This document shows positions 1 to 64,000 of a DNA stretch of 64,000 nt, one piece after another; positions within the stretch are counted from its first letter, which is position 1, and each line of letters opens with the position of its first letter. The stretch lies in NCBI GenBank assembly GCA_003971905.1, contig RSEE01000100.1, positions 124,001 to 188,000 of the forward strand, read 5' to 3'. A program made the position numbers and the translations under genes. The notes under the pieces were generated by a model. It had not been told where the DNA came from and did no database searches. It was given only the letters and a program-made list of their open reading frames with translations. Source of the stretch: Moniliella sp. 'wahieum'. Its lineage: Eukaryota.

Positions 1-1050
1 TAGCACTTGCTTTTCTTTAGGACTCTGTTGCTCCGCCAACTATAGCGTACCAAGTGTGGTAACGCCGCGAGGAACGGAGTAATTCCGGAGATCCTCTACA
101 CCTGCTAGGTTCAACCAGGATCTGAAACAGGACCTAAGGACGTCTAATGCCATGTCCAACGGCTTTTACCCCGGGCTCGCCCCATGACACACGCGACCAA
201 TCCGCTTCCCAATCTAGGCCGGTCGAGCCCGCACCATCGCTTAAGCCAGATCTTTCTTCCTCTCTGTGTGGGAACATGGGCGAGCACGTATAGGCAAACG
301 TTTGTTGTTGCTTTGGGCCCAATCCGCTCTCAACGCGTGCAGTGCAAATGGTCAGGATACTCTTCGATTTGCCTGCATGTACAATTGTTCCCCTGCACGC
401 TACCAGGGCCAAGCCCCTCGTCTCTTTGGCGTGATATTTAGAAAGATTTTTTCGGTCAGGTCAAGATCGCCCTGTCCGTATATATTGAGCAGCAAGCAGT
501 TCCTTAGTTGCCAAATAGAGCCGAGGCGGGGGGCTGTAGTGGGATGGTTGGTAGCATGACGTCAGCCTTCCACGTTGGCTGTCGTTGGCTGCTTATCGAT
601 TGACGAGTACAGGGAGGCTCTGCAGGGCACTCTGGACTCTCATCGCTGATCTGACATTAGAGTCTAGCACTGCTTATGTCAGCCGGCACGGCCTACCAGC
701 GCGAGCAGCCGAACCCAGGACCTCTGCGTACCAATCAACCAATCAACCAACCCAACTCCAGTGCTTCTAGCGGTGCGTCTGCGCGTCTACGCGTCTCCCT
801 TCGTTTTCGACCACCTGCCCGCCCCAAACAAGGCATGGATGGCGGGCGTGACCCTCACTTTCGTCCAGCCGAAAGAAAGCAGACATCCTCCGAGGCAAGC
901 ACGCACATTTTGCCTTGCCCTGCCATACCATGCTTGCCCCGATCAAGCGGAGGTTGCCGTTGCTGTGGTATTCCCATGCGCCACTCTGTACTGACCCACC
1001 TGTGACCTTCTGCTGCATCCCCCCCTTGTCGTTGTCCTCCCAGACCCACC

Positions 1051-1568
1051 ATGACCCGCCCCGTTGGTTCCAAAAACAAGCCCAAAAAGGCCTCTACAAA
1101 GGCCTCTACCACCACGAAAAAGGTGAGGCGCGCCAAGAAGGACCGGTCCAAGCCCAAGCGCGCTTTGACGGCCTATGTCTTGTTCTCGCAGCAGACGCGC
1201 AACCAGGTCAAGGAGGACAATCCAGATGCTGGGTTCGGTACGTGTTGATGGCATGTTGGTGGGGGTATGGCAGGTGGGCTGACTTGGCTTTGATCTCATG
1301 GTTGCGGTTGTTGTTATTGTCGGTGTGTTGCTGCTGTTGCTGCTGACGTTGGTGGGGGGTGTTGGATATTGGCGTGGGCACGCTTGTTGGTGGGTGGTGT
1401 GGGTGAGCAGGTGACATTGGCCGCATCCTAGGGCAGATGTGGAAGGACATGGACGAAGAGGGCAAGAAGCGGTTCAGGGACCTGGCTGAGAAGGACAAGC
1501 TGCGGGCCGAACGCGAAATGGCCGAGTGGAAGGCGGCGCAGGCGGCAGCGGCAGAGGACGAGGGGGGG

Positions 1569-1600
<32 letters not shown>

Positions 1601-1607
1601 CGAGTAA
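1051..1607 (+). CDS. NHP6/HMGB-type single HMG-box chromatin protein with acidic tail; intron 1238-1410
   Basis: Basic N-terminus followed by KDRSKPKRALTAYVLFSQQTRNQVKEDNPDAGFG. Splicing GTACGT(1238)..CAG(1410) continues in frame to DIGRILGQMWKDMDEEGKKRFRDLAEKDKLRAEREMAEW, a poly-Glu tail, and TAA at 1605-1607. Confidence 0.88.
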
Positions 1608-1955
1608 GCGCTCGGCGGCTAAGATTATGCTCATGACTGGCAAGTGCGCTGGCAAGCACGGCAGGGGGGCAGCAGAGCAGAGCAGGTAGGCCGCAGACAC
1701 GCCCCGTGGGAGACGCGGCGGGGCACAGCGATAGTGGGAGGACGGGTGATCACCGCGTGCTGGAACAATTGCATGACGCCTGTTTGAACATTGCAACGGG
1801 GCGGTGGGCCGGCTGTGGTCGGTTGTGGAAAACGGCTGGGACGGGAGCTGGCATCGGCTGGATCGATCGGCGGGCGGCCTCTGCCCTTTCTCCTGCTCCT
1901 CCTGCTCCCCCGCTCCTCCGCCGACGCACCTTGCCCTCGTGCTGCGTCGCCCACC

Positions 1956-2615
1956 ATGTCAGGCAAGATGATGATCTACAAGCTTGTCGTCCTCGGTGAC
2001 GGCGGTGTGGGCAAGACAGCCCTCACCATCCAGGTCCGTCCCTCGTCCCTCGTCTCTACCCCCCTCCGCCCCGCTAACCCTCCCCTGCTCTGCTCAGCTC
2101 TGTCTCAACCACTTCGTCGAGACCTACGACCCTACCATCGAGGACTCTACCGCAAGCAGACCGTCATCGACGACCAGCCCTGCATGCTCGAGGTCCTTGA
2201 CACTGCCGGCCAGGAAGAGTACACGGCCCTGCGGGATCAATGGGTGCGCGAAGGCGAGGGGTTTCTGTTGGTCTACTCCATTGTCAGTCGTCCCACCTTT
2301 GACCGCATCGAGCGGTTCAAGAACCAGATTACGCGCGTCAAGGACCAGCCCAATGTACCCACCATGCTCGTGGGCAACAAGTGCGACAAGGCGGACGAGC
2401 GGGAAGTGTCACTGGAAGAAGGACAAGCCTTGGCCACGCGGCTTGGCTGCCAATTTGTCGAAACATCGGCCAAGACGTGCGTCAATGTCGAAAAGGCCTA
2501 CCTCAATGTAGTCCGTATGATCCGCGAACAACGGGGCGAGGTTGTTAACAAGCAAACCAAATCCAAAAAGAGAACGGCAAGCAAGGACAAGAAGCGCAAG
2601 TGCGCCATCCTCTGA
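1956..2615 (+). CDS. ras2: Ras small GTPase, Ras2-type (copy A); intron 2034-2097
   Basis: [64 protein letters not shown], ending KKRKCAIL (CAAX). The intron has a GCTAAC branch site. One 1-bp indel near 2147. Confidence 0.95.
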   Translation: MSGKMMIYKLVVLGDGGVGKTALTIQVRPSSLVSTPLRPANPPLLCSALSQPLRRDLRPYHRGLYRKQTVIDDQPCMLEVLDTAGQEEYTALRDQWVREGEGFLLVYSIVSRPTFDRIERFKNQITRVKDQPNVPTMLVGNKCDKADEREVSLEEGQALATRLGCQFVETSAKTCVNVEKAYLNVVRMIREQRGEVVNKQTKSKKRTASKDKKRKCAIL

Positions 2616-3476
2616 GGCCCTGGTTCGGCGTCCGTTTGGCCATCCCAATCGCCTCCATCTGTCTCAACCTGCCTCTTGACTTGAACCAGCCATCTTTTCT
2701 CTTCCATCCCCTCTCACCCCCCGCGTTCCCCCCATTCCCGGCACCTGGCATTGTCCTCTCCTCGCACATATGCATGCCATATCCTCATCAGGCGCATTTT
2801 CTTGTCCTGTTGCCCTCATCCACCTTCCTCCCCTATCTCTCTTTACTCCCACGTCGGCCTTCCCCAATGTGATCCGAAAGGGCTTGCGAGCCCATGCTAG
2901 TCTGCTACGATCTCTTATCTACCACAGTCCCCCCTCTCCCTTTGGCCATATTGTTCTTCTTGAGCCGAACTTCAAGCTTGCGTTCTTCCCCTTCCGTTTC
3001 CTTCGAGACTACGACCAGGTTATCATGGCTGGCGCATGGACCCCTTTTCGCGAGCCCTTTCCTTTCGTGACCCTTCTTGCGATCTCCTCCTGTTGGTGCA
3101 CTGTGCTCGGTGGGCACACCTGCATTTTTTCTTCTTCCCCCCTCCCCTATCCGGTTCTTTCTTTTCCATAGCTAGCCTCTAGATCCAAGAGGCTTCATCT
3201 GTCCATTTAGATCGCCTACAACTTGGGGGGTCCTACGCTCCTCGGTCGGCCCGGGGGCGGATCAGCGGACGCTGGGACTGAGGCAACAGGGCGACAGTTG
3301 TCACGCACCTCTTTACCCTTCCTTTCCTTGGATGGATGGGACTGTGACCGGACCTGGAGATTAAGCAATGAGCTGAGGTACCCCTTATTCTGTTGTCGTT
3401 GGTTTGAAGGTAGGTTAACCAAAGCGGGGGTATCTTCAGGCAAATGTGAATCGTAGGGGGCGGTGGTTCTGCAACA

Positions 3477-3574
3477 GGCGAGATAGCGAAGTGGTCTAAC
3501 GCGGTGTTAAGGACTCATCTCTGAATCCGCAACCGCAGTCCTCCGGGGCGTGGGTTCGAATCCCACTCTCGTCA
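3477..3574 (+). tRNA. tRNA-Leu (probably anticodon UAA), intron-containing
   Basis: Acceptor stem GGCGAGA/TCTCGTC+A, D-arm GCG-AAGTGGTCTAA-CGC, T-arm GTGGG-TTCGAAT-CCCAC and a long variable arm. TAA is followed by a ~19-nt intron, and a T-run Pol III terminator follows the gene. The 5' anticodon stem is about 3 nt short, consistent with homopolymer collapse. Confidence 0.8.
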
Positions 3575-4227
3575 TCTTTTTTTCCCTTTCCTGTTACTAC
3601 GGCTGCCAAGTCAATGATGCTGGCCCTGGCTGGCCACGCCGACCATGATTTAGAGCGCTCGTAAACGTGGATCTAGTATCGGTGTTGCGGCCTCTCAAAG
3701 GATCAACTTATTCAATAAGTTTGCCTCCAATACGAACTGCACCAATGCTAAGCACAACCGAGAGTTCAAGGTAAACGTTGCTAACTAGTTCACTCTTTCC
3801 GATAAACACTGCATGCCTACTTGCACCATCGACACCTCGATAACCCCCGCCCCTGCCCCACTGCACCAACGGCAAGGTTGGGGCTAGCGAGGTGCCAAGA
3901 GGATCACATATCAAGGCGATTGACGCGCCATATTTTACCAGGGTCCGAGCCAGCAACATGTACGTGATCCATAATCCTCTTTGGCCAAAGAGAGAGGTAG
4001 AGGAATGACAGTAGAGAGGGAAAGATGAGAAACGAAATGGATGGGGAGGAGTGAGGAGGGCTGCACAAACGTCCAGTCCCGATAGCATGAACCAGATGCC
4101 ATATCAGGGATCACAATCATTCGCGATCTCGCGACTCTTAACCCCCCGCTTTCCGCATCCAAAGACGAAAAGGGGATCCACCCATCTCATTGGTTTGACA
4201 GAGGAGAATGAAATCATCGTACGGTTT

Positions 4228-4565
4228 TTACATCTTGCGGCGGAAGGAGCAGCCCTCGGTCAAGCGGGCCTTGCCACCGGGGGGGTGGCCAGGACCTGAG
4301 AGCAGGAGCCGCAGACAACGACCGTCTGAGCGTGGCTGAACACGGTAGTCAGGGCAAAGCACCCAGGGCACTTGATGTCCTGGAAGTAAGAGCGCGGCTG
4401 CTGGACGAGCAGCTTGAGCTTGTGCGTCCGGGCCTGCTGCTCGGCGCTGGGGTTCAGGAGGTCGACGGCCAGAGTCTGAGGAAGAGAACGGAAGAAGGAG
4501 AACGGGAAGTGGTTAGCACAGCGCTCATCGAGGCAACGTAGGTACAGAAGCGCGCTACTCACCAT
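4228..4565 (-). CDS. RPS27: 40S ribosomal protein S27 (eS27); ATG-only first exon, intron 4476-4562
   Basis: ATG|GTGAGT...[81 protein letters not shown]. One indel in a C-run. Confidence 0.95.
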
Positions 4566-4937
4566 CTTAGGCAGCAAGCGGCACAGGCAAAGGGTGTGAA
4601 CGAAGGGCGTTGGGTGTAGCAAGCGGGGCTGGATACCAAACGGGACGAAGACGCGAGACGATGCACCGTTACCGTTAGGGTTACCACCGGTCTTGGTCCC
4701 ACGCCTGGGCGCGCCGACCAAATGCGAGAAAGGCATGTCGCCTGTGTAAATCATTTAATTGCGCCGCGAATGGCTCGGGGGCCGTGTTACCGCAGCCCTG
4801 CGCACGGGCGGTTGGTGTTCCCAACCCTAGCCATGCATCGCCCGCGGCCCCAGTCGCCGAGCCGGAGGGCCCTCGAGGCCAGGGGGAGGATTGACCTGCT
4901 CGTCCAGCCGTCGTCTGCCGCACCCGACTCGTTCGCT
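4566..4937. promoter_or_regulatory. Bidirectional promoter of RPS27/RPL19 with telo-box-like motifs
   Basis: A 372-bp spacer between head-to-head ribosomal protein genes, containing TTAGGGTTA at ~4675 and AACCCTAG at ~4823. Confidence 0.6.
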
Positions 4938-5522
4938 ATGGCCGGCAGCAACCTACGCATCCAGAAAGCCTCGCGGCCAGTGTGCTCGGTGTGGGCAAGC
5001 GCAAGGTGTGGCTTGACCCCGCCGAGCAAGGGGAGATTGCCAACGCCAACAGCCGTGCCAACATTCGCAAGCTTGTGGCCGAAGGCCAGATCCTCAAGCA
5101 GCCCGATGTGGGCCAGTCGAAGGGCCGTGCTCGGGCCCTGCACGCGGCCAAGCGTCTCGGTCGCCACACTGGCCACGGTAAGCGTTCGGTACGGCCGAGG
5201 CGCGCATGCCGACCAAGATCCTGTGGATGCGGCGGCAGCGTGTGCTGCGTCGTCTCCTGCGCAAGTACCGCGAGGCGGGCAAGATTGACAAGCACCTTTA
5301 CCACGAGCTGTACCTGAAGAGCAAGGGTAACGTCTTCAAGAACAAGCGTGTGCTGATTGAGCACATCCACAAAGCCAAGGCGGAGAAGGCGCGTTCCAAG
5401 CACCTTGCCGACCAGATGGAGGCCCGTCGTGCCCGCAACAAGGCGATGCGGGAACGTCGTGCCCAGCGCATTGCCGAGAAGCTGCTGCCGTCATCGCCGT
5501 CGAGCAGGAATCGGAGAACTAA
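4938..5522 (+). CDS. RPL19: 60S ribosomal protein L19 (eL19)
   Basis: [110 protein letters not shown]. Several indels. Confidence 0.95.
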
Positions 5523-6229
5523 ACAGGCTTCACATTTGCCGTGGGCCAGCGAGCGCCAGCTGTTGTAGCGGGGATGAGGTGGCAGGCGCTGTAGCCGTCT
5601 CTCCCTCGTCGTGGCGCGACAGCATTGAACGAGTCTTCCGTCCAGTATGCCCCCGTTTTGCCGTGCATTCCTGCATTCCCTTTCGGTTTCTTTTTTGGCG
5701 CGAGCGGAGGCACCATGCACTCAAACCCCACGGTGCCACACCAAAATGGCGGCCCCCATGCCCTGCTACTTCTGGCGTGGAATGCCATCGCACGCATTGC
5801 TCGCATTGTACAACATATCCATAGTTCCCATATACTTACAGGCGAGGACGAAGTGGTGGGGTCGTAGCATTAGCACAATACGCACAATATGCTAATGAAC
5901 AGATGGAAGCGGGGTAGTCGCCATCGGCCAGGGTGGATGGGAATACAAGGAGATGGGGAAAAAAGTCATAGCACAAGCTAAAGGGATAGAGGGCATACAG
6001 AAGAAACAAATGCCGAGAAATGGGGGAAACGGGAATAACAGGTGGCCTGGCTGGCATGGCTTGGCAGGCCCAGGCATGACCTGCCAATGCTCAGTCCGCG
6101 TGGCAAGATAGAAGGAGGGGGGGGCGGAGGGTGTGAAGCAGACGTGGCAGCAGAGATTTCACCTCTGTTGACAAGCGAGAGGGAGGGAAATGGAATAATT
6201 TTCCGAAGAGAGTGGGTAGCGACCGAAGC

Positions 6230-7788
6230 TTACTCCCGTGGCTCCCCCTCGTAGCCATTGGCTTCGTAAGCATCCTCAGCGGGCGCCAAGCCATCTTCCT
6301 CGGCGTACTCTTCCTCGTATCCCTCCTCAAGGAGCTCATCCTCGTCGATGCCGGCCTCCTGGTACTGCTGGTACTCCGACACAAGGTCCATGAGGTTGGA
6401 CTCGGCCTCGGTAAACTCCATCTCGTCCATGCCTTCGGCGGTGGTTTGTACCAGTGAAGGAAAGCGCGACGACGGAACATGGCGGAAAACTGGGCTTGGG
6501 TCCGCTTGAACAGTTCTTGGACGGAGGTGGTGTTGCCAATAAAGGTGGCGCTAACTGGTGAGTCGACCGGCGGCACGTCGCAGAGAGATGTGGTGATGTT
6601 TTGCGGGATCCAGTCAACAAAGCCAGAGGCGTTTTTCTGTTGTGCCTGGAACATTTCGTCCTCCACGTCTTTGCTCTTGATGGCCTCGCCCCGGAAGTTG
6701 GCGCCAATGGTAAGGTACTTGCCCATAAACAACAGAAACATTCATCAGAAACTCGTTGAACAACCAAAAGGAGGAATCCATACAGCGAGCGTCGACGGCA
6801 GCCATGGTATTGCAGGAGCAAGGCCCTGTTGCACCAGCTCGGCCACCTTGAGGTTGGTGTAGGCCTTGGAACCAAGCGAGACGAGAGGCGCATAGCCAAC
6901 GGTGAAGAAGTGAAGACGAGGGAAGGGGCCATGTTGACAGCAAGCTTACGCAGGTCCGAGTTGAGATGGCCTGGGAAACGCAATGTCGTTGACACACCCG
7001 ACATGGCCTTGGCGATGACCTTGTTCAAGTCGGACGAGGTGGGGTCTTGATGCGAAGCGTCTTCATGCAATGTCAAACAGCGCCTCATTGTCCAAACAAA
7101 AGGTGAGGTCCGAGTGTTCTACCAACTGATGGAAACTGAGAGTTGCGTTGTACGGCTCCACCACCACCACCTCGCTCACTTTGGGGCTCGGAAGGACCGA
7201 CCAAGAGCTGAGGATGCGGTCGGGGAACTCCTCGCGAAGCTTGGTGAGCAGGTTAGTACCCAAGCCCGAGCCGGTACCCCCGCCCAGGGAGTGGAGCAGC
7301 TGGAAGCCTTGGAGGACATCAGCCTTCTCGGCCTCCTTGCGGGCCGCATCCATAACCGAGTCTATCAGCTCGGCACCTGAAGGGGAGCAGACGACGGAGG
7401 AGTCAGGAGAAAGCAGGAGGGGGGGGTGGGGGGGGGTTGAAAGGGGGGCAAGACGAACCTTCGGTGTAGTAGCCCTTGGCAAAGCTGTTGCCAGCGCCCG
7501 AGCTTCCAAAAATTAACGAGTCGGGGCGGAAAAGCTTGGAGAGGGGTCCGTTGCGACGACGTCGATGGTGCCGGGCTCAAGGTCAACAGTGATGTTGCGG
7601 GGGACGAAGCGATTGCTGTCGGCAGACTCGTTGAAGAAGACGTCCACCTTGCCGAGCTGGCGGTCGTCTGAGCCAACGTAGGAGCCTTCATAGTCGAGGC
7701 CGTGCTCGGCGGTGATGTTCTTCCAGAACTCGGTGCCGACCTGGGTGCCGGCCTGGCCGACGCTGAAGGTGATGATCTCGCGGCCCAT
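6230..7788 (-). CDS. Divergent beta-tubulin; introns 7377-7458 and probably ~6727-6783
   Basis: [112 protein letters not shown], then an acidic tail. Confidence 0.93.
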
Positions 7789-8020
7789 GGTGCTGGAGGA
7801 GGAGAGGAGGAAACAACACCCGCGGCCCCCCACACCGCCCTGCCCGGCACGGGGCCAGTCTCGCCGGCTGGGGGCGCAGTGTGTGGCGGCCGCGTGCGCT
7901 TTCAATTTCAAGTCCTCACGTGCATCATCCGCTGCCGCCCGGAGAAGAACTCGCAGAATCGAATCTCGTATCTCAGCCAAGCAAACCTCCACCTCATCTC
8001 CATCTTCCGTCTGCTGCGCC

Positions 8021-8090
8021 TCCTCCATCTCCATCCTCCCTCATCTACTTCTCCTCCATCTCCTCCTCCATCTCCTCCATCTCCTCCTTA
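8021..8090. repeat. CT-rich microsatellite (TCCTCCATC-like units) in the tubulin/MRS2-A divergent promoter
   Basis: Visible tandem tccatc/tcctcc units. Confidence 0.6.
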
Positions 8091-8113
8091 TCTCCTCCCT
8101 CTCCGCACCCGCC

Positions 8114-10340
8114 ATGATCCGTCCGCCATGTCGGCCACCGCCATGTGCCTTCTGCCTGCTGCGGATCGCCCAGCCGCGTGTCCGTCCCCAGCTACTGCCC
8201 TCTCCCCGCTTCCGCCCCCTCCTATCCCCCCCATCGCTTCTGTCCTTCCCTGTCCCGTATCCACCACCTCTGCACTCCGCTGGGCATCCAGCAAGACTCA
8301 TAATGCTCCAGATGGCGCTGCCGATCCCAGTTCCAGCACTGCCACCAACACCAACACCAGCCCCAACTCCGAACCAGGACCAGAATCGTCTCATGCCTCT
8401 GATGCCGGTCCCGCGCACCGCCCCGGCGCCCGTGCTCACTTTGGCCCCGGCCTGGTGGGCACGGTTGGATCACTGCATTCCAAAACGGGACTCTTGCTCC
8501 GCTGCACGATCTTTGACCGCCATGGCACTGCTCGCATAGTTAGCGGCACATTTGACAAATCCGTCCTGTGTGCCGAAAATGGGCTGGAGATGCGCGACTT
8601 GCGCAAGATCGACTCGCGTGTTCCTAACGTTGTGCCTACCATCCTTGCCCGCCGCGGAGCCTTTTTGGTAAACATTCACATCCGCGCCCTCGTGAAGCAC
8701 GATACTGTGCTTCTCTTTGATGGGTACGTCCTTCTGTTTGCTCCTCTTGGAAACGAATCGTGAATTGCTGACGGGTCGGTGAATGGGATAAAGGTATGGC
8801 GCCTCCAACAGTCAGCTCCACAGTTCATTTGTGTACAACTCGAGCACAACCTCCGCCTGGCCAATGTCTCCCGCGTGCAAAAAGGTGACCAAAAAGGCGT
8901 CGCCCCTTCTGCCGGGGACGAAGAAACAGGCGCACTTCCTTATGAGTTTCCAGCTCTCGAGGCCATTCTGGCTAGTGTGCTCGAGGCACTGCACATTGAG
9001 CTGGAAGGAATCCGTCAGCTCGTCTTTTCCCTTCTCGCCTCGCTCGATCATAACATTGATCGGGAAAAACTACGTGCGCTTTTGGCCTACCGGCGGAAAG
9101 GGGTGATTTACTTTCCCGCTCCCGAGGCGTCAAGGGCGCTGTGGCCGAGGTGCTGGAGAGTGACGAGGACATGGCCTCATGCACTTGACCGACGCAGCCC
9201 AGGGCCATCCCCCACGGCCCAGAGCTTGGCATGGCAGTATGACTCGCTCGAGCTGTTGCTCGAGTCTTTTGACAAACAATTGGAAGAAGTCATCAGCTAC
9301 ACGGAACAGATGCAATCTAACATTGGCGGTACCCAAGAGATTGTCGAGCTGATCCTCGATTCGAATCGCAATCAGTTGCTGCTTGAGCTGCACGTATCGA
9401 TTGCCACCTTGGGCTTTACCGGTGGTGCACTGATTGCTTCGTTCTTTGGTATGAACTTGCATACCGGCCTGGAAGAGAACCCGATTGCCTTCTCGGTAGT
9501 ATGTGTGTCGGCACTTGTTGTGGTCGCCACCTTCTCTGCTGCGGGAATGCGGAGAATCAGCAACATCCAACGCATCGGTCTTGGTCGAGCTCGGCGATCC
9601 CCACTCCTGATGCGGTGCTACGTTTGCAGCAGCCTGGTGCGGCCCCTTGGTCCCAGGGTCCCGTCGTCCCACCTGGCGGGGCTAGCCCGTTCCCACCACC
9701 CCAAACCCCAGCCCATCAGAGCCAGCTCCTACATCCACCCCGGCCCGGATAGAATCGACATTCTCCTCCAGCTCCGCACTTTCTGGCCCCGCAGTTACGC
9801 ACCCCAATCCAGGACAGGGTGGTGCACACCCTCCGCTCGCGCATGCCAACCGGTCGCGTCCCCAACACCAATCCCAGTTCTCGCATGCCACCCCCTTCGT
9901 CCGCTAGGCCAATGGGGCCAGCTAGCATGCCAAACACGTCGCCTGGATCTCCTGGATGGGCCTCTGGTTCTTCCCCGCTTAGGGGGTGCCCGTGGTCCCA
10001 CGCCAATGGCCCATGGCCCTGTGTTCGCTGGGATTGACATCTGTCCCTGTACCTGCTCCTAAGGGTATACTGTCCAAATCAAAGCAATGGGTTAAGACGC
10101 TGATCTTTGGACCGGATCCAGTGCAAATGACGTATGCCCCGCCCGAAGGGCTGGACGCAGCATATGGGCCGCATATGCGCCTGGACCGTTTGCCAGGCAA
10201 AATTGCTTTCCGGAGTACTCGGCCGACTTGATTGGTGCCGGCTACAGTTCAAACCGATGGGGCAGCTCGCGGCGTCCAAGCGGGCCGCTGCGAATGAAAC
10301 GTCAGCAACAGGACAAGCCGATCGCTATGAGAAGCACTGA
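8114..10340 (+). CDS. MRS2: Mitochondrial Mg2+ channel, CorA/MRS2 family (copy A); intron ~8724-8792; core ends ~9600, C-terminal extension uncertain
   Basis: Arg/Pro-rich presequence-like N-terminus, then LLRCTIFD..GLEMRDLRKIDSRVPNVVPTIL..HIRALVKHDTVLLFDG..LPYEF.ALEAIL..ELLLESFDKQ..QEIVELILDSNRNQLL..FFGMNL (GMN motif) and two TM helices. Confidence 0.85.
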
Positions 10341-10689
10341 AGCCATGTTAATCCCCTCGCATTGTGTATCAGCCTCTTCATTGACTAGGCGTAGGATTCT
10401 GGTATATCCTCTGGGCCAGATTCTTGTTCATGCTTAGTACTTTGGCATCCATGTATCTCACCGACACTGCAGTTCCTATGCACTACTTCCCGCGTTGCGT
10501 TTACTTTAAGTTCCTACATGAATTTAGTTACCACAGCGGTATAGAATGAACTTGGTCATCCAAAAAAATTATAGCGGCGGCGCTAGTTTTCGCAACGGTC
10601 TCTCTGGCTTGCGCATGCGAGCCAAAACGGGGTCTGCTTTTGGCATCCTCACACGCGGCAAGTCGGTCGTGTCCGGACCCAAAAAGGAG

Positions 10690-10774
10690 GGCTTCAAAGG
10701 GGAATCGAACCCCTGTCACATCGATACGACACTGGCGTGATGGCAACGATGTAGTATACACTAACCCATGAAGC
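10690..10774 (-). tRNA. tRNA-Gly(GCC), intron-containing
   Basis: The minus strand reads GCTTCAT..ACATCG-TTGCCA-[~16-nt intron]-TCGATGT-GAC-AGGGG-TTCGATT-CCCCT-TTGAAGC, then TTTTT. The D-arm is imperfect (error or degenerate copy). Confidence 0.7.
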
Positions 10775-11485
10775 TTGATGATTGTCTTGTAGAAGAAAAC
10801 TTCCCGACGGTTTGTGGGATATATACACTCAGCGAGAAGTTGATTCTATCCTCGGTGAGCCACAGACAACAGTGTGGCACACCAGGCTACGCCAGCAAAG
10901 AAATCCAATCGACAAGTATCGAATCAATAGGAGTCATAACGGGCCACAAACAAGAGATGTGTCCTCTCTTCCCGTTTCAGTCTCTGGCAACGGGAAAAAG
11001 TCTCTCAACAGTTCAGTACGTCTTCCATTCATTATTGCTCTCTCCGCGGGCTTTCCTGCCTAGGTCACCACTCCGGGTTCCGACAGCTATCCAACGCGTG
11101 ACATACGCACACGTTGCCTGGAACCACACGCAACCAGCTCCACCTTCGGTAACATGAGACGCCACATCACGCGGCAATGCCCCCCCACGGACAAGTACGC
11201 GTTGGGAGCGACCGACGGGTTCACGAGCGTCGCTTTGCCTTGGTCTAAATGTATGCACAGGAAAAACTAACTAGAGGTGCCTTTTCGCCACTCGCTTGTG
11301 TCGATACGTGCGCTATCGATAACAAAGGATTGCGATCCCTATATATCATCTACATTCGAACACACACTCGAGGCAAGGGGGGGTGGGGTGGTAGTAAAGT
11401 AGCGTAAGTCCCCAAGGGGAAAAGATGAGTTAGTGCATGGTATGTAGGTCGTAGACGTGCCAGAAGAAGGGCAGAGGAGGAAAAC

Positions 11486-12317
11486 TTAGAGCGCAAGCGC
11501 AAGCAAGCGAACGGCATGCGGGAGCCGAGCCATGATCACATAAAGGGCCGCTGAGGAAGATGCCATCATACAGAGCAAGGGAGCAAGGGAACTGCCCATG
11601 CCCCAGGCCGAGCGGAGGAGCGGACAAAGCTGCTTGCGCACCAGTAAGCGCAGCAACCACGTACGTCGTACACGCTGACTGGCAGAGGAGGCGTTCGCAC
11701 GGATCCCCCGCGGAGGGGAGGGCGGGGGCGAGGCGAGGATGAGGGGGCGCGGGCCGGAGCGCGGAGACGACCCTGACGTAGCAACGCTGGAGTCTTGCAC
11801 CGAAAGGCCGAGGTGTGAGTGATGAAGCATTCGCGACCCTCGGGTGGAAGAGTTGAGGGAGTAAGAGCGGGTGTGGGAGGGGGGCGAAGGGGCGAGCGTG
11901 GGGAAAGAGGGAATTGCGGGGAAAGGGAGGGGCATGATGATCCGGGCGAGCGTGGGGAATCGGACAGGCCAGAGGGAAGGGCATAGGAGCCGTCCATGCT
12001 GACTGGCCGTCGGCGCTGGGGAGAAGAGGGAGAGGCAGGCGGGCCCCAGCCGAGGGACACGCGACGCTGGCGAGCAGTAATGCTGTCGACGAGCTGGAGA
12101 CGTTTGAGTTGGGTGCGGGGTTGCGGAGGCGAAGGGGCATTGGACTGAGTGGCAAAACGCATGCCAATCCGCGCAGCATCGAGGCGCTCCTCTGACAGCG
12201 GAGAGGGGAGGGGCAGGCGGAACGGGGGGGCGTGAGGGGCGGGCAGGTGGAGGAGAGACCCAGGCCGACGCGGGCGGTCGTTGGGCAGTGTTGGGTCCAG
12301 GGGAAGGGGGGGGTCAT
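11486..12317 (-). CDS. Hypothetical Ser/Pro/Arg-rich protein
   Basis: Long overlapping minus-strand ORFs that can be joined by indels (LSEERLDAARIGMRF..QLKRLQLVDSITARQRRVSLGW..), with many SP motifs and no recognisable domain. Confidence 0.4.
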
Positions 12318-13541
12318 GGTGGTGGCGAGGGCGATGGAGGGGGGGAAAGCTGGAGGAGGAAGAGGAGGGGGAGACAGCAGGGCCGGTGCTGTCGGGGGGT
12401 CTTCTATGCGCGACTATATTATGCGAATGCAGGCGCATGCGAAGGCGTTCGGGCCCAACGCGCGCAGAAATGCGGTGCCTCAAGGTCAGGCCACCCGGGC
12501 GCGGCAGCGGGGCAGTGTGCTTCCCCGCATCCAGCGCGCACTTCCGATTCCGGCCGGGTGGCGGCCGGGAGGTGTGGGGTTGGGATGGCGGTCACCGCTG
12601 TCATCCATCCCGACCGCTCGGCATCTGGCGGATGGCCGTCAAATCACTTCTGACCATCTGACTCCGACCGCGGCAAGCGCGGACGACTCCGACGCATCCC
12701 ACGACGCCAGAGGCTGAGAGAGAGCCACAGAGCCACAGAGCACGAGAGTGAAAAGCCATTATACTGTGACGTATTTCATGACGATCATGTGTTCGTTCCC
12801 GCGGGGTATTATACACACAGAAGAGTAAGATACTAGTAGTAGTATAGGGGCTTCTGCATCGGCACTGCCTCGCGCTGCGACCGGTACGCGCGCCAGCCCA
12901 ACTTGAGGCCTGACGGCCTGACGCCTGACATGTGACACCGCTTTTGACTTGGGCCGCGAGAGCAGAGAGCAAGGTGGGTGGCGAGGAGCTGTGTCTGTGC
13001 TCAGTTTTGAGCGCGGGGGCGGAGAGGCGGATGGGCCCGGGTTGGAGGCATTAGTATATATCAACACATCCAGTGTGGCAAGTGACATGTGACACGAGGA
13101 GGGTGTGGGTAGTAGTGATCCGCAGCCTGTGCGTGAGACCGGAGGGACCGGAAGGAGCCCGGTTTCGGGTCGTCTTCCCAGCCAAGACCGACTGTTCCTC
13201 AAAAGCCCAATTACACAGCCATGCATGAACAGCAAGATAACTGTGGGTCACATGTCACAGCCACATTCATCACGCGCATCACATTTTTGCCTTCCTCACA
13301 GGATCTTGGGCAGTGGTGGCCAAAAGGGGATGAAGGGGGGATGGGGGTGCTATACGTCACAAGATAACTAGCTTAACTTTAAGTGTGTTGTGCCTGCTGA
13401 TTGGCGTGAGAAGATTGACTGTATGTGTGTGGCTGAGTCTTGGCGCGCTCAGCACTAGGAGTTTCTGATGGAAACAGTCGGGTGGATCTCTTTGCTAGAG
13501 GGTAGTGCTATAAGGTTCTCCTGCCCTCCCCTAATTGATCA

Positions 13542-14587
13542 ATGATAAATGACGCTCGCTGCAGTGGCGCGGATGATTCGTTTCGTGCGCGCAACCCTTT
13601 TGTTCGTTCCAAATTGCTTCCTTTTGCTCTTGTCTCTTTCCCTTCAGCTTGCTTGAAGGACATTGACAGCCCTCGGCCACCTCGGCCGCCTTCAAGCTCA
13701 TCTCTCGTGCTTCTCATAGCGTTCCTAGGCGTTCCCAATCCGCACAGTAGAGTTGGAGGTGGAGGGGAAGGGGAAGGGGAAGGGGAAGGGGAAGGGGATT
13801 GTTTCGCCTCTTACATTGCACACACTGTCAAATAGGGTCGAGAAGATCAGTGCGACATCTGGGGTGGTGTCAGCAAGACATATGTGCTTGTCTGAGCCGG
13901 CGCGGCCAACACGCAGGGTGGAGCTCGGGCCATACAACCTCCGTCGTACTGGTTTTCTTGTCTACACAGAAGAGGAGCAAATTGGGAACTGAGGGGGCCA
14001 AGTCGATCTCAGTAGGCCAGCAGGCAAGCCCACCAACCATTCATCTGTACCGTGTGCCGAGAGTGACTCGTATGTGGGCCACGAGGAAATCAATGGAGAC
14101 AATCGTGGAGCATAGCAGTAGCTCCCTTTGCGTTCTCGAGCGAGAATCCGACCCAAACCTAGATCTTCCTTTGTACTCTATGTGAAGTAACCCATTGGGA
14201 TCTAAGGTGCACACCTGAACCCCGCGAAAAGGCACGATGCCATCACGTTTGGGGTGGGTAAGGGATAATGGCTTCCAACACGGAGTCCCGGACATTTTGG
14301 CCACGGTAACGTCGGTCATACCAGCCCCCCCCCCCTCTGGGGAATGACACGTGTATCGGAGAAAAGAATGGGGCCGCAACATCGAGCATACCTTCACAGT
14401 GGTGTTGGATGAGTATGTCCCTGGCCATCTCCGGGGTTCTGCAGCAGTGGAAAAAGTGGATGTCGACATGTGGGAGGAGAGGGGGGATGGGGAGGTGGTG
14501 GTGGTGACCCGCAGTGGTAGGCCGGCTGCTGCCAGTAGGCTACTCGACTTGAATTGGATCCAGAGCACCTGCGGAGCGGAGGCGTAG
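13542..14587 (+). CDS. Possible hypothetical protein or gene relic (fragmented)
   Basis: A chain of short plus-strand ORFs with globular-looking segments (RVELGPYNLRRTGFLVY; IEHTFTVVLDEYVPGHL..LLDLNWIQ). No family recognised. Confidence 0.25.
13763..13797 (+). repeat. (GGGGAA)n microsatellite, G-quadruplex-capable
   Basis: About six tandem GGGGAA units. Confidence 0.75.
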
Positions 14588-14672
14588 ACATGCAATGCCA
14601 ATTACGTAATACCCAGTGTGGTCGGCCTCCCCCGTATTCTAACCGCCGCTGCCCATCTCGTATCTCACCTCC

Positions 14673-15496
14673 ATGGCCTGGCTCGACACGCCCGAGGGCG
14701 AAGGAGCGCTTTTCGCTGCCATCTCGCAGTTCCGCCCGTCGGAATCCACAAACATGCGCACCTACTCGCCGTGCTGAACCGGCTGCGCGCTGGCTGGTCC
14801 TGCGTCGTCGGAGCTCGAAGAGGCTGGTGCGGCAGCAGTGTGGGCCAAGCTGGAAGAGTACTACGACCTAGCTGCATTGGAGACGATTGAATCTCAGTCC
14901 ACGGTACCTGATGCGCTGGTAACGCGATCCTTGGCTCCGAAGTTGGCTCGACGCGCGCGTAGTCCGCCCCCTGCTCCACCGGTTGGACGCACACGTCGAG
15001 GTGCCGCCGCAGCGGCGGCGGCGACAGCTACGTGTCCCGCGTGCGATGCCCAGCCCACACCTGGGTTTGACCTACTGGTCTACCCCCAACTTGTGCCGCT
15101 TGTTGAAGCAGCTGGGAGGGCGAATACGCCCGATGCCAGTGGGTCCGATACATCTACCCCCTCGCCTGCACGCAAGCGCCGTCGAACTTCTCGTCCGCCC
15201 CGAACGCGTAAACGGACGAGCAAGTCGCCTGCGCCGTCGGCCGGACGCTCTTCCGCTGCGCCCGAGACCGAGGAGGCGGAGGAAGCAGAACAGAGGCAGA
15301 CCAAGAGCAAGACCAAGAGGCTGACCAAGAGCAGACCAAGAACAAGATCAAGATCAAGAGGAGGCAAGAGGAGGAGGAGGAACCTGAGGGGAACGAGGAG
15401 AAACCCAGTACGCGGGCGGCGACGCGTGCCCAGGCTCAGACCGGCTCGGCAGGCGGTACGGGGAACAAGCCGCGTCGCAGCACGCGCAAAACGTAG
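14673..15496 (+). CDS. EAF7: NuA4 histone acetyltransferase subunit Eaf7 (MRGBP/CT20 family)
   Basis: MAWLDTPEGEGALFAAISQFRPVGIHKHAHLLAVLNRL...WAKLEEYYDLAALETIE (read across indels) matches the Eaf7 PVGIHKH / W.KL...YDL.AL signature, followed by a charged low-complexity tail. Confidence 0.8.
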
Positions 15497-17069
15497 ATTC
15501 GCGGGGGCGGTGGACGATGGATGCATTGGTGGCACGATGGAAGCACCATGATAGGGTATAACAGGCCACAGGGTAGGGAATTTAGGCTTGATCCGCGGAA
15601 GCTGTCGCTACATACGGCACGAGCTCTCTCGTCTGCTGCATGCACCGGTTAGGACCTGTCAGTTGGCTGTACTCGTCTGGGGCCCTAGTACGTCGGGCGG
15701 GAGCTAACGATTGAGTGTGCGGGTTAGCCGAAGTAGAGGAGCGAGGGGGTTATCCTATAGGCTCCGACGATTCATCGTCATCCCATTATCCGTGCCCGCA
15801 GCTTCGAGAAGAGGAATACTAGCCGGGACGCTGAATGCGGGGCATGCGGTGTATGTCCTGAGGGTGGGAGGAGATGAGTTGCCCATTGTCCTACTAACAA
15901 CTATAGACGGACGGGGAATGTCTTGAGCCAGAACATGGTTCAGGGGGCACTGAAAGCCCTATCGCCCATAAAGGTGAGAGCGCGGGTACCATTCCGGCCA
16001 CAGCATCTGTTTCTGCACTGTTGTGTGGTCAGGTGGACCTCAGGGCAGGTTAGCCGGATATGGTAGGCGTGTTGACGATGCGGGTGGGCTGTATACAAGA
16101 GCAGCATGGCGGGCTACTTAGCCCAGTGCGGTTGCCCTTCTACACCTCGGCCAACTCAGGGTTGGGTAGGTGCCACGACTGATGGACAAACCCGCAAAGT
16201 AGAAAGTAATATAGGATGTTCATTCATTTATCATTTCCCTCTTCCCATCTTTCTTCGGTCCTTCCGTCCCCGTATATGGTTCCTTCACGGCTGCCAGTGT
16301 ACACGTGCACACAAAACTTCCCCCGCCTCTCTCGACGCAATAGGATTGCTCTGTTTAAAGAGACGAATAATATACGGTTTCATCATGGTAGTGCCTCCCC
16401 CGGCACGCGAGCGTGGGGCAAGGCGCCTTGCACACCTTTTCCTAGGCGTCACCGGCGTCACCACCGCCATCGCCGCCTAACCCATAGGGGCACAGGCATC
16501 CAAGTTGTCCCTAGGAGAGAGGATGGTGAACCTCGGTGAGGCCGGTGAGGTTACCGACCGGACGGACTATATATGAACTAGTACTTTGTTCTGAATGGCT
16601 GTGCATATGACGAGGTCTCATCGATCATCGGGGGAGAACTATTAACTACAGGCAATGTTGGACGTTGGTGCCAGGAACTGCCGTGGGGTTCAAGAGTTGC
16701 TGAGCTGAGACAGTGCACTGAGTTCCTCGGTTCCTAGCAATTGTCAGTTGCACTACTATTTGAGCTTTGCTAGGTACGTGTTTCTATGGGAAACGAAGGA
16801 AGAACTGGCCGACTCGATCTAAGAGAGCAGAAAAGCCAAGCACCCCCTCATACGGAAGCTTATGTAGTAGCCCGGGTCCTGATTAACGATAGTGTGGGTT
16901 AGCCGATTATTTGGAGCGTTAACGTTTAACAAACAAAAGGAACACATTGGTTGAGTACAGGGCTGATTAAAGTTGAGGAGAGTGTGGAAGCGGATAATCG
17001 CATGGTCGGGTTGCCTTCATTCGGGCGCATGAAGCTTGAAGCTTGGCGTGGACCTGTGGCTCTCACGCT

Positions 17070-18983
17070 TCACAGCGGGTTGGGCGCATCAATGTTGACT
17101 GACACGGCCTTGACCTGAACATAATTCTCCAGAGCGTAGCTAGCATTTTCACACCAATGCCCGAGGCCTTGTATCCGCCAAACGGAACCTGGGCCGAAAG
17201 GGCGTTGTACGTGTTGACCCAGACCGAACCAGCCTGGAGCGCATGCGCCGTCTTGAGTGCTTTGGAAATGTCGCGGGAGAACACGCCGGCAGCCAAGCCA
17301 TACATCGAGTCGTTAGCCTTGGCCAACAGTTCCTCGTGGTCCTTAAATTTGTGCACGACCACCACGGGGCCAAAGATTTCTTCACGGCTGATCACCGAGT
17401 CTTCCGCGCAATCGGTAAAGATGGTGGGCTCAATGAACCAGCCAACAGGCTTGCCCTTTCCCACGTAGCGGTCTTGGCTCAACGCATTGCCGCCCGTGAC
17501 CAGCTTGCCCTCCGTCTTTGCCCACCTCGATGTAGTGCATGATCCGATCGTACTGCGCCTTGCTAATTTGGGGCCCGAGGTAGGTATCTTTTTCGAACGG
17601 GTCGCCGACCTTGATGGCATCAAACTTGGCCTTCAAGCCAGCCAAGAAGGGTTCGTAGATATCCTCGTGGACGTAAACCCGCGTGCCGGCACAGCAAGTT
17701 TGTCCCATGTTAAAGTTGACGCCCATGGTGCACCACGACACGGCTTTTCCAAATCGGCATCGTCCAAGACGACCGAGGGCGACTTGCCACCCAATTCGAG
17801 CGTGACCTTCTTCAGGTTAGTGTTGGCCGCTGCCTTCATCACCACGCGCCCGACGCGCGTCGAACCAGTAAAGGAGATCTTGTCAACGTCAGGGTGCTCG
17901 GCCATAGCGTTACCTGCGCCGGTGCCGAGGCCCGTGACGAGGTTGACGACGCCCTTGGGGAAGCCCGCTTTGTCAATCAACTCAAACAGTTTCAATGCCG
18001 ACAAGGGCGTGTTTTCTGCCGACTTGAGCACCACCGTGTTGCCCGTTGCCAAGGCCGGGCCCAGCTTCCACGCAGTCAACATCAGAGGGTAATTCCAGGG
18101 CACAATGGCGGCACAAACGCCAATGGGTTCCAAGCGCGTGTACTGGAACAAGTGTGGGTTTTCCCCCGACAAGACTTGGCCTGAATGCTTGTCGGCCCAT
18201 CCGGCAAAGTAGCGAATGGCCCCGAGTAGCTGCGCCACATCAAATGCCTTGGCAATCGAGAAGGGCTTGCCATTGTCCAACGCTTCGATGGCGGCCAACT
18301 CGTCGTAGTTGTCTTCAATCAGACGCGCCAGCTTGTTGAGCAACACGGCGCGTTGCGGGCCGGTGGTGTGCAGGCCCCAGGTCGTCTTGAATGCCCGACG
18401 CGCCGCTTGCACAGCCAGGTCGACATCGTGCGCATCGCCCTGGGAAATCTCGGCCACCTGTTCTGTGGTAGCAGGGTTGAAGACCTTGAGTGTCTCGCCC
18501 GTCATCGAAGGGACCCACTCGCCACTATCACCACCACCACACAATCATCTCCTGTCAGCGTTGTCCTCTGCACACATGCAATCGAATCCAACCCGCCAGG
18601 CTGTGGCTAGTACCAGGCGCAAGGCAGCACCCAAGCCATCCTGGGCGCCAGGACGCGGGATGGTGATATGGGCTGGGAACGAAGAGAGCCAACGTACTCA
18701 ATGTACAGACCGCCACTGAAGCTGCTATGGGTGCCGTCGGGGAACTGGAGGTTGACATGGGGCACGGGGTTGGCCGCCGAGTACGCACGGGTGGCCATGG
18801 CAGGCAGCGCGGCGGGGCGGGGGCGGGGCGTGCGGATGCAAGGGACGACAGGCCATGGACACCGCGGGCGGAAAGGCAGGCGGCGGGGCGGGGCAGGCTG
18901 GCGCGCACGCCGGCACGGACCACAGCGGCGGCCGGGGCGCGGAGCGGGGTGTGGAGGGGCTGGCGGAGGAGGGCGGAGCGCAT
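17070..18983 (-). CDS. NAD(P)+ aldehyde dehydrogenase (ALDH1/2-like) with mitochondrial presequence; intron 18525-18697
   Basis: IVPWNYPL..KLGPALATGNTVVLKSAENTPLS..FTGSTRVG..TLELGGKSP..FNMGQTCCAGTR (catalytic Cys)..EEIFGPV..YGLAAGVF..PFGGYKASGIG. The N-terminus is Arg/Ala-rich with no acidic residues. Confidence 0.95.
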
Positions 18984-19048
18984 CGGGGGTCGGGTCGGGT
19001 GGGGGGAGGGCAGGGGAGGAGGCGAGGCGAGGGGCAGGCGAAGCGGTG

Positions 19049-19056
19049 GTTTTATA
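19049..19056 (-). promoter_or_regulatory. TATA box of the ALDH gene
   Basis: GTATAAAA on the minus strand about 70 bp upstream of the ATG, in otherwise very GC-rich DNA. Confidence 0.55.
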
Positions 19057-22000
19057 CACTTGCGATGGGCCGAGGATAGATAGGGGCGGCAGCCGCGAGG
19101 AAGACTGGGCTGCTGGCGTGTGGGACGGGGGGCTGGGGTGGGAGCCGACAGGCGAGGCACTATGGATGCCGGCTGGCGTTCGCGGCTACGGCTGCAACTG
19201 GGCCATCAAGCTTCAAGCATTAAGCCGGTTCGAAGGACGGGCCAAAGCTTGGTGCGTGCGCTGGGATGGTTCATGATGGTTGCCGCAGACACGCGTGCGG
19301 AGGGGGCCGCAAACACCGCGCGGGAGCCGCCCGGGGCCGCGGCTGAGGCGCTGAGGAGGCAGACGCCTGTCCGAGGCAGGCTGGCTTGGGGCCTCAGCCG
19401 GCGCAGGCCAGCGCAGCCGCATCCAGTGTCCATGCATGGCCGGCGGGTACGTTGGCTGCGCTGGCTTAATCCCCGCTGCGCTTCCGTCCGGCACCGCTTA
19501 TCTGCGCCGCATCCCGCATCACCCACCGTGTCTGCACACTGCCCCCCTGCGCTGCGCTGTGCTCCCTCACGCACTGCGCATCATGCATCACGCATCCTTC
19601 TTCTGCGCTTGGCACTCTGTCGCCCTCGCGCCTGGCAAGACACGACCCCAACCAATCCCGCCCCCCCACGCGGCTCCCTCCCGCCACGTCATGCGCCGTT
19701 GCCAGCCGCTCGGCCCCACGCCGCCGCCCTCACTCACCTTCGGTCTGCGCCATGCTCCACACGCGACCCTCCCCACCTGGTCCCAAGCCAATCCAGTCTT
19801 CGTTTCCGTGCTGCGCGTGCTCGTCGTCGCTGGCGCACAAGTTTCTATTCGACACGACCCATCCCAATGTCCACCCGCGCGCACCCTCCCCCAGCCCCAA
19901 GACAGGCCGCCCTTCGAGACCATCTGTCGTCCACAATCATCAATCAGTCCTCAGTTTCTCAGCCCTCCATGTTGTGAACTTACGTACTGCGTTTTTCCTA
20001 TTCCTACTTCGGCCCTTTCGGTGCTATATGCAGATCACACCGCACGCACCTGCGGCAGAGCACAATCTCCTATCTCAGATCTCAGATCTCAAGAACAAGG
20101 AGATCGTTCAGCTTGGCTTTGCACCAGAAGAGCCATCCATATCAGATCGAACTCCATTGCATGAATTGCACACCCCTTCAGAATCCCACCACACAAAAAG
20201 CCCAAAAAGCCCTTGGGGACTTTCGGAGCTGGTGTCAACGTTCAACACAAGCGATAGTAGGATCTGCGATCGACATATTCCTCATCAAGCATCTAACACA
20301 GCCACCACACCAGCACATACCCACTCCTGTGATCTCATCACACCGATCACACCAGGCCTCAGGCCTCACAACCCGTCGGAGCATCTGCGCTTCTGCGCTA
20401 CTGTTGCCAAATCTCAATCTGAGATCCATGTCGGAGAAGGGCGAAAAGTGACTATAGAGAAGCCTGCCGAGTGTGCGGCTTATTTGGCCGCGCGCATCCC
20501 TTTCTCCCCTTGCTATATTCTCTCTCTAAGCTCTATGTGCTCTTGGCTCTGCGTGGTGCTTATGTCGTGTAGGCCTGAGACTCAGGCCTCAGGTGAGGCC
20601 TGAGGCCTCGGCCTCACTAGTCACTGACTGGCCACTCTCGAAACCGCTTTCAAAAGGACCTTCGATTTCACTTGTACGTAAAGCTCTTCTTCCAGAGGCG
20701 GTGTGGGATCTGGGACGAGCGACGAGCCCTCGATATTCGTTCGACGGTCTCTCTTCTTCGAAAAGAGGTGTTGTGTTAGGCAGTCGGTCTGCTCCGGTTC
20801 ACTTTCGGTTTCGGTTAACGGTTACCACTTATATGCTTCCGATGGTAACCGGTAAGTACGAAGTAATTAAAAGACCAACAGCGCAACAAGCAGTTTACGT
20901 AGGTGGCTGCACCATGCGCGCCACATTTTGTACTTGGCAAACGCCACACGCCATACGCCATACGCCACACGTCACCCGTCACACTCGTCACACTCACGCG
21001 CCAGACACCGCCGCTATATACACCCCTCTGGGATCTGGGATACCATCAGTTGTACGTTTTCTTTGGTGCGTTCTGCCTTCTGCACGTTCTGTCGTTCTGC
21101 ACGTTCTGCATTCGGCGTTGGGTGTTTGACTTGGTGTGTTTGACGCTCGGCGTTCGGTGGTCCGTGATTAATTGATTAATGATTCACGCGGCGCATCTCA
21201 GATCTCAACAAGATGATGGCTTCTCGTACCCTTTTCTTCCGTATACTGTAACTTCCCTTCTGGTTCCAAAAACTCCGAACTCCGCCCGCGGCCCTAGTAG
21301 GTCTTAGGCCTTAGGCCGATCCAGAAAATGTATCGACCGAACCTCTTCTGCTGTTGAATCTGCCATGCAGAGCCTCAGTGTTGGGTCGCTCTCGGTCTCG
21401 TTTTCAACGTTCCAGCTTCAAATGCTTCAAGCATCCAACGCGTTTCACCGACCGCAGCTTTCAAGCTTCAAGCTTCAAGCTTCATGCCCTGCCACAGCCC
21501 TACCACAGCCCTGCCAACAGCCCCTCCCGCCGCCCTTCCCTCCAAACCTCTCTGCCACAGGCGTATATAGCACAACCTATACACGAGCTACTACGTACTT
21601 ACCGGTGGTGAAAACGTCAGACCTTCCCTATTGCGCCTTATGTGGGAGGTCGGGCTCTCCCAGTTGGGTTAACGCGTAACGCGGGAACGCCGTCAGTGTA
21701 CCACTTGGCTGTTATATACACGAGCGCTCGCGCTTGCGGGCCATGAATACCTCGGTTTCTCTCATGAGAAGCTTGAAGCTTAGTAGGGTTATCTCTTTAT
21801 CGACTCTCTTCCTACCGACCAACTCTGGTTAACACTACCTTGCCCCCCCCCCCTGACCGGCACCCCCCCCTTAAGAAACACCTCCGTCTTCTCCTTCACC
21901 GCGGCATTCTCGGCTTTGAAGGTGCTCTTACCTTATCTTTACGACTCTATGTGGCTCACCCCGATTCTCCACTGCAAGCTCCAGATCCTCTCAGGTAGGG

Positions 22001-22879
22001 TTTGCCTTAATTCCAGTGCGTTAAAAGGATCCGTCCCGGTCCGCCTATATACTAATAGAACGGTAAAAACAAATGGGGCAAGGGCAGAGCAGTAACAAAA
22101 CATACTATGTGTCCCTGAGCTCTCCAGTGGGCCCATTCTCAAAGGGTCGGGATGGCCTACGCATGCTGTTCTCCGTTTGTGGAAAAAGCCTGAACTGCAG
22201 CCTTTGCATGCATAGACGGCCACCCGAACCATATAGTAGAGGGCCTCTCTCCCTCGCTGCATGTGCTCGATTCTGTCAGGATCTGCCGCCGGATATAGCG
22301 TGCGCAGTGGGGTAACCCGTTCCCATGACACTCAGATTGCGTTGGATCGTCTTGTAAACAATTGAGCCACTACACAGTATATGGGAGCGGTATAGATCCT
22401 TGGTCTTCCGCGTATTATATGATGGCACGACAGACGTGAGTGTGCCCGTTGCCTACATGCCTACCGTGAGTGGGATGGAATATGGATAGTGCTGATTGCA
22501 TTTTGAAGTTTGATCTTCGGTCATCTGCAAAGCTACGGCTACCAGCGCGGTGGAGCTCGCCGAGGCGAGGGGCCATGGCGATGATGCATGTGATGGGGGT
22601 GGGCAGCATACCCAAATTCGTCGCGTCGGCGTCGTCGTCGTCGGCCACTCAATATTCATCAGCCCGCTGCGAGGGGGAGCAGCGCACAGGCCAGGGCCGG
22701 GTGACACACTGGCCCCGTGGGGAAGGGGGCGACGTGGATGCAGGCGGGGTGGGCAGCGTTTCAAATGTCCCGGCTGATATAGTGTGCCAGGAGTACGCCC
22801 AGACCCTGTTGAGTGGTGCACCCATCCACCCGCTGGGAGCCCACACGACGCCTGCGCCGCCGCTGGGCAGTGGAAATAC

Positions 22880-25800
22880 ATGCCATGCTACATGCTGGGC
22901 GACACGCCCCCTCGGGCCCAGCCTGTCTGTCTCCTCTGCCCCACCACCGCCATGCCCGCCCCCGCCGCGCCACCATCGACCTCCCGCCCCTGGCCTCCCA
23001 CCCGCCCGCCGCCCGCCAGCTTCGTGCCTACCACCCCAGGCGGCTACCCCAGCACCGCACCAAACATGCCCGCCGCCACTCCGACCCTCCACTCCCGCCG
23101 CCCCTCCCACACTCCACGCGGCTCCTTCTACACCCAGGACCACCACATGCTCGCCGAGCGCGCCCTCGCCGCTGCCCTCTCGTCCTCGGCCCGCTCCAGC
23201 GTCCAGGGCATGCCCCCTGCATCCCACCCTCCCGGCTCGGGCGCTCTGGAGGTTGAGCACATCTCCCCACCCTCCAACGCTGATGAGGTCGCCTCACTGG
23301 CCTCTGTCCCCACTGATCGGTCCCTTTACAGGGACCCCGCCGCTCCGCCAATGCTCAACACCCATCTCTTTGCCATGGCAGCTGCGGAACCGTATGCGCC
23401 GCGCCCCTCGGCCTATCTCCCTCCTGTCTCCCGTGGACCTCCAAGGAGAACACTCGTCTCCTCCAAGATGCACGCAAGGAGCGGTACTGGAAGCGATGGG
23501 GGCCTTATGTGAGCGAACGGCAATGGGTACGTTGCTCCTTGCTTGTGTATCCAACTCTTGTATGTCCCTACCTCAACTAATCCACTCACCTTTCGTAGGG
23601 GACTGTACGGGAAGATTACTCCGGCAATGGCGATGCCTGGTCTCACTTTCCCCACGACATAGCCCGTTCGCGGGCATATCGGTGGGGAGAAGACGGCCTG
23701 GCTGGTATTTCGGACAGCCACTGTCGTCTCGCCTTTTCATTGGCGCTTTGGAATGGCAAAGACCCCATTTTGAAGGAACGGTTGTTTGGGATTGCCAACC
23801 CTCAAGGCAACCACGGAGAAGATGTGAAAGAACTATACTGGTACGCTGACAATACGCCTACCCACTCCTACCAAAAGTACATTTACAAGTACCCCCAAAC
23901 AGCGTACCCCTACGAGCAACTCATTCGCGAGTCCACCAACCGAAGCCGGGATGTAAGCGAGTTTGAGATCACGATACGGACATCTTTGATGAGGGTCGGT
24001 ACTGGGATGTGATCATCGAGTATGCCAAGGACGAAGATGAGGAAAATGCCACCTCGATTCGCATCTCTGCCTTCAATCGTGCTTCCGAACCGGCGGATCT
24101 GCACCTGATCCCTCAGCTGCTCTTTCGCAATACGTGGAGTTGGGACGAGGCCAAGTCGACCAAGCCTTCGCTGCAACTGGTGGACGATTATGTGGTTCAA
24201 GCGGACCACGAGGACTTGGGGCGGTACTTTTTGTACTGCTCCACCTCCCCTTGCCCGAGTCTGCCTGTCCAGCGCGGCAGTACACAGGTCGAGCTGGTTT
24301 CCGACGGAGAGATCGTACCCGAGATGCTCTTTACTGAGAATGAAACCAACTTTGAGCGCCTTTACAACGGGACCAATACGAATACGTTTGCCAAGGATGG
24401 CTTTCACGACCATATAATCTTTGACCATCGTCCTGCTGCCGACAAACCTGCACCGACGCGGCACACGCGCACAGTGAAAAAGCAAGTACCGAAAATAATC
24501 TCCAAACCATTCACGGTGCTCAAGCCCAAGTCGATCGTGGGTCTGCCGGTACAGTCGAGGAAGACGGGACCAAGACGGTGACACCCTCGACGCCTCAGAG
24601 TTCTTCTCCCGAGCGGATGGGGGCGAAGGAGGAGACGGAATACGAGCCAGTGAGGAGTATGTGCGCATTGAGGAGATGGTGGAAGTGGAAGAGGAAGAGG
24701 AATACTTTATCCAAACCACGGAGCGCATGCGGGACTATGTCAACCCAGTCAACATTGGTACCAAAGCGGGCGCACACTACGTATTCCGTTCGGTACCTCC
24801 TCATGGGGGGTGTGCAGTGGTGCGACTCAAGTTGACGCCCAAAACGCCGATGGAAGATACCACGATTGACGATGACGATGCATTTGATCAAGTGTTAGAG
24901 GACCGACGTGCCGAAGCGGACGAATTTTACTCTCGCCTCGAAATGGGCGCAGCCAGCGAGGACATGCGGCGGGTGATGCGACAAGCGTTGGCGGGTATGC
25001 TGTGGAACAAGCAATTTTACCAGTTCATCCAAACCGAGTGGATCAAGGGTGATCCTGCCCAACCAGCACCCCCGCCTGAGCGCAAGCGCGTTGGAACCGT
25101 GAATGGCGTCATCTTCATGCGCATGACATCCTTTCCATGCCAGATAAGTGGGAATACCCTTTCTTTGCCGTGTGGGATAGCGCGTTCCACTGCATCCCGC
25201 TCGCCATGATCGATCCTGCGTTTGCCAAAAACAGCTCGACCTCTTTACGCGCGAGTGGTACATGAAGCCGGATGGGGCTTTGCCCGCATACGAGTGGTCC
25301 TTTTCCGATGTCAATCCGCCCGTGCATGCATGGGCTACGTTCGTGTGTTCAAGATCGAACGGAAACTGCATGGAAAGGAGGATCTGGCCTTTTTGGAGCG
25401 CGTATTCCAAAAGTTATTGCTCAACTTTACTTGGTGGACGTACGTTCTTTCCATCTTACCTTCCTTGTCAACGCCCCGAACCCCAGGTCCCCAGAACTGA
25501 CTCGCCTTTGTTCTCGCAGCAATCGCAAGGATGCGTCGGGATCGGGTGGTTTGAAGGAGGCTTTCTGGCCTCGACAACATGGTCCCTTTAACCGCTCAGA
25601 GCCAATGCCAACGGCGGTAAGCTCCGTCAAGCAGACGGGACAGCATGGATGGCATTCTATGCACTGACGATGCTCAGCATGGCACTTGAGTTGGCCAAGC
25701 ACAACCCCACCTATGAGGACATTGCCAGTAAATTCTTTGAGCACTTTATCTACATCTCGGACGCAATGACTTACCAGAATGCGGATGATGACGAGGATGT

Positions 25801-26771
25801 ATCGTTGTGGTCCGAGGAGGATAAGTTTTACTACGACGCCATTTCATGGGGCAACGGGGTTTCGCAGTTAATCCCTTCCGTTCGCTTGTGGGACTGATGC
25901 CGCTGTATGCGACACTAACCATCGAGCCGGTCGTGCTGAAACGTTTCCCTCGTTTGCCCGTCGGATGCAGTGGTTCCTTGACAATCGCAGCGAGTTGGCT
26001 CAGCGCAACATTGCCAACATGTCCACTGTCGGGAAAGGTGACCGTCGTCTGCTGGCCATGGTCAACCGTGAGCGGCTGGAGCACATTCTGCGTCGGATGT
26101 TGGACGAATCTGAATTCCTTTCCGAGTATGGAATCCGTTCCTTGTCCAAGTACCACCAAGACCGACCTTTCTCGACCGTGATTGACGGGGAGGAGGTTTG
26201 TGCTGGCTATTGGCCTGGGGACTCACATTCGGGCATGTTTGGTGGCAACTCCAACTGGCGCGGGCCGATCTGGTTAGCAGTCAACTTTCTCTTGATCGAG
26301 AGTCTGCAGCGGTTCTACCAGTACTACGGCGACACGTTTCAAGTTGAGTTTCCTACGGGTTCGGGGGACCTAGCCACGTTAGGCGAGGTGGCGAGTGAGT
26401 TGCAAGAACGGTTGATTTCCCTCTTTTTGCGGGACAGCACCGGTCGGCGTCCAGCGAATGGCGGGGTACCCTTTTTGGACTATACATGTGGCGACTTGGT
26501 TCTGTTCCATGAATTTTTCCATGGCGATTCGGGCAAAGGGTTGGGCGCGTCGCACCAGACGGGCTGGACGGGACTCGTGGCATTTTCCATCTTTGCTGCG
26601 GCGCAGGTGGATGGACTGCCACGCACACCCCGCACCCCTCGCTCTACTGCCGCGCATTACTTTGACGATAACTTTGCCGAGATGGAGTCGCAAGGCACGT
26701 CGACCCCGGGCACGCGCTCCCGCGCTCACTCTTTCACGTACAGTCGTGCTCCCAGTCCGGACGACCTCTGA
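22880..26771 (+). CDS. Glycoside hydrolase family 63-like glucosidase (yeast YMR196W-like); introns 23527-23598 and 25440-25519; start uncertain
   Basis: [128 protein letters not shown]. Confidence 0.9.
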
Positions 26772-27721
26772 GCGGAAAGGTTGACGGATAAAGGATAATG
26801 GATAAGGGGGGGGAAGAAAAAGAAGGTGGGGAGGTGGGACGTTTTGGGACTTGTCGTGCTTCTTCCGGGTACTATTTACCCTCCAAGCTCGTCCCCCGCC
26901 TTGTTCACCATCTTTAGCCGTTGGGGCATACACAGTATGACATGGGACATGGGGCATGGGACGGCACTGCGGCAAAGGGACGCTATACATCTCAATGTGA
27001 TGAATTAACCTGCCCCTAGGCCACAACGAAATGAAACGCATTTGGTCCGCCTCCACTGCCATCTCCCTCCCTTTCTCCCTTGCCGCACGTTGACGGTAAC
27101 GCAGTACACGTGCAGCAGGCTTAGGTACAAGTAAAGGTTCAGGTGCTCATCCTACGATACAACGGTACCAGGGTGACGGAACTAGGCCGGCAGGCTGAAC
27201 AAGCCGAGTGTCCGTACCTATTATTCGAATCTACGGACAGTCGTATGGCCTTGAGAAGAACGAGCGTACCAGCCAACGAGGTTCTGAGAAACATAGGAAG
27301 TGGAGAGGTGACTGTTACCGAATCGAAAGGGTTCGGGATCGCTGGTGGGTAAATGAACGTAACGAAAGGGTCACAACAAGAGTTAGGTATCCACCCATCG
27401 CTCGGCTTCTGTCTCCATGCCACACCCATTTGAATCAAGATTGTGCAGCTTCAAGCTTGTCATCTTTCATCAACTGTATCCATCAACTGTATCGATCCTC
27501 GACATAACTTCTCGATATAGTACACACGTCGCATCGATAAGAAAAACGGACGGGAAAACGAAACGAATCAGGGGGAATATTGCGAGCCGAATTAAAGGGT
27601 GCGATCATAGGGAGCGCAGGTGATGGAGATGAGAACTAAAAGGCTGGTATCTTCAGCTCAAGTGGTAAAAGTACTGGGGAAAAAAGGGAAGAAGAAAGCA
27701 GTGGTACCAACGGGTCTTCGG

Positions 27722-28939
27722 TCAGACAAACTCGTCGCCTGTCTCTTCCTTGGCAAAAGCCGTCGAACTTGCCCGGCCGGGCGCAAGTGACGTAAACTTT
27801 TCTTGGACGGTGGTGATGTGCACCATACCGCTGGGTTCGGGAATTCGCAGGGGCGAAGCCAAGGTAGGCAGAACAATGGTGGTATGACGTTGTTGGTCGT
27901 GTTGCGGGTTGGAGTCGCAGTCTTCCCCCAGCATGTGGGAGCCGGGATTGCGTGTGAGGGTGGACATGAGGGAGTTGAGGGTAAGTTTGGAGCTGGCGAT
28001 ACTAGCGATAAAGTGGGCCATAAGGTCGGGCTGCAAGGAGGCGAGACACACAGAGAACAGAAAGGGAAAGGGAAAGAAGGTCAGCTTGGTTGGTCATATC
28101 CACCACCGCCACCACAGCAACGTGTAAGCAGTGGTGGTGTTGGTACACAAAAATGCACATACTCGAATCGCAACAATCAGGAGATGAACCAAGTCGACAA
28201 TCATGGTCAGGGCGGAAGTTTGCAAGACAAGGTTTTTGATCGCGCAATGTTCGAGTCGGTGGTAGCGTTGAAGCCAGTGACTGCTTTGCGCAGTGTATAA
28301 ACCAAGACGCCCGTGGTGATCGAGTCGCATGTGACAAAGCAGCACGACCATACCAGCATGGCAGGCTGCATGACCCACAGGTTGGTAAACAGAGGGCCGC
28401 TCTTGATCACACTGTAACCGATCACCGTCGCCATCGAGCCAATCAAGCCAAATGTGCAGAACAACACGATGATGCCAGTCAGCCACCATTGCTTGCGGAG
28501 CACCTGGACGCGCCACGCAAAGAACTGTATCAGAAACAATCCAAGTCAGCGTTCCGGCGAAAGCGGCGAGTCATGCCGACCGACGACGGCGGTGGACGAA
28601 AGCAGTGAGGGGATGTGGGTTTGTTGTGCGTACCAGTTGACAAAAGTAAGTTGTAATGGCGGTGGATTGGAGTGCTCCAAGAAAAGAGGGGACCATACGG
28701 TTCAAGTATCCCACGTCGCCATAATGCGAGACGAGCCAGAGATAGATGGAGGTGCAGACGCAGACACTGTTTACAATGTCGCAAGCGATAAGGAGGAAAA
28801 CAACTGCCTTGATGCCCCAAGGGTCACGCTGAAAGCGGGTAAAGTAAAGATAGACTTGTACCACAGACAAGCCAAAGAGACACACATTGATGTACGTTCC
28901 AATCAAAATGTATCCCACTCCTTGTGCTGGATTGGTCAT
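27722..28939 (-). CDS. Multi-pass membrane protein of the basidiomycete DUF6534-like family, with introns
   Basis: ILIGTYINVCLFGLSVVQVYLYFTRFQRDPWGIKAVVFLL..Q.FFAWRV..CDSITTGVLVYTLRK..TGFNAT..SLMSTLTR, typical of this expanded hydrophobic family. Confidence 0.7.
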
Positions 28940-30072
28940 GGCGATAATACAACTAACGGCGACTGAGGGTAATAGGGTGCACTGGGATTAAGCCTTGGTG
29001 CCGACAAAGGGGGTGATGCGAAGGCACGTGTTGTTGGAGGAAGATGAGCAAGAGTCACAGAAAGCAAAGTGCGGCTCCAGTGGTGAAGTCCTGGAAGAGT
29101 AGCGGTTGGGACGGAAAACGTAACGGTGGCACTTAGGCTGTGTATATACCGAAAGAGAGAGCGAGACGGATGGTGCTGGTGGTGAGAGATGAGGCGAGGA
29201 AGTGAGGCCGAGCAAGGAAGACGGATGGAATCCAAAGGGTAGCTTTTGCGTGCTAACCCATAGGATGGCGATTCATGGAGGTACTTTTAGTAGGCCTGCG
29301 GCATATGCGACAGTAACAGTAAGTTACTCGCTATTGGCCACATACAGGTTATGTGTTCCGCAACATTCTGTGGCGCGATACGAGTCTGTCGTGTAAGATA
29401 GATACTCGATACTGGCGTACTGCAAGTGTGTGGCTGCGGCGTTAACACAACGTTACTGCTAATACTGCAATTACGCGTTACGAGCTACTACTACTAGTTA
29501 CTACACCTTATTGCCTGGAGCCCAGCAGCCAGTGCGGTCTTGGGGGGGGGCAGCCTGGAGCAGCAGAACGATTTCGACCGAGAAAGAGGGCGATAATCCA
29601 GACCGAGGCGTGCTTGGGTTCAGCGAACGCCTGCGAACGCTTTCAGCCACGCAGGATCTCAGATCCTCAGGTCTTAGATTCGATCCTAGCGCTCCACACG
29701 CGCTCAACGTACTCTGAGTACTCAGTCTGAGATCTGAGAGTCCTCAACGCAACGCTATTCTTGGCGGTGGCTTTTCGGAATAACGCCGCCACCTCGCCAC
29801 CTAGTCGCTTATTAGTCACCTAGTCACATATAGACAACCAAGTACAATACTAAGTACTAAGGCCAAAGGCCGAATAATCGATGGTCACCGATCACTAGTC
29901 ACTCAGACTATTGTCGCGCTTTGCGAGTGTCACATGTCACATGTCATGTCGTTATTTCTCCGCCACAGATGTGGGGGATATGGAACTGATATGGCACGGA
30001 TAGGCCGCATAATTTCCACCTTCTAGACACCTAAGTACTATCATCATGAGGCTCTTTTCACAAAGTTTGACG

Positions 30073-30129
30073 CTTGAAGCTTGAAGCTTGAAGCTTGAAG
30101 CTTGAAGCTTGCAGCTTGAAAAAAGCTTG
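30073..30129. repeat. Tandem (GAAGCTT)n heptamer array
   Basis: Five perfect consecutive copies plus degenerate flanking copies. Confidence 0.9.
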
Positions 30130-33100
30130 CACAGTAGCTGTAGTAGCGTCACACTGGTGTAGTAGCGCCGGTAGCCCAAGCCCGGATCCTTCCGGTGCAT
30201 TTCTTCCAACATTCCTTCCAAGAGGGCAAAAATATTGGTTAGCCTCTGTAGATCATGTGCAATGCAATACACACCATCAACTACCTGCTCTCTGTTGGTC
30301 TTCTACAGCACCCAATCCACAGAGAGATCGTTTATAGACTGTAAGCGATGCGCGAACGTCCGTGTAATCGCGGAGTGCTGATATACTGATACGCTGTGAT
30401 ACAGATACGCTGGGTACTACTGTGATGCATGTGAGCGCTGAGCATGGGAGCGCTGAGCCTCGGCGACGTTCATCGATCATCGAACGATTACCGGTTACCG
30501 GTTACTATTAATAACCCGCCGGTTACATGTTACAGTAGGTTAGTTACTGGATACCAGATATCGGCCTAATGCCCTCTCTTGCGTATATGATCTTCCACAC
30601 AATGCTCCAGCCTGAGCGCCTGAGCGTTCACGCTGCCTGAGGCCTGAGGTGCCCAGCTTTCATCGATATCGAAGCTCGATCGCCACTTGATACACCCCGG
30701 CTGCCACATGTATGTCATGCGCCACATGTCATGCAATGCCAACCCTCCAACCCTGCTATATACTCATCGGACTCAGTCTCAGTGATGAGACTCATCGGTC
30801 ACCCAAGCATCAGATGGAAGCGGGCCTCAGGCCTCAGGGACAGGGGAAATCTGCATAGTAAACACACTTGCAACCACATGATCATTTGCATGCATAAAGT
30901 TGAAGAGCTTGAAGCTTGGAGCTAGGCTAGCCACCTAATTGCAGCTTCAAGTGGTACCAACGAGACGAGGTGACTTCGGTGACTTTTCGGACAGCTCTTC
31001 TTCCCACATTGGCGCGCTCTTGTTTAATCTGCACGTTTCGCCGTGTTGCGTTGCGTGTGTTGCACGTTCGGTGTGCGCCACGCAGGTTCACGTGCTACGC
31101 GTTACGCTTATAACCGCAAAAGTTATGAACCCGCCGGGTGCGGAGTTTGCCGGTTTCCGGTTGCGGATTCGGTTGCGAATTCTCGCGTTGGGCCTTAGGC
31201 CTTAGGGTTGGTGGGCTCCACACGGCACCGCTTTTGGAGGTTCTGTGGTTGGGTATGTAAGAAGTACACGCCTCTCGGATCTCACTGTAACATTTAAGCC
31301 CGCACAGACGTCCTGCCTCCGCTCTGAGTTCCATGTCACACGTCTCACATTGTCTGAGGATGCGGCCGGACATTGGTGCACCTACATACATTGCAAGCCC
31401 CAGGTCCCAGGTAGGCAGGGCGAGCTACGCCAGGCCACGCCCAGGCCTCTGGTGCCAGTGGCCCTGCACTGGCCGTCCAGGAACTAGCAAAGCTTAAAGC
31501 TAGTCACGCACTTTAATCTCTTTTGTCCCGATGATCGATGAACCGATGAACGTACGTGGATCGATGGTCGATGATCCGCCACAGAACCTTCTTTGTGGGT
31601 CCAGCGCCCAGCCTGGTTCAGCTCTGTCCAACTTCGGGCACTATTGGTTCTGAAAAAAAATGAAAGTCCTTTGTGCTTATAGGTGTAGAAGTAGCTCAGT
31701 ACCAATGCAGAGTGGTGGATCGTGAAGCTTGAAGCATGGTAGGTTGCAACTTAGACAGCCAAACGCCTGTATATAACACGTGCGTGTCCCTTGTGAAACC
31801 ACAAAAATCTCGCTGGGGGATGCGTCACGCGTGACGCGTCACTTTGAGATCGCGGTGATGGCGTTACCATATACCATTGGGCTCTCTCTGAATTGGAAGG
31901 AAGCGCTGCAGCACTTAGCATCGGAGATGATCGGCTGGGCGCTGGGCCTCGGCGCGCTGCATGAGGCTTGAAGAGCTTGAAACTTGAAGCTTGAAGCTTG
32001 AAGACGAGCATCTGAGATCTGAGATCTGATGGGCCTATAGCCATTTTCCTCTCTGTCTTCTCCCTCTGTTATTATCCAAATGAAAAGGATTCAAAAGACA
32101 TATCTTTTGTACACGATAGATTGTGTATTCATGGCCGATGTTACATGTGACCTATACATGACCATGTATCACTCATCGTCAACTTGGATGAATTCCGTAT
32201 GGGAATTTTAATGATCCTTCTGTTGTGGTTACCCAGCGACGTCCCAAGTGCAGTGATGCAGTGGTAGAGAAAAGACATGAGCTGGGTTGAACGTTGAACC
32301 CATAACCCATACTGAGGATGATATGAGAAGAAGAAGGACGAGTGGCACAAGGCTAGAGGATATAGGGATACTATACTGTTGGTGTGGCGGCATGGATAAG
32401 AGGGCCAGGGTGACCTCGGAGGTGGCTGACCTTCAGACCCTTCAGTACCTTCAGTGGTCAACAGATTTGTTAGGGGGGTGGACACACAACACATGTATTG
32501 CAAGATGTCCCTAGCATTTTCTGTAGAGATATTTACACGTATACTCAGATGAGGTGTACGCACGTGAATAACTAAAAGTGTTGCAGGTGAAGCGTTAACC
32601 ACGTCGCTCCCGGCCTTGCATGTCCAATGGGACTGAGACTCTGTTTTACAGGAGGCTGGGGTTTCATGTACGTCTCGTCTATATTATGTGGCTTTTTCTT
32701 CTGTGAGGCGCACTCCTTCTGGAAAAAGTGTGTGCTGACTTGGCTGGCATCGGAGGCGATTGTAGCGATGCATATTAGTAGTCTGCCTCGGACGAGTCGT
32801 ACGTATTCAGTTGGAAGGGTGTTGAGTACATAAGATCAGGAAAGGTTGCGGAACGCTCTGGGCAAAATCATGCTTTTGTAGTAGCCCCAAAAGAATACAC
32901 TGTCTCTCCGATCTCATGGTTCGGTCTCCAGCAGGAGCCAACGAAACGAAATGTAACATGCAATGCATTTTTGTCATAGATAGTATACGCCTGACGAGAC
33001 ATACACGTTCCAAAGATAGCCCTTCAGTAACGCACCCACATCTTCGTTCACACCACGTTCTTTCCTATCTAATACAACTACCTCTGTTTTATCGCATGGT

Positions 33101-35617
33101 GCCACATCCTTGCATATCATAATGGTGGTGGACAATCCTTAAAATATAGTGGCAGTAGCTCAAGCCCGCTGTTACCTGTTATCAGCCTCCAGAGTGTATT
33201 GCTTCTCTTCCGGAGAGATGCATTACTTCTATGAAGATAAATAGCATTCTCTCCGGGTTTGTGCAACCCCTACTTAGTATGCTGTAGATGCAATGCAATT
33301 CATGATACCGTCGGAAAGCTGAAGATTTTCCAGGTTCCCACCTCTATCTTTGGTACGCAACCATCTGGCGCAAGAAGTTGTGGTGCTTATTGTCGAGACG
33401 GGTGAGCTTCGCCAGGAGGCTCACCCATATGTATGGTGTACTATCCCTTATAGAGAACGGAAGGACGACTCACGGTGGTTTCGCGCTTGAACTGGCTGGT
33501 GAATCCGAGCAGAGCTAGCGGCAAAAGGAGTGGCCTCTGAGCATAAAGCAGAAGAGGCCTCTGCAGATGTGGCAAGACTGCCTATTATTCACCGGCTTGA
33601 GCAGTAGTAACATGTCTGAAGCCTCCGGAATGACAGACAGAGAGGGGGGGGGCAGGGGAGGACAACCACTGCCAGAGTTGTGACTGGACAGAGACAGAAT
33701 TCGTCATGGGGGAAGATAACCTACGCGACAAGATTGAGGGGACTGAACTCGACGTAGCCAAAGGATGAGGGTTCACGCAATTTGACGGATGGAAGGCTGA
33801 AAGCGGGAGCGACGGGAGTTGAAAGGTGAGAACATATGCATATTATACACACTTACTATTTCATCACACGAACGACCGTGTGACAACACTTTTGAGAGAT
33901 TATCCCTTTCCCCTTTCCCCACTCCCACATGGGAACCGGGAGTGCCTTTAGGCCTATGGAAGTGAAGCTGACAGAGAGATCCCAGACAAAACCGCACTGG
34001 TTTCTTCTTTGGTGGATACCCGTCTCTCGACTTTTGGAACTGGCGTCCTCTTCGTTAAGAGGAAGGATGGTCCGCGTACCGCACCTTCTCCACGTCATAA
34101 CTACTGTGCTCTGACCCTTATTATCGTAACGATACAGAGGTTTTGTCCTGTGTAAGGAGCGACTCACTCTCAAACGCCTGCCGATAGCCACTAGATATCT
34201 TCACCCAAAGCTGGACCTCATCCGTAGTTTGGGGTGAAACCACTTTAATCACCTCTGCGCTTAAGGAAAAGAACACGAGGACATGAAGGTCGCCTTTTTT
34301 GTACACACGGTATGGCCATTTCGAGGCTATCATAGCCTTTTCGGTAACTTTGCAAGCCACCGAGAGGTGCCACCTTTACCGCAGCCCGTTTTTTTGCGAG
34401 AAGACTCTATGGGATGATTTGGACATCCATCGGTCTAATCACACTGTGTACACCCTGTACCACCCACGGGCATACTGAATGGATCAGCCGGATTTGCAAA
34501 CTATGCAATATACAGCTCTCGGTATGCCTACCTGGATTCTGTTCCACCTTTTTCTCCACAGGGTAACTTGATTTGCGTATACACAACTGACTCTTCCACC
34601 CTCTCGAGCACGGATGCATGCTTCACCTTTTTCCTCCTCACATATATATGTGGTTACGCTCCCAGGGAAGAAAAATGGAGAGGCAACTTCGTCAACCGTC
34701 GGAACAGAGTGCGGCTCGTTGTTCTGGGCAGCCCTCTTCTCTGCGCTGAACAGTTTTGTGTCGCGCGTCTCCGTCTCCCTCCACTGCCTCCGTTTTGACT
34801 TACGGTATGCAAAATCCAAGTTTGGTTCATCTTTTTGTCCTTCTATCCGCCTCCGTAGTCACACACTTTTTAGTGCCAGTTAACCCCCAGTAAAAGCGCG
34901 AGACTAAGAAGGAAAAAAGCGAGCTGCCAGAAAGCCAACAAAAGTATTTCTTGCTGCAATATCAAACACCTATCGGTGGGGGTGTTGGGCACAACAATTG
35001 GGACAAAATATATTAGGTTTCCGGGAAGATATAGCCATCAATAAGAGCCCCAAGCTGCTCCCGTAGCCGACGACCAACTTGGTGTGGTACGCGCGTATAA
35101 GCCAGTGTATAATCACTGTGCACTATACGTGACTGCGTTAACTTCCCAATCTCGGATCTCATACCAAAAACACACAGCAGTTCAGCTCTCAGCCGCTCAG
35201 CCACAGCTGAGCTGAGGGTGCTGAGGACCGGGCCAACAAGAAGTCAAGACCACGGCGAGAGAGCCTAGTACTCAGGATGACATGTTCTAGATTCTGGCAA
35301 TGAAGAGATGGATATAAGGGATGGAAGACAGACGCACTGCGCCGATTTGGTCGTGTGCCCAATACAGAGGAGAAGGCTGAGGCCCGCTGAGGCCAGGGGA
35401 CACCTGGAGGCTCGCAATTGAACATTAGTCTGCCCATTCGGCGATTCTCCAGTTCATTATTTCAGTCTTGCCAGTTTTTCAGCTGCCGATGTGAAGCAAC
35501 TGTTGGCCTTTGGATTTTTGCGCAACTTGATTCGTCGGTTGCACCACCATCTTCTTACGGCTGCGGATGCCCCCCTGCCCACGCCTATCGCCTACCTTCC
35601 CCACATCCTTCCGTGCC

Positions 35618-36663
35618 ATGTCCAACACAGTATCGCATGCCTCCTCCGCCGCGGCTGACGCGTACGGCTCGTATGCCCGTCCTTCGCCCGAGCGGGAAGC
35701 CGAGATTGTCGCTCGCATCGGCTCGGTGCGGGCCGAGGTGGCACGGGCAAGCGAGCTGAGCTGCTCACTTGGGTGGCGTTCCGAGGCACCAAGACTAGTG
35801 GCCGTATCTAAGCTGCATCCCCCGAGTTCCATTATGGCTGCATACGCCAAGACGGGTCAACGTCACTTTGGTGAGAACTACGTGCAAGAGTTGGTGGATA
35901 AGTCACATGTCTTGCCCCGCTCGATTCAGTGGCACTTTATTGGTGCACTGCAGAGCAACAAAGCTAAGATGTTGGCTGCCGTTCCCAACCTGTATGCTGT
36001 GGAGACGCTCGAGTCTGCCAAGGCGGCTGACCAGATGGAAAAGTACATTGCTCAGCACCTTCTGAACGCAGTACCCCTCTGCGCGTGTTCATCCAGATCA
36101 ACACATCGGGGGAGACGAACAGGCGGGTCTTGCGCCCTTGACCGGTGAGACTTGTGGGCCCGAATCCCCCGTTGTGGTACTGGCCAAACACGTGATTACC
36201 AAGTGCCCCACCTCCTCTTTGCTGGGCTCATGACCATTGGCTCGTTTGCCCATAGCAAAGCGGCCGAGGCGGACCTTGCCTTGGCCAAAACTGACCCGCA
36301 CGCCGCGCGCAGGCAATCGTCGATGCCAACCCCGACTTTGCTACGCTCGTCGAGACTCGGACCAGGCTGGTCGACCTTCTTCGGGCTGACGAGACATTGG
36401 GCACACTGGTCCGTTCCGCCCCGGAGGGCCACTCGTCGGCCGCCGAGTACGCCGCAACCTTGTTTTCCTCTTCGTCCCCGGCGCCAGATGGGGGATTGGA
36501 GCTGAGCATGGGCATGTCTAACGATCTCGAGGTCGCAATCATGGCTGGCAGCACCAATGTCCGTGTCGGGACCGAGTGCTTTGGAACGCGTCCGCCCACC
36601 AGGCCCGAGGCTATGGCACTTATGGAGCATGAACTTCACCGGCCCAACGACCGGAATGATTAA
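35618..36663 (+). CDS. Pyridoxal phosphate homeostasis protein (PLPBP/YggS/PROSC family)
   Basis: RLVAVSKLHP..GQRHFGENYVQEL..WHFIGALQSNKAK..QINTSGE..GLMTIG..ELSMGMSNDLEVAIMAGSTNVRVGT.CFG.R. Confidence 0.93.
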
Positions 36664-36990
36664 TGAGCGCGAGCGTTTGCCCGCTGTTCTGTGCGATGTC
36701 GTGTGCCAGGGGTTTGTTGTGGCCTCGTCTCAAGTTTCATTTTTCCATTGCCATCTAGCCCTCTGTATCCGGCATGTGCATCATTAACGTCCTCTCGTCC
36801 TAGTTGCACCTATACGACAGAGACCAACAGGGCAAAATAGAAATCGATTGGACACACCCGTAAATCGTGAACCGTGAATGACCGGGACAGCTGCATGGTC
36901 GACAGTCCAGGCGGCACAAAGCAATAAATGTCACTTGAGGAGGCACACGAGAGACAGATGAGATGAAGAAGAGGTATGTACGTTCAACGT

Positions 36991-39900
36991 TCAGTCCTCA
37001 TCTTCAAACGCGTGGTACCCAGCCCGACGCATCGCGCCCAACTTGCGTCTGGCCAGGGTCAATTCCTTTTCGAGTTTCAGTACCTCGACTTGCTGTTCCA
37101 TCTCCTTCACCTTAAACTCATGGGTCGCCATGGTGGCATAGTCCGCCTCGCCCTCCTCAGTCGACTGGTTTTCAGTGATGGTCTTGACTTGACGTACCAG
37201 CGCTTTGCACGCTTCAGTCACTGCCTTGGCGCCCGCTCTAGGCGGTCTTGAGTTTTGCTCATAAGCTCTGCCTTGACCCGGACGCAGCGACCAACTGAGG
37301 CCGTAGCCGCGACTTCGTTGGAAGCTACGACCAACTGTTCGAGCGAGTGTGTCCCCGCGATCACCCCGTCTGCTGCTTCGATCAACATGGTGGTAGCGAA
37401 TGCGACGGCGCGCGCGGCCGAGATGAGTCCCTCGGTCCAACGGTTGTTCTTCTTGTAGAACTGCTGGTTGGTCGACGAGCCGCGGCCCATGCCACAATCT
37501 CGTGTTGCGACTCGGTGGCAGCGTGAATCAAGCCTGCGATCGCTTTGGTGATAGCTAGTGAAGCGGCCAGAATAGCGTCGTGCACAGCCAAATCGGTAGC
37601 ACTGTACTTCTCCTTGGGCCGGCTGAGGAGGGATTGAAGGCGTTGGGTAGCGGCCTCAATTGCATTTGCCGCATTCAGCATTTCATTCTCTACCACATCC
37701 CCATGTCCGTTGAGGCGAGGAGTTTTTTGTCCCCTTGCGACTTGAGCATCTGTTCCACCAGCGATCCCATTTCCGTCAATGACGAGCGAGCTTGCATTGT
37801 CTGACTCGCCAATCCGGCCTGTCGCTGCGCCGCAGGACGGTAACTTTGAAGACTCTCGAAAAACCGGACCACCGTCGTTCCCGCCGTACGTCGGTCGAGA
37901 CGATCGTGTCCGCTGCATCATCGCTCTGGGCAAGGCGCGTGATTCCCTTGGCACTCAACAAAATGTCGCTTGTCGTCTGGGCAAATTGGTTGGCCTTCTT
38001 GATGACCTCGACGTGCTCACCACCGCGCTTGCCATCGAGGAACAAGCTGAAAACTGAAGAGAACTCCACCACATTCTCCACCCCCTTTTCAATCATTGAA
38101 AGCACTATTCTGGCGTAGCCGTATTGTTGCCATGCGAGGACGGGGACTCGAGCTCGTACAGGGCATCGTCCACTTTGTCAGCACAAGCTTGGAGAATCGA
38201 GTCGATGATCGAATTGAGTTTCTGAGTATTGTCGAGGATGATGGTGTCAATCTGCGCATTGACAGCCTGGTCGTTGGCACCTTGGACAAGAGAGAGGTTG
38301 TTCATTTGTGGATGGTCGAGTCCATCCCCTCTTGCAGGATCGCAATCTCAGCGTCCTTCTCCTCCTTGAGCCGGGTCATTGCATCCTCCCATTCACGCAG
38401 CTGGATCGCATTGCTGTCGTCTCACTCTGCTTTTGCTGCAGTGCTTCCTCCAGCTCGGTGATTTGACGGTTCAGCGTATCCATCACGCTTCCCATCTCGG
38501 ACGACCGTGCACGCGAAGCATCCTCCGCTCGCTCATTGGCAAACCGCAGATCACGTTTGAGACGGTCAAACTCTTCCTTTTGTGAATGGCGGATCTTGTC
38601 CAGCTCAAACCGCTCGGTCCCGTTCGCGAATCATGTTGGCCAACTCAAGGTTTTTGGCCCGAACGTCCTTCTGCATCCGTTCCATCTTGTCCACCGCCTC
38701 CTGTGCACTACCAGCTTGAGTTGGAACTGTTTGTGCTTGCCCAACATGTCCAAGTGTTCCGCTCGCAGCTGACTGTACAGCTTGGCCAACGCCTCGTACT
38801 TGCTCGCCAGAGCTGCACCTGCTCTTGAAGCTGCCGAATCAAGTCGTCCTTGGCTCCCAATTGCGCCTGCACATTGGCCCCCACAGAGCCATTCGGTTTC
38901 GAGTGCCTTGACTCGACGATCGTACTGTTCCAGCATGAGCTGGTCGCGCTCCCATTGCCCGCGCATACTGAGCAGGTCGCGCTCTAACTCGGCCTGCCGG
39001 CCTCCTGCAGCGCAGCCATCTGTTGCTGGAGAAGTTGTTCCTGGGCAATGCGTTGCTGCTCGGCTTGGCGTGCTGTTCTTGTTCAAATTCACGCTGCTGT
39101 TGTGCTTGCAATTCAGCTTGCCGTTTCCGTTCGGCCTCTTGCTGGTCCTTGAGCGCCTTCTGCTTGTCCTCGTAGTGCTTCAAGAGCCGGGCCTGCTCAT
39201 CGATCTCCGCTTGCGATGGACCGGCGGGGGTATCGCTTCGGGATGGTGGGGCAGGGGTGGATGCGCTGCGTGCGGGCAAGTCCGGTGCGTTCTCCGACTC
39301 AAGTAAGTTGGTGGATCACGGTTCAATTTGGGAACAGTAATGAGCGAGGTGAGGTACTTGAGGCTAGCACACTCGTTATAGAACCGGCGCAAATTGTGGT
39401 GCTGGTGCTTGTAACGGTTTTGTAATGGTTCAATGGCGTCCGAGCATCAATGCGACGGCGAATGGCACGGAGCATCGAGGTGAGGAACTTGTAGATTCCG
39501 TACGACTCCATCACTTGCGGTACGAGAGCCGCAATTCGCGCTTCGTTGTTGCTCTGCGGGCGGAAGTAGGCAAACACCATCTTCTGGAACGAATCGATCG
39601 GTCTTGCAGGTCCATCAGGTCGCTGATCGTCTCGTACCTGATCAAAGAGGGGAAGACGCAATTTTAGCATGCGGAGGGCAAAGGGAAAGGGAAAGAAGGT
39701 GTGGCGGGCTTACCCTTCGTCCGGGTTGTCGATGAGCTTGAGCGCAATGTATTCTTGGTACTCAAAGAGCCCATTGAATTCCCGATGGTTGCGGTGGAAC
39801 TTGAGTTTAGACAACAGGAGTTTGACATAGGCCTGGATCAGTGGGACATAATTATTGGACCAGGCGCGGCGCTCTCCGCCATCTGTGCCGCTGATTCGAA

Positions 39901-40202
39901 CCAGGTAGTATGTTGCTGAGCCTCGCGTAGTACGATGGGGTGGCCCTGTTGGAGGACCTTGTGGACGACGATCATTGCCTTGAACGTTTGCACCTCCTCA
40001 CCCAGGATGGGCTGGACACGGAGCCCCGTCCAAAACGCAACCGAGGTGTGGTAGTCCCAGGTGTAGACGATGCACTTGCGAACGTGCTTCTGCTTGGGGG
40101 AGGTTCTTCGGGGCTGCATGCCTTTTTGATGTGCATGCCCAGGTCGGCCTCGGCGCGCTCGCGGTCGACGGGCCGCGAGGGCAGGTGGTCGCCGATGGCC
40201 AT
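36991..40202 (-). CDS. SLA2: Endocytic adaptor Sla2/End4 (ANTH domain, coiled coil, I/LWEQ talin-like domain); intron 39638-39713
   Basis: PKQKHVRKCIVYTWDY..EVQTFKAMIVVHKVLQQGHP (ANTH); KYEALAKLYSQLRAEHL; FYKKNNRWTEGLISAARAVA..EQLVVASNEVAA..FKVKEMEQQVEVLKLEKELTLARRKLGAMRRAGY. Confidence 0.95.
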
Positions 40203-41097
40203 GGTGGGCAGGTGGGGTGGAAGGCGGACGAGGAGACGGAGGGGAGGAGACGAGGTGGTGGCCGCGTGTGCGCCTTGGTGGGCCGGGGTGATATGATAGA
40301 GGTCAACACGGTGCATTCCGTGAGGGCATCGGGTACATAGCCGCCGGCGGCAGTGACGAGTACCTGGCAACTAGTGAAGAGGGCAGCTTCCAGCATCCGG
40401 TCCAAGCTTCATGGGGCAAGTGCTGGGCAGGGCGCTGCTGCTGAGATCTCAGCCAAATCGCCGGGCTCCAGCGACGACGGGCACCAGCGCACCCACGCGC
40501 TCGTCACAGATATGCGTTCCCATCGTTGTGCTGGCCTGGCCAGGTGGCCTGGGTGGGTGCGGGCGAATGGAGGCGATGGATGATGTCAGACTTGAGTCCG
40601 AAGCACATGCCCAGAGGCGCCGGGGCAGGCTGTGGGTGTGTCTCGTGTCTGTCACACTGTCACCTGGGCCGGCGAACGCGGAGCATAGCCAGGCGTGGCC
40701 AAGGGGGAGGCCGATGGCGGCCGCGCATCCTAGGCTGCTGAAGGCAGCCGCGTGGTGGTGGTGGGGGGGGGGGGGCGGGGGCGGGGGTCGGCCGAGGCGG
40801 AGGGGGGCGGGTGGATGCTGCCGGCGGGGGAGCGAGGGGAGCGAGGGAGGTGCGTGAGGGTTGAGGCTGAGGGCGTGGCCGTCCTGGCTGCCCACAGCCG
40901 GCCATGACACATGGCGTCCATCGATGCGCTGGGATGCAATTGCACATTTCAACCCCCCGTGCAGCCTGCAACTTTCACTGCGTGCTCGAACCAGCACTTG
41001 CACCGAGCAGCGTCCGTCCGCCTCCCGCGCCCCATCCCGCCCACTCGGCGGCCCCCACCACCCACACCTGCCCCCCTGCCCCCGCCGCCGCCGCGCC

Positions 41098-41459
41098 ATG
41101 TCGTCGCCCCTGCGTCTGCGTCCTGTGGTGGGCATCGGCAGCGCCAGCTGCTGCACCGTCCTCAGCTCCTTTGGCGTTGTCTTTCTCGCCGTCATTGGCT
41201 GGGGGTACGACCACGACTGGGAAGGTACGTCCCCATCCCATCCCCCCCCGTCTGCACGCGCCTTCGCCCTCTCTGCTGACCTTGCCTCGCCTCTCGTCCT
41301 GGCATACGACCAGCCTTCATGGGCTCCACCTCCGACCCCAAAGATGGGCATGCTGTTGCGCACACATGCTACACCGTCGCCTTCATCTACGCCTGCTTCC
41401 TCGCCTTTTGCATGTGCCAAATCGGGGTCAACAAGCGCTACAGCCGCGTCCAGATCTGA
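41098..41459 (+). CDS. V-ATPase V0 subunit f / RNASEK-family small two-TM protein; intron 41225-41313
   Basis: The spliced product MSSPLRLRPVVGIGSASCCTVLSSFGVVFLAVIGWGYDHDWEAFMGSTSDPKDGHAVAHTCYTVAFIYACFLAFCMCQIGVNKRYSRVQI* matches the fungal YPR170W-B/RNASEK pattern (CTVLS.FG..L, MGS..DP.DG.AVA). Confidence 0.85.
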
Positions 41460-42006
41460 GGTGCGAGAGGGGACGCGCCCTAGTCTGCATCCTACCCTAC
41501 CGTAATTCATACTTTCGACCACCTCCTCCACGACATATGGACCGGGGACAAGCCAACGTCCCTCCTTTCTATTCTTTGCTCTTTCCCCCTTGCCCCCCCT
41601 TTCGGCTGCATCGATCCGCGATCCTCCGACATGAGTGCACGGGACGGTCGCTCAATGGAGCCTGACCAGCTGGGTTCACTGCAGCTTTCTTTTTCTACCA
41701 TGGGCTTCATGTGCATCCTTTCCTTACACAGTACAGCTCGAGGTTTCGGCGGGAACACATTTGATAGTGACGCGACGACGGGAACAGCGTCTTTAAACCA
41801 GACAGAAGAAAACATACAACAATTACAGAAAGGGGGGGGGGGGGTTCTTCGCCACTGTTAGTTCAGCGCGCGGGGGAGAAACGGAGAGAGAGAGAGAGGC
41901 GAAGAGAGAAAAAAAGAGAAAGGAAAACATATACCCAACCAAATACTAGTAGCCCATAGCTGCACAACCACGATATGCACCACACGGATTCAACTTCCGC
42001 CGCTCT

Positions 42007-44614
42007 TTACGCGGTTAGTACCGTCCCCTCTTGACCGTTACGTGTGACGATGGGAACAGCCAGAAGGGTGGTAACGTGCCCGCCCAACGCCGGCAGAGAG
42101 GCCGTACGCCCGTCTCTCCCCACGCTTGCAAGTCTACATCCCGTTGCGTCACAGCCCACAGGAATTACTCATCTCCCCACTTGCCCCGGGAGCGGATCGA
42201 GCGGGACATCGATCAACCGGGTGTGCAGCACCCGTTTCATCTCAGTTTCGTTCCCCCCTGCACCGGGAGCCAAGTAAGACTAGTGGCGGCCCAGGTGGGC
42301 AGACGGATATGAGAAAAGGCGCCTGGCGGGAGCGGGGAAGGGAGGTGGAGCGGCGGTTCAGAAGGTACCTCGGTCCAGGTGGAGGGTCGTCCAAGAGAGG
42401 GAGGAAGGAGAGGTCGACCGGATGGGTAGGCTTGGCAGCTGGCTGGAGCTGGGTCGGTGATGCGGGGAGATGCTTCGTCGTCGTCGCGTTCACCTCTCTT
42501 CCGGCGGGAGAGAAACCAGGACCACGTCAGGCCAAAGGGCATGGAGTTGGATGTCACCGGGTCGAGTTCGGCGGGCAGGTGAATTTCAGCGGTAAAGTCG
42601 GCGGTGACGGTGAGCTTGTGTGGGCCAATGATGCCGGAGAGAGACGTTATGAAACGCTGGGTTCTGCACTAGTTCCGGTAGATTCATCAGGGCGTCGCTT
42701 GGTCCGGGATGACCTGGGCGCGGAAGGAGGTTAGCCAGCGGGGCCAGGTCCAGCGCGTACTCGACTTTCTTCCAGATGGAGCAGAGCCAAGAAGGCACCT
42801 GCATCCCCAGCTCGGCTCGTGCACAGCATCGCCTCCCCGGACAAGAAGCGGACTGGTAGACCTTGGAGCCATCCAGCCAAAAAGGCATCCAGTGCGTCCC
42901 CCGCATCCGGAGGTCCATGTCGTCCATGTCGGACAAGGGACGAATCTGCCCCTGCAATGTGACAAGTGTCGAGCCATTGCTCAAGCTAAACGGGAGCAAC
43001 TCCATTGTGGCCAATCTGTGGGCGGGACTTGAATCGAGCCAACCTTGCGCGAGGGAAGATCGAGCTCGATCGGGACGGTGAAGGGCCAGTCGATCTCGAA
43101 CGGGGCAAAGATTGCACTGGATACGTGCACTGCCACTTTCCATCCGATCCCGCCTCGACTGACCACAGGGGCTCCGTCTCTGCTCCTTCCTGGCCAAAGA
43201 AAGCGGGCTAAACGACGCAGAGGAAAGCTGTACCTTGAAGTGATTTCCCCACTGATCCCACCATCCCCCGGACGGGTCGTCATGACTGCCACTGCCGCTC
43301 CCATCGTCCGGGCCAGAAATACCAGAAAAGCAACGGAGCGCACGCAACAAAGGCGCACTCACCCTGAACTCCACCGGGCCATGGGTACCATGCACCCAAG
43401 TTGACAAGTGACCGATCCGCTTCAGTGGCCAACCAGGGGGGCCTTGAGGCGTCCGGGAGCAAGGGCCATTGCTGGACAGCCTTGGCGGCTTCCGTTATGG
43501 AAAGGGCAGCGAGGGATACGTTGGAAACGTGCACTCCGCCCTGAGCCGCTGGTCATATCCGGGGAAGAGTGGGGTCGACACGATCCGGCTCAGGTTCCTC
43601 TGCCGTCGAACTTTGTTTCGGAGAGAGGCACGACGTGGGCCTTGATGTGCACAGGGTACAGAGCCACATCTTCCCCCACCCCCGACCTGGAGGAAGGGAA
43701 CCACAAGAGACCACGCCTTCTACTGGGCGGAGCGGGACGAGACCGGGTCAAAGGTAATGTCAAACATGCCCTCCATCAAGGGGAGGGGAAAAGGGCAGTC
43801 TGAGACAGCATCGACCACATGCTGATGCACAATTGATTCTGCTTCCAAAGCACCACCAGTCGTAGCCGCCGTAGCAGGGCAGACGCTGTCCATGATGGGG
43901 TCCAACTTGAATTCAGGCAAGGAAGAGGGGGGCCAAGCTTGGGCTTGGTTGACTCTGGTGGGACCGAGCTGGAGCTGAATGGCGTGCACTTGTCGGATCC
44001 CAGCATGGACGAGGAGGAGGCCCACGTATCGGTAAGAGCAGAGAGGGCGTTGCACCAACTGGGATACCTGGGGCGGCACCGGATTGCCACCAAGGCAGGC
44101 CACACTGCTCCTCCACCAAACCCGAGGCCTGGGCTGCCGCCATCCACTCGTCGGCGGCATTGTGGAGATCCACGCCCATACAGACCTGGGTGTACACGTC
44201 CATGGTGTCATCGGTCCGTTTCTTAATCTGCACCCGCACGGGGGTGGGCTTATCGCTGGGGGCGTCAGGGTTGGCCAAGTCGCCACCGACCAAGAGCGCG
44301 CGACGGGCAATGGCCTCCTGTTCGGCCTGCGGGGGCTGAGCCCGTAGCGAGTCAAGCAGAAGCAGAACCACGATCACAGCAGCAAAGATAGCCACGAAAC
44401 CAAGTGCGGTGACCGCAAGCAAGACAGCGGCGAGCTTGCGGGTGCGTGTGCCACGGCGGGCCCAGGCAGGCAGCCACGGGGACGGCTTGGCGACGAGAAG
44501 AAGAGGTGGGGGCTGCGCTCCATCGCTCCCGTGTGCCTCCACGTCGGCGGAAGGAGGAGGAGGAGACGAGGGGGGGCAGCAGCATGCTGCGGCGGCCGGC
44601 ATCGGCTGGGCCAT
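42007..44614 (-). CDS. Large type II single-pass membrane protein of unknown function (possibly Tag1/DUF3712-like); 3' end approximate
   Basis: A short N-terminus and one strong TM segment (LAAVLLAVTALGFVAIFAAVIVVLLLL), followed by ~2.3 kb of minus-strand ORF pieces joinable across indels. Confidence 0.55.
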
Positions 44615-44906
44615 GGTTGTCTGTTGCTAGCAGAGGGGCTGGCTGATACGATGGCGGTGATGTGCTGAAAAAACAATATTGCCGGAGAGCGAATGAAGCT
44701 AACAAGGTTTTAACCGTGCCTGATTTCACTCACCGGTCACCTTCTTCCGCCCTGAGATCTTTGTCTGAGAGCCAACACCAACGCCGACGGCCACGGCGCC
44801 GCCACCATCCGCTTCGGGACACATTGCTTGCCGCCCTGGCTGCCTCCGGTTCATCCCCCTCGCTATCACGCCCGCTCTTCGCCCCCTGCTCCACGACTGC
44901 TGGGCC

Positions 44907-46275
44907 ATGCCCAAGCTGCGGGTGCTCCTCGCCTCCGTTCTCACCGCGAGCCCCAGCCTCGGCTTACGGCTTGGTCCCCGTCATCTGGCTCGGCCAATCG
45001 CTTTCCCCCTCCCCTCCCTGTGCCCTCGACCTTGCGCTCGCTCACCACTTGCTCCCCTACCCACGCTGTCTCCAACTCCTCCCGCCGCCCACCCCGTCCG
45101 CAATGGACCCACCTCGGTCCGGGCCTGGAGCGGGACGGGCCTGTCGTCGTCGAAGCAAACGTTGCTGCTCGCTGCACGGTGGTGGACCACGATGGCCACA
45201 GCCGTGTGGTCAGTGGCGACTTTCTCAAGGCGGCGCTGTGTGCTGCGCATGGGCTGGAAGTGCGTGACTTGCGGAAAATCGATTCGCGCGTGCCCAACGT
45301 TGTGCCTACCATCCTCGTTCGTCGAGGCGCATTCCTCGTGAATATGTTGCACATCCGTGCGCTCGTCAAGCACGATACGGTCCTCCTGTTTGATGGGTTC
45401 GTACCCTCCCGCTCTCCTCCCTGGTCTCCTCCTAGTCTCTCTCCCACTTGATGTTTCCTGTTGCTGACTGGCACGTATGCGCACCGATAGTTACGGATCG
45501 TCCAACAGCCAGCTGCACAATGCCTTCGTTCACAACCTCGAACACAACCTTCGCCTTGCGCCTAGCTCCGCCAGCCACGCAAGTTCGTTGACGGGAGCTG
45601 CGCTGCCGTACGAGTTTCGTGCGCTCGAGTCGATCCTTGCGTCTGTGTTGGAAGCGTTGCAGATCGAGCTGGAGGGGGTACGACAGTTGGTTCTCGAGCT
45701 GCTCATCTTGCTTGACCAACAAATCGATCGGGACAAGCGTACGCTACTGGCGTGGACGCAAAGTGGGGGACTTGTTATCGCGCGCGCGTGGGGTGAAAGG
45801 GGCGGTGGTGGAGGTGCTGGAGAGTGATGAGGATATGGCTTTGATGCATCTGAGCGATGCGGCGCAAGGCCAGCCGCGTACGCCGGAGAGTTTGGCGTGG
45901 CAGTACGATGCGCTGGAGTTGATGTTGGAGTCGGTGGACAAGCAGTTGGAAGAGGTGATTTCCCACACGGACCAAATGCAAGATACGATTGACAGTTCGC
46001 AAGAGATTGTGGAACTGTTGCTGGATGCGAATCGGAACCAACTGTTGGCGATGGAGTTGCGCACGTCCATGTTGACTATGGGCGCATCGGCCGCAACGTT
46101 GATTGCAGCCTTGTTTGGGATGAACTTAACCTCCGGCTTGGAGGAAGAGGTGCACAGTTTCTTGGCCGTCTGTGCTGCAGCGAGTGTCGTGGCAGGCGCA
46201 GTGTGCCTCGCGGGCATCCGTCGCATCCGCAACATCCAACGCGTCGGACTGGGCCGAACGGCACTCGCTCCTTAG
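44907..46275 (+). CDS. MRS2: Mitochondrial Mg2+ channel, CorA/MRS2 family (copy B); intron ~45396-45490
   Basis: Presequence-like start, then GLEVRDLRKIDSRVPNVVPTILVRRGAFLVNMLHIRALVKHDTVLLFDG|YG..LPYEFRALESIL..QEIVELLLDANRNQLL..LFGMNL (GMN motif), ending IQRVGLGRTALAP*. Confidence 0.9.
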
Positions 46276-46503
46276 GCCCCGTGCCAGCCAGTATCCACCC
46301 TTTCGCACCTCCCAACGCTACCCCCTCCCCTTGCCCTTGCCCTTCCCCCCTCCCCTCCCCTCCTCCTCCTCCTCCTCCCTCGCATCCCTAGTCTACTTGT
46401 ATTGATACCATTTGCATATCCTATGGCCATCTACCTCGTTGTACCCTCCCAAAAAAGAGCAAGACAGAGGGGAGCGTGGCGTAATTGATGAGTTACTGCA
46501 ACC

Positions 46504-49500
46504 TCAACAAGATCTAGACCCCGAAGGATGTGCAACTGCAACCCCGGTGGCACCATGGTCTTTCTCACCACCGCCTAGTTCCCAGAGTCCATCGGCACTG
46601 GGCCCAAGACCGGATCGAAACGGTAACGCTGCAGCTGAGAGGGCTGAGAACCAGAAGGTTGAGAACGAGGAGGCTGAGACCGGAAGTTGAGAACCGGAAA
46701 GTTGAGACCCGGAAAGTTGAGATCCGGAAAGTTGAGATCCGGAAAGTTGAGACCCGGAAAGTTGAGAACCGGAAAGTTGAGTACCAGAACCGGCAAAGGG
46801 AAGACCGGGAGGTTGAAACCCGGGAGGGAGACTGGGGAGGACCAGGTTCTGTGGCCGCTCACCCTCACGCGCAACCTCATGCGCAACCTCACGTGGCACA
46901 GAAGCGACCAGAGGGCGAACGAGAGAGCAGTAGGGCGAACTTGGGTGGGATGATGCAGATGTCCAGGTTGACCCGGTTGCCCAGGTTGTCCAAATTGACC
47001 AACTTGCCCCTTGCCCCACTTGCCCCTTGACTTGCCCAGAGTGGCTAGACTGCCCAGACGGCGCAGCTTGCCCAGGCCAAGCGGACAACCGACCCACCCC
47101 CCTGCCCCTCGACCCCGACGCGCGCGACACACCCGACCCCAGTCTACCGACGCCCCAGCCGCGACGGGGACCGAGGGCGAAGGGGAACGCCCACATTCTC
47201 CTGGGGATCCACCAAGCTACGTGTCGAGCCGGTAGGCGTCGTAGCGTCGTTGTGCTACCTGCTGAGCCACCGTCTGAGGCATCGCAGCCATCATAGCCAT
47301 CAAATCGGGTACCGAGCCGGGTACCGAGTTGGGCACTAGGTCGGGCGCAACTCGGACGCAACCTCGGGCGCCATATCGGGCTATATCGGGCACCACGGGT
47401 GCGATCTCGGGTACCCCCTCGGACGCCCATCGGGACCTCGGGGACCACCTGGCCCGCCGGGTTTGGGTCGGGCGTAAGCTCGAGCGGGGCAAACGGAGCG
47501 AAGTGAGAATGGGAACCCGAGTCCGACCTGACCCCGACCCGACCTCGAACCTGCACCTGAACCTGAGCCTGAGGCTGAACCAGGCGGGGCCGGGGCGGCG
47601 GCGGACACGGGACGGAGGAAGGAGAGGCGAGGCGGGGGGGGAGGACCAGCGAGGCGGACCTTGTGGGCGGTCGGGGAGGATGGGAGGGTAAGAGGGGGGG
47701 GTGGGAGGCGCGAAGGGTGGGTGGGCAGGGTCGATTAGGGACGACCAGGGCAGGTGGAGGTGGAGGTGGAGGTGGAGCCGCCAGATGGGTGGAGGAGCAA
47801 GGGGAGGAGAGGAGTGGAGGAGCAAGAGGAGGGAGAGGGAGAGGTTTGGAGCGGGGCTGTGGGCGGGGCAGGGTGAACGCTGTTCGATCGGGATCGGTGA
47901 TCCCCGTGCGGGCGGGGCGGCGCGGGCCAAGGGCGCTCGCGACAGAGAGGAAAGGGAGGAGGGAAGAGAGGGGAGGAAGGTGTAGTGTGTCGTGCGGAGG
48001 TAAGGTGCGGCAGGGCGAATGGGTCAGGCACCAAGGAGGAGGCGCTAAGGCGACCGGTCCAAATGGATGGGTGTACGTGTCGTACGACTCGGAGGTGGAC
48101 GTAGACGTCGACGTCGACGTCGAGGTTGGTGTCGACGTACACACAGACGTAGACGTAGACACCGATGCCGAAGCAGATACCGATGCGGTCGCAGACGAAA
48201 CCGAAACCAGTGAGGTGCGTGTGCCGGGTGGGTTCAAGCTCGATCGAGGGAGCGGCGGTAAGCCGAGGAAAACGTATGTCGGTCCCAGGTTGGTCGGGTT
48301 GGTGGATCTACTAGGGGCGTACGGTAGCTGCCGCCGACCCAGTCGGTTTCGGCCACCATTCTTCCCGATCAAACACGTGCCGCAACAAATCTTCGTCCGT
48401 GGTGGTGCGTCTTCTTTGGGTGCGGAGGAGGTACGAGCGAGCGGCACGCCCCACTCATTCGGGGACGAAGGGCCAGATCCGGGCCACCATCGCCCCCGCA
48501 ACGACATTTGAGTTGGTTGGGTTGGTTGAGACGGTTGAGACGCTTGAGACGGGTGAGTTGGTTGAGGCTGGGGTCGGCACTAGGGCTGCGCCAGTGCCCC
48601 CAGGTCGGCATGGTGCGTGGTGATCGGTCTTCTGGCGTGTCCACCCGGCCCGGGGGCAAGGTGGGCGAACCGAAGAGCGGGCTGCGATAGGTGGGTGAGG
48701 CATAGGAAGTGTGTAGGAGCGGTAGGGAACAAGCCTGCGCAGCCAACGTATCGGAGGACCGGACGGATGCGGCGGAGGAGCCCCTTGATGGGCCGGGTGG
48801 GGCAATGGGGGTGGAGGGAGGTCGGTCCGAAGGAGGTTCGGTCCGAAGGAGGTCGGTCCGAAAGAGGTCGTTCCGAAAGAGGTCGTTCCGAAAGAGGTCG
48901 TCCGAAGGAGGTCGGTCCCAGGGGGAAGGCCAAGGACTCGGGTCTCTCGTCTCCCTTGAAGCAGCCTCTTCGTCAGGTGGTAAAGAGTTCATAGCAGCGC
49001 GCATGGCAGGTCAAGTATGCTCTCCGTCAGAGGATACTTTTCTTCTCCTCTGTTCAGTGCTGCGACGATCTCGCCTCCGTTCGGCGCGGGCTTGAGCCGC
49101 AGCCTGTGGGTCGTACACCAACCCATCTCCCGGACGAAGCAGCGCACCAGGCTCATGAGCAATGGACAGCACGTCCAATACGATTGACCGCGCTCGGCGG
49201 AACCGAGGGGGGAAGTAGAGGTAAGGTCGGGCGGTGCCGACCGAGCCTCTTCCAAGCTTGACCCCAACTCGTATCCCTCACTACGCGAGAGGGGAGAGAA
49301 GGTATCGTCACACTTGACCTACGAACTTGGATGGGCACAAAAGCCAACATAGCCCAATCTTCAGGCACAGCCAACGACGGAGCGTTGCACGCTAAGCGTC
49401 CTGCTACTTGAGCCAAGCCCGCCAGAAACGTGCGCCAGCAAGAACCAACGGTTCCGCCGTTCCCCCACACTCCGGGCCATGTCCGTGACGATGATATGAA

Positions 49501-51600
49501 GACGGTGGGGCGGCAGTCGACCAGGCTCAGTTGGTGTGTCGGAAAGGTGCTGAGCTCGACGGAGCGTGGTGCCGCATGGGCATCGCAGCGGAGAAGATAA
49601 GCATGTTGAGCACGAGCCCACCGAGTCCCCACCCAGATGACGGGAAGAAGCCGAGGCAAGTGCTCTTCGGCACCACAGGCGGCCTCTAAGACATTGGCCA
49701 AAAGTGTGAGAACGTGGGACAGAAGCAGTTCCTCCACCTGCCGCAACTGACGGGCCGACTCCTCCTCTTCTTCCCCATGTGGTCTGGGCGGTCAGACGCT
49801 GCCGGGTGCGCCGCGCCATCCAAACAGCCGAGATACCCGAGACGAGCGTGTCAAGCAAATCGGTGTGGCGGGGAGGTGAGAAGCGAGACTACCTCCGCCC
49901 GGTTTGGAGCAACAACGCATCAAACTGAGCTTGAAGCGCTCCATCAAATCTCTTCTGGTCGTGCGAACTTCGTCAGACCGTCAGCCGCGTACGCTCTGCC
50001 GAGCAAGGGCTTGCAACAACTCTGCTACGTCGGCAGGGGCCAAGACGACTGCTACTGGCGCTGCGAACAAAAAATGGTCAACAATTCCGTTCTGGGTAGT
50101 TAGGCATACCAAGGGAGAAGAGAGGAGCAAAAACGTAGACGTACCCGAAGCAGACGGGCGTGGGTCTTAGGTCGTTCAAGCGGTTCAACAGCCGGGTCGA
50201 GCGCCTGCAGGAGCAGGGTAAATATGGCGTGGAGACCAAGTACCTCTGTCCGCCACTGCGCCTCGACGGAACCCGGGCTAGGTGGTCCCCTGGTTGTAGC
50301 GGGATTAGCCCCGCTGCGCTCCCGACGAGGAGGAAGGTACCGACGGAGGAGTGCCCAGCTATTGTTTTCAGCAAACTTGATTGCCAGCGGTTCCGGGCGC
50401 AGGGCGAGCTGGGCGCGGTAAAAAGCAGCCACGGCAGCCAAGGGGCCAGAGGAAGACGAAGACGAAGACGAAGGTAGACCCGACGAGAAAGGCGAGGCCG
50501 AAGAGGAGCCCGATAACTGCGATCGACGACCGCGTTTGTCCGGCATGGCGCCTTGGGCAGCCAGTGCGCCGAGTTGACTCCAAGCGCGACCAGAGGAAGG
50601 ATGGAGGAGATGGGCGGCGCGGTAGAGCGTGCCAGCCAATTCGGTGGGTGGGGGCACGGCCATTGGCTCAGGCGCTGTCGGCAGAGGGAGGGCGATCCTG
50701 GGCGGAGAGAAGGTGGGGTGCGGGAAGGAAGGATCGGCAAAGGGCGACTCCAGTGGGTCGGGGTATAATGGGTCGGAAAATTGGGGTGGGGAAGGCATAA
50801 CGGGCGGAGGCGGTGGGGGCGGTGACTTGGTTTCTGGAGCGTACGATAACGGTAAGGTTACCCCCTGACTTGCTGCGTACCGAGCCAGATCGCCCGTGCT
50901 GATCAACATGCGCGCCAAGATGCTACGGATGGGCTGGGTGGGGACGAGAAGCACGCGCTGCCCGAGTGGATGCGGTTTGGCGGGTGCCAAAAGTCCCTGG
51001 GAACGCAGTAGGAGGAGACCATGGGCAACATGGGCAGCATGCAACGTGCCTTGCTCTTCTTCCTCTGCCGGGTTGGTGGCGCATTCACACCGGGGCGGCG
51101 TCGGGTCCGTGCCCGCCACCGCAATCTGTGTACCAGCCGCTTCAGGCGCGGCAGCAGAAGAAACGTACATGGAAGGCTAAACCCATCGATCGTTTCAGCC
51201 ACGAGGCCGAGCCAAAAGGCCCACTCATCCAGTAAGAATTGGCGCAGATGCGCGCTGGCCGCTGGACGGGTCCGAGCAGCATCGCGAAGACGGGTGTAAA
51301 ACGCATAGGTCGTCTCGCTCCACAGATGGTCGGCCGCGGCAAGGCGAGCGGTAGGAGCGCGCGAGGGGATGGGTCGTCCCCCCTTGCACGGCGACGGTCG
51401 TCCGGGGTGGTGCTTCCGGACCGGGTGCGAGACGGTCCGCGCGCCGAGGCACCCGACACGGTGCGCTCGGGAGCCAAGAGGAGGCGTTTGAGGTTACGAC
51501 GGAGGAGCGTGCGTGCCGCCTCGACCTGGCCTGCGGGAGCATTCTGACGGGCGAGAAGTGCTTGGAGCTCGGTCTCTTGCGCCTGGGCAACACTCCACAT
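46504..51600 (-). CDS. Est1/Ebs1/SMG7-family protein (14-3-3-like TPR domain plus long low-complexity C-terminus); ends approximate
   Basis: ADHLWSETTYAFY..FLLDEWAFW..RMLISTGDLARY..LYRAAHLLHPSSGRAWSQLGALA..AVAAFYRAQLA matches the Est1 DNA/RNA-binding fold signature (GDLARY, P..G..xNQL). No PIN domain recognised. Confidence 0.7.
46676..46785. repeat. 15-bp minisatellite (GAGAHCCGGAAAGTT), about 7 copies
   Basis: Directly visible tandem units that encode SGSQL repeats on the minus strand. Confidence 0.9.
48817..48918. repeat. 15-bp minisatellite (GAGGTCGKTCCGAAR), about 7 copies
   Basis: Directly visible tandem units inside the Est1-like gene span. Confidence 0.85.
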
Positions 51601-52027
51601 GTCGGCGGGACGGTCGCGGGCGGGGGACTGGATGGCGACGCGCGCACGGGCCACGGCCGCGTTAGGCATGCGGGGACGAGGTGCGGCAGAGTAGGCGATG
51701 GTGCGAGACGTATGGCCGAGTGGGGCGAGCGGGAGATGGCGGACGGGGCGCGGGTAGATTTGCGCGGCGGGTGGGGCGCCAGGGGGGGGCAGGGCCGGGT
51801 GCGAGCAAACGGGCCAGATGGCGGTCAAGCTCTTCGAGCGACCCGGAGGGCGGCAGGGCGTCCGGGGCGTTTGGCGGAACGCGAGCAGCTGCGGCGGCGG
51901 ACGCGGCGGCGGTGGTGGTGCGCGTGGGGTGGGCCGAGTGCATGGCGAGCACGTGCGCTCAGGAGCGCGGGGGGCACGGGTGGGCACCGTGCACCGGGCC
52001 CAGGCGGGGACGCACGGGGGCAGCAGC

Positions 52028-52115
52028 GGTGGTGGTGGTGGTGGTGGTGGAGATGGAGATGGAGGTGGCGGTGGTGGAGATGGTGGTGGTGGTGGAGATG
52101 GAGGTGGAGGTGGAG
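52028..52115. repeat. (GGT)n/(GGAGAT)n compound microsatellite
   Basis: Visible trinucleotide and hexanucleotide runs between the Est1-like and LETM1 genes. Confidence 0.75.
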
Positions 52116-52551
52116 ACGGCGAGAGATGCGGTGGATGCGGACGGCCGGAAGACGCTGCGATGGGGGCGTACTGCGTGCTGCGTGCCTAGCTAGCTACACA
52201 CGCCACCCAGGCCAGGCCAGACAGCCAGCCCGCCTGCCTGATACACCGGCCACCCAGCACGGCGCCTGTGTCTCCCCTCGGCGCCTGGCCGCTGATCCAT
52301 CACCCACCGCCGTGCCTGTCACTGGCGCTGGTCGGCGACCCGTGAGTTTGTCATCCATCCTATCGCACCCATCCGCCGGCAGCACGCCAGCCGCACCGCC
52401 ATCAGCCCAGCCTGTCTTTGTCCACACCTCCATCTCCATCTCCATCTCACGGCTACCACCATCTCACCGATATCCGTTACCACTGCCAGTCCAATGCCAT
52501 GCTTATTATACGTAGCAAACCAGAGTGGTGTACACGCCGCCCGCGCGCCGG

Positions 52552-55075
52552 CTAGTCGGCCACAATGTCCTCCTTCCGCAGCCGCTTCTCGTCCAGGTCC
52601 TTGATCTTCTGGCCCTGCCGCGCAATGTCCGACGGCTCGTCCCGCATGATCCCCAGCCCCGTCTCCTGCTTGGCCAGCTCCAGCACGTCCGTCAACGGCA
52701 CCAGTCCATCGTGGTCAATGTCCAGCTTGTCCACAATCGCCTCAATCACATCCTCCGACGGCGCATGCTTAATCAGCCGCAACGCCTGCGACAGGTCAGC
52801 CAACGAAATCTTACCCGTCGGCGACGCCTCAATAATGTGCATCCGCGACCCCACGTCCCGGTCGTACGCCTCGAGCTGCGCATCAATCTGGCTCATCATC
52901 TTGTTGACCCGCTTGGCCAGACTGCGCGCCGCCACCGACGCCTTCTTCTCCGGCTCCACCGCCGCGGGGGTGGCAGCCGCATCCGTCGTGCCGGTCTGGC
53001 CTGTCTTGCCCGCGTACCCTCGGCTGCCTCCTCGGCTGCCGCCGCCAGCACTCGATTCTGGCGATGCACTGTTGGATGAAGCGGCGGCGACGCGGCCGAC
53101 TGCCTGTGCGCCGTCTTCCCCACTCTGTTCGGGGTGCATCAGGCCCTCGCTTTCACGCACAAGCCGGTTCAGTTCCTCCCGCTCCCGCAGGACGGAGCTC
53201 TTGGCCGAAAGCAAGCTCAAAGCTTCGCCCAACTCGAGGAGCTGTTCCTTGGTCATATGTGGTTCTTCCGGCTTCGTCTCCCCTTCTGACGCCGACGGTT
53301 CCGATGCCGCTTCTTCCGTCGCGGGGGCACCGGGAGCAGCCGGTGCATCCGAACGCTACTGTCGTCGTCGAGGAAGGTTGCGTAGCAGACACAGGTGCTG
53401 CGGCAGAGGGAGCGCCACTAGCCGTATCTGCTGATACTGGTGCTGTGCCTTTAGCTTGTTCCGCCGCTTCCTTCTTAGCCTTCTCTGCTGCCTCCTTCTT
53501 GGCCTTCTCGGCAGCACGTGCTTCCTCCTCCTGCTCTTGCTCCGCCTCGTCTTCAATCAAGTCCTCCTGCTCCTCCAGCACCTCGAGACGTTCCTTGTTG
53601 GTCGCCGTGTTCTTGTTGACGTTCAACTCGGCCTCGTTGAGCAAGTTGTCAGGGAGCGAAGCGAGGGTAAGCTCGAGCGACTTGATGTACGGCGTCATGC
53701 CTTCCTCTTGCGAAGCTGCATCCACCGCCCCAGCATTCGGGTGGGCAGCCGCATGCATCAAGTTGAATGCCTTGCTGAGAATCAAGAGGGTACCACTGAT
53801 GCGCTCGTGGAGGTGGAGGTTGATCCACTGGTCCAACTCGCGCTTCATTGCGTCGCGACCGAGGTGGACCGTAGCCAAGCCACCACGGTCCAGTACGGCC
53901 TTGCGCAACTCTTCATCCGACAAGTTGTCCGTGCCTTCCGACGCAAGCACCATATCGTCGTGGCGGATCTTGGTGAGTTTGTTACGGATTTGGTAGCGAA
54001 GGTAATTGTCGGTACCAAACGCGTGGATCTGCATGTAGCGACACACGCTCACCAGCTGTGGACGCGACAAGTTGTCCAGTGTCATATCATCGTCAAACAG
54101 TTTCGCCACATTAATCACGTCTTCCCGCGAAGGCTGTTCGCCCGTCGAGCGCACCTTGCGGAAAAATTCGGTAAAGGCTTCCTGGGCCTTTTGCGTGTCG
54201 CCATGCTGCGGCGTCAGGCCGCCGTCTTTGAGCGACTCTTGAAGGAACTTGGCCATCTCCAAGCGGACCTTGATCAGCCGCCGGCGCTTCTCCTCCACGG
54301 CAAACTTAGATTCGAAGGTAGACGGGAGCATGTTGGGGAACACCTTGATCGCCACGGGCAAGAGCAACTCGGCAAACGGCACAATCACAAATGGCACAAA
54401 GGGGATCAGACGCAACAAGTCGGCAAAGGTACGTCTCAATTGACGTGCTCACGACGGGTCAGGGCATAGCCCAGGACAACGCCGAAGCAGACGGGCACTG
54501 ATACTGATCTCCTTGCCAGCTTGGTGCCGTGCCAGTAGTGGGCGGCCTCTTCCTTGATGCCCTTCCAGGCGCGCTTGATCAGCGGGCCCTTCTTCTCCTC
54601 GGGCTTGTCGTCCTTGGGCTTGTCGGGCAGCGGGGCACGCGCGAGGTGTGGAGGGCGAGCGCGGAGCGGGGCAGGACAAGGGGGGCACGGTGCAGCAGGG
54701 GCAGCTGGGCCGAGAGCGCAGTGTAGGCGGGGGGGGCGAGGCGCAGCGCAGCGGGCGACGGGCGGTGGGCGAGCGCGGCACGCAGACTGGCGGGCGGCAT
54801 AGCCGCGCGGACGCCGGCAGACGAGCCGAAGCGGGCGCCGACAGACGAGCCAGAGCGGGGCCCGCGCGCAGCAGCGGCCAGGGGCGAACGCAGCATGGGG
54901 GGCAGACAGCAGAGGTGGAGGCACAACCAGCCGGGCGCGGGCGTGGCTTCTTCTTGAGGACGTTTGCTGGGGCGCCCGGAACTGGCAATAATAAGCCGGC
55001 ACGCGTCACCCGTCGGGCGGAAGGCTGACTGGTGACGCACGCCGCCTGGCGCCCGAACGAGCGAAGGTTGAACAT
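52552..55075 (-). CDS. MDM38: LETM1/Mdm38-family mitochondrial inner-membrane cation/H+ exchange factor
   Basis: IKEEAAHYWHGTKL..LTRRE..RRTFADLLRLIPFVPFVIVPFAELLLPVAIKVFPNMLPSTF..LDNLSRPQLVSVCRYM..FGTDNYLRYQIR, plus a C-terminal EF-hand-like KLDIDHDGLVPL. Confidence 0.92.
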
Positions 55076-57181
55076 TGCAGCTGGACTGCACCTTGAAGCT
55101 GAACATTGCACATTGCCCTGCGCTGCGCTGCTGCGTCTGTGTGGCCCGCGCCCGCACGCTGCGCTGCGCACGGACCGCGCACCCCGGACAGCGACACAGA
55201 CGCACTGCGCCAGTCGTCGTCGCAGCGTCGACGTCATCTCGATCCCATCCGTCTTCCATCAGCCATCATCCATCTCACCCATCTTCGCTTCTCTTCCGTC
55301 GCATTAATAACCCGCTGGCCCTGGCCCGCGTCCTGTCCGAGGCCGTGGCGAACATGCAATCCTTCTGGCCCTCGCCACGCATCCCCCAGCGCCCAGCGTC
55401 GCCTCGTCATTACCATTCGTCATCAAAAAAGCTCCAGCTCAGCCGGAGCACTGAGGGACTGAGGCCCAACCCACCAGCCAGAACAGAAGCTGTCACGTGG
55501 CTGTCACGTGGTGCATGTCAGCAAGCGCTCGGCTCCCGCACAGCCCCCCCAATTCCGGCCCGACCACACCGCACCCCCCACCCCCGTCCGCAATGTCCGC
55601 CCCATCCCGTTCTGTCCCGTCTGCATCGCATTGTGCTGGGGCCTGCTGCGCGCTCAGGCCCGCGGATGCGCAGATCCTCAGAGTCCCCGCCATCCCGTGG
55701 GCTGAGTCGCTTTGCGTTCCGCCCCCGGCCCATTCCGCGTCCGCTGCGGCCCAACCTCCGGACTAGGTGAGAAAGGTAGCAGGGGCGAGATGCTCGATGG
55801 AAGGTGCAAGCGCCCCGGGTGAAAGCGCGATGACGTCACGTGACGTCCCTACGGTCACGCGGACGCGGCCGCGGTGCCCGTCCCGAGCGCTGGGACCGCG
55901 GTGGTTAGATCGGCTTCCGCCGTTACGCGTTACGTGGCTCCGTGTTATATATCCTGTGCACTTGAAGCTCGAGATCCCTCCCGACCATTATGATGCAGAG
56001 GGCCATTATCGAGTGTCGAGCTCGGACACTGAGCGGCTGAGCACGCCAAGGGAGAGCCAGGGCTCAAGCACGGGATCCTTCAGAATAGTAAGCGCGAAGC
56101 CCTAGCAGAGAAACCGAAACTCAACAATGGGCGGGTCCCGCGGTCATCGAATCGAGAGGTCATCCGACAACCACGCTATACTAGTAGTAGTATCTTATGT
56201 CCGCCATGCTCAACCCCGCCCACGTCTTCAGCTGATGTGGATAACAATCTATAGTGGGGGCGAGACCAAAGTGAAGAGAACACTCGCTGATGTAATGAGG
56301 GTACTGTTATAGTAATAGGTCACCCTTGTTCATTTTCGTCGTGACACAACTTCCATGCAATCTCGTGCGTTCCATCCCATAGGCGCACACATATGACAAG
56401 AAAACCCACATTCGGCGGAAGCCAGGCGCGCTGGCCAGCGGCTGGAAAGATGCTCTGAACATCATGCCAAGGGATAGAGTGCTGGTCACTCTACCCCCAG
56501 TCGTCTCTGTGATTCCTATGGCTATCAGTTATCGGGTCCGCGAGATGAAAAAAAGGGGCCGAGGGCATGGTCAGCATTGAAGGCCCCACAAGCGAAACCG
56601 CCGCACAAAAGGACTTCGAGGATCAAGCGAAAGAGACACTAGTCACTGTACACAGTACGGACAGTGCGACCAGCGCGGCTTAGTAGGACGAGATATGCCC
56701 CAGAAGAGAAAGAGGAAGAGTGGAAGGATGTGGTAGAGGTGTGCTTGCTTCCCTGGCCAGTTGACATGTTGACATGCCCTCGCTCCTCTCCCACCTTCCC
56801 CAGGGCTTTTCCCTGCGTTTCCGCCGCGGCAAACCGAGTCAGCAGGTCTCAGACGGCCGCCCCGAGCCCCTCTCGGGGCTTGGGACGGGGTGGGATCGGG
56901 GATGTAGTGGGGTCTGGGAGGGTTCTTCTGGGCGCGTCACGCATCACGAATACGTATTCGCTTGGTCGATGGTCAGCGCAACCAGTGACTATCGACGGAC
57001 GTTCGTACTTAGTACCGTCGCTGACCAGTGCCAAGTCACATGTCACAGAAGGGGTGGCAAGGGGGCACGGACGCAGTGTTCCCACGCCTGGCAACGCGCG
57101 CCGCCCTTTGGGGTGTTTAATTCTGTGGGCGAGGAGGGCCACTGGCGCCGTGCGGGCTGCTGGCGCCACACGGTCACAGCC

Positions 57182-57225
57182 GCTGCGTGCTGCTGCGTGC
57201 TGCTGCGTGCTGCTGCGTGCTGCTA
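57182..57225. repeat. 10-bp tandem repeat (GCTGCGTGCT), about 4 copies, upstream of ras2 copy B
   Basis: Directly visible. Confidence 0.85.
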
Positions 57226-57393
57226 CGGGCGGCTGCATGCGGCTGTGTGCCCGACCAGGAAAAGCGCGCCTTGGACAGCCAACGTCCGACGCCCCCATCC
57301 GTACAAGCGCATCGCCCCGCCCCGCCCCCCTTGGCGACCTCCTTGCTTCCTCTCCTCCACCCCCCGTCTCCTCCCCCGCCGTCCTCGCCCACC

Positions 57394-58149
57394 ATGTCAG
57401 GCAAGATGATGATCTACAAACTGGTTGTCCTGGGCGATGGCGGCGTAGGCAAGACCGCGCTGACGATCCAGGGTGTAGAGCTCGGTTCCCCAATGACTTT
57501 TTTTCTTTAACCTGGCTGCGACGTTTTTTTACCACCACGGCACCATGGCCAAACGACCACCGCTAACCGCTGTCCTTGGTTTTGGTTCGTTCATATGTAC
57601 CGCTCGCTTCGTGCTTGGCCGGGTGGAGTAGCTGTGCCTCAACCATTTTGTCGAGACGTACGACCCGACCATCGAGGACTCGTATCGCAAACAAACAGTC
57701 ATTGACGACCAGCCGTGTATGCTCGAGGTGCTCGACACGGTGGGCAGGAGGAGTACACGGCTTTGCGGGACCAGTGGGTGCGTGAAGGCGAGGGGTTTCT
57801 GTTAGTGTACTCGATTGTGAGTCGGCCGACGTTTGAGCGCATCGAGCGGTTCAAGAACCAAATTACGCGCGTGAAAGATGATCCTAATGTTCCCACCATC
57901 CTCGTGGGGAACAAGTGCGACAAGGCCGACGAGCGAGAGGTGGCGTCGGAAGAAGGCGAAGCGCTGGCGACCCGACTTGGGTGCCAGTTTGTCGAAACGT
58001 CAGCCAAGACGTGTGTGAATGTGGAAAAGGCGTATCTCAACGTTGTCCGCTTGATCCGCGAACAACGGGGTGAGATTGTCAAGCATGCCACAAAGGGAAG
58101 GAGGAATCCATTCAAGTCCGACTCCAAGACCAAATGCTTCCTGTTTTAA
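57394..58149 (+). CDS. ras2: Ras small GTPase, Ras2-type (copy B); intron ~57472-57631
   Basis: The N-terminus [47 protein letters not shown] is identical to copy A and the G-boxes are present. It ends SKTKCFLF. There is an indel at DTAG, and the intron donor reads CAG/GGTGTA (probable error). Confidence 0.9.
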
Positions 58150-58943
58150 TATGTTCCCCCCCCCTCTTTCCGTTCTGGCCCAGGGTTTCTTCTTTCTTTT
58201 TTCTTTTGTAGACGCCCTTTTCCCAGCAACTTATTACCCCAAGAGAAGGGCTTCCTATCCCCCCCCCCCCCGCTGCCTTTCTCACTGTTCTTTCTGAGCA
58301 ACCCTCCTTGCCTCGTGGCTGTGGATTGATACCTCCTCCAATAGGTCCACCGACCACACCTCTTTCGTACGGATGGCGGTACGTTGCATGTTTTCCATCC
58401 CGTACTCCAACTTCGGTCGCCCGTTTCGTTTGCAGACATGCTTGTGCCACCTTTGTTATGCCTTCTCTCCTCTCCTCGCCTCTCTCCCTCCCCAGCACAA
58501 GGTCAGTTTGGCTTGCATCAAGCCAGGCGAGGGCCGTGCCTCGTGGCGGTGGCTGGTTGCGCCACAGCACACCTACATCCCATTGCTAGAGAGGGCGCAT
58601 GCGGCAGTGGATAATAGTTGCTACTGGCTAATTGCTCGGCACCAGTTACTAGCTGCTAGTTGCTCGTAACGCGTAACTCGTAACGGCCCGGTTACCGGTT
58701 ATGACCGGCGCCAGTGACCCAGGGGTACGGCGCGCAGGTAGGACTGAGTAGGCGCCAGGCGCACACAACCGTTGGGCCCTGGCCCCCCAATTTCATCTTT
58801 CAAAGGCGGATTCAGACTCGGACGGGGCTACCTAGTGGCTGGCACGGCCTCCGCTTCTCCTCTCCTCCTGTCCCCTCTCCTCTGCCCTCCTCTCCTCTCC
58901 CTCCATCTCCACCCCCCCTCCTCCCCTCCACCTCCACTTCGCC

Positions 58944-61162
58944 ATGCCTGAGCACCGGCTGGCCTGCCGTCCTGGCCCACGGGGCAGCGCAGGCTGCGAC
59001 GCACATCCCGCGCGTGCTGGCTTTCGAGTACGCTGCCACTGCCGTGGGGCAGCCGTTCGAGGTGGCCCGTATCCTGCTCCAGCTCCAATGGGCTCCTCGG
59101 CACGACCCATCTACCCGGCTTGCCCAGCTCGCCATCGACAGCAACGAAACCATGGCAGAGGGCACGACCTACCGCTTGCTTCTCCCCTCCTCCCCCCCAC
59201 CACCTTCGCCCTCGTCCTTGTCGGCGCCCCCAATCCAATCTCCATCTCAGGCTCCTTCTTCATCCCCGTCTGCACCCCCATCCCAATCTCCATCTCCATC
59301 TCCGTCTCCGTCTGCGTTTCATTATCCCTCTCCCTCTCCCCTCTGCACCAGCCCCCTCCCACTTCTTTGGCCTCGCCACCACCAACTCTAATTCCTGCTG
59401 CTACGGACGGTACCCACCTCTTACCCCATGGCCAGTCCGGGCTTACCTCTGCTTCAGAGACCATGTCCAACGCCCATACGCAAGCGTCTCCTCCCTACCC
59501 CACGCCCCAGCGCCAGCCCAAGTCCACGCACAGGCTCACTGACCCCGATGCCGATCCGGACACGAGTGATGCAGGTGCACTGTTGGAATCGGTCTGGGCT
59601 GACACTCCCAACGAAGATTCACACACTGAATTTGTGCCGCTTGAGAGACCGCCCACGCCTTCTCCTGAGCTCTGGCCCGAAGCAGAGGCCGACTGGGCGT
59701 CCGATACTACCCCCGCTCAAGAAGACGAGGACCGATCGTCCAGTGCTTCCCTCCGTAACCACTCTCCCGAGGGTCCGATGCATCTTCCCTTCTCTCCCCC
59801 CCTTCCTCCAGTGCAGGTACGTTTTACGTTTACGTTTTACCTTGTCCCCTGCACCTTGCCTACTAGGCTATCATGCACGCTAGGTCACTGATCCTACTTA
59901 TCATCAGGTCCAGACCCAGGCCGAGACCCAAGTCCAGGAGGAGGCTAAGGAACCCCACCCCCTCCCTGGGGGCGAGATGCAACCCCTCACCGGAGCCTGC
60001 CAACGCCCCTCCCTCGTCGCACAAAGATACTGTGCGCGCGCACGTTCCCCGCTCGAGCAATGCAGGACCCAAGTCCTGCACCCTACCCATACTCTACTCT
60101 GGTGGGCTATGGGATATGACGCGGCGCTGCTGCGTGGTCCAGAAGGGTGGAGGGCGCTGTTCAAAGGGACCAGCACGACATTTATTATGGAAGCGTTGGA
60201 GCGTATTCTAGTCCCGTCTCTGCATCGCCTATTGGCAAGGATGACAGGTCTACCGCGCGGAGCTGCTGGGCTTGCCTTGGCCGTAAGAGGTGGTGGCGGA
60301 TCAGCCGTGGCAGGCGCAGCGTTAGCCCTCGCCCCTCGTCCATGGCAAGTGTGGGGCGCAGCGGTCCTATCGTATTCTGTGGTGCGCATGGCCCTGGTCC
60401 CGCTCGACACGCTACGGACTAGGATGGTAGCGCAATCAACTTTATCTGGACAACGCAAGTACCCAGCTGGGTGGGGGACGTTGCCCGGGCTACGAATGAT
60501 GGCAGAGGAAGAAGGTGGATGGGCACAACTTTGGTTTGCACCGCACATTTTTTGGCCTGCGGTATTGGATTGTACGTGGCGAGGATTGTTATTGCTACCC
60601 CTCTCTTGGTCGATAAGATGTTTCCGTACGACCGGGCCCAACCAGCCACCTCGGCCCGCGTTCTGCTCTCGCTGGTGTGCCAGATCTCAGCGCTCTTGGT
60701 CACCCTGCCCATTGAGACAGTTCGTCGGCGGATGCAGGTGCAGCCTCGGTTCGATCGGGATCACCATGCGCAGAGCCTAGCTCGGCAGAGGAGCGAGGCA
60801 CTACGAGCTCGTCACCACGCTTCGCACGCTCTTCCCAAACCCGCCCTTCCCACCATTCAACCCGTACCCCTCCTCGGGCCCGGGACGGGCTACCTGATTC
60901 GGATCCAGGGGTTGCGGACGTGTGTCGAGACGCGTCCGCTTGCGTACCGAGGCGTGATGGATGCATTGGTCCGAATCGTACAGGAAGAAGAAACGTCGAC
61001 GCCACCTTGGGTCTTGCCCCCCCACACGCGCTCATTCCCACCTCTGGCATCTACTCACTGTACCGCGGCTTCTCCATTGCGTCCATGACTCTGCTGGCCG
61101 AGGCAGCGCTGGCGCTCTTGCTGGGCGAAGCCACACCAACGGGCATCTGGGCTGAACTGTAG
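58944..61162 (+). CDS. UGO1: Mitochondrial fusion protein Ugo1 (degenerate mitochondrial carrier fold); probable intron ~59817-59907
   Basis: EYAATAVGQPFEVARILLQLQW, GGLWDM..EGWRALFKG, VPLDTLRTRMVAQ, TLPIETVRRRMQVQ, YRGVMDALVRIVQEE, GIYSLYRG. These are carrier signature motifs with the long insert typical of Ugo1. Confidence 0.8.
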
Positions 61163-61483
61163 AACCCCACTCACACTCTCACATCCCCTTTCCGTCCCAC
61201 CATGCCTCCTCCCCCCCCTATTACGGGGTTCCGTCGTTGCATGCGCGTTCCCCCGCGCCGATATCCTAATCCCCCCCACTCTCCCCCCCTCCTCCGCCCC
61301 TTCCCACGCTACCTCTACGTCCATGCCCATTGGCTCTCAGGGAGACGTGCATTAATTGAAACAGTACCAAATGGCAATAAGATGCCAACTCAGGGCAAGG
61401 CCAGGGGCAGGTTTTGACCGGTTTGACCTTGGGTCCGGTCCGGAACGCGTAGGTACGTGATGCATAATGATTCGTTAACGATG

Positions 61484-63902
61484 TTAGCACCGCCCGCACA
61501 CCCGCCCCAACAGCCCCAACAACTCAGCGGGCCCAGCCGGCCTGCTTCATGAGCAGGTTGGCAATGCTCGCTGCGCCTTCGCCTAACACAAAGCCCGAAG
61601 CGACGACGGTGATGGTGAAGCCCGGCAAGGCTTCGTCGAGCTTCGAAGTGGCGCCTGACGCAGCATGACGGCGCCGCCGTCGCGCCAAGGCATAGGACGA
61701 GATGGCACCGCCAATCAGGCGGGCCAGACTAAAGTTGGGCGTGTTGAGGATTCCTACGGAGAAGGCAATGCCGAAGGCAAGTAGTCGGCGCAGGTTACCC
61801 ACGCCGGTACGCTGGTTGCCACGTCGGTTTCAGGGTCGGAAGGGCGCTCGCGCGCCAGTTGGGCACGCTTGGTCCGCGCCAAGCTCCGCATCGCCCCGTC
61901 ACGGCAAACAGCGCTGCACTGCCTACCATGAACGAGGCCACATGGGGGGGAAGCGAGCCATGGTTGACCAAGCGGGCCAAGTTGAGCCACACGGCCGCTG
62001 GGCGCGGGGAACTCAGGGCCCGGAATGGTGTAGGTGGACGAGTACATGAGGTAGGCTCCTGCACTCACTGCCACTCCGAATGTGGAACCGACCATCTGGC
62101 CTAAAACAACGTGCGCGGCGAGGCCCACCAAGTGACCCGTCTTGAGATCTTGCAGCAAGTCGCCCGCTTGCATCGCCCGGCCTCGGCGATCGCACCAGCA
62201 ATCAAGTTGGCCACCACATTCCGGCTGGATCAAGGCAAACAGGACCTGGACCAGCTTGCCAATCGACGAGGTCGGGTTCAAGTCCGTCTCGCCTAACGCT
62301 CGCACGCCCAAAATGGCCAAAAACGAAGACAGAATCACAGCCAACACGGTGGCCCACCATGCGATCCCACGGGGTCCAAATGCCAATGGATCAGTACCAC
62401 ACACAGTGCAGTGGACCAAAGCAGGCCCCATGCAATCCACGAAGGAGGCACAAGGCGACTAGCAGGTTCATGCTCTTCATCTACCGCAACGCGGATGCGC
62501 GAGGAGAGCGTACGCCACTGCTGTTGCTGCTGCTTCCCTCTTGGGTGGCGGACAAGGAAGCGTCCGAGGTGGGGGGAAGACGAGTGTAACCAGTCTCCTT
62601 GCTAGAGCACCAAGCCTTGATATCCTGCCACCCATGCGCCGCACCAAGTGCCACCAGACCCAGCACCGATTCCGCCGACATGATCGCCAACGAGATCCAC
62701 ACAATCCAAGCCCGCGCGCCCGTTTCCCCATCGAGCGGTGCGCCCTTGGCCCAGCCGCACTGGGTCGCCAAAGGTGAGAGGAACGCCCACCCAACAAATG
62801 CGCCTGCCGTCATGCTTAGCGTGGTAGGAAGACCCATGATGATGCCCTGGCCGACATAGGAAAAAGAAGGAGTAAACCACCATCCCCATTTGCGGGCGAG
62901 GCCTACTGGCTGGAAGTGGTTGAGCGGAGCGAGAGCCATGTCAAACACAGGAATGGCGTAGAGGACCGGGAGGAAAAAAGAGGCAAGAGTAAATACGGTG
63001 CTCAGGCCAAAGCTCGCAAACAAAGCATTCCACCCAGCCGGTTCTTCCTTAAGCTCCGACGCGGCAGGTGGAGCAGGAAGAGCGTTCTGGCTTGAAGTGG
63101 CCTGAGTCACGGCAGGAGTGGTTCCCACCGCCCCATACCCCGAGGGGCGAGCAGCAGTGTCAACTTCAGGCGCGGGCGCCTGAGACCGAGTGGCAGAAGC
63201 CTCCTCCAACCGAGATTTCACATTTTGAGCCGTTTCGGCAGAGACTGGGTCGGTAACCAAAGGCCGGCGATGCAGAACAGCAATCAGCTGCGCTGTGGCC
63301 GTGCCTGAAGGAAAGCGAAGTTTTTCTTTAGAATAATGGGTCCTCGGAGCGGCGAGGCGAAAAAGACGCCAAAATAGGCCAGACCGATGCACCAGATGGT
63401 GAGTTGAAGAGGGGAAAAGTGAATGGGGCTCACGCCATCACGCACGGGGTCCAGTTGCCCCAAAGCGGGCACAATGCCCACCAATCCTGCCGAGAGCGGC
63501 ATGCCGCCGACGGCAACAGTGGCCTGGACCAGTGTGTTCTCTGCTGGCGTGAATGGTGCGTGTGAAAGAGAGTACGGGAAATGGCGGGAGGGATGGCCTT
63601 AAAGATGCCAAAACCGAGCAGCAGCGCGGCCTGGAGCGAGGCCATGGTAAATCCATCGCCTCTGCAGCCCAAAAAGGTATTGGTAAAGCAGATGAGGGTG
63701 CCGACGGCAAGGCGACGACGAGGCCGCGCAGAGTGAGGTCGTCGTTGGTGGGGGTGGTGGTGTTGATGCCGAGGGCGGGGGGGCGGGGGGAGGGCGTAAT
63801 CCGTCGCGCGCACCTCGGGTCGGGCGACTGCGGGGGGACTGGGCGTGTGGGTGATGGGCATGGAGCGCGGGGTCTTGCCAAGGCGCAGCGCCATCGGGGA
63901 TG
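61484..63902 (-). CDS. OPT-superfamily transporter (YSL-like branch); ends approximate
   Basis: LTLRGL..MPLSAGLVGIVPAL..LAYFGVFFA..LRFPSGTATAQLIAVLH..PSFSYVGQGIIMG..GVRALGETDLNP..QAGDLLQDLKTGHLVG..AFSVG..VVASGFVLGEG. Confidence 0.9.
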
Positions 63903-64000
63903 GGGCTGGGCTCAAGGACATGGCAGGGGGGCCATAGACGGAGGGTGGGAGCTGGGCGAGGAGGTGGGTGGTGGCCAGGGCGATGGAGCACGCGACGGTT

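Follow-up and report, generated by a model that had tools for sequence, protein, structure and literature searches.

Palindromic seven-base repeats in non-coding DNA of Moniliella sp. 'wahieum' as probable excision footprints of a cut-and-paste DNA transposon

Introduction

Transposon excision footprints that arise through hairpins on the flanking DNA are already known as a class of mechanism. RAG makes a flush hairpin, and 5-bp target duplications and CAC termini are characteristic of Transib and RAG. In V(D)J coding joints (RAG1/2, Artemis) and in Transib, the flank forms a hairpin that is opened by a host nuclease before the ends are joined (PMC5499845), and two P bases result when a hairpin is opened 2 nt 3' of its apex (PMC3299998). 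The repeats described here share with these systems their even-centred palindromes, and their junctions suggest a flush hairpin. They differ in a 7-bp duplication, a fixed TNA centre and one dominant junction type, and the candidate element ends start with CTCACTG rather than CAC. Muta1, a MULE, also forms a flank hairpin, with both full strands (43 + 43 nt), and MULEs are described with 8–10-bp duplications, terminal repeats of more than 100 bp and mostly precise excision (PMC5499845). A flank hairpin is likewise predicted for the present repeats, but the CTCACTG family has a 7-bp duplication and inverted ends of approximately 60–80 bp, and the MULE domain (PF10551) had no match in the genome.

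Target duplications of hAT elements are typically 8 bp long. Ac/Ds leaves small deletions and inserted P nucleotides at its empty sites, where a few footprints predominate in Candida albicans (PMC5873905), and hAT7 families of rust fungi have 7-bp duplications (PMC12730594), as does the CTCACTG family. Ac/Ds palindromes are odd and centred on the complement of the element-adjacent base, whereas those found here are even. Searches for a hAT transposase (PF05699, PF04937), the hAT dimerisation domain included, had no match in the genome, a weak result, as the controls were silent too. Double-hairpin footprints of the hAT type, with an 8-bp nAnnnnTn target, were rejected because inverted non-palindromic cores occur at background (3 observed, 3.7 expected); a complementary middle N in the second triplet is likewise at background level.

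EnSpm/CACTA elements have tandem subterminal repeats. Copies of the CTCACTG family resemble EnSpm/CACTA and Plavaka (CMCT clade) in their short terminal inverted repeats and tandem subterminal repeats, and a CACTG word lies two bases inside the family's end. Fungal EnSpm and Plavaka elements, however, are described with 2–3-bp duplications and the ends CAC..GTG, TGT..ACA or CATCA..TGATG (PMC12730594), in contrast to the 7-bp duplication and CTCACTG ends of this family; searches gave no Tnp2 or Plavaka match inside its copies, though decayed ones could be missed. A separate family with CACGGGCG ends does agree with EnSpm/CACTA in its 2–3-bp class of duplication and CAC..GTG termini. PIF/Harbinger elements and Tourist MITEs use a target triplet of the TNA/TWA type. 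A 3-bp duplication is described for PIF/Harbinger (PMC12730594), whereas here the duplication is 7 bp, plain TNA duplications are unenriched (196 per 10,000, against 99–316 in controls) and it is the flank, instead of element ends, that supplies the filler. Harbinger-type footprints (TNA plus element ends) were ruled out because the filler follows the flank. No description of the pattern, its geometry or its scale was found in a search of open-access papers.

Results

The period-7 pattern and its grammar

The window, a stretch of 64,000 nucleotides, had been described in an earlier note as carrying non-coding arrays of a six-base palindrome plus one spacer base, with every core beginning with A. 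These arrays are real. All 16 exact pairs of palindromic hexamers separated by one base are A-first, against approximately 0.2 A-first pairs in local dinucleotide shuffles (fewer than one expected in the window), and spacers of 0, 2 and 3 bases gave only 3, 2 and 0 pairs; both kinds of control had been proposed in the note. In 20 sampled 10-kb stretches of contig C1, 67 of 70 such pairs are A-first. The period-5 version that had also been reported is near chance (15 observed, 9 expected in 364 kb), and a period-9 version is not enriched and has no A-first palindromic case.

The grammar is better expressed as TNA, a flank-derived palindrome and the same TNA than as an A...T hexamer. In this looser form, with a four-base palindrome (P4), the window contains 59 matches at 48 loci. 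The T-N-A junction rule of the note is borne out by the ratio of palindromic to other spacers, which is 1.13 for TnA and 0.035–0.088 for 15 other triplet frames. The middle base is the same in both triplets in 314 cases, complementary in 25 and otherwise different in 27. The spacer palindrome is templated by the flank at 44 of the 48 window loci, and all 16 possible P4 cores occur, so that the many cores of one geometry noted earlier stand, with the ten listed being too few. Nearly all positions given in the note fall within a few bases of the 48 loci; the four exceptions are 21768 and 56637, each with a single intact TNA, and 29716 and 31823, where the middle N is altered.

Flank-templated copies, here called scars, number 480 in 614 kb (about 0.8 per kb), which extrapolates to roughly 50,000 genome-wide. 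Their non-coding bias was confirmed: one of the 480 lies in DNA called coding by a crude codon model, which places just 16% of all bases, and 14% of the TNA triplets, in this class. Loss of 7-base frameshifts from coding DNA would suffice to explain this absence. Loci of the window are listed below (no strand is assigned), with differences from the homologous contig C141, which is about 93% identical. Siblings are the 8- to 11-base relatives of the form.

12904..12935, four TGA triplets in a composite run, cores GGCC and CATG; 8-base sibling at 12909
13083..13092, TGA-CATG-TGA scar; C141 7 bases shorter, no palindrome
13248..13257, TCA-CATG-TCA scar
16447..16462, 9-base sibling: complete 7-bp duplication around a TGA/TCA centre, with 2 inverted bases
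16535..16550, 9-base sibling
16618..16627, TCA-TCGA-TCA scar; C141 8 bases shorter
16919..16928, TTA-ACGT-TTA scar; C141 identical
17030..17046, TGA-AGCT array just 3' of an aldehyde dehydrogenase gene
19206..19215, TCA-AGCT-TCA scar; two extra units in C141 (+14)
20075..20091, (TCA-GATC)n array; C141 lacks one unit
20354..20623, two GGCC/CTAG composite clusters (20359; 20582-20623), edging a 259-base stretch missing from C141
20846..20855, TAA-CCGG-TAA scar; plain site in C141 (-7)
21173..21313, three scars: TGA-TTAA-TGA, TCA-GATC-TCA (C141 +7), TTA-GGCC-TTA
21461..21484, (TCA-AGCT)n array; C141 identical
21670..21679, TAA-CGCG-TAA scar
29471..29480, TTA-CGCG-TTA scar; C141 -7
29728..29946, cluster: TGA-GATC-TGA, TAA-GTAC-TAA, TCA-CTAG-TCA (C141 -7), (TCA-CATG)n; 8-base sibling at 29814
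30075..30110, (TGA-AGCT)n, five units, the longest array
30377..30647, cluster: TGA-GCGC-TGA (C141 -7), TCA-TCGA-TCA, (TTA-CCGG)n (C141 +7), TTA-CATG-TTA, TGA-GGCC-TGA; 8-base siblings at 30377 and 30611
30827..30836, TCA-GGCC-TCA scar; C141 -7
31195..31732, three scars: TTA-GGCC-TTA, TGA-TCGA-TGA, TGA-AGCT-TGA
31985..32029, (TGA-AGCT)n and (TGA-GATC)n arrays; second one C141 -7
32288..32455, TGA-ACGT-TGA scar; 9-base sibling at 32440
35376..35392, 10-base sibling: one overhang apparently keeping 3 bases, the other all 4
36657..36993, two scars between two convergent genes (36657; 36984, C141 -7)
55923..55932, TTA-CGCG-TTA scar; C141 -7
56760..57045, 8-base sibling at 56760; TCA-CATG-TCA scar at 57036
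58667..58701, TAA-CGCG-TAA and TTA-CCGG-TTA scars
61413..61428, 9-base sibling; 9-base indel of the same sequence context against C141

The unit event and its siblings

Comparison of homologous contigs reveals the unit event, xyTNA -> xyTNA y'x' xyTNA. Seven-base indels are in excess over 266,866 aligned columns (69, against 34, 40 and 11 indels of 5, 6 and 8 bases). Fifteen of the 69 are clean and exact, with a palindrome-free short allele; one 8-base and two 9-base indels are predicted siblings. The direction of change is shown by a single event: among 30 aligned solo-LTR copies, the +7 form is present in one, whereas at the same place 28 copies have nothing inserted and the remaining copy has 3 other bases.

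Junction classes were counted over 614 kb on both strands, at TNA and at seven control triplets. The (0,4) class has 641 counts at TNA and 8–52 at the controls. The siblings (8, 9 and 11 bases) are rarer and are enriched at TNA only: 54 against 1–10 for (1,4), 46 against 3–8 for (2,4), and 4 strand-hits at two loci against 0–1 for (4,4). The (0,0), (0,2) and (0,3) junctions are unenriched in the same sample, though free trimming of both ends would yield them. The siblings are consistent with a TNA-centred 7-bp duplication in which hairpins, flush on both flanks, were opened 2 nt from the tip before the ends were joined.

A candidate source element

The genome contains an inverted-repeat family with CTCACTG ends (14 ends by pattern, more by DNA search), which survives at about 14 loci. 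Five of the seven two-ended copies have an exact 7-bp nnTNAnn duplication, and the other two have TNA-centred but unmatched flanks. TNA is in register at 20 of 21 ends, with one end shifted by 2 bases. Short tandem repeats lie inside the ends of the copies on contigs C149 and C20, and one end of the family abuts the second TNA of an older scar. Strong-then-weak (S-W) half-sites are found in 20/28 cases for surviving copies, 8/30 for clean recent events and 100/286 for isolated scars (Fisher p 0.001 and 0.0003 for the surviving copies against each of the other two in turn). The flank spectrum of the family is thus narrower than that of the scars, and in its surviving state the family may have shared the writing with others.

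Searches around this family returned several negative results. The window has no copy, and exact-flank searches gave no empty or scarred homologous site for any of four copies. Inside the 4.9-kb copies, searches gave no match to PF02992, PF18759, PF05699, PF10551, PF18758 or PF04937, nor to four transposase-like fragments used as queries; the Tnp2 (PF02992) searches were coordinate-only, and decayed copies could escape them. KDZ, hAT, MULE, DUF659 and Plavaka searches of the genome gave no match, nor did a metagenome scan for the element end. A 1.05-Mb blind scan for 7-bp duplications with inverted ends gave nothing convincing among the matches listed. Two other candidates were rejected. The 165-base repeat at 30143-30308, considered as a source MITE, proved to be a solo LTR: its ends are TG..CA, and several copies have 5-bp duplications. 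The CACGGGCG-ended multi-copy family, one copy of which is polymorphic between contigs C10 and C47, duplicates 2 bp in 8 of 10 further copies.

Discussion

The repeats are probably excision footprints of a cut-and-paste DNA transposon, together with short arrays grown from them. An element with terminal inverted repeats inserts at xyTNAuv and duplicates these 7 bases, as its surviving copies demonstrate. Excision would then seal each flank as a flush hairpin, and a nuclease of the Pso2/Artemis type would open each hairpin 2 nt 3' of its tip, leaving palindromic 3' overhangs of 4 bases (u v v' u' and y' x' x y). The junction spectrum suggests that one overhang would then survive end joining intact and the other would usually be lost. 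The main product would be xyTNA y'x' xyTNA uv or the mirror form (+7); less often, 1, 2, 3 or 4 bases of the second overhang would be retained (+8 to +11). Scars can apparently be hit again, which would produce mixed-core arrays (14 adjacent scar pairs have a common TNA but different cores), while same-core arrays have probably been lengthened by slippage too. Scars in coding DNA would be lost as frameshifts. The earlier suggestion of a generative process with P-nucleotide-like palindromes has thus received support, unlike the period-5 claim and the chromatin-signal alternative, and among the options then offered, the best fit is hairpin opening plus transposon excision.

The same hairpin route could have had another or an additional writer, such as sister families with broader targets or a host-kept transposase-like gene. 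The narrower flank spectrum of the surviving family speaks for this, as does the disproportion between its loci and the extrapolated number of scars. Tnp2 (PF02992) matches also exist at C17:557 kb (common to C62) and C34:515 kb, and neither gene is surrounded by long inverted repeats. This reading is nevertheless unlikely: a 7-base duplication between two hairpin tips requires prior insertion, the CTCACTG family already matches the duplication length and the TNA centre, the two Tnp2-like genes have no tie to TNA, and the 2-bp duplications of the CACGGGCG-ended family do not match.

Still less probable is a transposon-free repair error, in which a 3' end at a nick or staggered break near TNA folds back so that A pairs with T and N loops out; it is then extended by two bases and ligated beside a second xyTNA copy. 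This route yields the commonest +7 product exactly, and odd-centred inverted repeats are indeed enriched mainly at T-N-A centres (TcA 86 against 19, TgA 85 against 27.5). However, it predicts neither the 8-, 9- and 11-base siblings, in which u, uv or uvv'u' follows the first TNA, nor palindromes flanking one junction on both sides. It offers no reason for the fixed two-base fill, given the behaviour of periods 5 and 9, and an element duplicating nnTNAnn would be a coincidence.

Ordinary microsatellite birth and slippage, favoured by hairpin-forming palindromic units as in CNG repeats, is very improbable as a full account. In approximately 12 of the 69 seven-base indels, the gain or loss of a grammar unit could also be accounted for by pure duplication, 93 adjacent scar pairs have the same core, and arrays of TGAAGCT abound (a 17-mer has 2,280 overlapping matches genome-wide). 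Yet the 15 clean events begin at a site free of repeats and palindromes, and G- and C-first palindromes, which form stronger hairpins, are not enriched (4, 2 and 1, against 101). Slippage is refuted as the origin by these repeat-free short alleles and stands as a secondary process that lengthens arrays.

It is hardly credible that the pattern is a selected protein-binding or chromatin signal made of TGA/TCA half-sites four bases apart. The pattern does occupy non-coding DNA near genes, and TGA/TCA and TTA/TAA resemble bZIP half-sites, but the spacer mirrors whatever flank is present, every core is used, and 13 of the 48 loci differ from C141 by exact multiples of 7. A sequencing or assembly artefact has a negligible chance, even in an assembly rich in single-base indels with frameshifted genes, because several loci (e.g., 16919, 21461 and 44730) are identical letter for letter in the separately assembled C141, and scars avoid coding DNA and agree with the duplication that a genomic element makes at its target.

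Conclusions

Assays usually reveal excision footprints in small numbers; on the footprint reading, they form a dominant, rule-bound class of indels here. The scars would then record past transposition that is invisible to element counts, show with in vivo statistics how a fungus opens hairpins and joins ends, and point to a way, open to testing, in which a transposon scar can become a microsatellite. TGA/TCA repeats of this kind can lie close to promoters without being regulatory. A bolder and tentative possibility is that an undescribed lineage with RAG-like flush hairpins and a 7-bp TNA-centred target, or a host-kept relative of its enzyme, makes thousands of hops per surviving copy, hits its own scars again and wrote palindromic heptamers near genes throughout the genome. 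If this is true, hit-and-run transposition would be among the chief ways in which microsatellites arise and promoter-side mutations occur in this lineage, and each transposition event would be readable from the sequence alone.

Sequence Grammar of the Repeats

The repeats are real and non-random. The earlier note had described short arrays in which a palindromic hexamer starting with A recurs after one spacer base, and this period-7 grammar was confirmed. All 16 exact hexamer pairs with a one-base spacer in the window are A-first, against about 0.2 in local dinucleotide shuffles, as are 67 of the 70 pairs in 200 kb sampled from contig C1 (C numbers denote contigs of the assembly GCA_003971905.1). 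Across 364 kb, 101 period-7 palindromic cores begin with A, versus 4, 2, and 1 for the other first bases, and no A-first period-9 palindromic version occurs there. The period-5 version claimed alongside fails because 15 cases were found where 9 were expected in these 364 kb. A sharper rule can be formulated as T-N-A, a 4-bp palindrome, and the same T-N-A again (same N in 314 cases, complementary N in 25, another N in 27). All 16 possible 4-bp cores are present, and the other 15 triplet frames are without the palindromic-spacer effect.

The window holds 59 such units, here called scars, at 48 loci. The palindrome at 44 of these loci is a mirror copy of the adjoining two bases on one side; of the other four loci, at least two sit inside reading frames. 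The avoidance of coding exons suspected earlier was also found, since a crude codon model that assigns 16% of bases to coding DNA places 1 of 480 flank-templated scars there. Beyond TNA, 143 isolated scars display little base preference.

Genome Context and Homologous Contigs

The assembly totals 69.5 Mb in 223 contigs, and the window is a part of C100. The window's genes encode two Ras-family GTPases, two MRS2 transporters, an aldehyde dehydrogenase, a GH63 glycosidase, an I/LWEQ-domain protein, LETM1 (top named relatives in Ustilaginomycotina, 63–70% identity), a mitochondrial carrier, and an OPT transporter. Many homologous copies exist across the assembly. The aldehyde dehydrogenase gene (window copy 17070–18527) has about 16, whose loci form pairs with approximately 90–95% identity over 10 kb; between pairs, identity is approximately 74–82% and DNA is alignable chiefly where it is coding. 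This pattern, together with the two Ras-family and two MRS2 genes of the window, suggests a hybrid diploid over older duplications. The partner of the window is C141, which is 92–94% identical.

Genes are mostly broken over several frames (e.g., window 17063–18544 and 36991–40210), and the commonest indel between homologs is a single base (1,782 clean cases); both features point to long-read errors left uncorrected. C141 is longer than the window by about 3.3 kb at 16410, 0.55 kb at 10557, and 0.64 kb at 13416, and these extra stretches lack clear inverted ends; the 0.64-kb one opens with 85 bases that are found again at several other loci, possibly a small RNA gene. A stretch of about 105 bases (window 10676–10781), with copies 83–85% identical in the contig stretches L024 and L090, is tRNA-like by eye. 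A solo LTR of about 165 bases (window 30143–30308) with TG..CA ends is also present in C141; it has 152 candidate copies genome-wide, several with 5-bp duplications.

The Seven-Base Event

The alignment of homologous intergenic DNA, proposed in the earlier note for isolates, was performed with homologous contig pairs instead and revealed 15 clean +7 differences. Nine pairs gave 266,866 aligned columns, and an indel was counted if 9 or more of the 10 columns on each side matched. Seven-base indels numbered 69, versus 34 of five, 40 of six, and 11 of eight bases. In 15 of the 69, the alleles are exactly xyTNA and xyTNA y'x' xyTNA, and the short allele carries neither repeat nor palindrome. Another 12 alter a grammar unit, although pure duplication fits these too on a hand reading of the list, and 28 are without an exact explanation in the scheme, several being one substitution off the rule. 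The 15 clean events per 7,455 mismatches correspond to about two per thousand substitutions. Of the 48 window loci, 10 have a C141 allele that is 7 bases shorter; at two loci C141 has 7 more bases, and at one it has 14 more. The direction of change was seen once: among 30 aligned solo-LTR copies, one has the +7 form, 28 have no extra bases, and the remaining one has three different extra bases at the same site.

Junction Family and Hairpin Model

In one 8-base and two 9-base indels between homologous pairs, the first TNA is still followed by u or uv. These suggested that the duplicated segment spans 7 bp with N at its middle, and that both flanks would have formed a hairpin. For TNA and seven control triplets, 614 kb were searched on both strands, overlapping array units included, for junctions reading xyTNA + i bases of u v v' u' + j bases of y' x' x y + TNAuv. 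The (0,4) junctions numbered 641 for TNA versus 8–52 for the controls; the rarer siblings numbered 54 versus 1–10 for (1,4), 46 versus 3–8 for (2,4), 1 versus 0–2 for (3,4), and four strand-hits at two loci versus 0–1 for (4,4), with two different palindromes adjoining at one of these loci. The (0,0), (0,2), and (0,3) junctions were not enriched over the seven control triplets in the 614 kb. This spectrum therefore argues for one 4-base palindromic overhang being retained whole and the other usually being lost.

In the proposed mechanism, element insertion would duplicate 7 bp centred on the N of TNA. On excision, a flush hairpin would form at each flank, and a nuclease would open the hairpins to leave 4-base palindromic overhangs, of which end joining would retain one whole and mostly lose the other.

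A Candidate Source Element

A blind scan of sampled DNA for an element with 7-bp duplications gave no convincing one among the matches listed. A pattern search for CTCACTG ends turned up two on C11, separated by 4.85 kb, and flank-blind searches found 14 ends of this family, with more in diverged short copies. The ends consist of inverted repeats of about 60–80 bases and tandem subterminal repeats.

Copies of the CTCACTG family
C11:228241–233089, 4.9-kb copy, unmatched TNA-centred flanks
C23:154552–159519, 4.9-kb copy
C29:72158–77127, 4.9-kb copy
C34:500340–505284, 4.9-kb copy
C35:43991–48846, 4.9-kb copy
C20:546811–547188, 378-bp copy
C38:472882 onward (stretch L161), copy with unmatched TNA-centred flanks

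Five of seven two-ended copies have an exact 7-bp duplication (GATCATG, GTTGATG twice, CATCAAC, and GATGATG). The flanks of the other two (the C11 and C38 copies) are unmatched yet TNA-centred, as inversion, or recombination between copies, would be expected to produce. In all, 20 of the 21 ends have an in-register TNA, with a background of about 4% per position, and the last is off by two bases. An existing scar has one element end at its second TNA, and in 14 pairs of adjacent scars the TNA is common but the cores differ, versus 93 pairs with the same core; this end and the mixed-core pairs point to repeated hits.

At C8:478694 (L156) and C23:153503 (L157), the same insertion site shows a two-base difference at the element end. 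The two extra bases mirror the last two flank bases and also repeat the first two bases of the element, so they could come either from a slip or from a hairpin that was opened and rejoined. At the start of C149 (L095:1–779), an element end borders contig-terminal repeats of the TTAGGG type; this copy was apparently truncated and healed by telomere addition.

The CTCACTG family or its kin would be the putative maker of the scars, but there are features that do not fit. The surviving copies prefer strong-then-weak half-sites, which make up 20/28 of theirs versus 8/30 of the half-sites in clean recent events (p 0.001) and 100/286 of those in isolated scars (p 0.0003). This mismatch could reflect sister families, an older and broader family, or biased survival. 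Six Pfam families and four transposase-like fragments, searched by coordinates only, gave no match inside the long copies, and exact-flank searches found a homologous empty or scarred site for 0 of 4 copies.

A separate multi-copy family with CACGGGCG ends was rejected as the source, having 2-bp duplications in 8 of 10 copies. It has at least 14 two-ended copies of 4–10 kb. Its 5.1-kb copy at C10:752776–757871 (L121:4776–9871) has a 2-bp duplication and is missing from the homolog C47; the interior shows decayed EnSpm-like motifs by eye, and four fragments were without a Pfam match. Two single-locus Tnp2-like (PF02992) genes, at L030:6181–7982 (C17, common to C62) and L143:2262–5872 (C34), are possibly host-kept transposases; no long terminal inverted repeats were seen around either.

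Comparison with Known Systems and Scale

Transib target duplications are 5 bp long, whereas the scars and the candidate element have 7 bp. Membership in MULE (8–10 bp) or Harbinger (3 bp) also fails on duplication length. The same is true of fungal EnSpm and Plavaka, whose duplications are given as 2–3 bp in PMC12730594. The rust hAT7 shares the 7-bp length, but the odd-centred hAT palindrome is absent from the scars. In Ac/Ds footprints, the palindrome has as its centre the complement of the base adjoining the element, according to PMC5873905; the palindromes described here are even-centred. The proposed mechanism would resemble V(D)J coding joints and Transib and MULE excision, in which the hairpin is made on flanking DNA, as described in PMC5499845. 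No description of the pattern was found in searches of openly accessible papers.

At the sampled density (480 scars in 614 kb), the genome would by extrapolation hold about 50,000, versus about 14 surviving loci of the CTCACTG family. By a rough estimate with assumed mutation rates, a handful of copies transposing at ordinary rates would be enough to yield two clean events per thousand substitutions, because every hop leaves a scar and the copy number stays flat. What was observed directly is the grammar, the +7 event, its sibling junctions, and an element whose duplication matches; the flush hairpins, the opening nuclease, the end joining, and the role of this family or its kin as maker are inferred. 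The most likely reading of the repeats is as footprints of transposon excision, with a new geometry and on an unusual scale.
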